Assembly: GCA_947646095.1 (NCBI GenBank)
Contig: CANSFI010000002.1
Location: forward strand, 5,132 to 69,131
Source of the DNA: an uncultured Mycoplasmatota bacterium
GTDB lineage: Bacteria > Bacillota_I > Bacilli_A > RF39 > UBA660
DNA: 64,000 nt
Direction: 5' to 3'
In this document: positions 1 to 64,000 of the stretch, piece by piece
Position numbering within the stretch: position 1 is the first letter of the stretch
Layout of the letters: each line of letters begins with the position of its first letter
The notes under the pieces: generated by a model
Databases searched by the model: none
What the model was told of the DNA's origin: nothing
Seen by the model: only the letters and a program-made list of their open reading frames with translations
Translations under genes and position numbers: made by a program

Positions 1-1394
1 TTTAAAACATTAATATCATCATAACATTTTCCTGTAATATTAACTCCTACTGGTAAATTATTTACAAAACCATTTGGAATGGTAATTGAAGGGAATCCTC
101 CAAAATTACCTACTTGTAAGTGTTCTTCTAAAGCACTAGTATTTTTATCTAAAATATCAAGGCTTCCATCCAAATGTTTGGCTGGTCCACTTCCAACTGG
201 TAAAATAATGGCATCATATTTTTCATATAGTTTATTCCAAGTATCAACTATTAATCTCCTTACTCTCTGAGCGTTATGGAAATATTTATCCTTATTTTCT
301 GCTTGTAATACATATGATCCTATAACAAATCTTCTTTTAATAAGTGGCGAAAATCCTTCTGTACGATAGTTTTTCATCATTTCAATATAGTTTTTTCCCT
401 CACCTCTTGGTCCAAATATAATACCAGTTAAATTAGACATGTTAGAAGTTGCCTCAGCACAGGAAATTACTACATATGTAGAAGCAATAGCCTCTAATAA
501 AGTTTTATCAACACTCTCCTCTTCTACTTCCATACCAATTTCTCTACATTTATTTATAGTTTGTTTAAAATTTTCTAAGTGTTTTTTTAACTCATCACTA
601 GCATTTGGATAGTTTTCTATATTACAAAGTTCTTTTATATAACAAAGTTTTTTATTTTTTATATTACTATCAATTGAGTCATATAAGTGAATATTAGAAG
701 AATCCCAACTAGTCATATCATTTTTATCAATACCTTTCATATTATCTACAACGATAGCTGCATCTTTAACACTACGAGTTATAACTCCACAATGATCTAA
801 ACTAGATGCGAAGGCAAATAAACCATATCTTGAAATCATTCCATAAGTCGGTTTATATCCAACAGTTCCTGTATATGCAGCGGGCTTTCGAATAGAGTCT
901 CCTGTATCACTACCTGTTGCATATGGATAAACTCCTGCTGCTACAGCTGAGGCACTTCCAGCTGAAGATCCTGCACACATACGAGATAAATCCCAAGGAT
1001 TTTTTACAACACCAGTATGTCCAGTTGTTCCAGTTCCTCCCATACCAAATTCGTCTAATACTGTTTTATTAACAGCAATAGCATGAGCTTTCTCTAAATT
1101 TTTAATTGCGGTTGCTGTAAAAAATGGAATATAATCTTTTAAAGTATTAGATGAACCTGTACTAAGTATACCTTTAGTACTATAATTATCTTTTATTCCA
1201 TAAGGTATTCCAGAAAGCAAGTTATCAGTTACTTCTACCTCTTTAGCATCATCTAAAATTGTTACAAATGCATTACATTTATCATTTACTTCATGGGATT
1301 TTTTTAATGATTCTTCGATTAACTCTTTTACAGTTACTTCACCATTTATTAAAGATTCATGTATTTCTTCTATAGTTTTATTCATATATTCCAT
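1..1394 (-). CDS. gatA: Glu-tRNA(Gln)/Asp-tRNA(Asn) amidotransferase subunit A (3' end runs off the window start)
   Basis: Hand translation of the minus strand from ATG at 1394 gives MEYMNKTIEEIHESL...GMGGTGTTGH...CAGSSAGSASAVAAG (amidase signature) with no stop before the window edge. It is not in the ORF track because it is edge-truncated. It directly follows gatC. Confidence 0.85.
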   Translation of the reverse strand, partial: MEYMNKTIEEIHESLINGEVTVKELIEESLKKSHEVNDKCNAFVTILDDAKEVEVTDNLLSGIPYGIKDNYSTKGILSTGSSNTLKDYIPFFTATAIKNLEKAHAIAVNKTVLDEFGMGGTGTTGHTGVVKNPWDLSRMCAGSSAGSASAVAAGVYPYATGSDTGDSIRKPAAYTGTVGYKPTYGMISRYGLFAFASSLDHCGVITRSVKDAAIVVDNMKGIDKNDMTSWDSSNIHLYDSIDSNIKNKKLCYIKELCNIENYPNASDELKKHLENFKQTINKCREIGMEVEEESVDKTLLEAIASTYVVISCAEATSNMSNLTGIIFGPRGEGKNYIEMMKNYRTEGFSPLIKRRFVIGSYVLQAENKDKYFHNAQRVRRLIVDTWNKLYEKYDAIILPVGSGPAKHLDGSLDILDKNTSALEEHLQVGNFGGFPSITIPNGFVNNLPVGVNITGKCYDDINVL

Positions 1395-1691
1395 TTATTC
1401 CACCACCTTTGGTACTTTTATCTCTCTATTAAAAGTTGAATCACAATTCTGTAATAATTCATCAATATCAATAGATTCTTCTTTTACATCTTCTCTTAAA
1501 ATATATTCAAAATTATCTAAGCAGTGTGTCATTGGTTCTATTTTATCAATATTTGGTATTTTATTTATTAAGTCTATTTGATTATCAATAATCTCAAATT
1601 CATCAAGAACCATTTTAATCTCTTCTTCTTTTAAACCTATTAGTAGTTTATCAGCATAATCAACTACCATTTTTTCTGTAAATTTTTGCAT
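1395..1691 (-). CDS. gatC: amidotransferase subunit C
   Basis: Residues MQKFTEKMVVDYADKLLIGLKEEEIKMVLDEF...EPMTH resemble GatC. The RBS aaggagg lies 8 nt upstream of the ATG at 1691. The tracked 123-aa ORF has a spurious N-terminal extension that is a translation of the T-box terminator. Confidence 0.8.
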   Translation of the reverse strand: MQKFTEKMVVDYADKLLIGLKEEEIKMVLDEFEIIDNQIDLINKIPNIDKIEPMTHCLDNFEYILREDVKEESIDIDELLQNCDSTFNREIKVPKVVE

Positions 1692-1963
1692 TTTTTCCTC
1701 CTTAAAAAAACAGTAATCAAAATCCCTATTGGGACGAATTACTGTTATATCCGCGGTACCACCCATATTATTATATTAAAAATATAATCTCTTTACGACA
1801 ATTAGTCTAATAATATGATAACGGATTACTTCCGATTTAGCCTACTATTATTTCGACTAAATGACTCCTAAGTGTTTTTCATGATAATCTTGATTGTTAG
1901 CTTCCACCATACCTAACTCGCTTAAATTAGTTTTTATCATTACTTTTCTTAATCATTGCCTAT
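1692..1963 (-). promoter_or_regulatory. T-box riboswitch leader of gatCAB (probable Asn specifier)
   Basis: On the minus strand there is an F-box CCGTTA, a T-box motif GGGTGGTACCGCGG (plus 1751-1764), and a terminator hairpin ACAGTAAT...ATTACTGT followed by TTTTTTT just upstream of the gatC RBS. AAC triplets are present in the stem I region (GCTAACAA). Confidence 0.8.
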
Positions 1964-1970
1964 GTATATA

Positions 1971-1999
1971 ATTATAAAATAGTGACTATAAAAAGTCAA
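1971..1999 (-). promoter_or_regulatory. sigma-A type promoter for the gatCAB T-box leader
   Basis: Minus strand reads TTGACT, a 17-nt spacer, then TATAAT. Confidence 0.5.
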
Positions 2000-2002
2000 T
2001 AA

Positions 2003-2027
2003 ATTTAAAAAACTTCCGAAGAAGTTT
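2003..2027 (-). terminator. intrinsic terminator after the tRNA-Asn pair
   Basis: Minus strand has AACTTCTTCGGAAGTT hairpin followed by TTTTTT. Confidence 0.55.
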
Positions 2028-2036
2028 AATTCAAAG

Positions 2037-2112
2037 TGGCGCCTGATGTAGGACTCGAACCTACGACCCAACGGTTAACAGCCGTTTGCTCTACCGACTG
2101 AGCTAATCAGGC
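2037..2112 (-). tRNA. tRNA-Asn (anticodon GTT)
   Basis: Reverse complement is GCCTGATTAGCTCAGTCGGTAGAGCAAACGGCTGTTAACCGTTGGGTCGTAGGTTCGAGTCCTACATCAGGCGCCA. It is a 76-nt cloverleaf with anticodon loop CTGTTAA and an encoded CCA. Confidence 0.85.
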
Positions 2113-2113
2113 A

Positions 2114-2189
2114 TGGCGCTCAATGTAGGACTCGAACCTACGACCCAACGGTTAACAGCCGTTTGCTCTACCGACTGAGCTAATTGAGC
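2114..2189 (-). tRNA. tRNA-Asn (anticodon GTT), second tandem copy
   Basis: Near-identical to the first copy except for acceptor-stem bases (GCTCAAT.../...ATTGAGC). Encoded CCA present. Confidence 0.85.
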
Positions 2190-2306
2190 ATGTAACATAA
2201 GTTACGTAAGTAATTATAAAATATAATGATTTAAATGTCAATAGTTTTTAGAAAAAAGGAAAAGTCTTTTGACATTTCCTTTTTATTATATTCTATTTAT
2301 TTTAAA

Positions 2307-3317
2307 TTATTCTTGATTTTTACTAATATCCCCTACTTGATTACTTATATCATTAAATTCAAAATTATCTTTAAATAAACTATCAGTTGCTTTTTCTTTT
2401 AAAGAACCCATAGAAACTAAAATATCGTTAAGTAATATGTCATCTACTTCTCCTTTAAATTTTAAATCAGCTGTTATTATTTGATTATCATCAAGTTCAG
2501 TAACTATAACATAAACACTATAATCATAGTATTTACCTTTAAATAAGTAGTATTCCTTTTTATCCACTTTTTTAGAGTAATTACTTGTAAATTGATATTT
2601 TAAATTTCCTAAAGATTCTACTAATTTATCCTTATTAGGAACAAAATCATCATAGTTAGCATTTTTTACAATTTGCATACTAGCAGACCAATTTTCAGTT
2701 TCATCATAAATTAATAAATTATTAGTTTTTTGTTCTATTATCCAGGTTGAAGGAATTGTTATTTTATAATTATCATAAGAAACTTTAGAGTAAACTACCT
2801 TTTCTTCTACTGGTGTATTATCTTTTTTTGCTTTAGAATTACCTTTTACAATAAATAGACAAATATTCATTAATATAGAGCAAAATAAAACTAATGTTAA
2901 AATAATTACAGCTGTATTAATCGTTATTTTACCATTTTTTAATCCTTTTTTAGTCTTGTTTAATCTTGGTTTTCTAGGTTCAACTGTATCTAATATTTTC
3001 TTTTTATCTTCCATTTCTTTCAATTCTATTTGTTCTTTACCAGTGTTTTTTTGTGGTTTATCCATAATTAATTCTGTTTCTTCCACTTTATCATAAATCA
3101 TATTTTCATAGTCTTCCTGATCAATATCAGCACGCCCCAAACAGCTGATTATATCTTGTAAGTCTGGTAAATCATTAGAAATAGTTTCTTCATCATCTGG
3201 TAAGTCTATAATATCTGGACTTACTCTTCTTTTTAAAACATTTGCTTTAGTACCACAAATACGGCAAGTATCTTCACCTGGTATTATTGGTGTACCACAT
3301 TTGTCACATTTCATCAT
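2307..3317 (-). CDS. membrane protein with N-terminal double zinc-ribbon (CxxC...CxxC), function unknown
   Basis: MMKCDKCG...CRICG motif, a single TM segment, then a C-terminal extracytoplasmic domain. Confidence 0.45.
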   Translation of the reverse strand: MMKCDKCGTPIIPGEDTCRICGTKANVLKRRVSPDIIDLPDDEETISNDLPDLQDIISCLGRADIDQEDYENMIYDKVEETELIMDKPQKNTGKEQIELKEMEDKKKILDTVEPRKPRLNKTKKGLKNGKITINTAVIILTLVLFCSILMNICLFIVKGNSKAKKDNTPVEEKVVYSKVSYDNYKITIPSTWIIEQKTNNLLIYDETENWSASMQIVKNANYDDFVPNKDKLVESLGNLKYQFTSNYSKKVDKKEYYLFKGKYYDYSVYVIVTELDDNQIITADLKFKGEVDDILLNDILVSMGSLKEKATDSLFKDNFEFNDISNQVGDISKNQE

Positions 3318-3431
3318 AACACCTCACATTGTATATCCCTTTAATACCATTATACTTTTTATATAATTTTTGTCAATAACACTTTATGGATGCTTGTAAA
3401 TGTGGTGTAAAAAAATAATCCTAAGATTATT

Positions 3432-4907
3432 TTATAAAACTATCGCAAATAAGTTTCCTGAACCTTTATTAACCAATTTAGTTAGTGTTTGTTGTAGTTT
3501 ATATCTAGCATTGTCTGGCATAAGTGATAGTTTAGCTTGAATTCCTTCTTGTACAATACTATCTAGACTACGACCAAATATTTCACTTTTCCAAATATTT
3601 CCAGTTTCTTCTTCTGAATCTCTCATTAAGGAATTAATCAGTTCTTTACTTTGAAGTTCTGACCCTATGATTGGTTCAAATGTTGATTCAACGTCTACTC
3701 TAATCATATGAATTGAAGGTGCGACTGCTTTTAGTTTAATACCATAACGACTTCCTTGTTTAAGTATTTCTGGGGTTTCTAATTTCATATCCATAATAGA
3801 TGGTGCTGCTACTCCATACCCTGTTTGTTTTACCATTTTAAGCGCTGCTTTTATTTGATCATATTCTACTTTGGCTTCATTATAATCTTGGAATAGTGAC
3901 AATAATTGAGATTTACTAGTAATATCTATTCCTATAATTTCTTTTAAAACTTGATTATAAAGTTCTGGTGGTGCTTGTAAAGTAATTGTAACTTCCCCTG
4001 TTGATGTGTTAACATCTGAAAGATATGCTTTACTTATATATTCTGAGTCTATAAAATGATTAGTAATACTTTCAATATCTCTCAATTTATCTACTTCCAC
4101 TACACTTTCTTTTATCTTTTCTATATATACTTTTTTAAGCCAATTATTTGGTGATAGACATGCTATCCAATCTGGCATATCTACTTTTACTTCTAAAACT
4201 GGAAATTCATATAAAGCTTCTCTTAAAATATTATAGATATCTCTTTCTGTCATATTTTCAACACTAATAGGAAGTACTGGTACATTATAAGTTTCCCTCA
4301 TGTTTTCAGATAAACGCTCTGTTTCTGGTAGCATTGGATGAGTTGAATTTAGTAAAACTATAAATGGTTTTCCTATTTCTTTTAGCTCATCAATTACTCT
4401 TTGTTCTGCTTCTAGGTAATCATTTCTACTAATTTCACCAATCGATCCATCGGTTGTTACTACAATACCAATAGTAGAATGATCCTTGATTACTTTTTCT
4501 GTTCCTATTTCTGCTGCTTCTATAAATGGTATTTGTTCATCATACCAAGGTGTTTTAACCATTCTAGGGCCGTTTTCATCTTCATATCCTTTAGAGTTTG
4601 GTATAACATAACCAACACAATCTACTAAACGTACATTAGTAAAAAAGTCATCTATTTTTATTTGAGCTGCATTAGAAGGCACAAATTTAGGTTCGGTTGT
4701 CATTATTGTTTTTCCTTGAGCACTTTGTGGTATTTCATCAAGAGCCCTTTTTCTTTCATATTCATCCTCAATATTAGGAACAACTAAATTTTCTATAACC
4801 TTTTTTATAAATGTTGATTTACCTGTTCTAACAGCTCCTACTACTCCTAAATAGATTTCTCCACCAGTTCGTTCTGTAATACTTTTAATAATATCTAATT
4901 TTTCCAT
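3432..4907 (-). CDS. spoIVA: stage IV sporulation protein A (spore coat morphogenetic ATPase)
   Basis: Walker A GVVGAVRTGKST. Length and sequence are characteristic of SpoIVA. Confidence 0.9.
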   Translation of the reverse strand: MEKLDIIKSITERTGGEIYLGVVGAVRTGKSTFIKKVIENLVVPNIEDEYERKRALDEIPQSAQGKTIMTTEPKFVPSNAAQIKIDDFFTNVRLVDCVGYVIPNSKGYEDENGPRMVKTPWYDEQIPFIEAAEIGTEKVIKDHSTIGIVVTTDGSIGEISRNDYLEAEQRVIDELKEIGKPFIVLLNSTHPMLPETERLSENMRETYNVPVLPISVENMTERDIYNILREALYEFPVLEVKVDMPDWIACLSPNNWLKKVYIEKIKESVVEVDKLRDIESITNHFIDSEYISKAYLSDVNTSTGEVTITLQAPPELYNQVLKEIIGIDITSKSQLLSLFQDYNEAKVEYDQIKAALKMVKQTGYGVAAPSIMDMKLETPEILKQGSRYGIKLKAVAPSIHMIRVDVESTFEPIIGSELQSKELINSLMRDSEEETGNIWKSEIFGRSLDSIVQEGIQAKLSLMPDNARYKLQQTLTKLVNKGSGNLFAIVL

Positions 4908-4990
4908 TTAATCCCTACTTTCCATAATTCATTAAAATATATGAAGAATAGTTAATTGTTATGTATAAAAAAAGAATTTATTTCTAAATT

Positions 4991-5254
4991 CTATATAAAT
5001 TTATTTAAATCCTTTGGTACCTGTTCATTTACAACAGCACTTACTATTTTGTCTTCTTTTTCTTTAGAAACTTCTTTTCCTGTCATTGTACCAAGTTCCC
5101 TTATTATTTCTCTTAGTGTTGCTTCATTTTTTAAATCTGATTGTTGAAGTTTACTAGCTAAGTCAAGAATAGTTTGTTTATTTACATTAGTTTTCTTTTC
5201 TATTTTATTAAAAAAGCTATCTGAAAAATTAACCATATTATTCCTCCCTAACAC
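4991..5254 (-). CDS. small sporulation-associated protein, SpoVIF-like (tentative)
   Basis: 87 aa with FFNKIEKKTNV...EDKIV pattern reminiscent of the SpoVIF family. Position next to spoIVA and sigK fits. Confidence 0.35.
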   Translation of the reverse strand: MLGRNNMVNFSDSFFNKIEKKTNVNKQTILDLASKLQQSDLKNEATLREIIRELGTMTGKEVSKEKEDKIVSAVVNEQVPKDLNKFI

Positions 5255-5443
5255 TAGTATATGTTTAAGATTAAAATAGGTTAATTATAAACTTTGATAC
5301 TGTCTTATTTACTATTGATATAATTGCTTTATTATAAATATCTTGTTTAAATTTAATAAATTAATAATTTTATCTAACATAACATTTTATAGTTATTTTA
5401 TTACTAATATATCAAAAGAAGTAGGCTTTACATTTTTATTATA

Positions 5444-6199
5444 TTAATCTATATCTTTATTTCTTATAAATTCTCTAAGCATTCTAGTAAGCGCTCTTTT
5501 TTCAATGCGAGATACATAACTTCTAGAAATACCTAAGTCAGCAGCTATTTCTTTTTGTGTTTTTTCTTTTTCATCATTTAATCCATATCTTTTTATAATT
5601 ATTTCTTTTTCTCTTTCACTTAAAATATTAAAGTATTTTTTTAATGCTTTTACATGATTCTGTTTGTAGATATCTAAAGCAAAATCAGGTTTAGGTGTTT
5701 TTAAAATATCTAAAAATGTTATTTCGTTACCATCTTTATCAAAACCTACTGATTCATTTATACTAATATTTTTATTATTTTTTTTATCACTTCGATAATA
5801 CATAAGTATTTCATTTTCAATACATCTAGCACAATAAGTAGTAATACGTGTTCCATGTTTATATGAATAACTATCAACCCCTTTAATTAATCCTATTGTA
5901 CCAATACTTATTAAATCATCAACATCTTCTTTTCTATTATCATATTTTTTTACAATGTGGGCCACTAATCTAAGATTATGTTCAATAAGTTTATTTCTAG
6001 CATCCTTATCACCTAATTTAGCTTTACTAACATATTCATCTTCCTCTTGTTTAGTTAATGGATCTGGAAATACATTATTAGAATAAGCTGCTGAAAAAAG
6101 GTAAAAGTCTTTAAAAATTAAATTAAACAATTTTTTTAACAAAAAAATCACACTCCTAATTAAGAATATGATTTTTAATTCATTATTTATTTTGTCCAT
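5444..6199 (-). CDS. sigK: RNA polymerase sporulation sigma factor sigma-K (pro-sigma-K, uninterrupted)
   Basis: NKLIEHNLRLVAHIVKKY...DLISIGTIGLIKGVDSY and ...ISRSYVSRIEKRAL match SigK. N-terminal pro-sequence ends ...NNVFPDPLTKQEE. Confidence 0.85.
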   Translation of the reverse strand: MDKINNELKIIFLIRSVIFLLKKLFNLIFKDFYLFSAAYSNNVFPDPLTKQEEDEYVSKAKLGDKDARNKLIEHNLRLVAHIVKKYDNRKEDVDDLISIGTIGLIKGVDSYSYKHGTRITTYCARCIENEILMYYRSDKKNNKNISINESVGFDKDGNEITFLDILKTPKPDFALDIYKQNHVKALKKYFNILSEREKEIIIKRYGLNDEKEKTQKEIAADLGISRSYVSRIEKRALTRMLREFIRNKDID

Positions 6200-6205
6200 T
6201 AATTT

Positions 6206-6469
6206 TTATTTTATATTTAATATTTTTTCTAGTTCTTCTTTCTTTTTTCCTCTTAAAGGTTTACATTTCAAATAATTATTTTTATCTTTATTTATAGCAT
6301 CTTTCATTCCTTTACAACTACCAAATCCACATACTCCGCAATTTAATCCTGGTAAATGTTTTAGTATTTCATCTTCATTATCTATAGATACTAATATTAT
6401 TCCTAAGATTAAAGAAGTTATTGTTATAATTATTATTCCTATCATTTTATGTTTCCTTTCTTTATACAA
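6206..6469 (-). CDS. short RnfB-like protein: TM anchor plus putative Fe-S cluster domain only (no ferredoxin domains)
   Basis: LPGLNCGVCGFGSCKGMKDAINKDKNNYLKCKP matches the RnfB N-terminal Fe-S domain. It is located at the 3' end of the rnf gene string. Confidence 0.5.
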   Translation of the reverse strand: MYKERKHKMIGIIIITITSLILGIILVSIDNEDEILKHLPGLNCGVCGFGSCKGMKDAINKDKNNYLKCKPLRGKKKEELEKILNIK

Positions 6470-8348
6470 GAACTATACGGAAAGATTTGGTGTTGTTACC
6501 ATTAAAATTTTGAAAAGTAAATATGCCATTGCGATTGTTTTTATCAGCTACTCCATCTCCACCTCGACTAAACCAAGGTGTGTTATTATTAACCATTCCA
6601 GCATAATCATCATACCATGAGCCAAGTACTCCACTATCAGCATAAAATGGTCCCATCTCACCTGTTGCATCACCTAATATTCTCTTACTATATTGAGTAT
6701 AAACTGTAGATATATATATATCTACATACTTATTTTCTGGAAAAGTTGAATCTGTAAATCCACTATTACCATATTTTGTGGTAGCCCCAGTTGTATATCC
6801 CATAATGGCTTCTTCAGCTCCACCACTCATATCAAATATTCCACTTATATTTCCTGTTGTACTTTGGTTATAAATTCCATTTGTTTTACTTCCATAAACA
6901 TTTTTACATGTTCCACTTTTAGTTTCTCCAGATGAATTTCCTCCACATCCTGTCATATACCCTTGATAATTATTTATATAAACTTCTGAATTTTTTCCAT
7001 ATTTACTATGAGATAAATAGGCTACTGCCCCCCATTCTGTATTTTTCATCATATGAATATCACTATTACTTGATAAACCAAATATACTATCAGTACTATT
7101 CATACTTTTTACCATTTTAAAAGCGTTACTTACATTTATTCCTCTCCATGAATAAACGTTTGGTTTTACTATTAATTTAGTACTATTTGGATTTGCTACT
7201 ACGGCTTCTGATGTTTTAGTAGCATCTTTATAACCTGATTCAAATTTTCCTACCCATATTCCATTTAGTTCATCATTTCCAAAAGTGAATGCTGGGTGTG
7301 TTAAATATTCTCCATTATTTGTTCCATTTGATTTAGGGGTATTTTTATTTTCAAATACTATATCGATACTATGAACTTTAGTTGTATCTTTACTTGTATT
7401 TTTATCTAATACTTCTACATACCATAATTTATATTTATATCTTGGTATCCATGTTAAATAAACTAAAATATCATCTTCATTTATTTCTAATGCTGCATCT
7501 GTATTTTCATACTTGCTTCTACTTTCATCTGTTACTAGTACTGCATTTGCCCATACTTTATTATTATAATCATACCACTTACTTGATAAATCAGCTTTTT
7601 TTACAGTACCATCATTTTCTATTGTTACTGGTATCATTCCCGTTTTTAATACTGGATCTACTCCATTTAAACTTTCATCTTTATAGATATTTGTTTCTAC
7701 TGCTACTGTAATTGTTTTTTTTATGTTAGTTTTATCTACTGTTACTGTAATAGTTGTTATTCCCTCACTAATCCCTGTTATATTTCCTTCACTATCTACT
7801 TTAGCTATAAAGTTATCACTGGATTCCCAGTTTAATTTTTTATTGGTTGCATCACTAGGTAAGATATTTACATCTATTTTTTTACTTCCTTTTACTTTTA
7901 AAGTTATCTCTGTTTCACTTAATATAATATCCTCTACCGATATTGGTATAATACAATTTTTAGTATTTTCTATTAATGTTATATCATTATCATTAATTCC
8001 TTTAGTTACACAATATTTTCCATTTGTTATAGCTAATTCTATTTTTCCTTCTTTTGTAATAATCATATTACCACTTTTAGGTCTACTTCCTTTTATATCT
8101 AGTCCTTTAGCATCTGGAAATGTAAATGTTATTTCTGTCATTTCAACTGAGTCTAATAATTTATTAGCATAATAAACCTCCCCAGCTTTTATTATTCCAT
8201 ATGCTGAATCCTTAAATGCTGATTTATTTGCTCTTTCTATTATGTTCATTATTATTGGTATTGTAATTAAAGCTATTATGACTAATATTATTATGACTGC
8301 TAGAAGTTCTATAAGCGTAAATCCTTTTTTATTTTTCATTTCAATCAT
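6462..8348 (-). CDS. type IV pilin-like protein (prepilin N-terminus) fused to Big_2/Ig-like domains (pilin family member P1)
   Basis: N-terminus MIEMKNKKGFTLIELLAVIIIL... has the canonical G|FTLIE prepilin cleavage/methylation motif. The middle region has a Big_2-like repeat (ITLKVKGSKKIDVNILPSDATNKKLNWESSD...ITVTV). Confidence 0.75.
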   Translation of the reverse strand: MIEMKNKKGFTLIELLAVIIILVIIALITIPIIMNIIERANKSAFKDSAYGIIKAGEVYYANKLLDSVEMTEITFTFPDAKGLDIKGSRPKSGNMIITKEGKIELAITNGKYCVTKGINDNDITLIENTKNCIIPISVEDIILSETEITLKVKGSKKIDVNILPSDATNKKLNWESSDNFIAKVDSEGNITGISEGITTITVTVDKTNIKKTITVAVETNIYKDESLNGVDPVLKTGMIPVTIENDGTVKKADLSSKWYDYNNKVWANAVLVTDESRSKYENTDAALEINEDDILVYLTWIPRYKYKLWYVEVLDKNTSKDTTKVHSIDIVFENKNTPKSNGTNNGEYLTHPAFTFGNDELNGIWVGKFESGYKDATKTSEAVVANPNSTKLIVKPNVYSWRGINVSNAFKMVKSMNSTDSIFGLSSNSDIHMMKNTEWGAVAYLSHSKYGKNSEVYINNYQGYMTGCGGNSSGETKSGTCKNVYGSKTNGIYNQSTTGNISGIFDMSGGAEEAIMGYTTGATTKYGNSGFTDSTFPENKYVDIYISTVYTQYSKRILGDATGEMGPFYADSGVLGSWYDDYAGMVNNNTPWFSRGGDGVADKNNRNGIFTFQNFNGNNTKSFRIVLV

Positions 8349-8405
8349 CCCATTCTATTTTTATTATACCTATATTTTAATCTATATTAAATTGACAACA
8401 TTAAT

Positions 8406-8522
8406 TTAGTTTTGTCTATCTTTTTTACATCCATTACAATTAATACAACTTTTACACTTATTTTTACTATATAAAATACAAGTTAAAATAAATAAAACTA
8501 GAAGTATAATAAAAGCAATCAT
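8406..8522 (-). CDS. tiny membrane peptide with CxxCxxCxxC cluster, translationally coupled to rnfA
   Basis: Hand translation gives MIAFIILLVLFILTCILYSKNKCKSCINCNGCKKDRQN (38 aa). Its ATG overlaps the rnfA TGA stop (ATGA). It is below the ORF-track size cutoff. Confidence 0.35.
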   Translation of the reverse strand: MIAFIILLVLFILTCILYSKNKCKSCINCNGCKKDRQN

Positions 8523-9088
8523 AAAGGCATGTACCTTTTAAATAAAAGTGACATAACAAAAGCAGTTATTAAAGCAATAGGAACTCCTTTAAAGTATTTT
8601 GGAATATTAGATATTTCTAACCTTTCTCTAATACTTGCGAATATATATAAAACTAATGTAAAACCTAAAGAAGAAGATATACTATATATAAGAATTTCAA
8701 TAAAATTAAAACTATTATTTATATTCAATAAATTTATACCTAATACTGCACAATTTGTAGTTATAAGAGGTAAATATAAACCTAAATTTTTATGAATTTT
8801 AGGTAAATATTTTTTTAATACAATTTCTATTAATTGAACCATAAAAGCAATAATCAAAATAAACATAATAGTTTTTAAATATGTAGTATTTGTAGGAACT
8901 AAGATAAAATAATAAATTAAATAAATTAAAATACTAGATAAAATAACTACTATACTAACACTTACTCCCATATAAAAGGCATTCTTTTCTTTATTAGAGC
9001 TACCAAAGAAAGGACATAATCCTAAAAATTTACTCAAAATAATATTTTCTGTAAGTAAACCTGTAATAAATAAATTAATTAAATTCAT
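8519..9088 (-). CDS. rnfA: Rnf electron transport complex subunit A
   Basis: Polytopic membrane protein with GLCPFFG motif, RnfA/NqrE family. Confidence 0.85.
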   Translation of the reverse strand: MNLINLFITGLLTENIILSKFLGLCPFFGSSNKEKNAFYMGVSVSIVVILSSILIYLIYYFILVPTNTTYLKTIMFILIIAFMVQLIEIVLKKYLPKIHKNLGLYLPLITTNCAVLGINLLNINNSFNFIEILIYSISSSLGFTLVLYIFASIRERLEISNIPKYFKGVPIALITAFVMSLLFKRYMPL

Positions 9089-9714
9089 ACTCTTCTCCTA
9101 TCTTTTAAATAATTAAAAAGTGGTATTAATAATCCTAAAGTTAAGAAAGCTCCTGCTGGTTCTACTAAAATAGATATTGGTAAAATATTAGTAGTTGGTA
9201 TTATTCTATAAATAGCTCTATATCTAGTAATAGAACTAATAGAATCCATTAGTGTAATTATACCAGTACCAAGAACTTCTCTAAACAAAGCTATTAAAGT
9301 TATAGCTAAAGTAAATCCTAGTCCTATTCCTAATACATCTTTCAAACTATAACTCATTTTTTCTTTTGAATAAACTGTTAATATTCTGCCTAAAATAGTA
9401 CAGTTAACAACAATTAAAGGTAAATATATTCCAAATACTTTATATAGGTTAGATATATAATTTTTTAATATTATTTCTATAGCTGTAACAATAGTTCCAA
9501 CTATTAATATATAAACAGGTATTTTAACACTTTCTGGTACTATTTTCTTAATAATAGTTACAACAAATGATGAAAGAATTAAAACTATTAAAACACATAT
9601 TCCCATTAAATAAGCGTTTTCTACTTTAGTTGTAACTGCTAAAGCAGGACATAATCCTAAAAGTAAAACAAAAGTAGGATTTTCTTTTATTATTCCATTT
9701 ATTATTGTTTTCAT
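9085..9714 (-). CDS. rnfE: Rnf complex subunit E
   Basis: LLLGLCPALAVTT motif, RnfE/NqrD family. It overlaps rnfA by 4 nt. Confidence 0.85.
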   Translation of the reverse strand: MKTIINGIIKENPTFVLLLGLCPALAVTTKVENAYLMGICVLIVLILSSFVVTIIKKIVPESVKIPVYILIVGTIVTAIEIILKNYISNLYKVFGIYLPLIVVNCTILGRILTVYSKEKMSYSLKDVLGIGLGFTLAITLIALFREVLGTGIITLMDSISSITRYRAIYRIIPTTNILPISILVEPAGAFLTLGLLIPLFNYLKDRRRV

Positions 9715-9798
9715 ATTTCACCTACACTTTTCATAATAAAATAAAGTATACTAGAACAGATTAAAGCTGTTAAAGTTAAAACTATTACACCTTTTATT

Positions 9799-11196
9799 TT
9801 ATCTTTCATAATTATCACCATAATCTTTTAAAGTATTTATAAACATCTTCTTTAAAGATGTAGAAGTTATTGTAACACCACTAATAGTATCAACATTATC
9901 AAGATTATTTTGTTCAGATATTAATTTATTTATATAATTTGTATCTATTATCTTTTCATAAAAACTATCACTTTGTTCTAATATTTCTACAGATTTTATT
10001 TTAGAATTATTAATAGTTATTTTTGCTTTTATGGTACTAGAATATCCTTTTTCAGTTACAATATAAATAATATTAGAACCTATTTTTTCTTTACTTTCAA
10101 TACTATAATTAGGATCTTTTTCATCAATTTTATATTTAGAAGTAATTATAAAAGGTAAAACTACAATTAAACTTGCTAAAACTATAAATGGTAGAATTAT
10201 TTTTTTTTGTCTATTTGAGCATAAATTATCAATAACAGGCACTAGCATATTCATAGTTAAAATACTTGTAAGAACACCTTCTGGGTATGGAGTTAAATAT
10301 CTAAATATAACTGTAAGTATTCCAAGTGAAATACCATATATTATTTGACCAGCTATAGTAGTTGGACTAGTAACAGGATCAGTTGCCATAAAAACTGCTC
10401 CAAAAAATAACCCACCACTTAATATTTGAAATAAAGGATACCAAATTCCTAAATCATTAAATATTCCAACTAAATAAGTTAATATAAATACTGTACTTAT
10501 ATAAAAAACTGGTATTTTCCATTTAATTGTTTTAGTAATTGTTAAATAAATAAAAGCTATTAAACAAAGTAAAGCACTTGTTTCTCCGATAGCCCCTGGT
10601 ATAGTTCCAATAAAGAAATTTAAAAGGTTTCCATATGGTTTAACTAATATATCATATGTACCTATACTATCTATAGATGCATTAGAAAGTGGTGTAGAAT
10701 GACTTATAGTATCTATTTCATAACTATTCAAATATCCTCCATGACTACTAATTACGCTAGCATATACTGATATAATGAAAAGTCTTCCTATCAAAGCAGG
10801 ATTAAAAATATTATTACCAAATCCACCAAATAACATTTTACCTAATATACTAGCAACTAAAGAACCTAGTATAACTAAAGATACTGGTGTATTAATTGGT
10901 AAGATAAGTCCTAAAAACAAACCTGGAATAAAACTATAAGAATCAAATAAGTATTTTTTTAAATCCTTTTCTTTTAAGAATAATTTTACATATAATAATT
11001 CAAAAAGTGTTGTTGATAAGGTTGATACTAATATTATTATAATTGGTCTAAATAGAATAATTATATTTCTATTACTAATATAGGGTATAATGCCATTTTT
11101 ATAAAAACTAAATAGAATAATTGGAGTTAAAGCAATAATTAAATGTAACATTATTTTGCTAGTTTTATTTTTACTTTTTATATATGGTCCTTTCAT
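9799..11196 (-). CDS. rnfDG: fused Rnf subunits D and G (RnfD membrane domain plus C-terminal FMN-binding RnfG domain)
   Basis: The N-terminal ~320 aa are polytopic RnfD-like. The C-terminal ~140 aa have a TM anchor and the FMN-binding motif DTISGVTITSTS. Confidence 0.75.
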   Translation of the reverse strand: MKGPYIKSKNKTSKIMLHLIIALTPIILFSFYKNGIIPYISNRNIIILFRPIIIILVSTLSTTLFELLYVKLFLKEKDLKKYLFDSYSFIPGLFLGLILPINTPVSLVILGSLVASILGKMLFGGFGNNIFNPALIGRLFIISVYASVISSHGGYLNSYEIDTISHSTPLSNASIDSIGTYDILVKPYGNLLNFFIGTIPGAIGETSALLCLIAFIYLTITKTIKWKIPVFYISTVFILTYLVGIFNDLGIWYPLFQILSGGLFFGAVFMATDPVTSPTTIAGQIIYGISLGILTVIFRYLTPYPEGVLTSILTMNMLVPVIDNLCSNRQKKIILPFIVLASLIVVLPFIITSKYKIDEKDPNYSIESKEKIGSNIIYIVTEKGYSSTIKAKITINNSKIKSVEILEQSDSFYEKIIDTNYINKLISEQNNLDNVDTISGVTITSTSLKKMFINTLKDYGDNYER

Positions 11197-12452
11197 TATT
11201 TACCTACTTTCTCTTTTGCTTTTCTTACAGATTCTCTTACATTTATTTTAGCTGGACAAATATAAGAACACAAACCACAATTAATACATTTGTTGGCATT
11301 TAATTGTTTTAGTTTTTCTATATTATTTATATTATCTTTAATTAAAACAGGACATATTTTGGCTGGACATACACTTACACATTTACCACATCTTAAACAA
11401 TTTTTAACTTCTTCTTTTTTTATATTTTTTAAAATTAAGACACAATTTAATTCAGGAGTAACGATTAAATCTTCTACATTTTCTCCCATCATAGGACCAC
11501 CTGCTATAAGAATTTTATTATCACAACCTATATAATTAATTAATTCTTTTACTGGTGTACCTATTTTAACTAAAATATTTTTAGAATTTTTTAATCCATT
11601 TCCAGAAAATGTAACTATTCTTTCAGTTAAAGGTTTATTTAATTTTAAAGCTTGGTATATTGCATATATAGTTGAAATATTATTTACAATTATATACTTT
11701 TCAATAGGTAATTTATCATAAGTAATATTAGTTAATTCTTTAATTAAATTTCTCTCCCAACCCATAGGATATAAACTTGGAACTAATACTACTTTAATCT
11801 TTAAATATGTACCAATATATTTATTGATTATATCTAGTAAAGATTTAGAACTAACAGCTATTATAGATTCATTTATATTATTTATTTCCATTATAGCATC
11901 TATTACTTCTAATATTTCTTGGCATTTATCTTTAATAATAAAATAATCAGCTGTAATATATGGTTCACATTCAACCGCATTTACAATTAATGTATTAATA
12001 TTTTCGTTATTATATTTAATATAAGTTGGAAATCCTGATCCACCTAAACCAACTATTCCATTATTTTTTAATATTTCAATAAATTCTTGTTTAGTTATTT
12101 CATTTATTTTATCTTGTTTTTTCAAATTGTTTACATTTGTTTCTTTAAAATCATTTTCAATAACTATACATTTTACTTTATTACCATTAAATATTGTGTG
12201 GTCTTCAAAATCAATAACTTTTCCACTTACAGTAGATAATATTAATTTTTTAACGTTATCTTTTACCTTACCTATAATACTACCTTTACAAACATAATCA
12301 CCTTTATTTACTAAAACTGTAGCATTATAAGTAGGAATATAAACTCTTTCTGGTTTATTATAAATATCTAATGGTGTTTTAGTTGATACTGATTTATATC
12401 TAGGTATTTTTAAACCTTTCATCTTTTCACCTACCCTAATATAATTATACAT
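11196..12452 (-). CDS. rnfC: Rnf complex subunit C
   Basis: Two 4Fe-4S motifs (CLRCGKCVSVCP, CINCGLCSYICP). GGSGFP NADH-binding-like motif. Likely true start is MKGLKIP at 12422. Confidence 0.85.
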   Translation of the reverse strand: MYNYIRVGEKMKGLKIPRYKSVSTKTPLDIYNKPERVYIPTYNATVLVNKGDYVCKGSIIGKVKDNVKKLILSTVSGKVIDFEDHTIFNGNKVKCIVIENDFKETNVNNLKKQDKINEITKQEFIEILKNNGIVGLGGSGFPTYIKYNNENINTLIVNAVECEPYITADYFIIKDKCQEILEVIDAIMEINNINESIIAVSSKSLLDIINKYIGTYLKIKVVLVPSLYPMGWERNLIKELTNITYDKLPIEKYIIVNNISTIYAIYQALKLNKPLTERIVTFSGNGLKNSKNILVKIGTPVKELINYIGCDNKILIAGGPMMGENVEDLIVTPELNCVLILKNIKKEEVKNCLRCGKCVSVCPAKICPVLIKDNINNIEKLKQLNANKCINCGLCSYICPAKINVRESVRKAKEKVGK

Positions 12453-12495
12453 TCTTTTTTTTATTTTGGAAATATTTAATTTAAAATAAAAAAGA

Positions 12496-12524
12496 TAGAC
12501 AAAACTAAAAATTTATGTTATAAT
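12496..12524 (+). promoter_or_regulatory. near-consensus sigma-A promoter with extended -10
   Basis: TAGACA, 17 nt spacer, TGtTATAAT. RBS AAGGAGTGAG lies before the ATG at 12593. Confidence 0.55.
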
Positions 12525-12592
12525 ATTAATATATACTTAAAAAGAATAGGATTATTAATTTAGTTAATAATAGTATAAGGAGTGAGTCGTAC

Positions 12593-15466
12593 ATGAAGAA
12601 GATTAAAACAATTAAAAGGATTTCAAAATATTTATTATTTATAATAGTGATGTTTATAAGTATAAATGGAGTTAAAGCTGATTATCAAAGCGACCATAAT
12701 AGTACAATTTCCACATCTGGTGGAGTAAACTGTAATAGCTATTGTTGGAATTTCCCAGATAAGCAATCATATGTTTCTGGAATTAGAGTAAGTGTTGTTA
12801 ATTCTGATGGAGATATGGTAAGTAAACGAACAATGGATTATTTAAATAGTGGTAACCATGTTTATAGGTTTAATAACAATAGAGGATACTCAAGATGTTA
12901 TGACAATGCTCGTAACAAAATAACTTATTTAAAATATAATGCACCAGCTAAATGGGGAAATCATAATGGTGAAGAAATAGCAAAATATCTAGATATGCCA
13001 GATATCTTTCGTAATAGAAATTCGGCACAAATTATAAAAGATGCTATAAATAATGGGTTAGATAAAGTATTCTTTGATGACATTGGATATACACTACCTA
13101 ACAGTGTAGAAGAAAGAAATGAACATTATATAATTATTGAACCTGTAACTGCTATTATTTCTGGTGATAGACAATATTATGGAACATATTATGAACTAGC
13201 TTCATCTCTACCTACTGGTAGTGGGATTTCTACATCTTCTGTATTGTTAGAATCATTACCAATTTCTATGTATATATCTGGAAATAAAAGAATAAAAGGA
13301 AGTGCTAGATTTGAAAATGGTACTTATTTTAAAGGATTATTAAGAGAAGCTAGATGGCCAGAGATGCGAAATCCTTATTACACAAGTCAATTAGGTAAAC
13401 AATATTGTGATCAACATTTTGGTTGGGGGGTAGCTATTTATTGGTTAGGTGTTGGTAGTGATGATGATCCTCCAGATTTAGATATAACCCCTCCTATTCC
13501 ACCTAAATGTGATTTTAATAATTCTAGTCACTTTAGAAGTACAACAAGTGGCCCAAATAATGAAGATTGCTGTATATATGTTTTAGATAATTTAAAAGAT
13601 TATAATATAACTAAAGAAGATTTATTTAATCGACATAGAAGGTGTCGTCAAAACATCATTAACACTTGTAAATTTGGATATGATACAAGTCAACCTTCAT
13701 GTAATACAAGTGCTTACGGTTATATAAAAGATATTGACGATTGGGTATGTATTAAATCTAGTCCATTATCAAATAACTCAACTTTTAAAAATTATTTTCT
13801 AAAATACGGGAATTTTGATAGTGCTTGTTCTGTATACTGTCGTGATGAAATCAAATATTTATATCCAGGTAGTGGAATGATTGCTTTAGCTGGTAACTAC
13901 TTTACAATTGCTAATAAAAGTAATTCATATAGTTATTATATAGATGATGTAACAAAAACAACTAAAGTTAAAGCCGCAACTCTTGGACCTATAACTATTA
14001 CTGTCAAAAGAGAATGCACTATTGATACAGATCCAGATACTGTTACTAGTTCTGATTTAAATCAATGTCAAGTTAAATTAAATGATCAATTAGATCAATT
14101 AAAAGCTCCTGCTATTGAATTTGCTTATGAATCTGATTACTATAATAATCCTACTGAAAATTTAAGAGTTTCTAAAACTACTACAACTAATTCAAATGAT
14201 AATAATATAAAATCTAGAACTATAAAATATGAATATTCATTACCTACTACTACTTATTACTCTGTATCTAAAGGTAATGGAGCATCTACCAAATATAAAC
14301 CTTCTTCAAATAATTCAAATTATATTACTATTGGATATCATTTACCTATTCATTTTACTCAGGCTACTGGTAGAACAGAATATCAAATAGGTATTAAAAA
14401 TTTCAATAATCAAAACTTTAATAATGTATTTATAAATGGTAATAAAATGCCAACTACTATTAAATCAAGTATTGAAAGTTATATTCAAAACTTAAGAAAA
14501 AGTGGGAAGGCTAATGCTAGTAATATTAATGGAAGATGGTATTTAGATAAAACTTTTGTAAAATTATTAGAAAAAGCTAATTATGATAAAGTAAATTTTA
14601 TGCAGATGAGTTGTGCTAATACTAGTAGTTATACTTGTAATTATGATGATAATGGTATATATTGTTTAGATAAAAATAGTAATTCTAATAGTGAACAAAC
14701 TTATAAAAATCTAGATAGTTGTATTAGAACAGAAGTTCAAAAATTAAAAACTAACAATGTAAGTTATAAATCTGATTTAACTTATACTTGTAACTTTACT
14801 GTAAGAAACACTATAGGTTCTACACCTGATCCAGATCCATCAGGATATAAATGTAAATATATAAATGGAAAATATTATGGAATTAATGGAAATATTGTAT
14901 CAAAAGATACATATACTAGTGAGTGTGGTTCTTCACCTATAAATCCTGATAATCCATCTTGTATTCCAGGTGATCCAGATTGTCCAGGTAATAATGATGA
15001 AGATGATAATTGTGTTGGTCCTAGTTGTAATCCTGGTGGTATAGATCCAGAAGATGGTCCAGGAGGAATCAATGTTATATTTAGACCAATATCATTAGAT
15101 AATCCATTTCCAAGTATCGATGGTGATGGAAGAAAAACGGGAAGTAATTGGTGTTATTGGTATGACTGTGCTAATACAAACGATGTAGTTAAAAAAGCTA
15201 TTACTAATAATAGAAATGTTACAACTGAAAAAGTTTATAAAGATTTAGGCCCACTTTATAAAATAACTTTAACTCCTGCTACTATTAAAGAAATAAGAGC
15301 TTATAATAAAAAAACTACCTATGATGACTTTAATTTAAAATGCAATAATGGTACTAAATGTCTTAGTGACTTTATTCGTAAAAACTTTATAAGTAAATTT
15401 ACTGGCTGTGGTATTAAAGGTCATGAAGGTACTACTAAATGTCAAGACTTTGATAGATGGGGATAA
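12593..15466 (+). CDS. large secreted Cys-rich protein of unknown family (paralog A, 957 aa)
   Basis: Sec-type signal peptide (MKKIKTIKRISKYLLFIIVMFISINGVKA|D). Many Cys residues. C-terminal D/P/G-rich segment (NPFPSIDGDGRKTG). No recognisable catalytic motifs. Confidence 0.6.
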   Translation: MKKIKTIKRISKYLLFIIVMFISINGVKADYQSDHNSTISTSGGVNCNSYCWNFPDKQSYVSGIRVSVVNSDGDMVSKRTMDYLNSGNHVYRFNNNRGYSRCYDNARNKITYLKYNAPAKWGNHNGEEIAKYLDMPDIFRNRNSAQIIKDAINNGLDKVFFDDIGYTLPNSVEERNEHYIIIEPVTAIISGDRQYYGTYYELASSLPTGSGISTSSVLLESLPISMYISGNKRIKGSARFENGTYFKGLLREARWPEMRNPYYTSQLGKQYCDQHFGWGVAIYWLGVGSDDDPPDLDITPPIPPKCDFNNSSHFRSTTSGPNNEDCCIYVLDNLKDYNITKEDLFNRHRRCRQNIINTCKFGYDTSQPSCNTSAYGYIKDIDDWVCIKSSPLSNNSTFKNYFLKYGNFDSACSVYCRDEIKYLYPGSGMIALAGNYFTIANKSNSYSYYIDDVTKTTKVKAATLGPITITVKRECTIDTDPDTVTSSDLNQCQVKLNDQLDQLKAPAIEFAYESDYYNNPTENLRVSKTTTTNSNDNNIKSRTIKYEYSLPTTTYYSVSKGNGASTKYKPSSNNSNYITIGYHLPIHFTQATGRTEYQIGIKNFNNQNFNNVFINGNKMPTTIKSSIESYIQNLRKSGKANASNINGRWYLDKTFVKLLEKANYDKVNFMQMSCANTSSYTCNYDDNGIYCLDKNSNSNSEQTYKNLDSCIRTEVQKLKTNNVSYKSDLTYTCNFTVRNTIGSTPDPDPSGYKCKYINGKYYGINGNIVSKDTYTSECGSSPINPDNPSCIPGDPDCPGNNDEDDNCVGPSCNPGGIDPEDGPGGINVIFRPISLDNPFPSIDGDGRKTGSNWCYWYDCANTNDVVKKAITNNRNVTTEKVYKDLGPLYKITLTPATIKEIRAYNKKTTYDDFNLKCNNGTKCLSDFIRKNFISKFTGCGIKGHEGTTKCQDFDRWG

Positions 15467-15471
15467 TATAA

Positions 15472-15508
15472 AAGAATTTGAATCTATGAATTTTCAAATT
15501 CTTTTTTA
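15472..15508. terminator. bidirectional intrinsic terminator
   Basis: AAGAATTTGAA-tctatgaatt-TTCAAATTCTT has a perfect 11-bp stem flanked by T/A runs on both strands. Confidence 0.6.
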
Positions 15509-15516
15509 ATTAAAAT

Positions 15517-15804
15517 TTATCTATTAAATAAGTCAATATGACTACCTATTGCAAAAAGCAATAAAATTAATTCACTATCTTGTATTTTATATATTAATAA
15601 CCAATCAGGTAATATATGACACTCATTACAATCTTTAAATGTTTTATCATTTACTAATTTATGATTTCTATACTTTAAATCTAATTCTTCTCCATTTGAT
15701 AATTTTTCTATAACTTCATACAATTTATTTAAATCTTTACCTTGTCTTTTTATTTTTTTATACTGTTTTTTAAAATTACTAGTATAATCAACTTGATACT
15801 ACAT
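15517..15804 (-). pseudogene. YafQ/RelE-family toxin gene with amber stop at codon 2
   Basis: In-frame translation from ATG 15804 is M-TAG-YQVDYTSNFKKQYKKIKRQGKDLNKLYEVIEKL...CHILPDWLLIYKIQDSELILLLFAIGSHIDLF, YafQ-like throughout. Only a TTG at 15723 could restart. Confidence 0.55.
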
Positions 15805-15809
15805 AATAA

Positions 15810-16100
15810 TTATTCCTTATTTAAAGAATCTATAAGATCATTCATGTTAGTATAGCCTTTTCTTTTTCCACTTTTTAACTCTTGAAGAATTTGCTCACCT
15901 TCATCTAATGATTCTATCAATTCTTTAATTGGTCTAGGGTTAGACACTTCAAATGGTATACCATCTTTATTTATCAATTGTTTCATTGCCATATTTACAA
16001 AAGTACTCATGTTTAATCCTAAATTTTTTAATATACCATTGGCTACTTCTTTATCATGGGTATCTACTTGAACACTAATAGCACTTGTTAAATTTTCCAT
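15810..16100 (-). CDS. RelB/DinJ-family antitoxin
   Basis: ISVQVDTHDKEVANGILKNLGLNMSTFVNMAMKQLINKDGIPFE matches DinJ/RelB. It sits immediately upstream of the YafQ-like ORF. Confidence 0.7.
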   Translation of the reverse strand: MENLTSAISVQVDTHDKEVANGILKNLGLNMSTFVNMAMKQLINKDGIPFEVSNPRPIKELIESLDEGEQILQELKSGKRKGYTNMNDLIDSLNKE

Positions 16101-16321
16101 ACATATACACCTCTTTCTTATAAAAAATTATATCATAAAAATATTATATATATTTATAATATTATAATCTATAAATTTAATAATAAATGAAAATAAACAA
16201 ATATCTAAAAACAATTAATATAAAATACTTCATCAAAAACTATAATATTTCTTTATATTTATTCTATATAATTATAAATTTTACTTTCTCATACTTAAAA
16301 CAAAAATTTTTAAAATAATTA

Positions 16322-16350
16322 TTGACCAATTGGATTACAAATTATATAAT
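16322..16350 (+). promoter_or_regulatory. consensus sigma-A promoter
   Basis: TTGACC, 17 nt spacer, TATAAT, upstream of the ATG at 16374. Confidence 0.55.
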
Positions 16351-16373
16351 TATAATAGGAATTAGGTGATATT

Positions 16374-17105
16374 ATGATAAAAAATAAAAGAAAAACTATT
16401 ATAGGGATTATTTTAAGTACTATAGTTATTAGTACAATACTATTTTCTAATCAAATAGCTAAAGTTGACGCTGAAGGACAAGCAGACATAGGTGGTTCTA
16501 CTGCTGGTGGTAGCGGTTGTATAGACCCTAAAAATTGTTGGCCATTCCCAGATGGTGGTACTAATAAGTCAATTAGAGGTATTAGGGTTAGTGTTGTAGA
16601 TAACAATGGAAACATGATCAGTGCTAGATCTATGGATTATTTGAGTGAGGAAAGTCATGTTAGAATAATTAACACAGATAAACGTTATACTAAATGTACA
16701 AACCACACTCGTAATAAAGTATCTTATATAAAACAAAATACATCTTGTAATTGGGCTAATGAGTTAATAACTGTTAAACATGCTTCTTGGCTACCAGACG
16801 TATTTTTCGATAGTTCAGCTAGTAATACAATTAAAAATTATATTTTAAATAACTATAATAATATAAGAGACAATATATTCCAAGATATTGGTTATAATGC
16901 TCCTAGTAAAGAAAAAAGAAAAAATCATTATGTAATTGTTGAACCTGTAACTTATGTTACTTACCTAGGGGACAGATATTATGGAACTTATCATGAATTA
17001 AGTAATAAAATGCCTACTAGTGGAAGACCTGTTTTAAAAAAACATTTACCTTATTCTATGTATATTGTAGGAAATGAAAATATTGGTGGTGATGGTGGTT
17101 TTTAA
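16374..17105 (+). CDS. N-terminal fragment of large secreted Cys-rich protein paralog B (ends at in-frame TAA)
   Basis: Signal peptide plus a domain homologous to residues ~40-270 of paralog A (GIRVSVV.NG.M.S.R.MDYL, HY.I.EPVT). Confidence 0.55.
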   Translation: MIKNKRKTIIGIILSTIVISTILFSNQIAKVDAEGQADIGGSTAGGSGCIDPKNCWPFPDGGTNKSIRGIRVSVVDNNGNMISARSMDYLSEESHVRIINTDKRYTKCTNHTRNKVSYIKQNTSCNWANELITVKHASWLPDVFFDSSASNTIKNYILNNYNNIRDNIFQDIGYNAPSKEKRKNHYVIVEPVTYVTYLGDRYYGTYHELSNKMPTSGRPVLKKHLPYSMYIVGNENIGGDGGF

Positions 17106-17144
17106 AATAATTCTTATTTTGATGGAGCTATAAAAGTAGTTAAC

Positions 17145-19136
17145 ATGAAGAATATGACAAACTCATCAGGTGTTACTAATAGTTATGAGGACAAAAGTTA
17201 TGGTTGGGGTTTAGGTATCTATTGGTTGTACGACTTCGATAATCTAAAAGACCCATTTTGTAGTTTAGATACACCTGACCACTTTACTACTTCAACAAGT
17301 GGACCTAATAAAGAAGATTGTTGCCAATATGTTATAGATCATCAAAGTGAATATAATATAACAAAAGCTGAATTATTTAGTAGATACCCTAGATGCCGTG
17401 CATTATTACTTGAAAAAGAATGTAATTTTAACTTAACTACCATTTATCCATCATGTAAAGAAAATGCATATGGAAAAATAAGTGATATTGATAATTGGGA
17501 TTGTATATATGCTAGTGCATATTCAACTGATTCTTCTATCAAAAACTATTTCTTAAAATATGGTTCTATTAATAGTAAATGTTCTGTATATTGCCGAGAT
17601 GAAATAGAATATATTTATCCAGGAAATGGAATGATTACTTTAGCTGGTAATTTCTTTACTATTGCTGGTAATACAAATTCTTATACAATTTATACTGATG
17701 ATGTAACAAAAACAACTAAAGTTAAAGCAGCTACACTCGGACCAGTTAAAACTACTATTAAAAGAGAATGTTCTATACTAGGTGAAAATGATAGTACTTG
17801 TAGTGCTAAATTAGATGAACAATTAAATAACTTAAAGGCACCAGAAATCGAATTTGCCTATGAATCAAAATATTATAATAACCCTGTGGAAAACTTAAGA
17901 GTTAGTAAAACTACCACTTCTACAAATAATAGTAATGGTATTAAATCTAAAACAATAACTTATGAGTATGCTCTACCTAAAAATACTTATCAATATATAT
18001 CTAAAGGTAATGGAGCTTCTTATAAGAAAACTTCAGCTATAGGTAATTATCCATATATTAAAATCGGACCTCACTTACCTATTCATTTTTCAGAAAAAAG
18101 TTCTAATGATTATCAATTAACTATTAAAAAATTTAATATTCCTAATTTTGATTCATTAATATTAAAAGGAAAAACAATGTCTACTACTTTTGTTTCAAGT
18201 ATTGAAAGTTATATTCAAACATTAATAAATAATGGTAGTGCTAATCCTAGACTTATTAATGGAAGATATTATTTAGATCAAACATTTGTAAAATTATTAA
18301 ATAAAAATAATTATACTGTTGATGAGTTCTTGTCAAGGAACTGTGCTAATACAAATACTTATTCTTGTGATAGTGATGGTAATGGTATATATTGCTTAGA
18401 TAAAAACAAAAATACAAACAGTGAACAAACTTATAAAAACTTTAATGCTTGTATTAAAAAAGAAGTTCAAAAAGATACTTCTGATAAAAAAAGCTATAAA
18501 AATGATATGTTATATTCTTGTGAATTCCAAGTAAAAAACACTATAACACCTTCAGAAAATGATCCATATAAATGTAAATATATAGATGGCAAATATTATG
18601 GAAAAAATGGAAATGTAGTATCAAAAAATACATATAATAAAGAATGTAACACACCTGACAAACCTAATAATCCTGATGATTGTGATCCTGAAGTAGAATG
18701 TTGCGATCCAGAATGTCCAAATCCAATTAATCCAAATGGTATTAATGTTATATTTAGACCAATTTCTTTAGATAATCCATTCCCAAGTATTGATGGAGAT
18801 GGTAGAAATACAGGAACTAATTGGTGTTATAATTTCGATTGTAATAATAAAAATGAAATTGTATCAAGAGTTATTACTAATAATCGTGATGTGGAAACTG
18901 AAAAAGTATACAAAGATTTAGATCCACTTTATACTATTACTTTAACACCTGCCACTATTAAAGAAATAAGAAAATATAATAAAAAGAATAATTATGATGA
19001 TTTTAATTTAAAATGTACTGATGGCTATAATTGTCTTAGTAACTTTATTAGAAATGATTTCAAAAAATACTTTAAAGGTTGTGGAATTAAAGGTTTAGAT
19101 AATGGTTTAAATTGTGTTAAATCTGATAAATGGTGA
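17145..19136 (+). CDS. C-terminal portion of paralog B (same frame as 16374..17105, separated by a single TAA)
   Basis: Collinear with paralog A residues ~280-957. Blocks are near-identical at DNA level (e.g. GATGATGTAACAAAAACAACTAAAGTTAAAGC, AATGTTATATTTAGACCAAT). Confidence 0.55.
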   Translation: MKNMTNSSGVTNSYEDKSYGWGLGIYWLYDFDNLKDPFCSLDTPDHFTTSTSGPNKEDCCQYVIDHQSEYNITKAELFSRYPRCRALLLEKECNFNLTTIYPSCKENAYGKISDIDNWDCIYASAYSTDSSIKNYFLKYGSINSKCSVYCRDEIEYIYPGNGMITLAGNFFTIAGNTNSYTIYTDDVTKTTKVKAATLGPVKTTIKRECSILGENDSTCSAKLDEQLNNLKAPEIEFAYESKYYNNPVENLRVSKTTTSTNNSNGIKSKTITYEYALPKNTYQYISKGNGASYKKTSAIGNYPYIKIGPHLPIHFSEKSSNDYQLTIKKFNIPNFDSLILKGKTMSTTFVSSIESYIQTLINNGSANPRLINGRYYLDQTFVKLLNKNNYTVDEFLSRNCANTNTYSCDSDGNGIYCLDKNKNTNSEQTYKNFNACIKKEVQKDTSDKKSYKNDMLYSCEFQVKNTITPSENDPYKCKYIDGKYYGKNGNVVSKNTYNKECNTPDKPNNPDDCDPEVECCDPECPNPINPNGINVIFRPISLDNPFPSIDGDGRNTGTNWCYNFDCNNKNEIVSRVITNNRDVETEKVYKDLDPLYTITLTPATIKEIRKYNKKNNYDDFNLKCTDGYNCLSNFIRNDFKKYFKGCGIKGLDNGLNCVKSDKW

Positions 19137-19337
19137 TTATTCACCTTTTTTTCTAAGAAGAAAATATATGGTAAAATTAAGTATAAGTAAGAATTCATTG
19201 AAATATTTAGAAAAGTTTAGTCTTAAATCAGGACCATATCTAAAGAAATACAAAATAAATTATCAAATCAAAAAATTAAAACCAATAATACTATTTATAA
19301 TTCCATGACAAAGAAAATATTAATAGTTTTTCAAAAT

Positions 19338-19367
19338 AAAAATGACAAATTTAATGTCATTTTTTTA
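19338..19367. terminator. hairpin plus T-run
   Basis: AAAATGACA-aatttaa-TGTCATTTTTTT overlaps the stop of the minus-strand histidine kinase gene. It is usable on either strand. Confidence 0.4.
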
Positions 19368-20625
19368 TTATAAAACTAACACCTTTTTTTTCATTATTAA
19401 CAATAATTTCATAATCAAATAAAGATATAGTTTTTTTAACAATTGATAATCCTAAACCAAATTGTCCTTTTATGCCTTTTTTATATGGAGTAAAAATATC
19501 ATTTAAAATATTAGGGTCAATATTTGGACCATCATTATAGAAAATTATTTTCCCATTTTTTATTGTTATTTTAATAATTTTATCAGCATATCTTATAAAA
19601 TTGTTTAGAAGATTATCAATAATAGCCTCCCACATATCAGTTGTTCCTTTAAATTCTGTATCTTTATCTTCAATATGAATTTCCCATTTAATATTAGGGT
19701 TGGCTAATTTAAATTTTTGAGTAGATATTCCTATTATTTTAGAAACATCTACTTTTTCTTTTTTATAATTTTTTAAATCTTTTATATAATTTAATTTGTT
19801 CAAATATAGTAAGGAGTGTACTTTTAATTCTAATTTGTTTACTTGTTCTTTTATAACTGACATACCTGAGTTTATATCTTCTACTCCATCTTCTATAGCT
19901 TCAATATAAGATTTTATAACTGTTATAGGCGTTTTAAAATCATGTGAAATATTTTGATACATTTGGTTCTTATATTCATCTTGTTCTTTTAAAGCATTTT
20001 TCATATTATCAATAGAAACAGATAAAGATTTTAACTCATCATCAGTATTATATTTATATTTATCAATATAGTTATCATTATCTAAATTATCTATTTTTCC
20101 TTTCAAATGTTCTATTTTTTTTATTAAACTTCTTGACCATAGTAGGATTAGTCCAAGAACTAAAAGGAGTGTAAACATAAGAACTGGAAAAATAGTATAT
20201 AAGATATCCGTTTTTATTTTTTTAATATAGTTATCATTTGTAAGGGCTATTTTTGTTACATATGGGTCTACATCAGTATAATAATAGTATACATTACCTA
20301 AATAAATAAATTTACCTTGATTTTTATTAATTCTTTTTAATATTTTGTCAGGATTTAATTTGATTATTTTATTTAGATTAGTTGAAGAAATAACTATTTT
20401 ATCGGTTGTGACATAAAGATATGCGACATCAGAATTAAATTCAGCTTTTTCTACATTAGAATTAATTAAATCTAGTGGTTGTTTTAATAAAGCATATATA
20501 TTTTTTTCATATATTGGAAGTAATACTTTAGGAAGTAATACTCCTAATACACTAGTAATGATTATAAATATAATTATTACAATAACTATGAGTTGTTTAG
20601 ATAAATTTTGTTTACATTCTATCAT
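19357..20625 (-). CDS. two-component sensor histidine kinase
   Basis: Two TM segments. H-box SHDFKTPITVIKSYIEAIEDG. HATPase_c motifs (NDGPNIDP, GLGLSIVK). Confidence 0.85.
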   Translation of the reverse strand: MIECKQNLSKQLIVIVIIIFIIITSVLGVLLPKVLLPIYEKNIYALLKQPLDLINSNVEKAEFNSDVAYLYVTTDKIVISSTNLNKIIKLNPDKILKRINKNQGKFIYLGNVYYYYTDVDPYVTKIALTNDNYIKKIKTDILYTIFPVLMFTLLLVLGLILLWSRSLIKKIEHLKGKIDNLDNDNYIDKYKYNTDDELKSLSVSIDNMKNALKEQDEYKNQMYQNISHDFKTPITVIKSYIEAIEDGVEDINSGMSVIKEQVNKLELKVHSLLYLNKLNYIKDLKNYKKEKVDVSKIIGISTQKFKLANPNIKWEIHIEDKDTEFKGTTDMWEAIIDNLLNNFIRYADKIIKITIKNGKIIFYNDGPNIDPNILNDIFTPYKKGIKGQFGLGLSIVKKTISLFDYEIIVNNEKKGVSFIIKK

Positions 20626-21278
20626 GTAAGACGATATCCATATCCATATATTGTATTTATATTTAAATTTGGAAGTTTTTTACGAATCCGTCTTACTAAA
20701 TCATCTACAACTCTATCACTACCAAAATAATCATCTCCCCAAATATTTTTTAGGATTTCTTCACGACTAAACGATTTATTTTTATTACTTAAAAACATTA
20801 CTAATAAGTCAAATTCTAAAGTAGTTAAATTAATTTCTTTATTTTTAGCTAACACTATTCTTTTAGTTAAATCAATATCATATTTTTCATAATGAATAAA
20901 ACTTAAATCACTATTATAAACTCTTTTAATAATACGATTTACTCTAAGAACTAATTCTTTAGGTGAATAAGGTTTAGTAATATAATCATCACTTCCTAAT
21001 TCTAAACCTATTATTTTATCTAAATCTTGATCTCTAGCAGATGTAAATATTACTGGTACTTCATTTTCTTTTTCACGAATTTTTTTAATAATATCATATC
21101 CACTAATACTATCACCTAACATTATATCTAATATCCATAAATGTACAGCTTCTCCTATATAATCATACGCATCTTCGCCTGTATAAAAGCTTATAACTTC
21201 ATACCCTTCTCTTTCCAAATAGGATTTAATTAAGCTGTTTAAATTTTTTTCATCTTCAACTAAACAAATTCTGTACAT
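20622..21278 (-). CDS. OmpR/PhoB-family response regulator
   Basis: Receiver domain (LVEDE...D) plus a winged-helix C-terminus (LTTLEFDLLVMFLSN...YGYGYRL). Overlaps the kinase gene by 4 nt. Confidence 0.85.
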   Translation of the reverse strand: MYRICLVEDEKNLNSLIKSYLEREGYEVISFYTGEDAYDYIGEAVHLWILDIMLGDSISGYDIIKKIREKENEVPVIFTSARDQDLDKIIGLELGSDDYITKPYSPKELVLRVNRIIKRVYNSDLSFIHYEKYDIDLTKRIVLAKNKEINLTTLEFDLLVMFLSNKNKSFSREEILKNIWGDDYFGSDRVVDDLVRRIRKKLPNLNINTIYGYGYRLT

Positions 21279-21489
21279 TATTACACCTCGTTAATTATTA
21301 TAACACTTTTTTATTTTTGTTACTATCACCTTATTTCAATAAAATTTTTTAGGAGTGTATTTTATATAATTTGTTTTTTTACTTTATTTGAGATTTTTTA
21401 ACTATAATTATCACCTCCAGTGACTTAAGTATACGATAAAATTATGTAGGCACTATGTTTTAATTGTGGAAAATTATGGAATCAAAAAA

Positions 21490-21526
21490 TATCTAAATAA
21501 ATATTATCTATTTAGATATTTGAAAT
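21490..21526 (-). terminator. intrinsic terminator downstream of the MBL-fold gene
   Basis: Minus strand has ATATCTAAATAGATAATATTTATTTAGATAT hairpin followed by TTTTT. Confidence 0.5.
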
Positions 21527-21575
21527 ACTATATCGAATATTTTATTATTTATTATGATTATTATCAACCAATCAT

Positions 21576-22097
21576 TTATGTGTTTAAATAATAATTATTA
21601 ATTTTTTCATAGCCTAAAGTAGTACTACTTCCATGTCCTGAATATAAAATAATATCGTTAGGATAATCTTTTATCATATCTAAACTATCCATCATATCTA
21701 TATCATTTCCTGTATCTAAATCTGTTCTACCAATACTTTCTTTAAAAATAAAATCACCTACAAACATTATCTTTTCTTTTTCAAAATAAAAAGTAATAGA
21801 ATCACTAGTATGTCCTATAGTTTTTATTAATCTAAATTTAAAATTTTTTATTTCAATATTATTATTACTGCTATAATCAAATATAGGAACTCTATAATGT
21901 TTTTTTAATTCTTCTAATGCCCCAATATGATCAAAATGATAATGAGTTATTAAAATACCAACTAAATTTAAATTACCAATTTCTTTTTTTATTATTTCAA
22001 AATCACTAGCAGGATCTACAATTAAACAATTTTTATTTTTTTCTATTAAATAACAATTAGTTTGAAGTGGACCTAAAATTAATGTTTTTATTTTCAT
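21576..22097 (-). CDS. MBL-fold metallo-hydrolase
   Basis: HYHFDHIG motif. Confidence 0.7.
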   Translation of the reverse strand: MKIKTLILGPLQTNCYLIEKNKNCLIVDPASDFEIIKKEIGNLNLVGILITHYHFDHIGALEELKKHYRVPIFDYSSNNNIEIKNFKFRLIKTIGHTSDSITFYFEKEKIMFVGDFIFKESIGRTDLDTGNDIDMMDSLDMIKDYPNDIILYSGHGSSTTLGYEKINNYYLNT

Positions 22098-22387
22098 TTA
22101 TGATTCCACTGTGTAAATTTTTTAAAAGATTCTAATTTACTTAACTTATTTTCTTGAATATCTTTATTAATTTTTGGTTCTTCTATTTTAGATCGATTCA
22201 TTAAGTGCATATCTTCTTTTACTTGTTCGATTGTTTTTCTTCCTAATTTATTAGGATCATTTGGTATTGGTCTAACTAGTCTAGTTGGTTCATTATTTAT
22301 AAATTTGTTTTTATTAAAAAATAAATCACTCATGAGATACCTCCAATATTTCTTTAACTGGTCCATATGTTTTTCTATAACCATCAA
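22094..22387 (-). CDS. hypothetical small protein (start probably at an internal Met)
   Basis: ORF only. It overlaps the rnhB 3' end if the longest start is used. Confidence 0.3.
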   Translation of the reverse strand: MMVIEKHMDQLKKYWRYLMSDLFFNKNKFINNEPTRLVRPIPNDPNKLGRKTIEQVKEDMHLMNRSKIEEPKINKDIQENKLSKLESFKKFTQWNHK

Positions 22388-22964
22388 TTAAGCCATGTTT
22401 TTTTATCATTTCTAAATGTAATTTAGTAGGATAGCCTTTATGTTTAGCATAACCATATTCAGGATATTTTTTATCTAATTCATACATCATTCGATCTCTT
22501 GTTACTTTAGCTACTACACTAGAGGCAGCTATACTTATACTTTTAGCATCTCCTTTTATAATAGAAGTTGTTTCAATATCTAAATCTAGTGGCATAGCAT
22601 CTATTAAAACATGTTCTAAAGGTATTTCTTTTCTTACTTCCTCTATAGCCTTTAACATAGCTAACTTAGATGCCTGATAAATATTTACTTCATCAATCTT
22701 TTCTGGTCCTATTATTCCAATTCCATAAGCAATACAGTTTTTTACAATATAATCATAAAATAAATCTCTTTTCTTTTCACTTAATTTTTTGGAATCAGTA
22801 AGTCCTTCTAATTTAAAATCTTTAGGTAATACCACACAAGCAGCAACTACTGGTCCTATTAAAGGTCCACGCCCTACTTCATCAACACCACCTATATAAT
22901 TTATATTCTTTGAATATAATTCATTTTCATACTTATATAAATCCATTTTATCACTATCTTTCAA
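22326..22964 (-). CDS. rnhB: ribonuclease HII
   Basis: GVDEVGRGPLIGPVVAACVVL motif. Confidence 0.85.
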   Translation of the reverse strand: MKDSDKMDLYKYENELYSKNINYIGGVDEVGRGPLIGPVVAACVVLPKDFKLEGLTDSKKLSEKKRDLFYDYIVKNCIAYGIGIIGPEKIDEVNIYQASKLAMLKAIEEVRKEIPLEHVLIDAMPLDLDIETTSIIKGDAKSISIAASSVVAKVTRDRMMYELDKKYPEYGYAKHKGYPTKLHLEMIKKHGLIDGYRKTYGPVKEILEVSHE

Positions 22965-23049
22965 ATATATTTTATCATATTTTAAAATTAAAAGAAACTA
23001 ATACGAAAACATATTGCTATATGTTGTAAAATATTTTCTAACATATAGC

Positions 23050-23078
23050 TTGACATTTTTATATAGCTATTATATAAT
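23050..23078 (+). promoter_or_regulatory. perfect consensus sigma-A promoter
   Basis: TTGACA, 17 nt spacer, TATAAT. A 10-bp inverted repeat GCTATATGTT/AACATATAGC lies just upstream (23006-23049). Confidence 0.55.
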
Positions 23079-23095
23079 GATGATGAGGTGATAAG

Positions 23096-23692
23096 ATGAA
23101 TCCTTTAGCACACAATATCAAAAAATTATTAGTTCCTAAAGATGAATTAAATAAAAAACAAGTTGCTCTATTTTTGACTCCTACTAAAATAGAAGAACTT
23201 GATAAGGCTGTTAAAACATTATCAAATTATTCAAATGGTAAAGTAAATAGAAATATTTTAATTGAACTTGCGATAGATAATCTACTTGATAGTATTCCAG
23301 AAGCTATTGAAGAATATGAAAAAGAAAATAAAGAAGATGAAGTTCCATATGATTCTGTTATATGTCCCGCTAAAGATGGAGGGCAAGATTTCTTAATTCA
23401 TAATAAAAGATGGGAATTTGTTAAATTAGATGCTGAAAAAATCAAATATTTAAAGCATTTAGTATTATATGTTGGCATTCCATACTCTTCTATTATGTAC
23501 TATGCTGATATTAAAGAATTTAAACCAGTTATAATTGATAATCAAAAAAAATATCAAATATATGTTGAAAATATTAAGGAAATTAATCCTAGTATTCCTT
23601 TAGGAGATATAAGCGCTGTATATACAAGAAGTCCAAAATATACTAAGTTAAATAAAGTTTTATCAGCTAAATCTTATTCAGATATTCTTTAA
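23096..23692 (+). CDS. hypothetical protein
   Basis: ORF with RBS GAGGTGA. No family recognised. Confidence 0.5.
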   Translation: MNPLAHNIKKLLVPKDELNKKQVALFLTPTKIEELDKAVKTLSNYSNGKVNRNILIELAIDNLLDSIPEAIEEYEKENKEDEVPYDSVICPAKDGGQDFLIHNKRWEFVKLDAEKIKYLKHLVLYVGIPYSSIMYYADIKEFKPVIIDNQKKYQIYVENIKEINPSIPLGDISAVYTRSPKYTKLNKVLSAKSYSDIL

Positions 23693-23756
23693 TCTTCTTA
23701 TTTAAGATTATTAATAATAGTAGTTTTAAATAAGAAGATATATAGAAAGGAGTAAG

Positions 23757-23828
23757 ATGGAATCAGTATTACTTTCAATTATTGTAATTATAATCTTAGT
23801 TGATGCTTTAAAAAATAAAAAATATTAA
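23757..23828 (+). CDS. candidate 23-aa hydrophobic micro-protein
   Basis: GAAAGGAGTAAG then ATG. Translation is MESVLLSIIVIIILVDALKNKKY. It is followed by the terminator at 23885. Confidence 0.3.
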   Translation: MESVLLSIIVIIILVDALKNKKY

Positions 23829-23884
23829 AAAAAGAATTACTTAAATAAGTAATTCAAGATACGATATTAAATTATATCTTCTTA

Positions 23885-23912
23885 GCATGCAAAACCACTT
23901 GCATGCATTTTT
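23885..23912 (+). terminator. intrinsic terminator
   Basis: GCATGCA-aaaccact-TGCATGC followed by ATTTTT. Confidence 0.6.
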
Positions 23913-24074
23913 AATATACTAAAAATTATTAAATTTGTCAATTTTAAATATATGTAATTATTTAATTAAGTGATATATGTTATACATACAATTAACAGTT
24001 TATGAAAGAAATTAATTTAAAGTAAAATGATAATTATAAAAAATTTCATGGAACTGAAGAAGAAACTAATAAAA

Positions 24075-24120
24075 AAACGCTTAATAATTCTTCTAAAATT
24101 GATAGGCGTTTTTCAAAAAG
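24075..24120. terminator. bidirectional terminator downstream of leuS
   Basis: AAACGCTTAATAATTCTTCTAAAATTGATAGGCGTTTTT hairpin with T/A runs on both sides. Confidence 0.45.
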
Positions 24121-24237
24121 ATAAAACTTAGAGACAATGTTTAACAAGTAAAAGTTATACATATCTCTTTTTTTATTATATGGAATATTTCCACCTATAT
24201 ACATTTTATCATAATTTTATAATGTTTGTAAATACAG

Positions 24238-26634
24238 TTATTTTACAACAATATTAACTAATTTTTTAGGAACTACTATTACTTTTAATATTTCTTTTCC
24301 TTCAATATTTTTGATGACATTTTCGTGTTTTTTAGCTAGACTTTCCATTTGTTCATTACTAGTATCAGTAAATACTTCTATTTTTCCACGCACTTTACCA
24401 TTTACTTGTACAATCATTGTATATGTTTCGCTAACTATTTTAGTTTCATCATAAGTTGGCCAAGATTCATAAGCAATAGTATTATTATTACCTAGTTTGT
24501 TCCATAATTCTTCTGTTATATAAGGGGCGATTGGATTTAAAAGTTTTAAGAAATTTAAAGCATATTCTTCAGGAAAAACATTTTCTTTATATACAGAATT
24601 AATAAATACCATCATCTGACTAATAGCTGTATTAAAGTTTAATGATTCATAATCTTCAGTTACTTTTTTAACAGTTTGATTATATATTTTATCTAGATTA
24701 GTATTATTTTCATCTTTAATCTTATTTTCTTCTATATATAATCTATAAACTCTATCTAAGAATCTTCTAGCCCCTTCAACACCTTTTTTACTCCAAGGTT
24801 TATCAGCTTCTATTGGACCCATAAACATTTCATAAAGTCTTAATGTATCAGCTCCATAACACTCAACTATATCATTAGGATTAACAGCAAATTCTGGATA
24901 TCTTTTACCCATTTTGATACCATTTTCACCTAATATCATACCTTGATGTACTAGTTTTTTAAATGGTTCTTTTACTGATACTATTCCTTTATCATAAAGG
25001 TAATTATTCCACATTCTAGAATATAATAAATGTCCAACAGCATGTTCTGGACCACCAACATATAAATCAACTGGCATCCAATGTTCTAGTAGTTTTTTAT
25101 CAGCTATTTCATTATCATTATATGGATCAATATATCTTAAGAAATACCAACTAGAACCAGCTGAACCAGGCATTGTACTAGTTTCTCTTTTAGCTTTTTT
25201 ACCATCAATAGTTACATTTACCCAATTATCTGCTTTATCTAAAGGAGAGGCTCCTGTTTTACTTGGACTATAATCTTCTAGTTCTGGTAAAACTAATGGA
25301 AGGTCTTCGTCTTTTAAAGAAACACTTGTTCCATCTTCAAAGTGAACAATGGGGATTGGTTCTCCCCAATATCTTTGACGAGCAAATATCCAATCACGTA
25401 AACGATAATTGATTTGTTTATTTCCCAGTTTATTTATCTCTAACCAATCAATCATTTTATTAATAGCATCTTCTTTATTTAAACCATTTAAGAATTCTGA
25501 ATTAATATGAAGTCCATCTCCTATATAGGCTTCATGAGATATATCTCCACCTTCAATAACTTGAATAATATCAATACCAAATTTTTTGGCAAATTCATAA
25601 TCTCTTTCATCATGAGCTGGAACAGCCATAATAGCTCCTGTTCCATATGAAGCTAAAACATAATCTGATATCCAAATAGGAATCTCTTTATTATTAACAG
25701 GATTTATAGCATAAGCTCCTGTAAATACCCCTGTTTTATCTTTATTAAGTTCAGTTCTTTCCATCTCTGATTTAGTGGCACACATATTTTTATAGTTTTT
25801 AATTTCTTCTTTTTTTTCTTCTATTGTGATTAGATCTACTAATTCATGTTCTGGTGCTAGTACACAATAAGTTGCTCCAAATAAAGTATCACACCTAGTT
25901 GTAAATACTGTAAAACTTTTATCAGTATCTTTTACTTTAAAATTAACATGAGCTCCTATGCTTTTTCCTATCCAATTTCTTTGCATTTCTTTAGTAGATT
26001 CTGGCCAATCAACTTCATTTAAGCCATCTAATAGTTTTTCTGCATATTTAGGTATATCGATAACCCATTGCTTCATGTTTTTACGAACAACAGGATATCC
26101 ACCTCTTTCACTCTTACCATCAATTATTTCATCGTTAGCAAGTACTGTTCCAAGTTCCTCACACCAATTAACTGGCATATCGATATATTTAGCTAAACCA
26201 TCTTCATATAGTTTTTTAAAAATCCATTGTGTCCATTTATAATAATTTGGATCACATGTAGATACTTGTCTATTCCAATCGTAAGAAAGTCCAAGTAATT
26301 TTAATTGTTCTGTAAATGTTTTTATATTAGCTTTTGTAAAACCATCTGGATGATTCCCTGTACTAATAGCATATTGTTCAGCAGGTAAGCCAAATGAATC
26401 AAATCCCATTGGATGTAAAACATTATATCCCTGCATTCTTTTCATTCTAGAAACAATATCAGTTGCAGTATAACCCTCTGGGTGTCCTGCATGTAAACCT
26501 ACTCCTGATGGATAGGGAAACATGTCTAAAGCATAAAATTTAGGTTTAGAAAAATCCCATACATCAGTTTTAAATGTTTGATTCTTTTCCCAATATTCTC
26601 TCCATTTTTTTTCTATTTCTAAATGATTAAACAT
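24238..26634 (-). CDS. leuS: leucyl-tRNA synthetase
   Basis: HAGHPEGY (HIGH) and KMGKR (KMSKS) motifs. 798 aa. Confidence 0.95.
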
Positions 26635-26977
26635 TTTTATCTTCCTTCCTCTTCAAATTAACTCCTATTATATGATAACTAATTATAATAAGTGGCATTA
26701 ATATAATAAAAGCTATCATAAGTTTTAAAATATAATTATCAACTATAAATACTGTTAGAATAGTAATACTAACTATAAATGAATTAGTTAAAGCTATTGT
26801 ATGAGCTAAAGCTTTTTTATTTATTTTTTTTAAAGATAATTTATATCTTTTTTTTAAATATGTAATCTCTACTCCTTCAAAAAACTTATCTAATTTTCCT
26901 TTTCTATTAATAACTGTTATTAAATAAAATAAATATAAGAGAATAAAAACTCCTAGACTAAATAAAACTTTATCCAT
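26627..26977 (-). CDS. small polytopic membrane protein co-transcribed with leuS
   Basis: RBS AGGAGG then ATG. Three hydrophobic segments. Overlaps leuS start by 8 nt. Confidence 0.5.
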
Positions 26978-27200
26978 AATTACCTCCTAAAAAACAAAAA
27001 AGCATTAGAATTAAGGACGAGTAAACCCGTGGTACCACCTTATTTCATAATACTTTATGCACTTAATGTTTTAACGCTTCCAGCGGATCAAAACTCCAAA
27101 GTAAGTTCACAAGTCTTTAATAAATGTTTTCACCAGCCACATTTTCTCTAAATATTAAAGATATTATTACTACTCTTTTTCACAGTTTTTTAACAATTAT
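26978..27200 (-). promoter_or_regulatory. T-box leader upstream of the small ORF and leuS
   Basis: Minus strand has AGAGA box, candidate Leu specifier (CTTA), F-box variant GCGTTA, T-box AAGGTGGTACCACGGG, then TTTTTT. No clean terminator helix resolved by eye. Confidence 0.55.
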
Positions 27201-27205
27201 TTACT

Positions 27206-27234
27206 ATTATATTACACTTGATTAATATATTCAA
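27206..27234 (-). promoter_or_regulatory. sigma-A promoter of the leuS T-box leader
   Basis: Minus strand reads TTGAAT, 17 nt spacer, TATAAT, directly after the stop of the upstream GH31 gene. Confidence 0.45.
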
Positions 27235-29620
27235 GTAATTTTAAAAATAATTTAACAAATTTTCTTTCTAAACCAACATTTTTAAGTTTTCTAACTTCTA
27301 TTCTTTTCTTTTTAATAGGTAAATCACTAAATAAAATAGTGTCTAGTTTTTCTTTAAGTTCGGTTGTTATTTGTAAATCACTAATAATGGTTTCAATATC
27401 ATCATTTATAATTCTTACAGCATCTATTTCAATATCGTTACCTTTACAATTTAGTGTTAATTGTCCTACAGTTGGAATATCTTTAAATTCAACTATAAAA
27501 TCTGTTCCTGATACATATGATATAGGTTCTATTTTAGTATCATTAAAATAGGCTATAACATTTTCTGCTTGCTTAGTATTTCTAAATGTTATTTTATAAT
27601 TACGTTTTTCTGGAATTATTCCTTTTTTACCTTCTATTGCTCTAATAATTACTGTATAATTATTAGGTAAGTAATTATAGTCAATTGAGGTTATTAAATA
27701 GTCACCATTTTTATAATAGTCAGTTACTCCATCATCTTCATATAAATTATATGTATTACTTCTTCCCGGATATATTTGTATCTCTAAGTTTTTAGGTACA
27801 TTTGTATCATTTAATTTTTCATTATCTGCAAATGGAATAATAGAACCTGTTCTAGCAAATACAGGATAATCCTGATCTTTAAAAAACGAAACATAACTTC
27901 TACCACCTGGGAATTTTTTACCAGTTGTTATATCATACCAAATACCATCTGGTACAAAGAATTTATGGATAACTCTATTCATGATAAAATCTTTTGGTTT
28001 AACAATAGGTGCAACAAAGAGTTGACTTCCAAAATAATATTCACTTTTGTATATTGGATCATCATAAATATCTGGAAAGCGATAATAAATAGGTTCTATA
28101 ATTGGTTTACCTTCTTTATAATATTTATATGATTCTGTGTAAATATATGGTATTAAACGGTGTCGTAATTTTAAATAATCTTTAACTATACTATATGTTT
28201 TAACACCCCAACGCCAAGGTTCTCTTTTATAATATTTACCAGCATCTGAACCAAATTTTAATATTGGAGAAAATACACCTAATTGGACAAATCTAATATA
28301 AAGTTCGTTATCTTCAATACCTTTATAATATCCTCCAATATCATGACTCCAAAAACTAACTCCATTATTACTAGCATTCAAATTGTGAAGGACCATTAAT
28401 TTCAAAGTATCCCAACTAACTATGGTTTTACCAGAATAAAGTACTGGATATCTGTGACTAGCTATATTGCTATTATATCCAAAAATTATTGAACGTTTAT
28501 TATAATCACGTAACATATCACAGAAATGATAATGCTTTAATAAAAATAATTCTTTTAATTTACTTCTATCAAATTCGTCAATCCAATAAAAGTCTACCCC
28601 TAATACATCTAATGGATGAATTAATAGTTTTAAATAAACATCTACAAATTTAGGACTATAAATATTATAAGGAATTACTCCATCTTTATCTGGTTCTAAA
28701 TATTCTATTATATTTTTATATAATTCTTCTGTTGGATAAATTCCTTCTGTTGGGTTTATATTAAGACCCAATCTTATTCCTTTAGAATGAATATAGGAAA
28801 TTGTCTCGTTTGGAGAAGTAAACAATTCTTTATTAAAAGTAAAACCTGTACTTAACTCTTTTTTATTTTTAGTATTTTTTATATGCCAATCTTGATTTAA
28901 AAGAAGAACAGATATAGGTATTTCTTTTTTTTCAAATGTTTCTACTAAATTATGTATTTGTTTATTATCATAAGATTCATTTTTACTCCACCAGTTACCT
29001 AAAGCATATCTAGGAATGAGTGGTGGATATCCTGTTATTTTGAAATAATCTTTTAAACCATTATAAAAATCTTTACCATATATTAAAACATATATATCTA
29101 TTTCTTTATTTTGTCTATCTGTTACTTCACCTGTTGGAAGCATTATTTTACTTTCACTATCATCTATACTAGCAAACCCATCTAGTGAATATAAACTTTT
29201 TTGATATTTTGCTTTACCATCTTCGCTTAAATTAAAGGTAGGAGAACCAAAATTTCTGGCTTCTGGATGCTTATAATACCAATAACGATCTGAATTATTA
29301 ACAGATATTTTTAAATAACCTGTTGGATTAGCTTGTCCTCCATAGAATTTTTTTTCTTTAGTATAAGTAAGAGTAAAGTATTTAGTAGATATTTCTATAG
29401 AACGATTATTTTCTTTTACTTTAAATTCTGGTTTAGGTAGATTACGATACCAAACTAATTCAGTTGGTCGATCTTCAAATATACCATTTTCATTATATTC
29501 TAATCTAACAAGATGTTCAGTTAAAATTGTTATTCGATATTTACTTCCTTTAAAAATACATTCATTATTAGGTTTAGATGCTTCATAATCAAATTTAAAT
29601 TGATTTCCTAGGTTATACAT
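27212..29620 (-). CDS. glycoside hydrolase, probably family 31 (alpha-glucosidase/alpha-xylosidase-like)
   Basis: Size (802 aa), LGNWWSK and DFYWIDEFD motifs, GH31-like architecture. Confidence 0.55.
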   Translation of the reverse strand: MYNLGNQFKFDYEASKPNNECIFKGSKYRITILTEHLVRLEYNENGIFEDRPTELVWYRNLPKPEFKVKENNRSIEISTKYFTLTYTKEKKFYGGQANPTGYLKISVNNSDRYWYYKHPEARNFGSPTFNLSEDGKAKYQKSLYSLDGFASIDDSESKIMLPTGEVTDRQNKEIDIYVLIYGKDFYNGLKDYFKITGYPPLIPRYALGNWWSKNESYDNKQIHNLVETFEKKEIPISVLLLNQDWHIKNTKNKKELSTGFTFNKELFTSPNETISYIHSKGIRLGLNINPTEGIYPTEELYKNIIEYLEPDKDGVIPYNIYSPKFVDVYLKLLIHPLDVLGVDFYWIDEFDRSKLKELFLLKHYHFCDMLRDYNKRSIIFGYNSNIASHRYPVLYSGKTIVSWDTLKLMVLHNLNASNNGVSFWSHDIGGYYKGIEDNELYIRFVQLGVFSPILKFGSDAGKYYKREPWRWGVKTYSIVKDYLKLRHRLIPYIYTESYKYYKEGKPIIEPIYYRFPDIYDDPIYKSEYYFGSQLFVAPIVKPKDFIMNRVIHKFFVPDGIWYDITTGKKFPGGRSYVSFFKDQDYPVFARTGSIIPFADNEKLNDTNVPKNLEIQIYPGRSNTYNLYEDDGVTDYYKNGDYLITSIDYNYLPNNYTVIIRAIEGKKGIIPEKRNYKITFRNTKQAENVIAYFNDTKIEPISYVSGTDFIVEFKDIPTVGQLTLNCKGNDIEIDAVRIINDDIETIISDLQITTELKEKLDTILFSDLPIKKKRIEVRKLKNVGLERKFVKLFLKLLEYINQV

Positions 29621-29639
29621 AATATCACCCTTTATTCTT

Positions 29640-30866
29640 TTATATTTCTTCTATTTCCATAAAATTAGTATGCTTTACCTCTTTAAATGGATATCCTCCT
29701 GTAATAATAATTTTATCCCCTTTATTTACATCAATTAAATCAAGTGTTAATTTTCTAGCATGATCTATTATTTTATCAAATGCTTTTATATCATCTATTA
29801 AAATTGGACAAACTCCAAAATGTAACATTAGTGACTTAGCTGTATCAACATTAGGAGTTGTTGCAATAATAGGACACTTTGGTCTAAATCTACTTATTTT
29901 CCTACCTGTGTAACCACTTATAGTAGGTGTTATAATGGCTTTACAGTTTAATCTTGTTGCTGTTTCAGCAACATTATAAGCTAATATTCCTGTTACTTCT
30001 TGATCTTCTGTTTTTACTGCTTTATTTAATAAATCTAAATAGTCAATATCAAGTTCAGCTGCTTTGATAATTTTTTCCATTGTTTCTAATGTTTCAACAG
30101 GATATTTACCTATTGTTGTTTCTCCTGATAACATTACTGCATCTGCTCCATCTAGTACAGCATTAGCAACATCACTTACCTCTGCTCTTGTTGGTCTTAA
30201 AACATTTTCCATTGATGATAATAATTCAGTTGCGACTATACTAACTTTTCCTGATAAATGACATTTGTTTATAATAGCCTTTTGAATTCCTGGAACTCTT
30301 TCTAATGGAAGTTCAACTCCTAAATCTCCACGGGCTATCATTATTCCTTCACTTACTCTAATAATTTCATCGATATCATCTACTGCTCTTTCGTTTTCTA
30401 TTTTAGCAATTATACCAATATGATCATTACCATAATTTATTAATATATCATTTACTTCTAAAATATTTTCATAAGATTCTACAAAAGAAAGTGCTAAAAA
30501 ATCAACATTATTTTTACAAGCAAAATTGATATCTTTTCTATCTTTTTCTGATAAAAAAGGAAGATCTATATGAATTTTTGGAACATTTAATCCTTTATTA
30601 TCTTTTATAATTCCATCGTTTAATACTTGACATAATAAATAATTTGTACCTTTATCTAATACTTTTAATTCGATTAAACCATCATCTAGTTTTATTATTG
30701 TATCATATTTAACATCCCATAATAGATTTGGATAACTAACTGAAAATTTAGTATTATCACCCATTATTTCTTCCATATAAACTCTTATTTTTGAGTCTTT
30801 TTTTAGCATTGCTTGACCACCTATAAATTTACCAACTGTAATTTCTGGTCCTTTAGTATCTAACAT
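29640..30866 (-). CDS. pyk: pyruvate kinase, major C-terminal part (gene frameshifted near its 5' end)
   Basis: MLDTKGPEI...GDLGVE...MLSGETTIGKYP. The same reading frame extends up to about 30896 (KINSELNTTIAIMLD). Confidence 0.85.
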   Translation of the reverse strand: MLDTKGPEITVGKFIGGQAMLKKDSKIRVYMEEIMGDNTKFSVSYPNLLWDVKYDTIIKLDDGLIELKVLDKGTNYLLCQVLNDGIIKDNKGLNVPKIHIDLPFLSEKDRKDINFACKNNVDFLALSFVESYENILEVNDILINYGNDHIGIIAKIENERAVDDIDEIIRVSEGIMIARGDLGVELPLERVPGIQKAIINKCHLSGKVSIVATELLSSMENVLRPTRAEVSDVANAVLDGADAVMLSGETTIGKYPVETLETMEKIIKAAELDIDYLDLLNKAVKTEDQEVTGILAYNVAETATRLNCKAIITPTISGYTGRKISRFRPKCPIIATTPNVDTAKSLMLHFGVCPILIDDIKAFDKIIDHARKLTLDLIDVNKGDKIIITGGYPFKEVKHTNFMEIEEI

Positions 30867-30883
30867 GATAGCAATAGTGGTAT

Positions 30884-31054
30884 TTAATTCTGAATTAATT
30901 TTTTTATTTTACTTATTATATCTTCACAAAATTTATAATCACAATGTTTTAAATTAATACGAACTACATCTATACCACTTTGAACTAATCTTTTTAATGT
31001 TTGTATATCATTGCTAGAAGGTCCAATAGTGGCTATTATTTTAGTCTTATTCAT
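30884..31054 (-). CDS. pyk: pyruvate kinase N-terminal 56-aa fragment (separated from the rest by a frameshift in an A7/T7 run)
   Basis: MNKTKIIATIGPSSNDIQTLKRLVQSGIDVVRINLKHCDYKFCEDIISKIKKLIQN then stop. One extra A in the run at 30899-30905 would fuse it in frame to the main ORF. Confidence 0.7.
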   Translation of the reverse strand: MNKTKIIATIGPSSNDIQTLKRLVQSGIDVVRINLKHCDYKFCEDIISKIKKLIQN

Positions 31055-31154
31055 AGTATCACCTATTTTTAATTATATCAAAAAGATAATTATTTTTAAA
31101 GAAAAAATTCTTATAATTTAAAATTTTATAAGAATTTTACATATTGATTTATCA

Positions 31155-31722
31155 TTATTTTTTAGATACTTCTATTATTGGTCTAAAACCAATATTGATG
31201 ATACTACTAACTAGACCAGTATCTCCACTGCCACAAATACGGCCTTCATAATAGACAATGTGACTAGAGAAGGAATATCCAGAATACGCAGTTGTTAACC
31301 AACATGCCTCATGTTTTCTTTCTTCTGTTGATTCTGCTAAGTTTTCATATAAATATGATAGAACTTTTTTTGTTTTCCAATCAACTATATCTTCTATATC
31401 TGTTAACATTGGTAATTTTGCTCTTACATTTCTTCTTTTTATTGGTTCATACATTGCTTTTGATTCGCTTACACCTATTAAAACTTCTAGTTTTGATTGT
31501 TTATCATCTTCTAAGGTATAATTATCTTCATAAATATTATTATTCAAATCTACTAAAGCTACTTCATTTTTTATGATTTTTATATAGTTATATGTCGAAT
31601 CTTCAACTGCGGCTTTTCTAACTTTTACTATGATATTCATCATTACTGGCACTACAATTAAAGCTATGATTACTAGTATAATGATAACTGCTAATAGTTC
31701 TATTAAGGCAAAACATTTTCAT
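31155..31722 (-). pseudogene. pilin-like protein (family member P2) with 1-nt frameshift between its ATG and the prepilin-like frame
   Basis: ATGAAAATGTTTTGCC reads MKM. The +1 frame continues FALIELLAVIIILVIIALIVVPVMMNI, which is the tracked ORF 31155..31652. An indel in the A4 or T4 run at 31710-31720 would restore MK(M/C)FALIELL. Confidence 0.45.
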
Positions 31723-32149
31723 TCTCTAGCCCTTTCCATTTTTTATACTAATTTTATCACATATGAATAGATTAATGCAATTTTTAAGTAATCATATTTA
31801 CTATTTATTAGAATGAAATTTTAAATATTCCATTCCATATGCACTTGAACCCCTAAAATTGAAAAATTACTATTTTGAAGATTATTTCTTTACACCATTT
31901 ATTCATAATATCCATTAGAATTTACTAATTTGTTTATTTAATATGAATTTGCTTCATTATTATCATCCACTTTAATTATATATTGAATTAAATTAATACT
32001 TGTAATTATTATATAAATTTTTAGATTAAAAAAACTTCTAGATTTTCTAGAAATTTAATTTTTATAATAATTTATCTCTTTATCATCAAAAATATATTTT
32101 TTATTTGTTTATCTATTAGCATAGTTATACTATCAAAATTATAATATTT

Positions 32150-32422
32150 TTATTTTTTATTTACATCTAAAACCATAGCATATGTTAAATATATTCTCCA
32201 TATTTTAAGTTCATTTGGACTTTTTTTATCAATTATAGAAAAAGTTTCTAAAAATTTTTTAAAGCCAATTATTTCTTTTTTTATTTCATAACTTTTTAAG
32301 GTATAGATAATTGGATTTTTACCACCCATAAAATAAGAAAACAAACTAAAATAAATAAGGATAACCGTTATAACTATGTAAGAAATTGAAACAAATCTAG
32401 CTGCTGATGATATAAATACCAT
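32150..32422 (-). CDS. hypothetical small membrane protein
   Basis: ORF only. Confidence 0.25.
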   Translation of the reverse strand: MVFISSAARFVSISYIVITVILIYFSLFSYFMGGKNPIIYTLKSYEIKKEIIGFKKFLETFSIIDKKSPNELKIWRIYLTYAMVLDVNKK

Positions 32423-32680
32423 AAAAAACTATAAAACCAATCATAAAAAGTGGACACATAATCATTATTAAATTTGTTAATAAACTACTATTTCTACTTA
32501 TTTTAAGTTCTACGGAAATAAAGTAATTATTCTTCTTCTAACTCTTGTTCTACTATTCTAGACCATGAATATATACTAAAATTTGATTTGTCACTACTTT
32601 TTATACAATCACATATATGCTTTTCATCTTCATACAATTTGTCATAATCATTTATATTTTATAAGTGTCATATATTTGTT

Positions 32681-33136
32681 CTAATTCAATACAACTCTAT
32701 TTATTAAATTTAATATAGTATCAAATATATCCTTTTTACCTTCTATTTTTTTATTGTGTAACATTGAAATCATAGCTACTGGATAATTGCCATGTATTTT
32801 TCTTGTAAGCAACTGTCTTGTTTTTAAATAATAAGATACTTTAAAGAATAAATATATAAAAAATATTTGAATTAGTAATACTAATAATAACAGTAAAATA
32901 ATATCATCATAATATTTAGCAAATATACTAAATAAACCATCTTTATACACTAAAAGAAATATTCCTAATAAAGATAAAGGAAACCATATATGACTTCTTA
33001 ATCTTGTTTTCTTTAAGAATTTTGCAATTAAAATAATTATTATATATAATATTAAAACGCCTATTATATTACTTAATCCTAATATTCTTGTTGTATTTTC
33101 TATACTTTCTAGTACATTTTTTATTTCATTTAACAT
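32681..33136 (-). CDS. hypothetical membrane protein
   Basis: ORF with 3-4 hydrophobic segments. Confidence 0.35.
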   Translation of the reverse strand: MLNEIKNVLESIENTTRILGLSNIIGVLILYIIIILIAKFLKKTRLRSHIWFPLSLLGIFLLVYKDGLFSIFAKYYDDIILLLLLVLLIQIFFIYLFFKVSYYLKTRQLLTRKIHGNYPVAMISMLHNKKIEGKKDIFDTILNLINRVVLN

Positions 33137-33149
33137 ATAATAACCATCT

Positions 33150-33851
33150 TTATTTTTTTATTTCTTCTAAAACATAATTAGATAATTCTTCTCTAATTTC
33201 ATCTATTCTTTTTATTCTATCTTTATCCATACATTCAATTATATGAAAGTTAAATCTTTCAGCTATTTCAAAATATGCTATCTCTGCCATTTGCAAATGA
33301 TTTTGATTTCTTTCATGTTCATCTAAAAGATTTGACTGTCTATTTTTCTTTAATATAGTTGCTCCACTATAAGGCATGTGCAAAAAAACTCTTATATCAG
33401 GAATTGGAAGCTCTAAAAGTTCAAATTCTAACTTTTCTATCCAAGAATATAGTTTATCTCTTTGTTCTTCATTTTCTAATTTTCCACCTTGATGAGCCAT
33501 ATTTGAATAAGAATATCTATCTAAAACAACATTAATGCCATAATCTAATGCTTTAGTTATTTCTTTTAAATTATATTTTCTGTCAGCTGCATAATAAAGT
33601 GAAGCTACCTTAGCGTCTACATCAATAGCTCCTTCTAAAAACCAACTCTCACTAATATCTGGTTTTCCTAAATAAGGACCTCCAACTATTTTTCCAGTTG
33701 GACTATCATAGTTTGGAAATGAAAACTTAGTTACAGGAATATCATTATTTTCTAATATTTTCATAAGTAAATTAGTTTGAGTTTCTTTACCAGAGCAATC
33801 AGTTCCTTCAACTACAATTAATTTACCGCGCATATAATCACCTCTAATCAA
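33150..33851 (-). CDS. tmk: thymidylate kinase
   Basis: P-loop VEGTDCSGKETQ. DRY motif region. Confidence 0.85.
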   Translation of the reverse strand: MIRGDYMRGKLIVVEGTDCSGKETQTNLLMKILENNDIPVTKFSFPNYDSPTGKIVGGPYLGKPDISESWFLEGAIDVDAKVASLYYAADRKYNLKEITKALDYGINVVLDRYSYSNMAHQGGKLENEEQRDKLYSWIEKLEFELLELPIPDIRVFLHMPYSGATILKKNRQSNLLDEHERNQNHLQMAEIAYFEIAERFNFHIIECMDKDRIKRIDEIREELSNYVLEEIKK

Positions 33852-34422
33852 CTATTTCATTATTATTAAAATCTATATTAATAAATTTTTTACTAGCTAA
33901 AAAATCACACATATGAACAAATTTTTGATACCTATTTTGAGGAATTGGTAAAACTATTTTGCTATAAGGATTTGTATTCCACTGTCCCATATGAGATTCG
34001 ATTGCATTTGTAATAAAATCAATATCTTCATCATTTAAAGTTAATTTACTTTTATTATCTTTAATAAATTTAGATACAACTAATGGATGATCAAATACTG
34101 TATAGTTACTTTTTTCTAATCCATGTTTAAGACCATCATGCATAATAAGGGATATAATCATTAAATCTTTTTCTCTTTCATTAAATTTAGCACTTATAAC
34201 TTCATTTTCTAATAGTTCATGAGCTATTCTAACAGCTGCTTTTGTATGTCTAACTAAACCTCCATTTCCTAAAGCATATTTAGGATGATATTTACCTGTA
34301 GAACTAGCAGCCACTTCAAAAAAATAGTCTGGAAGTAATTCTATTAATATTTTTATATTTTCTTTATAATTATTATCTTTTATGTAATTAATTTCTATTT
34401 TAAATTGTTCACTTTTATTCAT
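33844..34422 (-). CDS. HD-domain phosphohydrolase-like protein
   Basis: H...HD motif (RHTKAAVRIAHELL...LIMHDGLKHG). Confidence 0.4.
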   Translation of the reverse strand: MNKSEQFKIEINYIKDNNYKENIKILIELLPDYFFEVAASSTGKYHPKYALGNGGLVRHTKAAVRIAHELLENEVISAKFNEREKDLMIISLIMHDGLKHGLEKSNYTVFDHPLVVSKFIKDNKSKLTLNDEDIDFITNAIESHMGQWNTNPYSKIVLPIPQNRYQKFVHMCDFLASKKFINIDFNNNEIVD

Positions 34423-35506
34423 AATTCACCTCTATAAATTCTATTAAAATATTATTAGAAGTATATATATATTCTTCTTTTATTTTAATAAAATTACCTT
34501 CTTTAACAAGTCTTCCTTGTTTAATTAATTTATTAACGATTTGATTATTATTTAAATCTAAATTATATTTGTTTTTAAATTCCTCTATATTTATACCATC
34601 TATTTTTCTAAAACCTAAAATAAAAGCATTCTCTATTTGCTGATTAAAAGTAATCTCTTCTTTTTCTTGTAACCAATTATTTTTTAAATATTTAGTTAAA
34701 TTTTTTGTATTAGTATATCTATTAATACCATCATAACCTACTGCATTAAGACCAAAACCATAATATAGATTATTATTCCAATAAGTTAAATTATGCTTTG
34801 ATTCATATCCAATTTTGGCAAAATTACTTATTTCATAATGATGATAATTAGATAATTTTACATTTATAAGTTTATACATTTCATAATCTAATTCATCTGA
34901 AATAGGTTCATATTTATCAATAAATAGTTTAGTATTTTCTTCTATTATCAAAGAATATGTTGATATATGAGGAATATCTAATTCTAGGAAGCAATCCAAA
35001 TCATATTCTAGATCTTCTAATGTTTCAAAAGGTATGGCATATATCAAATCGATGTTAATATTATCAAAACCATTTTGTTTTAAAAGTTCTATTTTTTCAA
35101 ATACCTCTTCTTTAGTATGATGACGATTTAAAAATTCAATATTTTTTTTTATAAAACTTTGTACACCAATACTAATTCTATTAACATTATTATTTTTTAA
35201 AATATTTATTTTATCTATATTTATATCTTCAATATTGCATTCAAATGTAAATTCAATATCAGAACTTTTTTTAAGTATATTTAAAATACTAAAAAGTTTT
35301 TTTAATTCATTATTATTTAAACAACTAGGAGTTCCTCCACCTATATAAATTGTATCTAGAACTTCTCCTTTATATTTATTTTTTATTTCTAATTCTAAAG
35401 AAGATAAATATTCATTTATCCATTTTTCATTAGCATAAACTTTACAAAAATCACAATAAGAACAAATGGTTTTACAAAAAGGAATATGAATATAGGCACT
35501 TTTCAT
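34415..35506 (-). CDS. hemW: radical SAM heme chaperone HemW / coproporphyrinogen III oxidase-like
   Basis: YIHIPFCKTICSYCDFCK (CxxxCxxC). Position after lepA is conserved. Confidence 0.85.
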   Translation of the reverse strand: MKSAYIHIPFCKTICSYCDFCKVYANEKWINEYLSSLELEIKNKYKGEVLDTIYIGGGTPSCLNNNELKKLFSILNILKKSSDIEFTFECNIEDINIDKINILKNNNVNRISIGVQSFIKKNIEFLNRHHTKEEVFEKIELLKQNGFDNINIDLIYAIPFETLEDLEYDLDCFLELDIPHISTYSLIIEENTKLFIDKYEPISDELDYEMYKLINVKLSNYHHYEISNFAKIGYESKHNLTYWNNNLYYGFGLNAVGYDGINRYTNTKNLTKYLKNNWLQEKEEITFNQQIENAFILGFRKIDGINIEEFKNKYNLDLNNNQIVNKLIKQGRLVKEGNFIKIKEEYIYTSNNILIEFIEVNYE

Positions 35507-35877
35507 TTTTTAATCCTATGATTATTATTTAATTTATCTTTAATTATTTTTACTATATCTTCCCTAGATTTACCTTTAGTATAAAAATATTTTACATAGT
35601 CATCTAACATTTGTTGATATGTTAGTTCTTCATCATTTACTGAAAACTTAAAGCTTCTAGGTACTGACATAGCTAAAGGATTAATTATATTAATAAGAAA
35701 TTCTCTTATTTGTTTTTTATATTCTTTTCGCTTAGTTTTATCTTCTACTTGTTCTATTTGTTTTAGTGTTAAATCAATCCAATCACAATTGTTAATTTTT
35801 TCTTTATTATTAACATTTTCATTATACATGACATCACAACCTAATAACAGTATATCAAACATTTGTTCTTTACACAA
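35503..35877 (-). CDS. hypothetical protein
   Basis: ORF only. Confidence 0.35.
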   Translation of the reverse strand: MCKEQMFDILLLGCDVMYNENVNNKEKINNCDWIDLTLKQIEQVEDKTKRKEYKKQIREFLINIINPLAMSVPRSFKFSVNDEELTYQQMLDDYVKYFYTKGKSREDIVKIIKDKLNNNHRIKK

Positions 35878-35908
35878 TAATTTTAATTTAAATTTTTAGA
35901 AAAACAAT

Positions 35909-36514
35909 TTATTTTTTTCTCCTATTTATTTCTACAACATTTGGATTGTTAAAACTTCTTGCTTCTAATTGAATTCTTATTTTTTCTTTTATATTATCAT
36001 CTAATAAATTATAGGATCCATTACAAGTTAAACAATCATAAACATAATCACGGGTAACAACTTCTCCATAAGGATTATTTCCATTATAAAAATTTACTAT
36101 ATCATTTAAGGACATATTAGGATTAGAAATAAATATATTGGAAAATACTAATATATGATTAATCTTTTTTTCTAATCTATGGTTATCTTTTGTTTTAAAT
36201 GTGCTGATAAACTTTCCTTTGTCGTCTTTAATTGGTTCATTATTTTTAAAAGAATTAATTCCACCTTTTTTTCTGGCATTAGATATATTGTTTTTTAATA
36301 GTTCTTGAATTTCTTCATATGTTTTTCTACCAAATATACTTATAATTAATGAATCATTTAAATATCTTTGAATACTAGATTTAGAAATACCTTTTAGTTC
36401 AGGAAGTTCAGATAACTCAAGCATAGTATAAGTTGGATTTTTTAAAAAACTCTTAACAACTAAACAGATTTTTTTATCTTTAGGCATATTACTGATATTA
36501 TCCATGGCATTCAT
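35909..36514 (-). CDS. hypothetical protein with N-terminal HTH-like segment
   Basis: ORF only. Overlaps lepA 3' end by 17 nt. Confidence 0.35.
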
Positions 36515-38333
36515 CCTCCATACTTAAAACTGATAAGAAGGCTTCTTGTGGTATTTCAACATTTCCTACCATTTTCATTCTTTTTTTACCTTCTTTTTGT
36601 TTTTCTAATAGTTTTCTTTTTCTTGAAACATCCCCACCATAACATTTAGCTAAAACATTTTTTCTAACTGCTTTTATAGTTTCTCTAGCAATTGCTTTTG
36701 TTCCAATACATGCTTGAATAGGTACTTCAAATTGTTGTCTTGGAATCAATTTTCTTAAATTTTCTACTATTACTTTACCACGATTATAGGCAAAATCTTT
36801 ATGAACTATAACACTTAAAGCATCTACTACTTCACCATTTAATAGAATATCCATTTTAACTAGATTAGAACTTTTATAACCAATTACTTCATAATCAAAT
36901 GAAGCATATCCCTTAGTAGTTGATTTTAGTTTATCGAAGAAATCATATACTATTTCTGATAAAGGTATTTCATAATGAATATTAACTCTTGTACTATCTA
37001 TATATTCCATTGAGATATAGTTTCCTCTTTTATTTTGACATAACTCCATAATAGGGCCTATATAAGTAGTCGGAACAAATATATTAGTTCTTATATAAGG
37101 TTCTTTTATATCAGCTATTTTTTGTCTATCAGGCATTTTTACAGGACTATCTATGTAAATGGTTGACTTATCTGTTAAAGTTACTTCATAGATAACAGAA
37201 GGAGATGTGGCAATTAAATCGATATTAAATTCTCTTTCAATTCTTTCTTCTATTATTTCCATATGTAAAAGTCCTAAAAATCCTGTTCTAAAACCAAATC
37301 CTAATGCTTTAGATGTTTCAGGTATAAATTCTAGGGAGGCATCATTTAATTTTAATTTTTCTAAAGCTTCTCTAAGTTCTGGATACTTAGATGATTCTAA
37401 AGGATATATTCCACAGAATACCATTGGTTTCATTGGTTTATACCCAGGTAATCTAGTATCAGCTGGTTTATTAGCATTTGTTATTGTATCTCCTACTTTA
37501 ACATCTTCTATATTTTTAATACTAGCACATATTATTCCAACTTCTCCTGTTAATAATTCTTGTTTTTTAATCTCTTTTGGATTATGAATAGCAAGTTCAA
37601 CTACATCATAACAAGCATCAGATTCCATCATTTTAATAGTATCACCTATTTTTAATTTACCATTTACTATTCTAACTAAAGCTACTATTCCACGATAAGG
37701 ATCATAATAACTATCAAAAATTAATGCTTGTAATTTATCATTTATGTTTCCTTTTGGAGAAGGTACTTTTTCAATTACAGTTTCTACTAATTCTTTAATT
37801 CCAATTCCATTTTTAGCACTTGTTAAAATAATTTCATCTTCACTAAAACCTAATGTATCAATTAATTCTTGCTTTATTTCATCAGGCCTAGCATTAGGTA
37901 AATCTATTTTATTGATGACTGGAATTATTGTTAAATTATTTTCTAAAGCTAAATAAAGATTGGCAAGTGTTTGAGCTTCAATTCCTTGTGCTGCATCTAC
38001 TACAAGAATAGCTCCTTCACAAGCAGCAAGCGATCTAGACACTTCGTATGTAAAATCAACATGGCCTGGAGTATCTATTAAGTGTAAAATATAGTCGTTA
38101 TTTTTATATTTATAAGTTAATTGAACAGAATTAAGTTTAATTGTTATTCCACGTTCTCTTTCTAATTCCATATTATCTAATAATTGGTCCTGCTTTTCTC
38201 TATCAGTAACAGCTCCAGTAAGTTCAAGTATTCGATCTGCCAAAGTACTTTTACCATGATCGATATGAGCAATTATTGAAAAATTTCTAATATTTTCTTG
38301 TTTCATATATCTCACCTGTTTTATATTATACAT
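36498..38333 (-). CDS. lepA: translation elongation factor 4
   Basis: GTPase motifs [21 protein letters not shown]. LepA C-terminal domain. Confidence 0.95.
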
Positions 38334-38351
38334 TAAATATTAAATTTTTAA

Positions 38352-38377
38352 AAGAAAAAAACTGCTAAAGCAGTTTT
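38352..38377 (-). terminator. intrinsic terminator after pilin-like gene P3
   Basis: Minus strand has AAACTGCTTTAGCAGTTT followed by TTTTTT. Confidence 0.55.
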
Positions 38378-38399
38378 CTAGATTAATCGAATTTTAAAC

Positions 38400-38816
38400 T
38401 TATTCACCACAACTGATTGTATTTGAACCAGAACATTTGAATCCATTGATAACTAAATCTTCTTGAATTGTAGCTATACCACCAGCAGTAATTTTAAGAG
38501 TTCCTGAACTTGGTTTAGTACCTTTTAATTCAAATCCACTATTTGCTCCTAATTCAGTTGTTCCAATTTTAGCAACACCATTATCAAAAGTAATTAAAGT
38601 TTCAGTAAATGCTTCATCTGGATTATCTAATAATTGATTAGCATAATAAAGTTCTCCTGCTTTTAAAACAGAGTAAGCACTATCAACAGCCGCTGATTTT
38701 CTTGCTCTTGTAATTATATTCATAATTACAGGTACAGCAATAAGAGCAATGATAGCTAAGATAACGATTACAGCTAATAATTCGATTAAAGTAAAACCTT
38801 TTGTATTTTTTTTCAT
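38400..38816 (-). CDS. type IV pilin-like protein, short form (family member P3, 138 aa)
   Basis: MKKNTKGFTLIELLAVIVILAIIALIAVPVIMNI... Confidence 0.75.
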   Translation of the reverse strand: MKKNTKGFTLIELLAVIVILAIIALIAVPVIMNIITRARKSAAVDSAYSVLKAGELYYANQLLDNPDEAFTETLITFDNGVAKIGTTELGANSGFELKGTKPSSGTLKITAGGIATIQEDLVINGFKCSGSNTISCGE

Positions 38817-39063
38817 ATTTTATTCTCCTTCACTTCAAATAAATTTATGACTATTTGTCATATTTGATTTCAATATTTAACATATCTTTAGTATTGTATT
38901 ATAAAATAAAACTAAAAATTAAAATGAAATCATTACTCCTATCCTCTCCTCTATTTTACGTTATTAGTATAGCATAAATTTCTAAAAATAGTCAATAGTA
39001 TTTTTAGAAATAGAGTTGAATATTACTATTGTTTACATTTTTATTTATTTTATACTTAATGAA

Positions 39064-39090
39064 TTAAAAAACATGCTATAAAACATGTTT
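39064..39090 (-). terminator. intrinsic terminator after valS
   Basis: Minus strand has AACATGTTTTATAGCATGTT followed by TTTTT. Confidence 0.5.
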
Positions 39091-41648
39091 TAATTTAATT
39101 TTTCTATTACTATATGTAAATCTTGCTCATCTTTTAATAATGATTTTCTTTCATTTTCAACTATTTCTTTTGGAGCTTTATTTACATATCCTTGATTTGA
39201 AAGTAATTTTTTTCTTCTTTCTATTGAATTTTCTAATCTTTCTTTTTCTTTAATTAAATTAGTTTTTTCTTCTTCACTCATACTTCCATCATAATAAATT
39301 GATACAACTGTATTATCAAAATTAACATCTATTTTAGTCAATGTATTATCATTATTTTCTTTAACTATATTTTCTGTTTTTAGCATTCTTTTAATTATGT
39401 CTATATTTTCTAATAACAATTTAGAATCATTATAAGCAATAAGATAATTTTTTATTTTATTTTCTAATTTAATCTTTCTAACTTTTTTTATAAATTCAAT
39501 TATTTCATCCATTTCTTTTTCATCAAATACTTCGTTTTTATTATATTTAGGATAGCTACTTAACATAATGGTTTCTTCATGTTCTGGTAGTTTTTGATAT
39601 ATTTCTTCTGTTACATAAGGCATAAATGGATGAAGAAGGCGAACTATACTACTAATAACATAAATCAATACTGATTTAGTTGTATTACTTTCACTTTTCT
39701 TAGAAAGTTCAATATACCAATCACAAAAATCATTCCAAACAAAACTATAAATTTCTGTTCCTACTACATTAAATTCAAATTTATCCATATGATTTCTCAC
39801 AGTTTTAATTGTTTTATTAAGTTTAGTTAATATCCATTTATCACAAATATTTAGATTGTTAAAATTATATTCTTCCATTTTAAAATCTTCTAAATTAATT
39901 AAAACAAAACGAGAAGCATTCCAAAGTTTATTGATAAAATTCCAAGTTGAAGCAACTTTTTCTTCATCATATCTTAAATCGGTTCCATTAGATGTAGAAG
40001 TTGTTAAGAAAAATCTCAAAGAATCAGCTCCGTATTTTTCTATAACATCCATAGGATCTACACCATTACCTAATGATTTAGACATTTTTCTACCTTGTTT
40101 ATCACGAATTAATCCATGAATTAAACAATATTCAAAAGGTCTAGTTTTAGTAAATTCTAATCCCTGAAAAGTCATTCTATTTACCCAAAAAGGTATAATA
40201 TCATAACCTGTTACTAAAACATTATTTGGATAATATCTTTTAAAATCTTCAGTTTCATTACCATCCCATCCTAGAGTTGAAAATGGCCATAATGCAGATG
40301 AAAACCAAGTATCTAATACATCTGGATCTTGTACCCAACCATCTCCAGGGGATTTGAGCTGAACTTTTACTTCTTCGCCTTTATACCAAGCAGGTATTCT
40401 ATGTCCCCACCAAAGTTGTCTTGATATACACCAATCATAAGTTATTTCCATCCAATGATTCATTATTTTTTCAAAACGAGATGGTACAAAATTAATTTTT
40501 GATTCTTTATTTTCCTGATTTTTTAATACTGCATCAGCAAGTGGTCGCATTTTTACAAACCATTGTTTTGACAGATAAGGTTCTATCATCACATCGGTTC
40601 TTTCACTATGTCCAACACTATGTTTAATTGGCTCAATTTGTATTAATAATCCTTTTTTTTCTAAATATTCTACTACTTTTTTACGACATTCAAATCTATC
40701 TAATCCATTATAAATACCTGCATTTTCATTCATAGTTCCATTTGGATTCATAACAATAATGCGTTCTAAATTATGCCGTATTCCAACTTCAAAATCGTTA
40801 GGATCATGTGCAGGAGTTATTTTAACAACACCTGTTCCAAATTTTGGATCAGCATGATTATCACCTACAATAGGTATTAATTTATTAATGATTGGAAGAA
40901 CAACCTTTTTACCAATTAAGTTTTTATATCTTTCATCATTTGGATTAACAGCAACAGCTGTATCACCGAATAAAGTTTCTGGACGAGTTGTTGCGACTTC
41001 TAAATAATTACTTCCATCTTCTAACATGTATTTAATGTGATAGAATGCGCCTTCTACATCTTTATAAATAACTTCTTCGTTAGAAAGGGCTGTCATAGCC
41101 ATTGGATCCCAGTTAATAATTTTTTCTCCTCTATATATTAATCCTTTATTATAAAGTGTTATAAAAACATAATTAACAGCTCTATTTAATCCTTCATCTA
41201 AAGTAAATCTTTCTTTATTATAATCTAATGAAAGTCCTAATTTAGCCCATTGTTCATGAATATTGGAAGCATATTCATCTTTCCAACTCCACGCATGTTC
41301 TAACCATTCTTCTCTTGTTATACTTCTTGGATTAATTCCATTACTCTTTAATTTAGCATCTACTTTAGCTTGTGTAGCAATTCCAGCATGATCCATTCCA
41401 GGAAGCCATAAAGCATCATATCCATCCATTCGTTTATAACGAATAATTATATCTTGTAAAGCTGTATCCCAAGCGTGTCCCAAATGAAGTTTACCAGTTA
41501 CATTAGGTGGAGGTATAACTATGGTATATGGTTTTTTAGATAAATCTCCACTTTTAAAATATCCATTTTCTTTCCAATTATTATATTTATTTTTTTCTAC
41601 TTCTAAATGATTATATTTAGTATCTAACATTTTTATCAACCCTTTCAA
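39090..41648 (-). CDS. valS: valyl-tRNA synthetase
   Basis: [14 protein letters not shown] (HIGH). KMSKSLGN. C-terminal coiled coil. 852 aa. Confidence 0.95.
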
Positions 41649-41876
41649 TTAAACAAAAAAAACACACCCATAAGGACGTGATTTACGTGGTACCACCTTA
41701 ATTTATAAACTATTGTTTACCTTAAATATTTAACGCATATATACGGATTATTCTACTAATTTCAAACAATCAACTCCCAAGCTACCTTCAATTATTTTTC
41801 TTTAAGAAAAGTTTTCAGTCGATGACTTTTCCTCCCTAATAAATACTAAATAATTTACTCCTCTTGTTCTAAGTTT
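41649..41876 (-). promoter_or_regulatory. T-box leader of valS
   Basis: Minus strand has AGAGGAG, candidate Val specifier (GTCA), F-box variant GCGTTA, T-box TAAGGTGGTACCACGT, then TTTTTTTT. Confidence 0.55.
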
Positions 41877-41882
41877 TTTATT

Positions 41883-41911
41883 ATTATAATTAAAATAATT
41901 ATAAAAGTCAA
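41883..41911 (-). promoter_or_regulatory. sigma-A promoter of the valS leader
   Basis: Minus strand reads TTGACT, 17 nt spacer, TATAAT. Confidence 0.45.
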
Positions 41912-42128
41912 TTGTTTTTATAAATTAATACCCAGACACATTAAAATTTAAAGAATAAACTATTATTAGGTGATTTTCATGTGTAACAATAATAATAGAT
42001 GGTGGTTTAACAGAGGTAAATGGTTATTTTGTTTATTTGTTTTTTCTATTATATTTTTTTATCAAATTATTTTTACCTTTTTTATTTTAACTAGATTTAA
42101 TATATTTTTATGTTTTGTTTTTTGGTTA

Positions 42129-43025
42129 TTAATTATTTGGAGTATTTTTAGAATAATATGGTGAAACTAATGTTTCTGTTCGATAAATACTATCAATTAA
42201 ATAATTTGTTTGTTTAGTTAGATCATATTCACTATCAACTAATTCTAATTTATCTGGTAAGGCTATTAAAACAAAGAACAGTTTTCTTTCTTCTTCTGTT
42301 AATGGATAATTTTTTTCATATCTTTTTAAAATATCTATAAAATTAAATTCACTAAAATGTCGTTTATATAATTTGTATAAGTCAAATATAGGTTTATCTA
42401 TTTTTGTTTTATCCCAACTAATTAAATATGAACTTTTATTCCTCAAAAAATGACTTAAATCAAGATTGTTATGTACTACTACATAACGATCCTTTTTTTT
42501 GTTTTTAACAAGTTCATACCATTTTTCTATTTCTGATTTAGAAAAATTTAATGCAGCATATATTTTAGAAATATTTCTAGCTAGTAAGTATTCTGATGGA
42601 CTCATAAATATTTTTGATTCTATCATTGTTATTAAATCTGTATAATAGCTATATAAATATGCGATATTATTATTTATATCTTCATATATTTCTTTATAAT
42701 GTGCTTTATCTACTTCTTTATAGTGAGTTGTCTTATTGTGCAAAAGAGTAACTATATCTATTAAATCAATCATTTTTTGTTCTTTAGGAATGGAAGCCTC
42801 TTCAATATATTCTAATATTTCATATTTGTCATTAAAGTCATTGAGAATATTAGGAAAATAATTAAAGTTTCTAGATTCTAAATAATCAAATATTTGTTTA
42901 TTTCTATTATTATTTTTAATTACAAAACGCCCATCTTTTGTATCTATGTAAGTTACTTTACCATTTTTTTCATATCGATGTGGTTTTAGAGCGTATTTTT
43001 TTAAAACTTCATTAAGACTTAACAC
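42129..43025 (-). CDS. CotS/aminoglycoside-phosphotransferase-like kinase-fold protein (spore-coat associated family)
   Basis: VVHNNLDLSHF...LISWDKTKIDKPIFDL matches the HxDxxxxN...(I/L)IDWE pattern of CotS-family proteins. Confidence 0.45.
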   Translation of the reverse strand: MLSLNEVLKKYALKPHRYEKNGKVTYIDTKDGRFVIKNNNRNKQIFDYLESRNFNYFPNILNDFNDKYEILEYIEEASIPKEQKMIDLIDIVTLLHNKTTHYKEVDKAHYKEIYEDINNNIAYLYSYYTDLITMIESKIFMSPSEYLLARNISKIYAALNFSKSEIEKWYELVKNKKKDRYVVVHNNLDLSHFLRNKSSYLISWDKTKIDKPIFDLYKLYKRHFSEFNFIDILKRYEKNYPLTEEERKLFFVLIALPDKLELVDSEYDLTKQTNYLIDSIYRTETLVSPYYSKNTPNN

Positions 43026-43752
43026 TTGGAATAATTAATTTATCACCTATTTTTATTTCTTTTAAATCATTATAAAGTTCTAATTGTTCTTTAGAAATAC
43101 TATATTTAACCATAATATTTTCTAAACTGTCACCTTCTCTTACAATACAAATTCTATATGATGCATAAACTTCCTCACTTGTAACATTATCAAATAAAGA
43201 TTTAACAGTTTCTTCTTCAATACATCTTTTTGTTTCTTCTTTTTCTTCACTATTTTCCACTTTTATTTCCATTTCCTCCTTTTCTATTTTATTTTCCTTT
43301 ATTTCAGTCTTGATTTCATTATGTGTTATTTCTGCTTTTTCATTTCTACTTTCTTCTATAGTTTCTGTTTCTTCTAAGGTTTGTTCTATTTCTTCTATTT
43401 TCCTTTCCTCTTTTAATATTAATGGTTGTTCTTCTAGTTTATCTATACTAACTTCTATGTTAACTGATAAAATTTTACTATTGATTATTTCATAATAAAA
43501 ATCATTAATATCTATTATTGCTTTATCTAATATATATTTTTCATCCATATTTATATCAAAAGGAATATTATATATAAATGGTTCTGTATTAGTGCTATCA
43601 TCGTTCATTAAATAATCACCACTAATAATAAATTCTCCAGTTATTATTTTATCTCCTTCATAATGTAGTGTATGTTCTAAAGAAATACTTGTTATTTCTG
43701 ATAAATTACTTTTAAAAATAATTTCTTTTTTAAACGGTACTATTTTTTTCAT
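43012..43752 (-). CDS. LysM-domain sporulation protein, SpoVID/SipL-like
   Basis: C-terminal LysM (YRICIVREGDSLENIMVKYSISKEQLELYNDLKEIKIGDKLIIP). Acidic E-rich middle. Located next to CotS-like and other sporulation genes. Confidence 0.45.
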   Translation of the reverse strand: MKKIVPFKKEIIFKSNLSEITSISLEHTLHYEGDKIITGEFIISGDYLMNDDSTNTEPFIYNIPFDINMDEKYILDKAIIDINDFYYEIINSKILSVNIEVSIDKLEEQPLILKEERKIEEIEQTLEETETIEESRNEKAEITHNEIKTEIKENKIEKEEMEIKVENSEEKEETKRCIEEETVKSLFDNVTSEEVYASYRICIVREGDSLENIMVKYSISKEQLELYNDLKEIKIGDKLIIPSVKS

Positions 43753-43808
43753 AAATATTTCCTCCTATCTATTAAAATATATTAAAAAAAAGATAATTTA
43801 TGATCATA

Positions 43809-46133
43809 TTAATTATCTTTCAACATTTTATATACTTCTTTATAATTTTTTACTGGTATATATTTTATTTTATCTTTTATTTCTTTTGGTATTTCATCTA
43901 AATCTCTTAAGTTATCTTTAGGTATGAATATAACTTTTATATCATTTCTAAAAGCTCCTATACTTTTTTCTTTTAATCCACCTATTGGAAGAACCGTCCC
44001 TTTAAGAGTAATTTCTCCTGTCATAGCTATTTTTTTAGGTATTTTTAAATTAGAAAATGCACTTATTAATGCTGTTGTTAGAGTAATACCTGCAGATGGT
44101 CCATCTTTAGGAATAGCCCCATCAGGAACATGAATATGAATATCATTATTAATTAAGTCATCATAGTTTATATTAAATTTTTCATAGTTAGTTTTTATAT
44201 AACTTACTGCTATCTTAGCACTTTCTTTCATAACATCACCTAAGGAACCTGTTAAAACTAAATTACCATTTCCTTTATAATAACTAACCTCTATAGGTAA
44301 TGTATCTCCTCCATAACTTGTATAAGCAAGACCATTTACTACACCTATTTCATAATTATTTTCATTATTATTAAAATGATATTTCTTTTTGCCTAAATAT
44401 GCATCAATATTATTTTTGTTTATTTTTACTTCAATGTTATTATCTTTGCTTTTAACTACTTCAACAACTACTTTACGAATTATTTTAGATATTAATCTTT
44501 CTAATTCACGGACACCAGCTTCTTTTGTATAGTGTCTTATAATAAACATTAATACATCATCATCAAATTCTATGTTATTTTTATTTAATCCATGTTCTTT
44601 AATTACTTTGGGAATTAAATATCTTTTAGCTATATCCAATTTTTCATATTCTGTATATCCACTAAGTTCAATTATTTCTAAACGGTCTTTTAAAGGTTCT
44701 GGTATATTTTCGATATAATTAGCAGTCAATATAAACATTACTTTAGATAAATCATATTCTTCTTCAATATAATTATCGCTAAAATATTTATTTTGTTCAG
44801 GATCTAATACTTCTAAAAGAGCGCTTGATGGATCACCTTTTATATCTTTTGTCATTTTATCAATTTCATCTATAAGAAAAACTGGGTTAATACTTTTTGA
44901 TTTTTTCATTCCTCCGATTATTCTTCCTGGTTGAGCTCCTAAGTAAGTTCTACGGTGACCCATAATTTCTGATTCATCATTTACTCCACCGACTGATATT
45001 TTAACAAAATTTCTATTCATTGCTTCTGCTATTGAAAACGCTAATGAAGTTTTTCCTACTCCTGGAGGTCCTACTAAACATATAATTGGTCCACGTAAAC
45101 TATCAGTCAATTGTTTTACAGCTAAATATTCTAATATACGGGATTTTACATTTTTAAGTCCATAGTGAGATCTATCTAGTATGTTTTTTACATTAATTAA
45201 ATTATCATTATCTTTAGTTTCTATATTCCAAGGTAAACTTAATAACCAATTTATATAATTTTCAATTATATTAACTTCTGGAGACATTTGACTTAAAGAC
45301 TCTAATCTTTCTACTTCTTTTAATAATCTATTTTTTATATGAATTGGTGCTTTTAAATTATTTATTTTATCTTTAAGTTCATCTACCTGATCTTCTTTTA
45401 ATGTTTTATCTCCAAGTTCTTTTTTTATTAATTTTATTTTTTCTCTTAAAATATAGTCTTTTTGTGAATTTTCTAATTCTTCACGCACCCTAACATCTAA
45501 TTTTTTTTCTATCGCAAACATTTCTTTTTCTGTATATATATCTTGTAGGATCATTTGTGATCTTTTATAGGCAGAAGTTTCTTTTAAGTACATTTGCATT
45601 CTACCTATTTCAATAGGTAAATTAGGAGCAACAATATCAGTCATTTTGGATAAATTACTAACATTTATAATTATTGACAAAATACTATTACTCATATATG
45701 GAACTGTTTTTATATATGATTCTACTTCTTTATATAGTTTTCTAGTTAAAGCTTTTTCTTGTTTTTCATCACTTATTTCTAATTCTATTTCACTAACTAT
45801 CGCTTCTAATACTTCTGAAGATTTATTTAGGTTTAAATATTCATGTATTTTAGCTCTTTTAATACCTGTTATTATTACTCTAGTCTTACCATTAGGTAAT
45901 TCCATTTTATGACTTATTTTAGCCATTACACCTATTTTAGGTAATTCTTTAACATTAGGAACTTCTTCTAAAGGATTATTTTGACTAACAACTAAAATGT
46001 TGTTATCATGAAAAAGTTCTGATACATCTATTATATTTTTACTATCATCACTATCAAATTCTAGTCTAATGTCATTATTAGGTAATAAAACTATACCTCT
46101 AAGAAGGATTACTGGTAGATCTGTTTTTATCAA
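43809..46133 (-). CDS. lonA: ATP-dependent Lon protease
   Basis: GPPGVGKTS Walker A. Catalytic DGPSAG serine motif. LON N-domain. 774 aa. Confidence 0.95.
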   Translation of the reverse strand: MIKTDLPVILLRGIVLLPNNDIRLEFDSDDSKNIIDVSELFHDNNILVVSQNNPLEEVPNVKELPKIGVMAKISHKMELPNGKTRVIITGIKRAKIHEYLNLNKSSEVLEAIVSEIELEISDEKQEKALTRKLYKEVESYIKTVPYMSNSILSIIINVSNLSKMTDIVAPNLPIEIGRMQMYLKETSAYKRSQMILQDIYTEKEMFAIEKKLDVRVREELENSQKDYILREKIKLIKKELGDKTLKEDQVDELKDKINNLKAPIHIKNRLLKEVERLESLSQMSPEVNIIENYINWLLSLPWNIETKDNDNLINVKNILDRSHYGLKNVKSRILEYLAVKQLTDSLRGPIICLVGPPGVGKTSLAFSIAEAMNRNFVKISVGGVNDESEIMGHRRTYLGAQPGRIIGGMKKSKSINPVFLIDEIDKMTKDIKGDPSSALLEVLDPEQNKYFSDNYIEEEYDLSKVMFILTANYIENIPEPLKDRLEIIELSGYTEYEKLDIAKRYLIPKVIKEHGLNKNNIEFDDDVLMFIIRHYTKEAGVRELERLISKIIRKVVVEVVKSKDNNIEVKINKNNIDAYLGKKKYHFNNNENNYEIGVVNGLAYTSYGGDTLPIEVSYYKGNGNLVLTGSLGDVMKESAKIAVSYIKTNYEKFNINYDDLINNDIHIHVPDGAIPKDGPSAGITLTTALISAFSNLKIPKKIAMTGEITLKGTVLPIGGLKEKSIGAFRNDIKVIFIPKDNLRDLDEIPKEIKDKIKYIPVKNYKEVYKMLKDN

Positions 46134-46263
46134 GTTTTCACCTCCTAATGAAATTGATTTATATTATAGTACAAAATAAATTAAATGTCTATGAATTTTA
46201 CTAGAAATTTTTGACAAAAAATAAGGAAGCTTTTAATTCCTTATTTTCATATTTTATTATCAA

Positions 46264-47787
46264 CTATTTTTTTACTTTTATTACTGGTCTTATATAGTTA
46301 TTTGTATAACCACCATTAGTGTATATAGAGTCACTACTAAAACATTTATCGGTAGATACAGTCATAAAGATGTTACTATGTCCTGTAGTTGATGTCCAAT
46401 AATATGAGTTAGATAAATTTGTAGTTAAATATGATGGGCAGCTACCATTATAAGCAGTACATCCTAATTTTTGAGCTTCTGCACCTGATAGGATTCGTGC
46501 TTTGATATCAGTTACTTTTATAGGTTGATAATTGATAGAAGTAGCATTCCAAGCATTTACTTTATCATCTTCTAACGTATAGTCAAAGCTTTCTATATTA
46601 GTCCAATCATTTGTTCTTTCCTTTAATTTCTTTAATATTGTAAGTGGACCTTTTTCTACATTTCCATTGTTTCCCCAATTTGTTCCTCCTGCGGCTTCAT
46701 AGTCTTCTTGGATTATAGAAGCTACCTTTTCACCTAAATTTCTATCCATTATTAATGTAAGGTAATTACCATCATCATTAATTACATAAAAATTATAACT
46801 TGTGGTGTCATTTACTTTAACATTTACTAAAGTTCCATTGGAACAAGTACCTGTTTTTATACAACTATTTGCTGATGTTAATATAGGCTCTTTTACTGTA
46901 ACATTGATTTCTTTTTTTATCTTTGTATTAGAACTTGATGTTACTATTACTTTAGTTGTACCAGTATTTATGGCAGTTATTACTCCATTATTTACTGTAG
47001 CTATACTTTCATCGTTACTTTTCCAAATTAATTCTTTATCCTTAGCGTCATCTGGTTTTGGTGTGGCTGTTACTATTTTAGTTTCTCCTATATTCAATGT
47101 TATATTTATATTATCGACTTCTATAGATGTTACTGATTGATTTACTGTAACATTTACTTCTTTTTTTATATTACTTCCATCAAGGGTTTCTACTATTACT
47201 TTTACTGTTCCTTTTCCTACACCTATTAATTTTCCATTTTCTACTTTCACTATTTTTTCATCTAAACTTGTTATTTTTAACTCTTTATTAGTAGCACTAC
47301 TTGGTTCTATATTTACTTTTAATGTATATTCTTCTTCTGTATTTATTTGAATATTATTTTCTTCTATTTTTAAATCTTTTATTTCTATTGGAATTATACA
47401 ATTTTTTACATTATTGCTTATTTTTACATCATCTTCATTTAATCCTTTTGTAGCACAATACTTTCCATTTGTTATAGCAAGTTCTATTTTTCCTTTTTTA
47501 TTTATTTTCATACTTCCACCAGTTGGTTTGGTTCCTTTTATATCTAAACCATCTGCTTCTGGAAATGAAAAAGATATTTCTTCAATAACCACATTTGGTT
47601 CTAATAATTTATTGGTATAATAAAGTTCTGCTGCTTTTATTACTCCATATGCTGAATCTTTAAATGCACTTCTATTTGCTTTTTCTATTATGTTCATTAT
47701 TACTGGTATTGTTATCAAAGCAACGATTGATAATATTATAATTACAGCAAGTAATTCTATTAATGTAAATCCTTTATTCTTTTTCAT
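46264..47787 (-). CDS. type IV pilin-like protein fused to Big_2 domains (family member P4, 507 aa)
   Basis: MKKNKGFTLIELLAVIIILSIVALITIPVIMNI... Two Big_2-like repeats. Its 5' 180 nt are ~80% identical at DNA level to P1. Confidence 0.75.
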   Translation of the reverse strand: MKKNKGFTLIELLAVIIILSIVALITIPVIMNIIEKANRSAFKDSAYGVIKAAELYYTNKLLEPNVVIEEISFSFPEADGLDIKGTKPTGGSMKINKKGKIELAITNGKYCATKGLNEDDVKISNNVKNCIIPIEIKDLKIEENNIQINTEEEYTLKVNIEPSSATNKELKITSLDEKIVKVENGKLIGVGKGTVKVIVETLDGSNIKKEVNVTVNQSVTSIEVDNINITLNIGETKIVTATPKPDDAKDKELIWKSNDESIATVNNGVITAINTGTTKVIVTSSSNTKIKKEINVTVKEPILTSANSCIKTGTCSNGTLVNVKVNDTTSYNFYVINDDGNYLTLIMDRNLGEKVASIIQEDYEAAGGTNWGNNGNVEKGPLTILKKLKERTNDWTNIESFDYTLEDDKVNAWNATSINYQPIKVTDIKARILSGAEAQKLGCTAYNGSCPSYLTTNLSNSYYWTSTTGHSNIFMTVSTDKCFSSDSIYTNGGYTNNYIRPVIKVKK

Positions 47788-47849
47788 ATTTTTAATCTCC
47801 TATTATATTTTTTATTATACAGAATATTTTTTTAAATTAAAATTATAAC

Positions 47850-47871
47850 ATAAAAAGAGCTTTAAGCTCTT
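47850..47871 (-). terminator. intrinsic terminator of efp (hairpin embeds the stop codon)
   Basis: Minus strand has AAGAGCTTAAAGCTCTT followed by TTTAT. Confidence 0.45.
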
Positions 47872-48419
47872 GAATCATATTTACCATCTTTAGTAGATAT
47901 AACAATATTTTCATTTTCTTCAATAAATAATGGAACTTTCACTACTAAACCATTTTCAAGCTCTGCTTCTTTTTGTGCATTATTAGTAGTATTTCCCTTA
48001 ACTGCTGGTTCAGTTTTAGTTACTTTATATTCTATTTTTTCAGGTAATTCTATACCTAACATTTCACCTTGATAAAAAGTAATATATACATTAATACCTT
48101 CTTTTAAATATTTAGCATTTTCACCTATTTGATCAGCTGATAAGTCAATTTGTTCATAAGTTTCCATATTCATAAAATTGAAACTATCCCCACTAGAATA
48201 TAAGTATTGCATTCCTACTTTTTCAATCATAGCTTTTTCTAATTTAATACTTGTATTAAAAGTTTTTTCAACAGTTGATCCTGTTCTTAAATTACGTAAT
48301 TTAGCTTTAACAAAAGCAGCACCTTTTCCAGGTTTTACATGCATAAACTCTAATACTTGATAAATATTGTCTTCAAATAAAAAAGTTATTCCATTCTTTA
48401 TATCATTAATATTAAACAT
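47862..48419 (-). CDS. efp: elongation factor P
   Basis: 185 aa with KPGKGAAFVKAKLRNL (conserved loop Lys). Confidence 0.9.
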   Translation of the reverse strand: MFNINDIKNGITFLFEDNIYQVLEFMHVKPGKGAAFVKAKLRNLRTGSTVEKTFNTSIKLEKAMIEKVGMQYLYSSGDSFNFMNMETYEQIDLSADQIGENAKYLKEGINVYITFYQGEMLGIELPEKIEYKVTKTEPAVKGNTTNNAQKEAELENGLVVKVPLFIEENENIVISTKDGKYDSRA

Positions 48420-48526
48420 ACTTACTATCCTTTCTGTTATAGAAAATTTTAATTTTTGAATTGTTTTTATAGAATCAATTTTTTACTTTTAATTAGTTGA
48501 TGTATTTCTAAAACGACTCATAATTA

Positions 48527-48694
48527 TTATTTTTTTTCTTTATGTGTTGTTGATTTTCTACATTTTGGACAGAATTTTTTTAATTCTAAACGATCAGGTG
48601 TATTTTTTTTATTTTTTTCTGTACGTTTATTTTCTGATTTACATTCAGTACATTGAAGAGTAATTCCTCCTCTGTTTTCTCCTTTTTTTGGCAT
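48527..48694 (-). CDS. rpmG: 50S ribosomal protein L33
   Basis: Hand translation is [55 protein letters not shown] (zinc-ribbon L33). RBS AAGGAGG. It is below the ORF-track cutoff. Confidence 0.85.
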
Positions 48695-48853
48695 AATTAA
48701 CCTCCTTTTTGAATAATCATGAACATATTATAACAGATTATTTATAAAATTAAAAGTATTTTTGTTAAAGTTATTAAAGGGAAAACTAAATTTCTTTTAT
48801 ATTTATATGAGGCTATACAAATGATAAATTATTTTAAACAAGTAAATTAAAGA

Positions 48854-50914
48854 TTATCCACCATAAAATTCAAAATATTTTTGAGAAACTTGTTGAGTTA
48901 TTCTTCCATTAGCCCAACTTTGATATTCTGAATAGTTATTACGATGTGATACATCTGGTGAAATAATTGTAAATGTAACTTTTGGATTATCATAAGGAGC
49001 ATATGCTACAAAAGTGTTACTAATTGTTTCTGTATCTATTTTGCCATCTAAATTAGTATCAATAAAACTTTGACTTGTACCTGTTTTACCTGCTGGTTTA
49101 TACGATAGGTCAATGTAACCAGATCCTGTTCCATATGGTTCTAAAACAGTTTTAAAGCCTAATTTTACTCTATCCATATATTGTTTTTCAGTTGTAACTT
49201 TATTTAATTCTTGAGTTTCTTTTTTATAAATTAATTCTTTAAGTGGTTCTTTAGTTGGTTTATAAACCTCTTTTAAAAGATGAGGCTTTACTCTAACTCC
49301 ATCATTAGCGATTGTCCCAATATATTGTGATAATTGGATTGGTGTGTAAGTATCATATTGTCCAATTGAAAAATCTAATAAGTGTCCTACTACTTCACTT
49401 TTGCCTTTAAAACCTAGACTTTCAACTGGAAGATCTATTTCTGTTTTTACTCCTAAACCAAATTCTGAAAATGTTTTTCTGTATATATCAAAGGCTTTTA
49501 AATCTAAACTTAAGCCTTGATTATATGCATATGATCCTTTTCCTACTTTTATAGCAGTTCTAAACTGATAAGTATTAGAAGAATATTTTAAAGCTGTAAT
49601 ATCATCTAAAACTCCTAAATATCTCCAAGAACATTTTTCTGGAGTTGATGCGATTTTAATACAATCATCAGTTCTAATTTCATTAAATGTCAAAGCTTTA
49701 GTATTATAGCCTACTATATGAGATGCTCCTTTTACTACTGATCCTGCTACTACAGGAGATGTTAAAATACCTGGTGTATAATCATAAACCTTATAGTTAC
49801 CATTATCATAAACTATTTGTTTTCCCGCCATAACTAAAATTTCTCCTGTTTTAGGTTCAGTTATTATAACAAAGGCTTTATTATAATATTCAGTATTTGG
49901 TTCATTTTTAGCCCGAATTAAGTTGTTAACAATTATTTTTTCTACTTCTTGTTGCAATTTAATATCAATTGTTAAAACTATGTCATTACCTCTAGAACCT
50001 TCTTCAATTAATTTATATGTACCATCTTTATTGATCTCATATTTATTTTTTATGCCTTTTAGATAATCATCATACTGATATTCTAAATAACTTATTCCAA
50101 CTTGGTCAGATAAAGTATATCCTTTAGATAAATAATAATCTTTGTATTCAAGTGGTACTCCTGTTTCACTTTTAGAAACATTACCTAAAATACTTTTAAA
50201 TGTTTCACCATATAAATATTCTCTTTCCCAATCTAGTTTAGTTGATACTCCTTTTAGATTTTCAGCATTTTCTGCTACTTTAGCATATTCTTGATCTGTA
50301 ACATTACCTTTTTTTATTACTTTTTCAGAGTAAGAATATCCTTTATTCATAAGAGCATAAATATAAGCAGCTTCTAAATCCAATTCATTATAATCTTCTA
50401 TTTGTTTATCGATTCTTTTTAGTTTTAAATTATAAATATCATCACTTGTTATTTTTCTTTTTTTTAATTCTTTCCATTCAGAGTCTTTAATTAAATCTGA
50501 AGCTGCTTTACTATTATTTTTAATCCAAAAATCTTTCAATTCTTCATCTGTCATTTTACTATAGTCAACATCAATAATGTTAGCTAAAGCATATGCCACT
50601 TTTATTTCATCACTAGTTTTCATACCTGTTAATTTTTTATAATAAATAACTTTAATTCCTTTATTATCTACTATTAAGTTACCATTTCTATCATAAATTC
50701 TACCACGAGGAGCAGTATTACCATAAACAATATTTTGATTTAATTCTTTTACTTTTTTTATATAATATTTATTATTTAATATTTGAACATTATATAAGTT
50801 AAATGCTAAAACAGACATTATTAAAAGTATTATTATGATTAATATATTGTATCTTTTTTCTATAATTTCATTAATTTTTTTTAAATTTTTTTTATTTTGT
50901 TTGGATTTTTTCAT
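48854..50914 (-). CDS. class B penicillin-binding protein (PBP2B/SpoVD-like transpeptidase)
   Basis: N-terminal TM. Dimerisation plus transpeptidase domain (KTGT motif). 686 aa. Confidence 0.8.
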   Translation of the reverse strand: MKKSKQNKKNLKKINEIIEKRYNILIIIILLIMSVLAFNLYNVQILNNKYYIKKVKELNQNIVYGNTAPRGRIYDRNGNLIVDNKGIKVIYYKKLTGMKTSDEIKVAYALANIIDVDYSKMTDEELKDFWIKNNSKAASDLIKDSEWKELKKRKITSDDIYNLKLKRIDKQIEDYNELDLEAAYIYALMNKGYSYSEKVIKKGNVTDQEYAKVAENAENLKGVSTKLDWEREYLYGETFKSILGNVSKSETGVPLEYKDYYLSKGYTLSDQVGISYLEYQYDDYLKGIKNKYEINKDGTYKLIEEGSRGNDIVLTIDIKLQQEVEKIIVNNLIRAKNEPNTEYYNKAFVIITEPKTGEILVMAGKQIVYDNGNYKVYDYTPGILTSPVVAGSVVKGASHIVGYNTKALTFNEIRTDDCIKIASTPEKCSWRYLGVLDDITALKYSSNTYQFRTAIKVGKGSYAYNQGLSLDLKAFDIYRKTFSEFGLGVKTEIDLPVESLGFKGKSEVVGHLLDFSIGQYDTYTPIQLSQYIGTIANDGVRVKPHLLKEVYKPTKEPLKELIYKKETQELNKVTTEKQYMDRVKLGFKTVLEPYGTGSGYIDLSYKPAGKTGTSQSFIDTNLDGKIDTETISNTFVAYAPYDNPKVTFTIISPDVSHRNNYSEYQSWANGRITQQVSQKYFEFYGG

Positions 50915-51503
50915 ATCTATTATTTAAACTATCAAAATCTATTAATTTGAAAAAAGCATCAATATATAAATCTTTTCGATTACGATATTTTAAATAATAA
51001 GCATGTTCCCATAAATCTAAGGTTAAAATAGGTTTCAATCCATAAAATAATGGTGAATCTTGATTACTAGTATTAATTATAATTAAATCGCCTTCTTTAT
51101 TTACAGCTAAACTAGTATATCCGCTTCCTACTAATACATTAGCATTCCCAATAAATTCTTTTTTAAAATTATCATAACTACCATATTGTTTATTTATTTT
51201 GTCTAATATTATACTACTAGGTTCATGGTTTTTAGGAGACATACTATCAAAATATAATTCGTGATTTATAACACCACCTGCTAAAAAAAGGATGTCATCA
51301 CGCACTTCTAATGGAAATTCACTAATATTTCCTATTAATTCAAAAATTGTATATTTAAAATCATAGTTTAAATTTGTAAGTAAATCATTTAATTTATTTA
51401 AATAATTTAAGTAATGTTTATTATAGTGGATATTAACAGTTTCACTATCTATATAAGGTTCTAAAGCATCATATTCATATTTTAATGGTTTTGGTTTATA
51501 CAT
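50892..51503 (-). CDS. sodA: Mn/Fe superoxide dismutase
   Basis: HYNKHYLNYLNKLN and DLWEHAYYL motifs. Confidence 0.85.
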   Translation of the reverse strand: MYKPKPLKYEYDALEPYIDSETVNIHYNKHYLNYLNKLNDLLTNLNYDFKYTIFELIGNISEFPLEVRDDILFLAGGVINHELYFDSMSPKNHEPSSIILDKINKQYGSYDNFKKEFIGNANVLVGSGYTSLAVNKEGDLIIINTSNQDSPLFYGLKPILTLDLWEHAYYLKYRNRKDLYIDAFFKLIDFDSLNNRYEKIQTK

Positions 51504-51588
51504 AAAAGTCCTCCTCGTTAATATTTTATTTCTTTTTTATAACTTTATTCAAAAAAAGAACATATATTATTTTAAAGGAGGAGGAAAT

Positions 51589-51852
51589 ATGATTGAAAAT
51601 TTAATAAAAGAACATATAAATAAATTAACTATTAATGATATTGATAGATTTGCGAAAGAAAATAATATTATTTTATCAGATGAAGAATTAAATAACATTT
51701 TTATTATTGTAAAAAATGATTGGCACGATTTAATATATGGTAATAGTGAAATGATATTTACTAATAATAGAAGTAAAGTAAGTGATTGTAATTATGATAA
51801 AATTAAAGAATTATTTAATTTCTTCAAAAAAAAATATCAAAGATTTTTATAA
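51589..51852 (+). CDS. hypothetical small protein
   Basis: ORF with RBS GGAGGAGG. Confidence 0.4.
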   Translation: MIENLIKEHINKLTINDIDRFAKENNIILSDEELNNIFIIVKNDWHDLIYGNSEMIFTNNRSKVSDCNYDKIKELFNFFKKKYQRFL

Positions 51853-52748
51853 TAATCTCTGATATTATCTAAAAAATTAGGATTGAATTTTTTATTTCTT
51901 ATCATTTCTATTTCAAATTTATATGGTGGATAAAGTCTATCTTTAGTATTTTCTAATCCGATATAAGGTGTTTCTAATATTTTAGGAATACCTTTTAATT
52001 TATCATGATAAATTATTTTTAATAAGTTATCAAAGCCTATTGTTCCAACGCCTATATTTTCATGACGATCTTTATGAGTTCCTATTTTGTTTTTACTATC
52101 ATTTACATGTATACAAATAAGTTTATTTAAACCTATTATTTTATCAAATTTATCTAATATTTTATCTATATTATTTAAATCATAGCCTGCATCATTAATG
52201 TGGCAAGTATCTAGACATACACCTATTTTATCCTGTAAATTCACACCATTTATTATTTCTGATACTTGTTCAAAGGTAAATCCTATTTCAGTTCCTTTAC
52301 CAGCCATTGTTTCAATACAAACAATAATATTATCTTCTTCTTTTAAAGCTTGATTTAAAACTTCTATCATATTCTTTATCCCTTGTTCTACACCAGCCCC
52401 TACATGACTACCTGGATGTAAAACTAATTTAGATAATTTTAGTTCTTGAACTCTTTTTATCTCTTGTTTTAAAAAAGAGACATTAAATTCTAAATTTTTA
52501 TCATTAGATGGATTTATTATATAGGGTGCATGAACAATAACATTGTTTTTATCTATATTGTTTTTTTTCATTAGTTCTAATCCTTTTTGAGTTAAATCTG
52601 TATTTATTGGTAAACGATTTGAGTTTTGAGGAGCCCCTGTATAAAGCATTAAAGTATTAGAATTATAACTTAGTGCTTCTTTTACACTACCTTCTAATTG
52701 TTCATTTTTATTAAATGATACATGTGAACCTATTATTAAATCTTCCAT
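51837..52748 (-). CDS. nfo: endonuclease IV
   Basis: TIM-barrel AP endonuclease motifs (HAPYIINPS, LHPGSH, CLDTCH). Confidence 0.85.
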   Translation of the reverse strand: MEDLIIGSHVSFNKNEQLEGSVKEALSYNSNTLMLYTGAPQNSNRLPINTDLTQKGLELMKKNNIDKNNVIVHAPYIINPSNDKNLEFNVSFLKQEIKRVQELKLSKLVLHPGSHVGAGVEQGIKNMIEVLNQALKEEDNIIVCIETMAGKGTEIGFTFEQVSEIINGVNLQDKIGVCLDTCHINDAGYDLNNIDKILDKFDKIIGLNKLICIHVNDSKNKIGTHKDRHENIGVGTIGFDNLLKIIYHDKLKGIPKILETPYIGLENTKDRLYPPYKFEIEMIRNKKFNPNFLDNIRDYYKNL

Positions 52749-52794
52749 ATTATCACCTTTTTAATTATATCAAAAAAAGGATACAAAGTATATC

Positions 52795-53790
52795 CTATTT
52801 TTTCTTACCTGTTTCTAATTTAATTCCATATTCTTCAGGGTTACCATTAACATCTGTTTTTAAAACACCACTGTTAATTATTTTGTTGGATGCTAATTCA
52901 GACATTAAGCCCATTAAATCTTGATTAGTGTAGTTACTAACTGGTCTTGATATTCCCACTTCATTTTCTGCTAACTTTATTTTATTAGTTGACTGTTGAT
53001 TATTTTTAATATTGTCTACATTTGTTTGTTGTGCTGGTTGTTGATTATTTTTAATATTAATATTGTCTACATTTACATTATTAAATGATTTATGTCTTAT
53101 TTGTTCTACAGTATTATCTTTTTTTGGTTGATCTTCTAATTTAATTTGACTGATTATTTCTTGATTATCAATTACAAATTTATTGAAATCAGTTCTCTTT
53201 TGTTTAATTTCTTGTTCTTTTTTAGCAATTTCATTTCTTAAAGATTCTAATTCTGCTTCATCCATTTCTAAACTAATTTTTGCATTTTGATAAGTTTCAA
53301 TTACCTGTTTAATTGTATTAATACGGGATTTTTCTTTTTTGTATTGTTTGTGATAAGCCATCATAGCTTTAAAATAATTTTTAGCGACTCTTATTGGTTT
53401 TGGTGCTTGACGTAATTTAATTTGACTATTTTCTAAATCATTAATTGTAGCTTGATAACTTTTAAATTTTCCTAAGTTTTCAATATAATATTCTTTATCA
53501 GCTTGCCAATTTTGTAAAATTTCTTTTCCTTCATCTATCTTTGATTGCATATTGTTGGCTTCATCATTTTGCATCTGCATAGTTATATCAGTTGCTGCTG
53601 CTTTAACATCATTAAATGTAAAGCCACCTGTAATCTTTTTAGTAATTGGATTAATAAGCTTTTCTGACATTTTCAACAATAATTTAGGAACAAGACAAGC
53701 CCCTTTTGAAAATTTATAAATAAACCTTTGTTTTAATCCTAAATCTTCTATATCAATTTTTTTATATCTATCACTATTTTTATATTCCAT
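52795..53790 (-). CDS. coiled-coil protein, function unknown
   Basis: Long heptad-like E/K/Q-rich region. Internal near-repeat NVDNI(K/N)NNQQ. Confidence 0.4.
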   Translation of the reverse strand: MEYKNSDRYKKIDIEDLGLKQRFIYKFSKGACLVPKLLLKMSEKLINPITKKITGGFTFNDVKAAATDITMQMQNDEANNMQSKIDEGKEILQNWQADKEYYIENLGKFKSYQATINDLENSQIKLRQAPKPIRVAKNYFKAMMAYHKQYKKEKSRINTIKQVIETYQNAKISLEMDEAELESLRNEIAKKEQEIKQKRTDFNKFVIDNQEIISQIKLEDQPKKDNTVEQIRHKSFNNVNVDNINIKNNQQPAQQTNVDNIKNNQQSTNKIKLAENEVGISRPVSNYTNQDLMGLMSELASNKIINSGVLKTDVNGNPEEYGIKLETGKKK

Positions 53791-53799
53791 TTTGAACCA

Positions 53800-54069
53800 C
53801 TACTCCCCATCTTTAGCTATTTCAACCATAACTTTTTTTATTTCCTCCCATACATTATCATCATCTATACCAAGTAATTCAGTTGTTCCATCTTCTTTAT
53901 TTACAACTTCTGATGTATATATTTCTACATTTCCATTAGTATCTGTTTTATTTTCTGTATATATTAAATAATCCTTATTATTCATTGTTAATGTAAAATA
54001 AGCTACTACTACTACTTCTTTTTCTACCCCATTTTCATCAAAAATTTTGATTTTAATATCTTTTTCCAT
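53800..54069 (-). CDS. DUF1292-family small acidic protein
   Basis: MEKDIKIKIFDENGVEKEVVVVAYFTL...YLIY...EEIKKVM pattern. Likely start is M19 of the tracked ORF. Confidence 0.5.
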   Translation of the reverse strand: MEKDIKIKIFDENGVEKEVVVVAYFTLTMNNKDYLIYTENKTDTNGNVEIYTSEVVNKEDGTTELLGIDDDNVWEEIKKVMVEIAKDGE

Positions 54070-54112
54070 AAAAATCTCCCTTCTTATTTTAATAAGTATA
54101 ACATAAAGATAA

Positions 54113-54448
54113 TTAGTTTTCAACTAAATTGTTTAATATTTTAAATATTTTGTCAATCCCAATTTTAGTATAGTTACCTATAAACTCAGAAATTTTTAAT
54201 CCCATTCTTTTACTTTTACCTTGAAAATCTTCTTTAACTACTAAATACTTATCGATATCTATTTCTTTTCCCGATTTAACATCTTCTTCAAATTTTTTTA
54301 TTTGTTCTTCAGTTAATACTTTTTTTTCATTTTGAGTGTATTCATAATAACCAAATCTACCAGCTGTATATAAAGTAAAAAAAGCCATAAATAAAATTAA
54401 AAATACATACCAAAAGAATTTATTTAATTTTTTATTTTTGCTCATCAA
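54113..54448 (-). CDS. hypothetical membrane-anchored protein
   Basis: ORF with one TM segment. Confidence 0.35.
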   Translation of the reverse strand: MMSKNKKLNKFFWYVFLILFMAFFTLYTAGRFGYYEYTQNEKKVLTEEQIKKFEEDVKSGKEIDIDKYLVVKEDFQGKSKRMGLKISEFIGNYTKIGIDKIFKILNNLVEN

Positions 54449-55424
54449 AATGCTCCTTTAAAATTACTGATATTACTTCAATTGTATTTAAAACCTCTTC
54501 AATTGTATTTTCATTACCTCCTAGTTCTAATAAAATCATATTAGGATGTAAATCTTGATTATATATTCCATCTACATTAGCACCTTTTTTAGTTATAACC
54601 CCTCTACTTAAAGTTGGATATTTATTTACTATTCTTTGATTAATACTATTAGTAAGGTCAAGGTTTTTTTGATAATTATCATGTTCTAGTCCTACTACAA
54701 ATAATACTTTAGCATAGTTTTTATTATCGATTGTAACAGTTGAATTACTTTTACTTAAAGCATCTCTATGTAAATCAATGAAAAAGTTTAGACTAGGATT
54801 TTTTTTAATAGCATCTTCTATATAATAGCGACTAGCTACATAACTATAATTATAATTCCAATTATTGATTCTTATAAATTCTGTTATATCAGCTTCTTCT
54901 ACTATTGTTTTAACACCTAAGTTATTTAGTTTTTCTCTAAGTAAATAAGCTGCCATCATTACATTAGGAGTAATATTATACTCCTCATAGTTTTTAGAAC
55001 TATAGTTTTCTAATTGATGTGAATTATAAATATAAACTAATGGTTCTTTTATATCTTTAGGATTTGGATCTTTAATATAATCAGAGTTTAAATCATCTGG
55101 ATTATAGTTATCATTATATACAAGTTCTGTATTATTATTATTTTTATAATAAAAAGTATTTTCTAAGATAGTGACTGGTTGTTTTAAATTTATATTTGAT
55201 AAAAATGAAGCTATTTTAGTTATAAAACTATCACTTTCATACTTTAAATGATGATTAGAGTTATTTAATAACTTCATTATAAATTCTTCATTAGAAGAAT
55301 ATAATCGCATTTTATTTAAATAATTATAGGTAAAAGTAAATGATATTAATGTAACTATCAATAATAGAAAAACTTTAAGATATTTTAATTTCCTTTTCCT
55401 TTTTAATTTGATTCTTTTTTTCAT
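54432..55424 (-). CDS. spoIIP: stage II sporulation protein P
   Basis: VYIYNSHQLENYSS and FFIDLHRDA motifs characteristic of SpoIIP. N-terminal TM. Confidence 0.65.
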   Translation of the reverse strand: MKKRIKLKRKRKLKYLKVFLLLIVTLISFTFTYNYLNKMRLYSSNEEFIMKLLNNSNHHLKYESDSFITKIASFLSNINLKQPVTILENTFYYKNNNNTELVYNDNYNPDDLNSDYIKDPNPKDIKEPLVYIYNSHQLENYSSKNYEEYNITPNVMMAAYLLREKLNNLGVKTIVEEADITEFIRINNWNYNYSYVASRYYIEDAIKKNPSLNFFIDLHRDALSKSNSTVTIDNKNYAKVLFVVGLEHDNYQKNLDLTNSINQRIVNKYPTLSRGVITKKGANVDGIYNQDLHPNMILLELGGNENTIEEVLNTIEVISVILKEHFDEQK

Positions 55425-55674
55425 GATTACCTCCTTAACTCATTATATTATTTAAATTATAATTTTTTTGTCAAAAAAAGAACAATTAATAATGAGACTC
55501 TAAAAAAGTCAGAAATTTTATAAAAATCTACTTTTTTTTATTTCCCACTTCGGTTCATAAAATAACGCTAATTTCAAATATTACTCCCCACTTTCAATAT
55601 TTATATACTAAAAAATGGTTTTTAATTTTTACATGATTTAAAGTATTAAAAAAGACTACTTTTTAAATAGCCTC

Positions 55675-56301
55675 TTAGTAACTTGCCTTCTTTTTTTGAT
55701 ATTGATAATCATATTTATAATCAACATCTAATTTTCTACTCACTTTAATGTTATTCCAAATAATCCTTATAGATTCATAAGATAATCCATCTATATTTTC
55801 TATAGATATTGGTCTATTAATTTGTTCTATATTACTTTGTATTTTGGCATAATCATTTTCATTAACATTTGATAGCATATAGTTATTCTTCATTATTTCA
55901 CGATTTATTGTTTTTCTATGTTTTATAAAAATGCCTATTTTACGAATGTCTTTAATTACTGCTTTTGTAGTGATACAACCACATCCAGAAATTAAAGTGA
56001 TACCTCCAGCTATTAAAGCTCCAATACCAGGATTAAGTGCTATAGCACCAACAACTCCTGTAACAGTAAGCACTTTACAAGCAAAATTTACTTTTTTTAT
56101 AGTTGGTAATAATTTTTGTATTTCTTTTCCTTGTTCTATCATTTTTTCTCTAATCATTTGAAGATTATTTTTATTAGCTGGAATAACAGTAGTTTCTCCA
56201 TTTCCAAGATATAATTTTATATCATTTCCTATTACTTTAAAGTTTTTTATAAATGTTGATCTACTTGTTTTATCTTTATAAAGATTTGAGTAATTTACCA
56301 T
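55675..56301 (-). CDS. hypothetical membrane protein (glycine-zipper TM)
   Basis: ORF only. Confidence 0.35.
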   Translation of the reverse strand: MVNYSNLYKDKTSRSTFIKNFKVIGNDIKLYLGNGETTVIPANKNNLQMIREKMIEQGKEIQKLLPTIKKVNFACKVLTVTGVVGAIALNPGIGALIAGGITLISGCGCITTKAVIKDIRKIGIFIKHRKTINREIMKNNYMLSNVNENDYAKIQSNIEQINRPISIENIDGLSYESIRIIWNNIKVSRKLDVDYKYDYQYQKKKASY

Positions 56302-56392
56302 TATATTTTCCCCCTTTTTTTAGTAAGATGTATTTTAACATAAATTTTTATTTTGTCAAATTCATCTTATAAGAAAATTTTATTGAAATATA

Positions 56393-57268
56393 TTATTTTT
56401 TATATTGTTCAAAAGTTAATTTAAAACCCTTATTAGTTGGAATACTTTCTAGAAGTCCTAAATCAATGTTGTTATCTGCATTAGTATATACATTAGCAAA
56501 CATATCTATTAGTTCTTGTTTAAAGCCATTATCTTTTAAATACTGCAAATAACTATAATACTCTTCTATAAATATATTATCTATTCTATGGTTAGATATA
56601 GTATTTAAAATCATATAAATATAACTTAAAATAGTTGTATTTTTATTACTTATATGAACATCATCTTCATTTAATGGATACTTATTAGGAAAATCCCATA
56701 AATTTACATTAAAAGTTAAATATTTTGATATAGATGAATCGTTATTTCCTATTTTACAACTATCTAAATCTACAGCTCTAAATATTTTTTTATCTTTATC
56801 ATAAATAAAATTACCATCATGAACATCTCCTAGAAAAAAATTATTTGCTTTATCACTAAGATAGATAATTTTATTTAAAAGATTTCCTATTTTCTTTAAT
56901 ATTTCTATTTTTTTTAATAATGAAAGATTAGGATTATTTAATAATAAACTCAAATTAATATTATTTTCAACAAAAGGCATAACAAATCCTTCTATTTTAT
57001 CATCTAATACAAATAGTTTTTCTGGTAATACTAATTCATCTATATCTAGATTCTCTCTATTATCTATAAGAGTATTTACTGTATATAACTTATTACTAAA
57101 ATAACCACCTGATGTTTTTTTTAGTTTCTTTATTAAAATTTTTTCATAATTCCATTTATCCTTTTGTTCTAATATAAATAAGTCACACTCATTATTGGTA
57201 ATAGAACTTTCTAAAGTATACTTTGAAATTTGTTTAAATTTTCTTTTACTAATTTGTAATATTTTCAT
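56393..57268 (-). CDS. kinase-like fold protein (APH/CotS-like)
   Basis: LGDVHDGNFIY...RAVDLDSC matches the HxDxxxxN...D kinase catalytic-loop pattern. Confidence 0.4.
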   Translation of the reverse strand: MKILQISKRKFKQISKYTLESSITNNECDLFILEQKDKWNYEKILIKKLKKTSGGYFSNKLYTVNTLIDNRENLDIDELVLPEKLFVLDDKIEGFVMPFVENNINLSLLLNNPNLSLLKKIEILKKIGNLLNKIIYLSDKANNFFLGDVHDGNFIYDKDKKIFRAVDLDSCKIGNNDSSISKYLTFNVNLWDFPNKYPLNEDDVHISNKNTTILSYIYMILNTISNHRIDNIFIEEYYSYLQYLKDNGFKQELIDMFANVYTNADNNIDLGLLESIPTNKGFKLTFEQYKK

Positions 57269-57322
57269 TAAAAAACCCCCTTTATTGGGGGATATTATAA
57301 CATAAATACTGCAACTGTCAAA

Positions 57323-57928
57323 TTAACTTTTATATTTATTCATTATCTTATTTAATTCTAACATTTTATGATCCAAATTTTTAATATCTATAGCATAATT
57401 ATACATGGCATTCTTTACTTCTTCTGGTATATCATTAGGAAATTTATATTGAATTTTATGATCTAATGATGCCCAAAAATCCATAGCAATTGTTCTAATT
57501 TGAATTTCTGCTTTTCCAAATTCTGTTCTATTATTTAAATAAACTGGTATACTTACAATCAAATGATAACTTGTATAACCTGATTCTTTAGGATTTTCTA
57601 TATAATCTTTCTCTTTTATTATAGTTAATTGTTTAAAATTTTTAATTAAGTTTACTATCTCATATACATCTGATATAAAGGAACAAATTATTCTAACACC
57701 TACTACATCATAAACATATTCATATATATTATTGGGTGTTAATTCATAACCTTTTTTATTTAATTTATTTATAATGCTATCAATCGATTTAATTCTTGTT
57801 TTAACATGTTCTATAGGATTATAGTTATGTGTTTTAGTGTATTCCTTTATAAGAACATTTAACTGCACTTGTAACATTTCTAATCCATATTCGTACTTAT
57901 TCATTAAACCTTTAATATCGCTTTCCAT
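57323..57928 (-). CDS. small alarmone synthetase (RelA/SpoT-domain GTP pyrophosphokinase, RelQ/RelP type)
   Basis: RIKSIDSIINKL...DVVGVRIIC...YTSYHLIV synthetase-domain motifs. 201 aa. Confidence 0.8.
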   Translation of the reverse strand: MESDIKGLMNKYEYGLEMLQVQLNVLIKEYTKTHNYNPIEHVKTRIKSIDSIINKLNKKGYELTPNNIYEYVYDVVGVRIICSFISDVYEIVNLIKNFKQLTIIKEKDYIENPKESGYTSYHLIVSIPVYLNNRTEFGKAEIQIRTIAMDFWASLDHKIQYKFPNDIPEEVKNAMYNYAIDIKNLDHKMLELNKIMNKYKS

Positions 57929-57997
57929 TTTATCCTCTTTTCTAAACTTTTAATGATACTATCATATCATATTTTTTATCAAAAATAAAAAAATTGA

Positions 57998-59062
57998 TTA
58001 TAAATTATCAACTTTTTCATGTAAAGCATTATTTATACCATTGCCTATAATATTACTTAGTTTATCAATTAAAAAATCTATTTCTTTTGGAGTTACCATT
58101 AAATTATATCCAATTGGAGTTAAAACTTCAAAAATTAGCTGTTTTATCTCATCATCATTTAAGTTACCTACAATTCCTAATAATGTTTCTTTATCTTTTT
58201 TAGTTACTTCAACTTCTTTATCTAAATAATTAATACTTGTAGATGGTATAAGTTTATTTATAGGATTATTTATATTATTTTTTGTATATGTATAATGTTT
58301 AAACATATAATTAATTGTATCACTAACAATTGTAACAGCATCTACAACAGTTGGAATCCCAATTGCTATAACAGGAATATTTAATGTTTCAAAACTGATT
58401 TCTTTTCTACTATTGCCAACTCCACTACCAGGATGGATTCCTGTATCAGTCATTTGAATTGTTTTTCCTACTCTTTCAATAGATTGACTAGCAAGTGCAT
58501 CAATAGCAAGAATAAAATTTGGTTTTAAAGATATTACTAGAGATTTTATAAGTTCACTAGTTTCTATACCAGTATTCCCCATAACACCAGGATTTAAAGC
58601 AAAAGTTCTTCTGAAACCTTCTTCAACATTACCATATTGAAACAAATGATTAGTAACCAAAATATTAGAAGTAGCTTTAGGTCCTAACGAATCTGGTGTT
58701 GAATTAGAATTTCCAAGTCCAATAATTAAACAACTATCTTCTTTTTTTATATTATTTTCTTTTAATAATTTTTTTAGTTCTTCAATAAATACTTCCTTTA
58801 CTTCTTCACCATTGTTATAGTCTGTAACATCATTAAATTCTATTGTAATATAATTGCCAGGTTTTTTATTAATAATACTGCTTCCAATTTTATCAATATT
58901 TACATCAGTAATTTTAATATTACCAATTTTTCTTTGACCACTTTTAATTCCTTCTAATTTTTTATTTTCGTCAATTACTTCAATAGCCAAATCTGTTCTA
59001 ATTTGATATTTACCTAAATCTATTTCATGCTTCATATTATCACCAGTTATTATTTTTCCCAA
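57998..59062 (-). CDS. gpr: spore germination protease
   Basis: IRTDLAIE N-terminus and Gpr-family length (354 aa). Confidence 0.8.
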   Translation of the reverse strand: MGKIITGDNMKHEIDLGKYQIRTDLAIEVIDENKKLEGIKSGQRKIGNIKITDVNIDKIGSSIINKKPGNYITIEFNDVTDYNNGEEVKEVFIEELKKLLKENNIKKEDSCLIIGLGNSNSTPDSLGPKATSNILVTNHLFQYGNVEEGFRRTFALNPGVMGNTGIETSELIKSLVISLKPNFILAIDALASQSIERVGKTIQMTDTGIHPGSGVGNSRKEISFETLNIPVIAIGIPTVVDAVTIVSDTINYMFKHYTYTKNNINNPINKLIPSTSINYLDKEVEVTKKDKETLLGIVGNLNDDEIKQLIFEVLTPIGYNLMVTPKEIDFLIDKLSNIIGNGINNALHEKVDNL

Positions 59063-59138
59063 AAAACATAGTTTTTATTGCATTTTTTCCAATTTTTTGC
59101 TAAAATGTTGGTATTGATTGACTTGGAGGTGAAAAAAT

Positions 59139-59402
59139 ATGCCAAATATGAAAAATGCTAAAAAGAAAGTTAGAGTTATTGCTAAAGAAAAACAACTTAA
59201 TAATGATTATAAAGCTAGTATGAGAACTGCCATTAAAAATACTGATAAAGCAGTACTTACTAAAGATAAAGAAAAAGCAACTAATTGCTTAAAAATTGCT
59301 ATTAAAAGAATTGATAAAGCTACTAAAGCAGGAGTTACTGCTAAAAATACAGCAGCTCGTAATAAATCACGTTTAACAAAAAAGGTAAATTCTATGGAGT
59401 AA
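59139..59402 (+). CDS. rpsT: 30S ribosomal protein S20
   Basis: MPNMKNAKKKVRVIAKEKQLN... 87 aa. Confidence 0.9.
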   Translation: MPNMKNAKKKVRVIAKEKQLNNDYKASMRTAIKNTDKAVLTKDKEKATNCLKIAIKRIDKATKAGVTAKNTAARNKSRLTKKVNSME

Positions 59403-59462
59403 TTATTACTTCTTTTTTTATTTAAGTTATAAATTATGTTATAATAATGGAGGTGATACTAA

Positions 59463-60380
59463 TTGAAAAGAATAATATCATTTATAATAAGTTTATTAAT
59501 AATCGGTTTAATTGTATATTATCAAAAACCAATAACTAATTTTATTTTACAAGAATTTATTTATAAAAAAGAAATACCAGATTATAAAGTTAATAATTAT
59601 TATACAAATAACAATTATGACTATGTTAAATATTCCGATAATTTTTATCCAAATAACACTGATGATATTAAAAATGCCATTTATACTATACTAAATAGTG
59701 GTATGATATCATTTAATCTATTCTGTAGTGAAGAATATACTGATTGTATAAGTGATGTTGAAAAAATATCGACAGATGATTATGTTTTATCAAATATTAA
59801 TAATTTAATTCATCCATACAATAGTTATAACAAATTACATATAACTACTAATGCTTTAGGAAAAGTAAACATTAAAATTGATAAATTATATAGTGATTCA
59901 GAAATAGAAGAGATTAATACAAAATTAGAAAAAATAAAAAAAGAAATTATAGATAATAAAATGTCTACTAGAGATAAAATAAAGGCTTTTCATGATTATG
60001 TTATTAATAATACCGTTTATGACCAAAAAAGATCTGAAGAAATAAAACAAAATATTAATACTAAAAATACTAATGAATCTAATAAAGCTAATGGAGTTTT
60101 AAAAAATCATATTGCTTTATGTAGTGGATATACTGATTTAATGGCAATTTTTCTAAGTAGTATCGATGTCCCAAATTATAAAATTGCTAATAAAGATCAT
60201 GTATGGAATGCTGTATACTTAGATAATAATTGGTATCATTTAGATTTAACTTGGGATGATCCAATTACTTCTACTGGCGAAAACATGCTTATATATGATT
60301 TCTTTTTAATAACAACTGAACAACTTGAAAAACTAAATACCAATCAACATAAATATGATAAAACCGTTTATGGCTTTTAA
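59463..60380 (+). CDS. transglutaminase-like cysteine protease superfamily protein (membrane anchored)
   Basis: Cys-His-Asp arrangement ALCSGYTDLMAIF...HVWNAVYLDNNWYHLDLTWDD. Confidence 0.6.
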   Translation: MKRIISFIISLLIIGLIVYYQKPITNFILQEFIYKKEIPDYKVNNYYTNNNYDYVKYSDNFYPNNTDDIKNAIYTILNSGMISFNLFCSEEYTDCISDVEKISTDDYVLSNINNLIHPYNSYNKLHITTNALGKVNIKIDKLYSDSEIEEINTKLEKIKKEIIDNKMSTRDKIKAFHDYVINNTVYDQKRSEEIKQNINTKNTNESNKANGVLKNHIALCSGYTDLMAIFLSSIDVPNYKIANKDHVWNAVYLDNNWYHLDLTWDDPITSTGENMLIYDFFLITTEQLEKLNTNQHKYDKTVYGF

Positions 60381-61597
60381 TCCATAAGCGGTATTTTTAT
60401 AATAACAGTGGTCCCCTTTTGATATTCTGATTCATAAATTATTTTTCCATTATGAGCTTCAATAATTTCATATGAAAGTGATACTCCAAGACCAGTTCCT
60501 TTAGTTTTTGTTGTAAAAAATGGTTCTCTAATTTTTTCTAAATTTTCTTTAGTTATACCAATACCATTATCTTTAAAATAAATATATACATATTTATTGT
60601 CTATTTCAGTGTTTATAGAAATTACTCCATCTTTTTTATCTTCTAACGATTCAATACTATTTTTAACTATATTTATAACAACTTGTAATAATCTATTGTA
60701 ATCTCCATTAATATATATTTCATCATCTTCTTCATATTCTAATTTAATATTTTTTTCTTTAAGTAAAGTTCTTAAATTATCTAATGACTCTTCTAACAAT
60801 AGATTAATGTCTAAAATATCAACATCTAATTTAATTTTACTTACTGATAAAAAGTCTTGTAAAAGTAATAGAGTTCTATCTATTTCTTCTTTAATGATAG
60901 GAATATATTTACTACATTGTTCTTGATTTTTTGTATTAATCATATCTAAATAACCTTTACATACAGCTAAAGGATTTTTTATTTCATGAGTTATTTTAAA
61001 TAATGATACTCTTATTTGTTTTTCTTGTTCTAATTCTTTAAAATTCATATGATACTTTAAAATATCATCACCTTTTTTTAAAAGATAGATTACAAAAATC
61101 ATAACTAAATAACTAGGTAATAAATATAAAATAATATCAATAACTCTATTATTAAAAGTATTTATTATATACATAATTAGGTTTAAAAAAATAAAAATTG
61201 TTCCAAAAATATAGTCATTTATATTTATTATTTTTTTATTTTTTAAAATATATATTATAAAACAAATAATATATTCAATTATTAAAAAAGATAAACTTTG
61301 ATATTCATTAGAAATATAATAAAAAACAGCAATCACCGATAAGATTACTGCTTCTATTTTTCTTGTTTTTATATACGCTATAATAATAGGAATATTAATC
61401 AATAATATATTTCTTGTCTGTAAAAAATCATGGCCTAATCTAATTAATAAGTACATTTCAGAAAAAAGTGCTAAACCTAGAAATAAATCATTTTCTTGTT
61501 TCTCTATATTCCTATTATGTGCTACATATAATAAATATAAAAGTAATGGAAATGCGATAAAAATACTACTTAAAACAAAACTGTCAAAGTTATTCAT
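60377..61597 (-). CDS. membrane-embedded sensor histidine kinase (orphan; candidate sporulation kinase)
   Basis: 5-6 TM N-domain. H-box ITHEIKNPLAVCKGYLDM. HATPase_c (KDNGIGI, GTGLGVSL). No adjacent response regulator. Confidence 0.75.
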   Translation of the reverse strand: MNNFDSFVLSSIFIAFPLLLYLLYVAHNRNIEKQENDLFLGLALFSEMYLLIRLGHDFLQTRNILLINIPIIIAYIKTRKIEAVILSVIAVFYYISNEYQSLSFLIIEYIICFIIYILKNKKIININDYIFGTIFIFLNLIMYIINTFNNRVIDIILYLLPSYLVMIFVIYLLKKGDDILKYHMNFKELEQEKQIRVSLFKITHEIKNPLAVCKGYLDMINTKNQEQCSKYIPIIKEEIDRTLLLLQDFLSVSKIKLDVDILDINLLLEESLDNLRTLLKEKNIKLEYEEDDEIYINGDYNRLLQVVINIVKNSIESLEDKKDGVISINTEIDNKYVYIYFKDNGIGITKENLEKIREPFFTTKTKGTGLGVSLSYEIIEAHNGKIIYESEYQKGTTVIIKIPLMD

Positions 61598-61672
61598 TTA
61601 AATCACCACTATCATTATATAAAATATATTTGTCGAATTTTGTCGAAAAATGCAAAAAAAACAAATATTTTA

Positions 61673-61987
61673 TCACTTTAAGTCATCTATTTGTTTTTTT
61701 AGTTGAGCTGCATTTGAACCTATAATAATTTTTAACTGATTATCTATTTCAACCATTCCTTGTGCTCCTAATTTCTGAATTCCCTCTTTATTAACAATAC
61801 TAATATCATTTAAAGTTACCATAAATCTTGATTTATTTACCTCGTAATTAATAATATTGTCTTTACCACCTAAGTAATCAACTAGTTTATTTACTTCTAT
61901 CTTAAAATCTTTCTTTTTAGATCTAGTTATTGCCAAAGCAATAATAAGTAACACTACGCAAATTATAATATACTGTATATATTCCAT
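61673..61987 (-). CDS. membrane-anchored PTS EIIB-like domain protein lacking the phospho-Cys
   Basis: VDYLGGKDNIINYEVNKSRFMVTL...GAQGMVEIDNQLKIIIG aligns to the glucose-type EIIB motif GGKENI..HCATRLRF, with C replaced by E. Confidence 0.45.
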   Translation of the reverse strand: MEYIQYIIICVVLLIIALAITRSKKKDFKIEVNKLVDYLGGKDNIINYEVNKSRFMVTLNDISIVNKEGIQKLGAQGMVEIDNQLKIIIGSNAAQLKKQIDDLK

Positions 61988-62107
61988 ATTCTCACCTTTT
62001 CACATTAACTATTATACTATATTTTAAAAAAATTTCAAAATTTTAGCATATTTTTATACTTTTATTATATAAAATCATATATAGGGTAAAATAATAAAGG
62101 TGATTCT

Positions 62108-63229
62108 ATGGAAAAATCAAAGTATAAAGTTGAGTTGGGTTTAATTATATCATTATTACTAATGGCACTTATTTCTATTATAACTATTAAAAGTGCAATT
62201 AGTATTTTACCTAATTATATGAATAATTTAGTTTTTAAACAAATCATATGGTATTTGGTTGGTTTTTCTTTAGTTTTTCTTATTATGTATTTAGGAAATG
62301 ATTTTATATTTAAAAATATATGGTATATTTATGGATTTGGAATTCTTTCTCTAATTCTTTTATTGATATTTGCAAAACCAATAAATAATGCTAGGTGTTG
62401 GTTTTCGCTTCCTGGTATTGGAACTATTCAACCAAGTGAATTTATGAAAATAATTTTAATCATTGTTTTAGGTCATATGATTAATGATTTTAGAAAAAAT
62501 TATTCAAATCCAACTATTAAAGAAGAATTCATTTTTCTTGTAAAAGTTTTATTTGTAGTAGCAATTCCTAGCATTTTAACTTTTTTAGAACCTGATACTG
62601 GTGTCGTTTTGATTTATTTATTAATTACAACTATTATGTTATTTGTAGCTGGAATTAGATATAGGTGGTTTATTATTTTAATAAGTATTTTGTTTTTACT
62701 AATTGGATCTGTTTTAGCAATTTATTTTATTAATAATGATTTATTCGTAAATATTTTTGGAACTGATTTTTTTCTTAGAGTTGATAGATTATTAGATTGG
62801 TCTAACAAATCAGGTTTTCAATTAGAAAATGGTATGAGTGCGATTGGATCTGCTGGATTATTTGGGAATTTTAAGGTACCTGTATATTTTCCAGAAGCTC
62901 AAACTGATTTTATATTTGCTGTTTACTCTTCTACTTTTGGTTTTATTGGTTCAATTACTTTATTATGTATTTTAACTTATTTTGATTTAAAATTAATTAC
63001 TACAGCTATTAAAACCAAAGATATGACTGGTAAATATATAATTGCTGGAATTGTTGGTATGCTTATATATCAACAATTACAAAATATAGGTATGACTTTT
63101 GGGTTAATGCCTATTACAGGAATAACTTTACCTTTTATTAGTTATGGTGGATCTAGTTTGCTTAGTTATATGATTATGATAGGTATTATTTTTAATATTT
63201 CTAATAGTATTTTAAGATATAAAAATTAA
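62108..63229 (+). CDS. SEDS-family protein (FtsW/RodA/SpoVE)
   Basis: 10-TM, 373 aa, conserved C-terminal GGSSL...Y region. Confidence 0.8.
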
Positions 63230-63250
63230 TCCATGTTTTGGATTTTTTTA
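63228..63250 (+). terminator. intrinsic terminator
   Basis: AATCCA-tgttt-TGGATT followed by TTTTT. Confidence 0.5.
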
Positions 63251-63311
63251 TATTTTTTTTATTTATAAGGCAATCGCACTTTTTTTTTATCTATTCAATC
63301 ATATTATAATT

Positions 63312-63602
63312 ATGAAAGGGGGTATTATTATGAATTCTTGTGATAATTGTGGTGATAAATCAAGTAAAATTTATCATAATGCTTTAGCAAAAATTAAAGC
63401 AGATGAAAAACTTTGTCGTCCAACTACTAATTTCATTGGTATAACAGGTCCTACTGGACCTACTGGACCAATAGGGCCTACTGGACCTCAAGGTTTAATT
63501 GGTGCTACTGGTCCTACTGGGCCAGCACCTGGTTTAGCTATAGGTACTGTAACTACTGGTGCTCCTGGAACAGAGGCATCTGTAACTATTACTCCAGCCT
63601 AA
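63312..63602 (+). CDS. collagen-like (GXT-repeat) exosporium-type protein, BclA-like
   Basis: N-terminal Cys-containing segment then [29 protein letters not shown]... triple-helix repeats. Confidence 0.7.
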
Positions 63603-63652
63603 AAAATAATAATTCAAAAATATAATTAAATTAGATTTTAAAGGAGATAAAA

Positions 63653-64000
63653 ATGAATCAAGATGTTACAGGTTATGTATTAGATTTTGTTATACCAGCT
63701 GGGGCTACTGGGCCTCAAGGTTTAACTGGTGAAACTGGACCTCAAGGCTTAGTTGGGGCTACTGGTCCTACTGGACCTCAAGGTTTGGCTGGAGCTACTG
63801 GTCCTACTGGACCTCAAGGCTTAGCTGGTGCTACTGGGCCTACTGGACCTCAAGGCTTAGTTGGGGCTACTGGTCCTACTGGACCTCAAGGTATAGATGG
63901 TGCTACTGGTCCTACTGGGCCTCAAGGTTTGGCTGGGGCTACTGGGCCTCAAGGTTTAACTGGTGAAACTGGACCAGCACCAACTTTAACTATAGGAACA
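63653..64000 (+). CDS. second collagen-like protein (5' part; runs off window end)
   Basis: Translation from ATG 63653 is [51 protein letters not shown]... still open at 64000. Confidence 0.7.
63700..63960 (+). repeat. 27-nt tandem DNA repeats encoding [11 protein letters not shown](A/V) collagen-like units
   Basis: Repeated ggtgctactggtcctactggacctcaaggcttagct units with minor variants. Confidence 0.8.

Follow-up and report, generated by a model that had tools for sequence, protein, structure and literature searches.

[quoted passage not shown] 2021, PMC8179133). Those of Streptococcus sanguinis, PilB with a vWA module and PilC with a concanavalin-A-like lectin module, combine a small complete pilin module with a bulky ligand-binding one, which is also the design described here. 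The C-type-lectin fold of the FGE type has been encountered in the variable proteins of diversity-generating retroelements (DGRs), such as TaqVP (5vf4), TvpA (2y3c), and Mtd (1yu0); among DGR targets, those with GspG-type pilin domains are "scarcely represented" in a published survey (PMC11661182). In the gut bacterium Bacteroides, the DGR-diversified tip adhesins of type V pili bear a lectin-fold head on a pilus subunit (bioRxiv 10.1101/2024.11.15.621889).

We analyzed a 64-kb stretch of DNA (hereinafter the window) from an uncultured, spore-forming gut Firmicute of ~25% GC. A six-frame scan of the window for the motif [GC]F[TA]LIELLAV recovered exactly four sites and no others, and open reading frames were found at each of the places where an initial annotation had proposed a four-member family of prepilin-type genes. 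All four are on the minus strand, each at its own chromosomal site: P1 (6462..8348, 628 aa, or 625 aa if the ATG at 8339 preferred by gene callers is taken as the start), P2 (31155..31722), P3 (38400..38816, 138 aa), and P4 (46264..47787, 507 aa). We estimate a probability of about 70% that these are members of the type IV pilin family, of which the modular representatives are displayed by machinery encoded elsewhere in the genome.

P1, P3, and P4 begin with a class III signal peptide, i.e., a short basic leader ending in Gly and followed by a hydrophobic residue at +1, a Glu at +5, and a stretch of ~20 hydrophobic residues; the junction KG/FTLIELLAV can be read directly. They score 29.5-36 bits against the N_methyl model (PF07963; Pfam cut-off 21.2 bits), with P3 at 36 bits, and 27-32 bits against TIGR02532 (NCBIfam cut-off 16.3). 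High-confidence structure predictions recover the pilin fold, in which an antiparallel beta-sheet packs against a long helix at the N-terminus, with matches to solved pilins. In P1 (8348-7944, aa 1-135) and P4 (47787-47383, aa 1-135) the module is predicted to be complete, comprising the signal peptide, the alpha-1 helix, and a four-stranded sheet closed by two Cys. At the protein level the pilin modules of P1 and P4 are 71% identical and those of P1 and P3 55%, while at the DNA level the 5' ends form repeat families with identities of 79-81% (P1/P4), 73% (P1/P2), and 64-67% (P1/P3). The ~80% DNA identity of P1 and P4 reported earlier is thus upheld, but not its restriction to the first ~180 nt, as an identity of 77% extends over ~400 nt, i.e., the whole pilin module. 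P3, previously described as a short form of 138 aa, is a plain, non-modular pilin that consists of the pilin module only; its aa 1-96 match solved pilins, and it falls in a family of 128-150-aa pilins. It is a classical small pilin that probably acts as a filament subunit, and from its size, signals, and position our guess would be that it is a major pilin.

P1 and P4 are modular pilins, in which the pilin module is followed by one or more Ig-like Big_2 spacers and a head with a C-type-lectin fold. Pfam and NCBIfam searches bear out the Big_2 repeats that had been noted in both proteins, giving one copy in P1 (7937-7704, aa 138-215) and two in P4 (47379-46894, aa ~137-298). The C-terminal ~250 aa of P1 had been held to lack recognizable domains; instead, this region belongs to a ~400-aa domain predicted to adopt the FGE-type C-type-lectin fold (7691-6465, aa ~220-628). 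The same type of head is also found in relatives behind other, non-pilin N-termini of hydrophobic character, as might be expected of a binding domain that is exported; a SipW/TasA-type signal was considered for these N-termini and set aside, as they returned no NCBIfam match. The head of P4 (46890-46267, aa ~300-507) appears to be related to the Lcl_C/DUF1566 domains: P4 and P2 themselves yield no match at the Pfam thresholds for the head, while 9 of 74 members of the P4 family match PF07603 (Lcl_C) weakly (best E 1.9e-5), 8 of the 74 match DUF6273, and one P4 homologue is named as a DUF1566 protein in a source. The AlphaFold2 model of P4 has a mean pLDDT of 92, and a Foldseek search with it is dominated by Ig-domain matches, which are uninformative for the head; intimin and InvE are among the structural matches. 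Sequence searches of solved structures with the heads returned a single marginal match, 5vf4 (E 0.49).

In contrast to its three paralogs, P2 is a dead remnant. Its ATG AAA lies in another reading frame than CFALIELLAV, in which Cys replaces the Gly at -1, and with no in-frame start it has no class III signal peptide. It also lacks the pilin beta-domain and keeps only half a head of the Lcl_C-like type, the final ~95 aa; hhalign aligns it to the C-terminal ~95 columns of the P4 family with 99.8% probability (E 9e-28). The initial annotation had taken P2 for a frameshifted fourth member, and since the defect is identical across five independent assemblies, it is real and not an assembly error, making P2 a genuine pseudogene. 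The gene is absent from two strains (L157/L159). An alternative genetic code (TGA = Trp) was considered for P2 and for the split pyk gene and rejected: both are frame changes, with no in-frame TGA. The pyk frameshift (A7 versus A8 near 30906) is seen in the window alone and hence is an assembly error or a private mutation.

The chromosomal contexts of these genes differ from one another. Pfam searches of the window genes, combined with the called genes of same-species contigs, place P1 among rnf genes on the minus strand (6206..12452): rnfC (11196-12452), rnfD/G (9799-11196), rnfE (9085-9714), and rnfA (8519-9088) precede it, and it is followed by a short gene for an RnfB-like FeS protein (ATG ~6445 to 6206), whose ribosome-binding site and ATG lie 20 nt past the P1 stop. 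The four had been characterized as solo genes in distinct conserved contexts, which we could confirm, including the placement of P3 between valS and lepA and of P4 between lonA and efp, with the correction that P2 lies upstream of pyk rather than after it, with DUF2207 remnants on its other side. As for the promoter and terminator formerly assigned to both P3 and P4, P3 indeed has a terminator-like hairpin (38379-38356, minus strand; one found versus 0.1 expected in shuffled controls) and, preceded by a TG, the promoter-like TTGACT-18-TATACT (38995-38966, minus strand), a kind of site whose number in the AT-rich DNA of the window does not exceed that in shuffled controls; for P4 the only signal found was the efp terminator upstream.

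Comparison of the same positions in related genomes, which had been suggested as a check, indicates that P1-P4 occupy old, conserved chromosomal slots and not a pilus operon. In a close relative, with a LepA 93% identical to that of the window, the slots upstream of lepA and of lon are likewise filled by pilin genes. L162/L163 show this arrangement, L164 has four tandem short pilins, and in relatives the slot upstream of lepA is orthologous to that of P3. In a distant relative (L083), a P1-type gene lies beside rnfA, fused in frame behind an RnfB-like FeS domain. The family as a whole numbers thousands of proteins in metagenome-assembled genomes of gut Bacilli. The copy number in the species of the window is lower than in its relatives, with one copy decaying. 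The earlier suggestion of a recent expansion hence finds no support, as pilin genes occupy such slots in both the close and the distant relative.

Pfam searches of ~50 open reading frames of the window found no T2SSE, T2SSF, Peptidase_A24, or PilM domain, and tblastn searches with the machinery proteins of relatives found no match in the 64 kb, in agreement with the initial annotation. The ~10 kb past the low-coordinate end of the window similarly contain only gatCAB, asnS/aspS, HU, and cca, with no machinery genes. Pairs of T2SSF and Peptidase_A24 genes are present in five relatives (L040, L044, L052, L053, and L083), the last of which also has a T2SSE gene followed, at the end of the locus, by one pilin-like gene. 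These pairs have no adjoining pilin genes; the genes for the PilC-like, PilB-like, and prepilin peptidase components are scattered in the relatives like the pilin genes themselves, and the modular pilin genes of the relatives likewise stand apart from them. Together with the fold and domain evidence, this arrangement supports the view, already advanced for this locus, of pilin-anchored display or adhesin proteins encoded outside a pilus operon. We infer the following course of events for the products of P1, P3, and P4: a prepilin peptidase from outside the window would cleave after the Gly, the alpha-1 helix would keep the protein in the membrane, and a PilB/PilC-type machine encoded elsewhere would insert it into a type IV filament or a short pseudopilus. 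Because of their bulk, the pilins with large heads would most likely be positioned at the tip, where the lectin-like head might be offered to glycans or other ligands of gut surfaces.

Alternatively, the class III signal peptide might serve only as an export signal and membrane anchor, such that P1 and P4 never polymerize, a proposal that we consider unlikely. Precedents for it would be those sugar-binding proteins of archaea that carry class III signal peptides, as well as the prepilin-type proteins that Planctomycetes and Verrucomicrobia encode singly and in great number. It would accommodate the solo and scattered disposition of P1-P4, with the machinery not nearby, as well as the bulk of the heads, about 400 aa in P1 and 200 aa in P4 in addition to the Ig spacers. 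Furthermore, the occurrence of the P1-type head behind non-pilin N-termini in relatives makes the N-terminus look interchangeable. However, P1 and P4 retain the whole globular pilin module, conserved both between them and with the plain P3, although a mere anchor could do without it. In relatives, short P3-type pilins moreover form arrays in the same slot as P4-type genes, and relatives possess the PilC-like, PilB-like, and peptidase genes; both observations speak against the proposal.

Two further proposals concern the likeness of P1 to DGR targets. Under the broader one, which we hold to be rather improbable, the FGE/DGR lectin head would be a mobile cassette combined with interchangeable N-terminal routes, including the type IV pilus, and P1 would be a tip adhesin, wired into the rnf operon, that a DGR still targets occasionally or from a remote site, or whose binding-site residues undergo strong diversifying selection. 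Under the narrower one, which is more doubtful still, the final ~115 nt of P1 would be rewritten by a DGR from another genomic locus, yielding a hypervariable pilus-borne adhesin. The head of P1 shares 44-47% identity with three proven DGR variable proteins of relatives (L004, L023, and L077), in which pairs of template and variable repeats and a DGR reverse transcriptase were found. The PWFSRGG...FRIVLV segment of P1 (6465..6578, minus strand), which lies at the C-terminal end of its C-type-lectin fold, aligns with the variable regions of these targets through the shared PWFxRGG...FRxVL pattern. Among six same-species assemblies, three of the five polymorphic positions of P1 fall in this 117-nt segment, an enrichment over the rest of the gene with a binomial p = 0.002 (0.02 if the codon is counted once); they include the tri-allelic codon 594 (AGT/AGG/ATG), a position variable in all three proven targets. 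Against this, the changes in the segment are not adenine-directed, and its Asn-rich positions are identical in all six assemblies (the window and five others); P1 does not appear to show DGR-type hypervariation across these assemblies of the species. Neither a template repeat nor a reverse transcriptase is present in the window or in the same-species and close-relative loci examined, and no repeats of the 3' ends of P1, P2, or P4 occur in the window. The FeS gene starting only 20 nt past the P1 stop also leaves little space for the usual downstream homing elements. With neither a repeat of the template/variable type nor a reverse transcriptase in these loci, the action of a DGR on P1 was set aside as improbable. 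Two anchored scans of metagenome contigs for a template repeat returned nothing but are uninformative, as they also missed their positive control, the known JGI copy of P1; a scan of viral contigs with a degenerate template-repeat pattern produced poly-A artefacts only.

Finally, it is extremely improbable that P1-P4 have been displaced from a pilus of the ComG type that serves DNA uptake: the host is a Firmicute and there are weak N-terminal matches to the ComGC, ComGD, ComGE, and ComGF models, but the equivalog scores of 25-30 bits fall far short of the cut-offs of 49-80 and cover the shared helix alone, comGA and comGB are found neither in the window nor beside the homologues in relatives, which have no operon context of that kind, and the modules are lectin-like rather than DNA-binding.

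We read P1, P3, and P4 as type IV pilins whose display depends on a machine with its genes elsewhere; they extend the known modular-pilin design by an example that is new locally and do not reveal a new mechanism or system. What they add are two undescribed architectures, one combining the pilin module with Big_2 and an FGE-type lectin fold and the other with Big_2 and an Lcl_C-like domain, from uncultured small-genome gut Firmicutes that have been scantly studied; neither is among the 15 most frequent architectures in the main text of PMC8179133. It is plausible that P1 and P4 function as colonization adhesins. For annotation, a concrete architecture can now replace labels such as "type II secretion system protein" or "hypothetical", and P2 can be flagged as a pseudogene.

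The closest parallel is with S. sanguinis, which likewise has a plain small pilin in the same monoderm, and adhesion through a filament-presented head is the role predicted here as well. The differences are that the heads here have C-type-lectin folds (FGE/DGR in P1 and Lcl_C/DUF1566 in P4) placed after Big_2 spacers, and that the genes, known from sequence alone, are solo and dispersed instead of gathered in a pil operon. Unlike TaqVP, TvpA, and Mtd, P1 has no template repeat and reverse transcriptase nearby; conversely, its N-terminus is that of a type IV pilin, a feature absent from the three proven DGR targets of its relatives. The mounting of the lectin scaffold of DGRs on type IV pilins parallels the type V pili of Bacteroides, whose pilin genes are also numerous and modular; nevertheless, those pili are an unrelated system, assembled through lipoprotein-type processing and strand exchange, and are actively diversified, which P1 does not appear to be. 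P4, for its part, has Ig-like repeats ahead of a terminal lectin-fold domain, as in the intimin/invasin design, and some members of its family match the C-terminal domain of Legionella Lcl (PF07603; 8q4e); its anchor is a type IV pilin module in place of a collagen stalk or an outer-membrane barrel.

Four genes with a prepilin-type N-terminus, all on the minus strand, are present in the window: P1 (6462-8348; 628 aa, or 625 aa in other assemblies, with ATG at 8339), P2 (31155 to ~31722; disrupted), P3 (38400-38816; 138 aa), and P4 (46264-47787; 507 aa). This set, reported in the initial annotation, is confirmed by the ORFs and by a six-frame scan, in which the prepilin motif occurs at exactly these four sites. 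P1, P3, and P4 pass the curated cut-offs of Pfam N_methyl and NCBIfam TIGR02532, and Pfam recognizes one Big_2 domain in P1 and two in P4; the curated cut-offs for ComG membership are not reached by the pilins. By repeat finding, the 5' ends of all four genes fall into DNA repeat families (P1/P4 79-81%, P1/P2 73%, and P1/P3 64-67%). The likeness of P1 and P4, originally placed in their first ~180 nt, is real but extends further, with 77% DNA identity across ~400 nt; across the complete ~135-aa pilin module, the protein identity is 71% for P1/P4 and 55% for P1/P3.

The C-terminus of P1 had been thought to lack recognisable domains, a view that structure prediction overturns. In AlphaFold2 models of P1 and P4 built on homologue alignments, the pilin modules and the C-terminal heads, i.e. 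the domains beyond the pilin module and the Big_2 spacers, are predicted confidently (pLDDT > 90 in P1 except in the Big_2 region; mean pLDDT of 92 in P4). The C-terminal ~400 aa of P1 are predicted to adopt an FGE-type C-type-lectin fold, for which Foldseek matches TaqVP (E 8e-8). The variable proteins of diversity-generating retroelements (DGRs) include TaqVP, TvpA, and Mtd. In the family of P4's C-terminal ~200 aa, 9 of the 74 members match Pfam Lcl_C (DUF1566) and 8 match DUF6273, and one P4 homologue carries a DUF1566 protein name in its source. The best-supported reading takes P3 for a conventional pilin and assigns P1 and P4, going by these models, to the modular pilins as defined by Raynaud et al. 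(PMC8179133), with lectin-fold heads and Ig-like spacers.

Rather than being recently expanded, as first proposed, the family is large and old: the P1 head has more than 8,000 relatives in databases, and the lepA and lon slots are also filled in a close relative. A search of gut Bacilli genomes with the P1 head recovered 104 ORFs in 78 loci, some single genomes having more than 12 copies. The pilin module is present in only 16 ORFs of these loci, and most of the 104 begin with other hydrophobic N-termini, in which a SipW-type signal was suspected and not confirmed. P4-type proteins (~350 aa) and P3-type proteins (128-150 aa) are also abundant. In the close relative (LepA 93%, Lon 82%, and Pyk 82% identical; GC 27%), the slot directly upstream of lepA is occupied by one P4-type and two P3-type pilin genes, the position upstream of lon by another P4-type gene, and tmk adjoins pyk with no P2 between them. 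Elsewhere, a 72%-identical P1 homologue is found upstream of mraZ and one P4 homologue between PHP and isochorismatase genes. In a more distant relative (L164 9422-11616), four P3-type pilin genes stand in tandem; their products agree fully over the first ~55 residues and diverge in the beta-domains, which suggests multiple or alternative major pilins whose N-termini gene conversion keeps uniform. Of the chromosomal slots initially singled out, those at lepA and lon recur in the close relative and the rnfA side in a distant one; the pyk slot of the close relative is empty. From these scattered loci and shared slots, dispersal is the rule for pilin genes in the lineage, and several slots are conserved; if the window species has changed its copy number, the change is a loss.

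All same-species contigs have P1 between rnfA and a short FeS gene, and in a distant relative whose Rnf proteins share 44-57% identity a P1-type gene is immediately 3' of rnfA. In this relative (L083 10001-12052; protein P0109), the P1-type prepilin is fused in frame behind an RnfB-like FeS domain, with no stop and no ATG/GTG/TTG between the parts at the junction (...EILNRQ/GFTLVELL...). The topology of such a fusion, a cytoplasmic FeS domain followed by the pilin helix, would permit separation by prepilin peptidase. Upstream of the rnf operon and divergent from it, a 957-aa ORF (12593-15466, plus strand) and a 243 + 663-aa pair (16374-17105 and 17145-19136, plus strand) are paralogous to each other, with blockwise DNA identity of 71-87% and no Pfam match; in same-species contigs the two large copies are separated by a RelB-like antitoxin gene.

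P2, initially described as a frameshifted fourth member, is a true pseudogene, with an ATG AAA that is not in frame with CFALIELLAV, a Cys at -1 where Gly is obligatory, and the identical sequence in five independent assemblies from different samples. Compared with the modules of P1, P3, and P4, it lacks the pilin beta-domain, and its C-terminus matches the last ~95 columns of the P4-head family (hhalign probability 99.8%, E 9e-28). Two strains are without P2, and there the DUF2207 gene is unbroken (291 aa); in the window this membrane-protein gene (32150-33136, minus strand), directly upstream of P2, is in at least two fragments (151 + 90 aa). The pyk gene (29640-31054, minus strand) has a frameshift at ~30900-30906, where the window has A7; all seven other same-species assemblies have A8 and an unbroken 471-aa pyruvate kinase, and the frameshift is an assembly error or a mutation private to the window's source. 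A metallo-beta-lactamase-fold gene (21576-22387, minus strand), apparently in two ORFs of 173 and 97 aa, may be a further frameshift.

In the window (GC ~25%), which belongs to a contig of 80.6 kb, genes for SpoIVA, SpoIIP, Gpr, and a SigK-like sigma factor mark the organism as a spore-forming Firmicute. The same species is found in GCA_949738025.1 and several gut metagenomes, and its closest matches among the species-representative genomes are labelled Bacilli, one closed at 1.31 Mb. Both the window (5444-6199, minus strand) and L151 have an unbroken SigK-like gene; three other same-species assemblies (L150 12198-21878, L152, and L153) have it split after region 2 by an insertion of more than 9 kb. 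With its HTH genes, Viral_Rep-like gene, and large serine recombinase (Resolvase/Recombinase/Zn_ribbon), this element resembles a skin element. Tandem 9/27/36-nt repeats at 63312-64000 (plus strand) encode Gly-X-Y collagen-like triplets in an ORF that leaves the window end, probably a BclA-like spore-surface protein. At 2037-2189 (minus strand), a tRNA-Asn(GTT) gene occurs twice in tandem, with 92% identity between the copies.

Complete DGR cassettes with a variable region (VR), template repeat (TR), and reverse transcriptase (RT) occur on P1-head homologues of gut Bacilli at three loci (L004 1889-4345; L023 11121-13604; L077 11051-13523). In each, the P1-head gene is followed by the TR and an RT with the IGNYTSQ...YMDD signature, and 16/16, 12/12, and 15/17 TR-to-VR mismatches, respectively, fall at template adenines; as judged from sequence, these genes are bona fide DGR targets. 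P1 shares 44-47% identity with these targets in its head, whose end, PWFSRGG...FRIVLV, aligns with their VRs. There is no TR for P1 within the window and no RT within the window or the same-species loci, and same-species assemblies are 99.8% identical over the P1 locus; hence, P1 displays no sign of active diversification. Three of its five variable nucleotide positions lie within the 117-nt VR-equivalent (binomial p = 0.002, or 0.02 with the tri-allelic codon counted once); among them is this tri-allelic codon, residue 594 (Ser, Arg, or Met), at a site that varies in all three DGR targets. As the changes in the VR-equivalent have no adenine pattern, selection on a putative binding-site residue is the simpler reading. 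GspG-type pilin domains are mentioned among rare DGR targets in one DGR survey (PMC11661182). Of higher interest, if true, is the possibility that P1-type pilins are now, or recently were, DGR-diversified pilus adhesins.

We propose that display of P1 and P4 would depend on a type IV filament machine whose genes lie outside the window, with the Ig-like spacers holding the lectin-fold heads off the pilin module. In keeping with the initial annotation, no pilus machinery is encoded in the 64-kb window, either by Pfam on ~50 ORFs or by tblastn with the relatives' PilB-like ATPase (T2SSE), PilC-like platform (T2SSF), and prepilin peptidase (A24). Relatives have a T2SSF-Peptidase_A24 gene pair (L040, L044, L052, L053, and L083) and a T2SSE ATPase (L083), with these genes also amid housekeeping genes, e.g. 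after dnaG-sigA-trmK. None of the T2SSF-Peptidase_A24 pairs has a pilin gene next to it; the T2SSE gene of L083 has a pilin-like ORF after it, where that locus ends. Ordinary membership of a pilus or competence operon and absence of a prepilin peptidase had been set beforehand as refuting findings; in the relatives the genes lie outside such operons, and the lineage does encode prepilin peptidases. The main rival sees in the prepilin N-terminus no more than a means of export and anchoring; the conservation of the full pilin module and the co-located plain pilins of relatives make this less likely.

Thus, an under-studied lineage gains modular type IV pilins of an ordinary kind, plus one pseudogene. 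P1 and P4 are fresh members of this known class with undescribed module combinations, and differ from the described modular pilins in their module types and dispersed gene arrangement. Their lectin-headed architecture finds a parallel in Bacteroides, whose type V pilus tips are diversified by DGRs (bioRxiv 10.1101/2024.11.15.621889).

What the first reader, a model, noticed from the sequence alone, without database searches (positions are those of the whole stretch)
6206..9088. rnf operon interrupted: pilin-like gene and a tiny Cys-peptide ORF lie between rnfA and a truncated rnfB-like gene
Gene order on the minus strand is rnfC, rnfD-G fusion, rnfE, rnfA, a 38-aa ORF, pilin-like P1, then an 87-aa RnfB-like gene, then sigK. 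The 38-aa ORF starts with ATGA overlapping the rnfA stop, and P1 has no recognisable promoter of its own (only a weak -10). P1 is therefore probably co-transcribed with the Rnf genes. The only RnfB-like gene present is 87 aa, consisting of a TM helix plus the LPGLNCGVCGFGSC Fe-S domain. The polyferredoxin part that normally accepts electrons from ferredoxin is missing. Either a full-length rnfB lies elsewhere, or this Rnf complex uses a separate ferredoxin-like partner.
Basis: partly seen in the sequence, partly recalled or inferred. Interest (0 to 1): 0.6.

Follow-up and report, generated by a model that had tools for sequence, protein, structure and literature searches.

The report
Rnf operon with minimal RnfB subunit
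A group of low-GC gut and sediment Bacilli has an Rnf respiratory-complex operon whose electron-input subunit RnfB is cut down to a membrane anchor plus one iron-sulfur domain, alongside two conserved micro-proteins; in this species alone a surface pilin-like gene has recently landed inside the operon.

Summary
The gene order is real. The 'interrupted and truncated' reading is only partly right.

- **Mini-RnfB.** The short RnfB (79 aa from ATG 6445) is not a truncation product. It belongs to a conserved family, all 76-93 aa, that always ends an rnfC / rnfD-G / micro-ORF / rnfE / rnfA / Cys-micro-ORF / mini-rnfB operon in about 20 loci of uncultured Bacilli/'Mollicutes'. It keeps the TM helix and the four-Cys [4Fe-4S] domain. 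It lacks the ferredoxin-docking domain, which has 2-7 clusters in every characterised RnfB.
- **Cys peptide.** This ORF is native: 19 of 20 loci have it, it is translationally coupled, and it is under purifying selection. It resembles PF12669 FeoB-associated Cys-rich peptides.
- **P1.** Only P1 is an insertion (~1.97 kb). It is confined to this species and carries its own promoter-like region, shared with a paralogue, but no terminator. Its C-terminal domain has a C-type-lectin/FGE-like fold, which suggests an adhesin.
- **Pilin link.** Prepilin-type genes abut this operon type in at least five independent lineages. Four protein clusters are in-frame mini-RnfB::prepilin fusions.

I could not test whether a full-length RnfB lies elsewhere in the genome.

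Verdict: a new variant of a known system, of moderate to high interest.

The parts
12444..12472 (-). promoter-like site upstream of rnfC (TTTCCA-17-TATAAT)
   Evidence: Consensus scan; sequence. This is a consensus match only. Such matches occur at chance frequency in this AT-rich DNA.
11196..12452 (-). rnfC (418-aa ORF; likely start ATG 12422, giving 408 aa)
   Evidence: TIGR01945 at 327.6 bits, above the cut-off; RnfC_N, Complex1_51K and two Fer4 motifs. L010 gene call is 408 aa.
9799..11196 (-). rnfD-rnfG fusion (465 aa)
   Evidence: PF03116 on residues 3-330 plus PF04205 FMN_bind on 384-456; TIGR01946 above the cut-off. The same fusion is present in all related loci.
9711..9821 (-). conserved single-TM micro-ORF (36 aa; likely 32 aa from ATG 9809), consensus KG(I/V)LVLTLTA(L/F)ICS, invariant Cys
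   Evidence: Present between rnfD-G and rnfE in all 20 loci. pN/pS is 0.24-0.76 among four close relatives. No Pfam or PDB match.
9085..9714 (-). rnfE
   Evidence: PF02508; NF009070 at 204.5 bits, above the cut-off. The GLCP and VNC Cys motifs are visible in the translation.
8519..9088 (-). rnfA
   Evidence: PF02508; TIGR01943 at 223.3 bits, just under the 229.3 cut-off. The GLCP and TNC Cys motifs are visible.
8406..8522 (-). Cys-rich single-TM micro-protein (38 aa): TM helix, LYSKN, then CKSCINCNGC. Its start overlaps the rnfA stop (ATGA).
   Evidence: An orthologous peptide is present in 19 of 20 loci at the same position. In relatives its stop overlaps the mini-rnfB ATG. pN/pS is 0.22-0.48. 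PF12669 FeoB_associated: the orthologue of L001 scores 30.4 bits (gathering score 27), others 9-20 bits, the window copy 9.3 bits.
6449..8415 (-). inserted cassette (~1.97 kb) carrying P1, flanked by an imperfect ~9-bp duplication AAA(T)GATAG
   Evidence: Junction comparison with L018, L090 and L092, which lack the insert. Boundaries are approximate to a few bases.
8363..8390 (-). promoter-like region of the P1 cassette (TTAATA-16-TATAAT)
   Evidence: About 30 nt including the -10 element are shared with the upstream region of paralogue P0021 in L026.
6462..8348 (-). P1: prepilin-type surface protein (625 aa from ATG 8339) with N-methyl motif and pilin head, a Big_2 Ig-like domain, and a ~400-aa C-type-lectin/FGE-like domain
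   Evidence: Pfam N_methyl and Big_2. AF2 model pLDDT 84. Foldseek top hit is the DGR variable protein TaqVP, 5vf4, E 6e-8. Some homologues carry PF03781.
6206..6445 (-). mini-rnfB (79 aa): N-terminal TM helix plus the C-x2-C-x4-C-x16-C [4Fe-4S] 'FeS' domain, with no ferredoxin-like domain
   Evidence: PF04060 at 29.6 bits, above the gathering score. The family of 19 clusters is all 76-93 aa, with four invariant Cys. The profile hits the N-termini of RnfB chains 8ahx_B, 7zc6_B and 9eri_B. The AF2 model superposes on the CFeSP [4Fe-4S] domain at about 2 A rmsd.

Best explanation
The locus holds a lineage-specific variant of the Rnf ferredoxin:NAD+ oxidoreductase operon. A recent, species-specific insertion of a pilin-like surface-protein gene lies on top of it.

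**Shown**
- In a clade of uncultured low-GC Bacilli/'Mollicutes' the operon is rnfC, rnfD-G fusion, a ~30-aa TM micro-ORF, rnfE, rnfA, a ~35-aa Cys-rich TM micro-ORF, and a 76-93-aa mini-rnfB.
- The mini-RnfB keeps exactly two of the three modules of canonical RnfB. These are the N-terminal membrane helix and the small [4Fe-4S] domain that shuttles electrons to the intramembrane [2Fe-2S] centre of RnfA/E.
- It has lost the C-terminal poly-[4Fe-4S] domain that docks ferredoxin.

**Inferred**
- The exposed single cluster takes electrons directly from, or gives them to, a soluble ferredoxin, flavodoxin or rubredoxin-type carrier. The rest of the path (RnfA/E, RnfG-FMN, RnfD-FMN, RnfC, NAD+) is canonical.
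- The Cys-rich micro-protein is translationally coupled to rnfA and mini-rnfB and resembles FeoB-associated Cys-rich peptides. It most likely handles iron or Fe-S for the membrane-proximal centres. That could be an NqrM-like maturation role, or it could supply an extra metal site next to the mini-RnfB.

**P1**
- P1 is a duplicated paralogue cassette that inserted precisely at the peptide / mini-rnfB overlap.
- The insertion added four residues to the peptide and gave mini-rnfB a new Shine-Dalgarno sequence.
- The cassette kept its own promoter-like region but lost its terminator. Mini-rnfB is therefore probably now transcribed from both the rnf promoter and the P1 promoter.
- P1 itself is probably a pilus-displayed or pseudopilus-displayed ligand-binding protein, not a redox protein.
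For: **Mini-RnfB family**
- 19 clusters, all 76-93 aa, with four invariant Cys.
- It is always the last gene of the same operon.
- The profile matches only the N-terminal ~70 residues of solved RnfB chains.
- The model shows a TM helix plus a CFeSP-like [4Fe-4S] domain.
- The review PMC12174285 describes RnfB as TM helix + small flexible [4Fe-4S] domain + C-terminal domain with 2-7 clusters that accepts ferredoxin.

**Rnf core**
- The RnfA/E Cys motifs and the flavinylation motifs (SHSTPL, SGVTITS) are intact.

**Cys peptide**
- 19 of 20 loci, with overlapping start and stop codons.
- pN/pS 0.22-0.48.
- PF12669 hits.
- NqrM analogy.

**P1**
- Absent from the closest relatives L018, L090 and L092, but present in every contig with the identical mini-RnfB.
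- The junction shows a duplication, a promoter shared with the paralogue, and a lost terminator.
- Lectin-like fold.

**Possible partner**
- P0165 fuses a rubredoxin-like module to the same FeS domain, which hints at small redox-protein partners.
Against: - No biochemical or transcript data exist for any of these organisms.
- I could not search whole genomes, so a canonical RnfB encoded elsewhere is not excluded.
- The window's own Cys peptide scores only 9.3 bits against PF12669. Nothing matches NqrM by sequence.
- Promoter-like matches are at chance frequency in this AT-rich DNA (62 found, 66 expected). The P1 promoter rests on conservation with one paralogue.
- Prepilin genes recur next to this operon, and in-frame mini-RnfB::prepilin fusions exist. 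This argues that P1's position may not be a neutral accident.
Confidence: 0.6

Rival explanations
1. Prepilin-type proteins are genuine functional partners of this Rnf variant. The mini-RnfB and a pilin-like protein would be made, and perhaps assembled, together, with the prepilin peptidase able to separate them. P1's position inside the operon would then be selected rather than accidental. For example, it could couple the complex to an extracytoplasmic module or to pilus biogenesis.
For: - Six of the 11 prepilin-type ORFs found in 338 kb of rnf loci lie inside the operon or within 60 nt of it on the same strand. Expected by local density is 0.7-1.6; Poisson P is about 1e-4 to 0.08, depending on the assumed slot size and on how many of the juxtapositions count as independent events.
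- They belong to different pilin subfamilies, so at least five juxtapositions were independent.
- Four protein clusters are clean in-frame fusions: the complete mini-RnfB followed directly by G|FTL(I/V)E. These are P0131/L025, P0290/L039, P0291 and P0144.
- The fusion topology is self-consistent: TM helix, cytoplasmic FeS domain, prepilin cleavage site, pilin helix, external domain.
- Some relatives have a doubled FMN_bind domain in RnfD-G. PMC8238504 interprets such an arrangement as a branch to extracytosolic acceptors.
Against: - Thirteen of 20 loci, including the three closest relatives, have no pilin gene at the operon. L029 has one 767 nt downstream.
- Pilin-like genes in these genomes are numerous, scattered singletons, tightly appended to unrelated housekeeping genes: efp/lon, lepA/valS, mraZ, a DUF87 ATPase gene.
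- The P1 family is huge, with more than 6000 hits.
- P1's large domain is a lectin/FGE-like binding fold with no redox motif.
- The sample is small and phylogenetically structured.
Confidence: 0.2
2. A canonical full-length RnfB is encoded elsewhere in these genomes. The 79-aa protein would then be an accessory or unrelated Fe-S domain protein that merely sits at the end of the operon.
For: - The whole protein scores far below the RnfB family cut-offs (TIGR01944: 32.6 against 68.7 bits).
- PF04060 also occurs in non-Rnf proteins such as CFeSP and sensory hydrogenase-like proteins.
Against: - The mini-RnfB occupies the rnfB slot of the Firmicute rnfCDGEAB order in every locus. It keeps an RnfB-like N-terminal TM helix and is translationally coupled to the upstream genes.
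- No ferredoxin-type gene other than rnfC lies in the 64-kb window.
- Its best PDB sequence matches are RnfB chains.
Confidence: 0.15
3. The operon is decaying: the insertion has disabled Rnf, and the short ORFs are remnants or chance ORFs.
For: - The P1 insertion broke the ancestral translational coupling.
- The organisms have small, reduced, AT-rich genomes in which short ORFs arise easily.
Against: - All eight ORFs are intact. They are identical or nearly identical in contigs carrying this mini-RnfB, recovered from many independent samples.
- The micro-ORFs are conserved over lineages with only 41-56% mini-RnfB identity, with pN/pS below 0.5 in most comparisons.
- Cofactor-binding motifs are intact.
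Confidence: 0.04

Closest known systems
Canonical RnfB (A. woodii 9eri_B, C. tetanomorphum 7zc6_B, A. vinelandii 8ahx_B; TIGR01944/K03616)
   Same: - N-terminal TM helix followed by the PF04060 four-Cys [4Fe-4S] domain.
- Last gene of the rnf operon.
- The profile aligns to residues ~6-74 of the solved chains.
   Different: - The protein ends after the small domain.
- None of the 2-7 further [4Fe-4S] clusters that form the ferredoxin-accepting domain is present.
- It scores below the family cut-offs.
NqrF of Na+-NQR
   Same: Same design logic at the input side: one TM helix plus a small, flexibly tethered Fe-S domain that delivers electrons to the intramembrane [2Fe-2S] centre.
   Different: - NqrF has a [2Fe-2S] ferredoxin domain and a large FAD/NADH input domain.
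- It is not homologous.
- The mini-RnfB has no input domain at all.
NqrM (DUF539), maturation factor of Na+-NQR
   Same: A small single-TM, Cys-bearing membrane protein encoded with the structural genes and co-transcribed with them. It is thought to be needed to insert the intramembrane [2Fe-2S] cluster.
   Different: - No sequence similarity detected: no NqrM family hit at E up to 10.
- The peptide here is about half the size.
- It sits between rnfA and rnfB, not after the operon.
[quoted passage not shown]
   Same: - Same size and architecture: TM helix plus a C-terminal Cys cluster.
- One orthologue passes the gathering score, and seven of the nine peptides scanned hit it weakly.
   Different: - The described members lie downstream of feoB or are fused to FeoB, and their function is unknown (PMC8749426).
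- Here the gene is embedded in an rnf operon.
- The window copy itself is below threshold.
RNF clusters with multi-flavinylated RnfG (Meheust et al. 2021, PMC8238504)
   Same: Some relatives (L021, L029, L035) have two FMN_bind domains on the RnfD-G fusion.
   Different: - The window's RnfD-G has one FMN_bind domain.
- That paper defined RNF by the presence of a K03616 RnfB. The passages I read do not describe a minimal RnfB.
Type IV pilins / T2SS pseudopilins, and DGR variable protein TaqVP (5vf4)
   Same: - P1 has the prepilin cleavage/methylation motif and a pilin head.
- Its C-terminal 400 aa match the C-type-lectin/FGE-like fold of TaqVP.
   Different: - It is far larger than structural pilins.
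- No pilus machinery lies in the window.
- No template-repeat/variable-repeat pair was found in the window. No reverse transcriptase turned up among the ORFs scanned, but not every ORF was scanned.

Membership tests
RnfB (Rnf complex subunit B) | N-terminal transmembrane helix | tested here: met
   Hydrophobic residues 1-22. AF2 helix 2-29. Aligns to the TM region of 8ahx_B and 9eri_B.
RnfB (Rnf complex subunit B) | Small PF04060 [4Fe-4S] domain with four Cys ligands | tested here: met
   PF04060 at 29.6 bits against a cut-off of 23. C36, C39, C44 and C61 are invariant in 19 sequences.
RnfB (Rnf complex subunit B) | C-terminal ferredoxin-like domain with two or more [4Fe-4S] clusters (the ferredoxin acceptor) | tested here: not met
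   The protein ends at residue 79. It has no CxxCxxCxxxC motif. All family members are 76-93 aa. The review gives 2-7 clusters for known RnfB.
RnfB (Rnf complex subunit B) | Curated family score (TIGR01944 / NF equivalogs) | tested here: not met
   32.6 bits against a cut-off of 68.7. All equivalog models are far below their cut-offs.
RnfB (Rnf complex subunit B) | Encoded as terminal gene of an rnfC-D-G-E-A-B cluster | tested here: met
   Same position in all 20 loci. In the window P1 separates it from the upstream rnf genes.
RnfB (Rnf complex subunit B) | Physically part of the complex and transfers electrons between ferredoxin and RnfA/E | not testable with these tools
   Needs purification, EPR and activity assays.
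[quoted passage not shown] | Score at or above the Pfam gathering threshold (27 bits) | tested here: inconclusive
   The window peptide scores 9.3 bits (E 1.8). The orthologue in L001 scores 30.4 bits (E 4.8e-7). Five others score 11-20 bits.
[quoted passage not shown] | Located downstream of, or fused to, feoB | tested here: not met
   Lies between rnfA and mini-rnfB in 19 loci. No feoB is adjacent.
NqrM (DUF539) | Sequence membership in the NqrM family | tested here: not met
   No NqrM hit for nine peptides at E up to 10. The resemblance is functional analogy only.
Type IV pilin / pseudopilin | Prepilin leader with G|F(T/S)LxE and hydrophobic alpha1-N helix | tested here: met
   PF07963 at 29.5 bits and TIGR02532 at 27.2 bits. 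The sequence reads KKGFTLIELLAVIIIL. The AF2 model has a long N-terminal helix, 9-62.
Type IV pilin / pseudopilin | Prepilin peptidase and assembly ATPase/platform in the genome | not testable with these tools
   None in the 64-kb window. A related organism (L025) encodes Peptidase_A24, T2SSE and T2SSF 5-9 kb from its rnf operon.
DGR variable protein | C-type-lectin/FGE-like fold | tested here: met
   Foldseek hit to 5vf4, E 6e-8, prob 1.00.
DGR variable protein | Template repeat / variable repeat pair and reverse transcriptase nearby | tested here: not met
   No repeat involves the 3' end of P1 in the window. No RT was found among the ORFs scanned, but not every ORF was scanned.

The most novel reading that the evidence does not exclude
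In this clade the input side of Rnf has been rebuilt. The ferredoxin-docking domain is gone. Two micro-proteins have joined the complex, one of them Cys-rich. The remaining mini-RnfB is functionally wired to prepilin-type proteins, in some lineages being synthesised as the ~85-residue 'leader' of a prepilin and released by the prepilin peptidase. Rnf assembly or electron flow would then be coupled to a pilus- or pseudopilus-anchored extracytoplasmic module. One possibility is an outward electron branch through the sometimes doubled RnfG flavin domains.
Probability: 0.12. Interest if true: 0.85.

Novelty: new variant of a known kind. Interest (0 to 1): 0.6.

Why it matters
- **Ferredoxin docking.** Rnf is the central energy-conserving enzyme of many anaerobes. 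All structural and mechanistic work assumes an RnfB with a multi-cluster ferredoxin-docking domain. A natural, conserved Rnf that keeps only the small shuttle [4Fe-4S] domain would show what is minimally needed to feed the membrane core. It would also raise the question of which soluble carrier docks, and how. It resembles the state proposed for the RnfB-loss step in NQR evolution.
- **Micro-proteins.** The two conserved micro-proteins are candidate unrecognised subunits or maturation factors. In particular they are a possible counterpart of NqrM for Rnf, for which no [2Fe-2S] insertion factor is known.
- **Fusions.** As far as I know, mini-RnfB::prepilin fusions would be the first case of a folded Fe-S domain in the leader position of a prepilin. 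No paper in the searched library links rnfB and prepilins in this way.
- **Annotation.** KEGG- or TIGRFAM-based pipelines will call these operons 'RnfB-less', and gene callers often skip the micro-ORFs.

Tried and rejected
1. **Truncation of rnfB by the P1 insertion.** Rejected: relatives without P1 have the same short gene.
2. **Cys peptide as a chance ORF.** Rejected on conservation, coupling and pN/pS.
3. **Micro-ORF 9711-9821 as a detached RnfG N-terminal helix.** There was only one weak hit (RsxG, E 0.034, for the L025 orthologue). A profile search of the PDB found nothing. Left open and not claimed.
4. **P1 as a DGR target.** The lectin fold matches TaqVP. No template/variable repeat lies in the window, and no reverse transcriptase appeared among the ORFs scanned.
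5. **Loci L041-L089 from the genome scan.** Their FeS-domain matches lie inside 555-750-aa hydrogenase-like or other proteins, so they are irrelevant to Rnf.
6. **Wider occurrence of the short family.** The representative search gave many 85-110-aa hits. Fragments of canonical RnfB at contig ends cannot be told apart from true short forms, so I did not use the counts beyond the top hits.
7. **Rfam scan.** No regulatory RNA in the operon region.
8. **Free-standing homologues of the fused small pilin.** They sit after a DUF87 ATPase gene, not at rnf. This weakens a strict pilin-Rnf link.
9. **Literature.** Searches found no description of a minimal RnfB, of Rnf micro-proteins, or of an RnfB-prepilin link. 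The NqrM paper itself was not held.


Full report
**1. The observation**

- rnfC, 11196-12452
- an rnfD-rnfG fusion, 9799-11196 (PF03116 + FMN_bind)
- rnfE, 9085-9714
- rnfA, 8519-9088
- a 38-aa Cys-rich ORF, 8406-8522
- a 625/628-aa prepilin-type protein P1, 6462-8348 (N_methyl + Big_2)
- an RnfB-like ORF, 6206-6469 (PF04060 'FeS' domain only)
- sigK, 5444-6199

The peptide's ATG overlaps the rnfA stop (ATGA). Three details need correcting:
- The RnfB-like gene almost certainly starts at ATG 6445, 16 nt after the P1 stop and behind an AAAGGA Shine-Dalgarno sequence. That gives 79 aa, identical to database protein P0001.
- P1 is preceded by a canonical TATAAT (8368-8363) with TTAATA 16 nt upstream, not by 'only a weak -10'.
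- A further 36-aa single-TM micro-ORF (9711-9821) lies between rnfD-G and rnfE.

No terminator-like site lies on the minus strand between 5200 and 12800. Apart from RnfC, no protein in the 64-kb window has a ferredoxin-type CxxCxxCxxxC motif.

**2. The short RnfB is a conserved family, not a truncation**

A search of 5.8 billion proteins returned 19 clusters, every one 76-93 aa. The four Cys of the C-x2-C-x4-C-x16-C motif are invariant, and the N-terminal hydrophobic helix is conserved.

I read the genomic context for nine of these proteins. A scan of one genome per species added 12 more loci. These are MAGs labelled Bacilli, Bacillales, Mollicutes, Tenericutes or Firmicutes, from rumen, mouse gut, soda-lake and other sediments.

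In every case the small gene ends an operon of the same build: rnfC, rnfD-G fusion, ~30-aa micro-ORF, rnfE, rnfA, ~100 nt, mini-rnfB.

Further support for an RnfB relationship:
- The profile of the family matches solved RnfB chains of A. vinelandii, C. tetanomorphum and A. woodii, but only over their first ~70 residues.
- An AlphaFold model shows a TM helix (2-29) followed by a ~50-residue helical domain. That domain superposes at about 2 A on the N-terminal [4Fe-4S] domain of the corrinoid iron-sulfur protein, the archetype of PF04060.

A 2025 review describes RnfB as three modules (PMC12174285):
- a TM helix
- a small, flexibly tethered [4Fe-4S] domain that hands electrons to the intramembrane [2Fe-2S] of RnfA/E
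- a C-terminal domain with two to seven [4Fe-4S] clusters that accepts ferredoxin

The mini-RnfB is exactly the first two modules. It fails the curated RnfB cut-offs (32.6 against 68.7 bits). Pipelines that define Rnf by K03616, as in PMC8238504, would probably miss it. The rest of the complex looks functional. The Cys pairs of RnfA and RnfE, the flavinylation motifs of RnfD and RnfG, and the FMN/NADH and 2x[4Fe-4S] modules of RnfC are all present.

**3. The 'tiny Cys-peptide ORF' is native to the operon**

The ~100-nt 'gap' between rnfA and mini-rnfB in the relatives encodes the same kind of peptide in 19 of 20 loci. It has a short N-terminus, one TM helix, a basic LYSKN-like stretch, and a C-terminal CxxCxxC cluster, often with a fourth Cys.

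Its start overlaps the rnfA stop. Its stop overlaps the mini-rnfB start (…AAATGAT…). The three genes are therefore translationally coupled. Among four close relatives pN/pS is 0.22-0.48.

[quoted passage not shown] One orthologue passes the gathering score (30.4 bits), five score 11-20 bits, and the window copy scores 9.3 bits. That family is known only as putative small ORFs downstream of feoB, or fused to FeoB, with a presumed iron-binding Cys motif and no tested function (PMC8749426).

The nearest functional analogy is NqrM. This small membrane Fe-S maturation protein is encoded in the nqr operon and is thought to be needed to insert the intramembrane [2Fe-2S] cluster. No sequence similarity to NqrM was detected.

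The second micro-ORF (9711-9821) is present in all 20 loci. Its consensus is KG(I/V)LVLTLTA(L/F)ICS with an invariant intramembrane Cys, and its pN/pS is 0.24-0.76. It has no family or PDB match.

**4. P1 is the only foreign element, and it is recent**

The closest relatives carry rnfA, Cys peptide, mini-rnfB and sigK with no pilin gene. These are L090/L091 and L092 (79% mini-RnfB identity) and L018 (76%). Every contig that has the 100%-identical mini-RnfB and reaches far enough upstream has P1.

Comparison of the junctions shows the following:
- The ancestral …TGTAA(A/G)AAATGATAGGAATA… is split into …TGTAAAAAAGATAG|ACAAAAC… upstream and …CATAAAATGATAGGAATA… downstream. That is an imperfect ~9-bp duplication flanking a ~1.97-kb insert (about 8415-6449).
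- The upstream copy lost the T of the TGA stop, so the peptide gained four residues (DRQN).
- The insert carries ~30 nt of upstream sequence, including the TATAAT, that is also found upstream of the 72%-identical paralogue P0021. P0021 lies next to mraZ in contigs from the same sample series.
- That paralogue is followed by a clear hairpin terminator. P1 in the window is not.

The cassette therefore probably arrived with a promoter and without a terminator. Mini-rnfB is then expected to be transcribed by read-through from both the rnf promoter and the P1 promoter. This is inferred, as no transcript data exist.

**5. What P1 is**

The AlphaFold model (pLDDT 84) shows three regions:
- a long pilin helix with a small head (1-130)
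- a low-confidence Big_2 region
- a confident ~400-residue C-terminal domain

The only significant PDB match of that C-terminal domain is TaqVP, a diversity-generating-retroelement variable protein with a C-type-lectin/FGE-like fold (E 6e-8). Some homologues carry PF03781. The family is very large, with more than 6000 hits.

No template/variable repeat is found in the window. No pilus machinery and no reverse transcriptase turned up among the window ORFs I scanned, though I did not scan them all.

The window holds three more pilin-type genes. All are singletons wedged between housekeeping genes:
- 38400-38816, between valS and lepA
- 46264-47787, between efp and lon
- a degenerate copy at 31155-31720

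. P1 therefore looks like a ligand-binding surface protein displayed through a prepilin-type anchor, not a redox component.

**6. An unexpected recurrence: prepilin genes at this operon type**

I scanned the 20 loci (338 kb) for prepilin motifs and found 11 genes. Six lie inside the operon or within 60 nt of it on the same strand:
- the window (inside)
- L025 and L039 (fused to mini-rnfB)
- L021, L031 and L038 (directly upstream of rnfC)

Local density predicts 0.7-1.6 such cases. Poisson P is roughly 1e-4 to 0.08, depending on the assumed slot size and on how many of the juxtapositions count as independent events. The pilins involved belong to different subfamilies, so at least five events were independent.

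Four protein clusters are clean in-frame fusions. The complete mini-RnfB is followed directly by the prepilin cleavage motif G|FTL(V/I)ELLAV and a pilin body. These are P0131 (683 aa, P1-like, L025), P0290 (221 aa, L039), P0291 (340 aa) and P0144 (230 aa).

The topology is self-consistent: TM helix, cytoplasmic Fe-S domain, cleavage site at the inner face, pilin helix, external domain. A prepilin peptidase could release the two parts.

Several points argue against a strict functional link:
- Thirteen of the 20 loci have no pilin gene at all, and L029 has one only 767 nt downstream.
- Free-standing homologues of the fused small pilin sit behind a DUF87 ATPase gene.
- Pilin genes in these genomes seem generally prone to append themselves to other genes.

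I treat a real pilin-Rnf coupling as a rival, and as the most novel reading, at about 0.1-0.2 probability.

**7. Mechanism proposed**

Shown: the operon architecture, the domain content, the conservation, and the insertion history.

Inferred:
- This Rnf works with a minimal input subunit. Its single, exposed [4Fe-4S] cluster exchanges electrons directly with a soluble low-potential carrier and passes them to the RnfA/E [2Fe-2S].
- P0165, a database protein in which a rubredoxin-like module replaces the TM helix in front of the same FeS domain, hints at small redox proteins as partners.
- The Cys-rich micro-protein either helps load iron or Fe-S onto the membrane-proximal centres (NqrM-like), or contributes a metal site beside the mini-RnfB.
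- The other micro-protein is probably a structural TM subunit.

Whether a canonical RnfB exists elsewhere in these genomes could not be tested. It is the main open point.

**8. Novelty**

The searched literature does not describe a minimal RnfB, Rnf-associated micro-proteins, or any RnfB-prepilin connection. That literature includes the 2025 RNF/NQR review, the NQR-origin paper, the flavinylation survey and the Feo evolution paper. The locus is a new variant of a known system.

Noticed in passing
window 5444-6199; L010, L012, L013, L015, L017: sigK is intact in the window (and in L011 and L014). In other contigs of the same species it is split after ~114-136 codons by an inserted element with a serine recombinase (Resolvase/Recombinase/Zn_ribbon_recom), a Viral_Rep-like gene and HTH genes. 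This resembles the skin element of Bacillus/Clostridioides sigK and is polymorphic within the species.
   Followed up: partly
window 9711-9821 (-): A conserved ~30-aa single-TM micro-ORF lies between rnfD-G and rnfE in all 20 loci, with an invariant Cys in the middle of the helix. It has no family or PDB match, and only one weak similarity to the RsxG N-terminus.
   Followed up: partly
L021/L022 3316-5058; L029 2124-3842; L035 6838-8577: In three related lineages the RnfD-G fusion carries a second FMN_bind domain (about 580 aa). This is a 'multi-flavinylated RnfG' of the kind proposed to branch electrons to extracytosolic acceptors.
   Followed up: no
protein P0165 (representative library): A 119-aa protein joins a rubredoxin-like N-terminus (CTIC…CPLC) to a mini-RnfB-type FeS domain and has no TM helix. 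It is a possible clue to the redox partner of this domain.
   Followed up: no
window 12593-19136 (+), 15810-16100 (-): Two paralogous large Cys-rich proteins without any Pfam hit (957 aa and 663 aa, 71-87% identical over the repeated DNA stretches) and a relB-like antitoxin gene lie between the two-component system (19357-21278) and rnfC. In L018 the two-component system directly precedes rnfC, so this block is a second insertion next to the operon.
   Followed up: partly
window 31155-31720 (-), 38400-38816 (-), 46264-47787 (-): Three further prepilin-type genes are scattered as singletons between housekeeping genes. One (31155-31720) is degenerate: it reads KCFALIELL and has an in-frame stop just upstream. 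P1 and the 507-aa copy share 79-81% identical 5' DNA.
   Followed up: partly
window 63734-63949 (+): A tandem repeat of period 36 (six copies) encodes Gly-X-Y collagen-like triplets ([12 protein letters not shown]). This suggests a collagen-like, possibly exosporium-type, protein in this spore former.
   Followed up: no
window 1727-1965, 27010-27192, 41669-41880 (-); 2040-2189 (-): Three T-box leaders, the latter two upstream of leuS- and valS-type genes, and two adjacent tRNA genes.
   Followed up: no
L025 10001-12052: The locus with the large mini-RnfB::P1-like fusion is the only one that lacks the Cys-rich micro-ORF. rnfA ends 4 nt before the fusion gene.
   Followed up: partly
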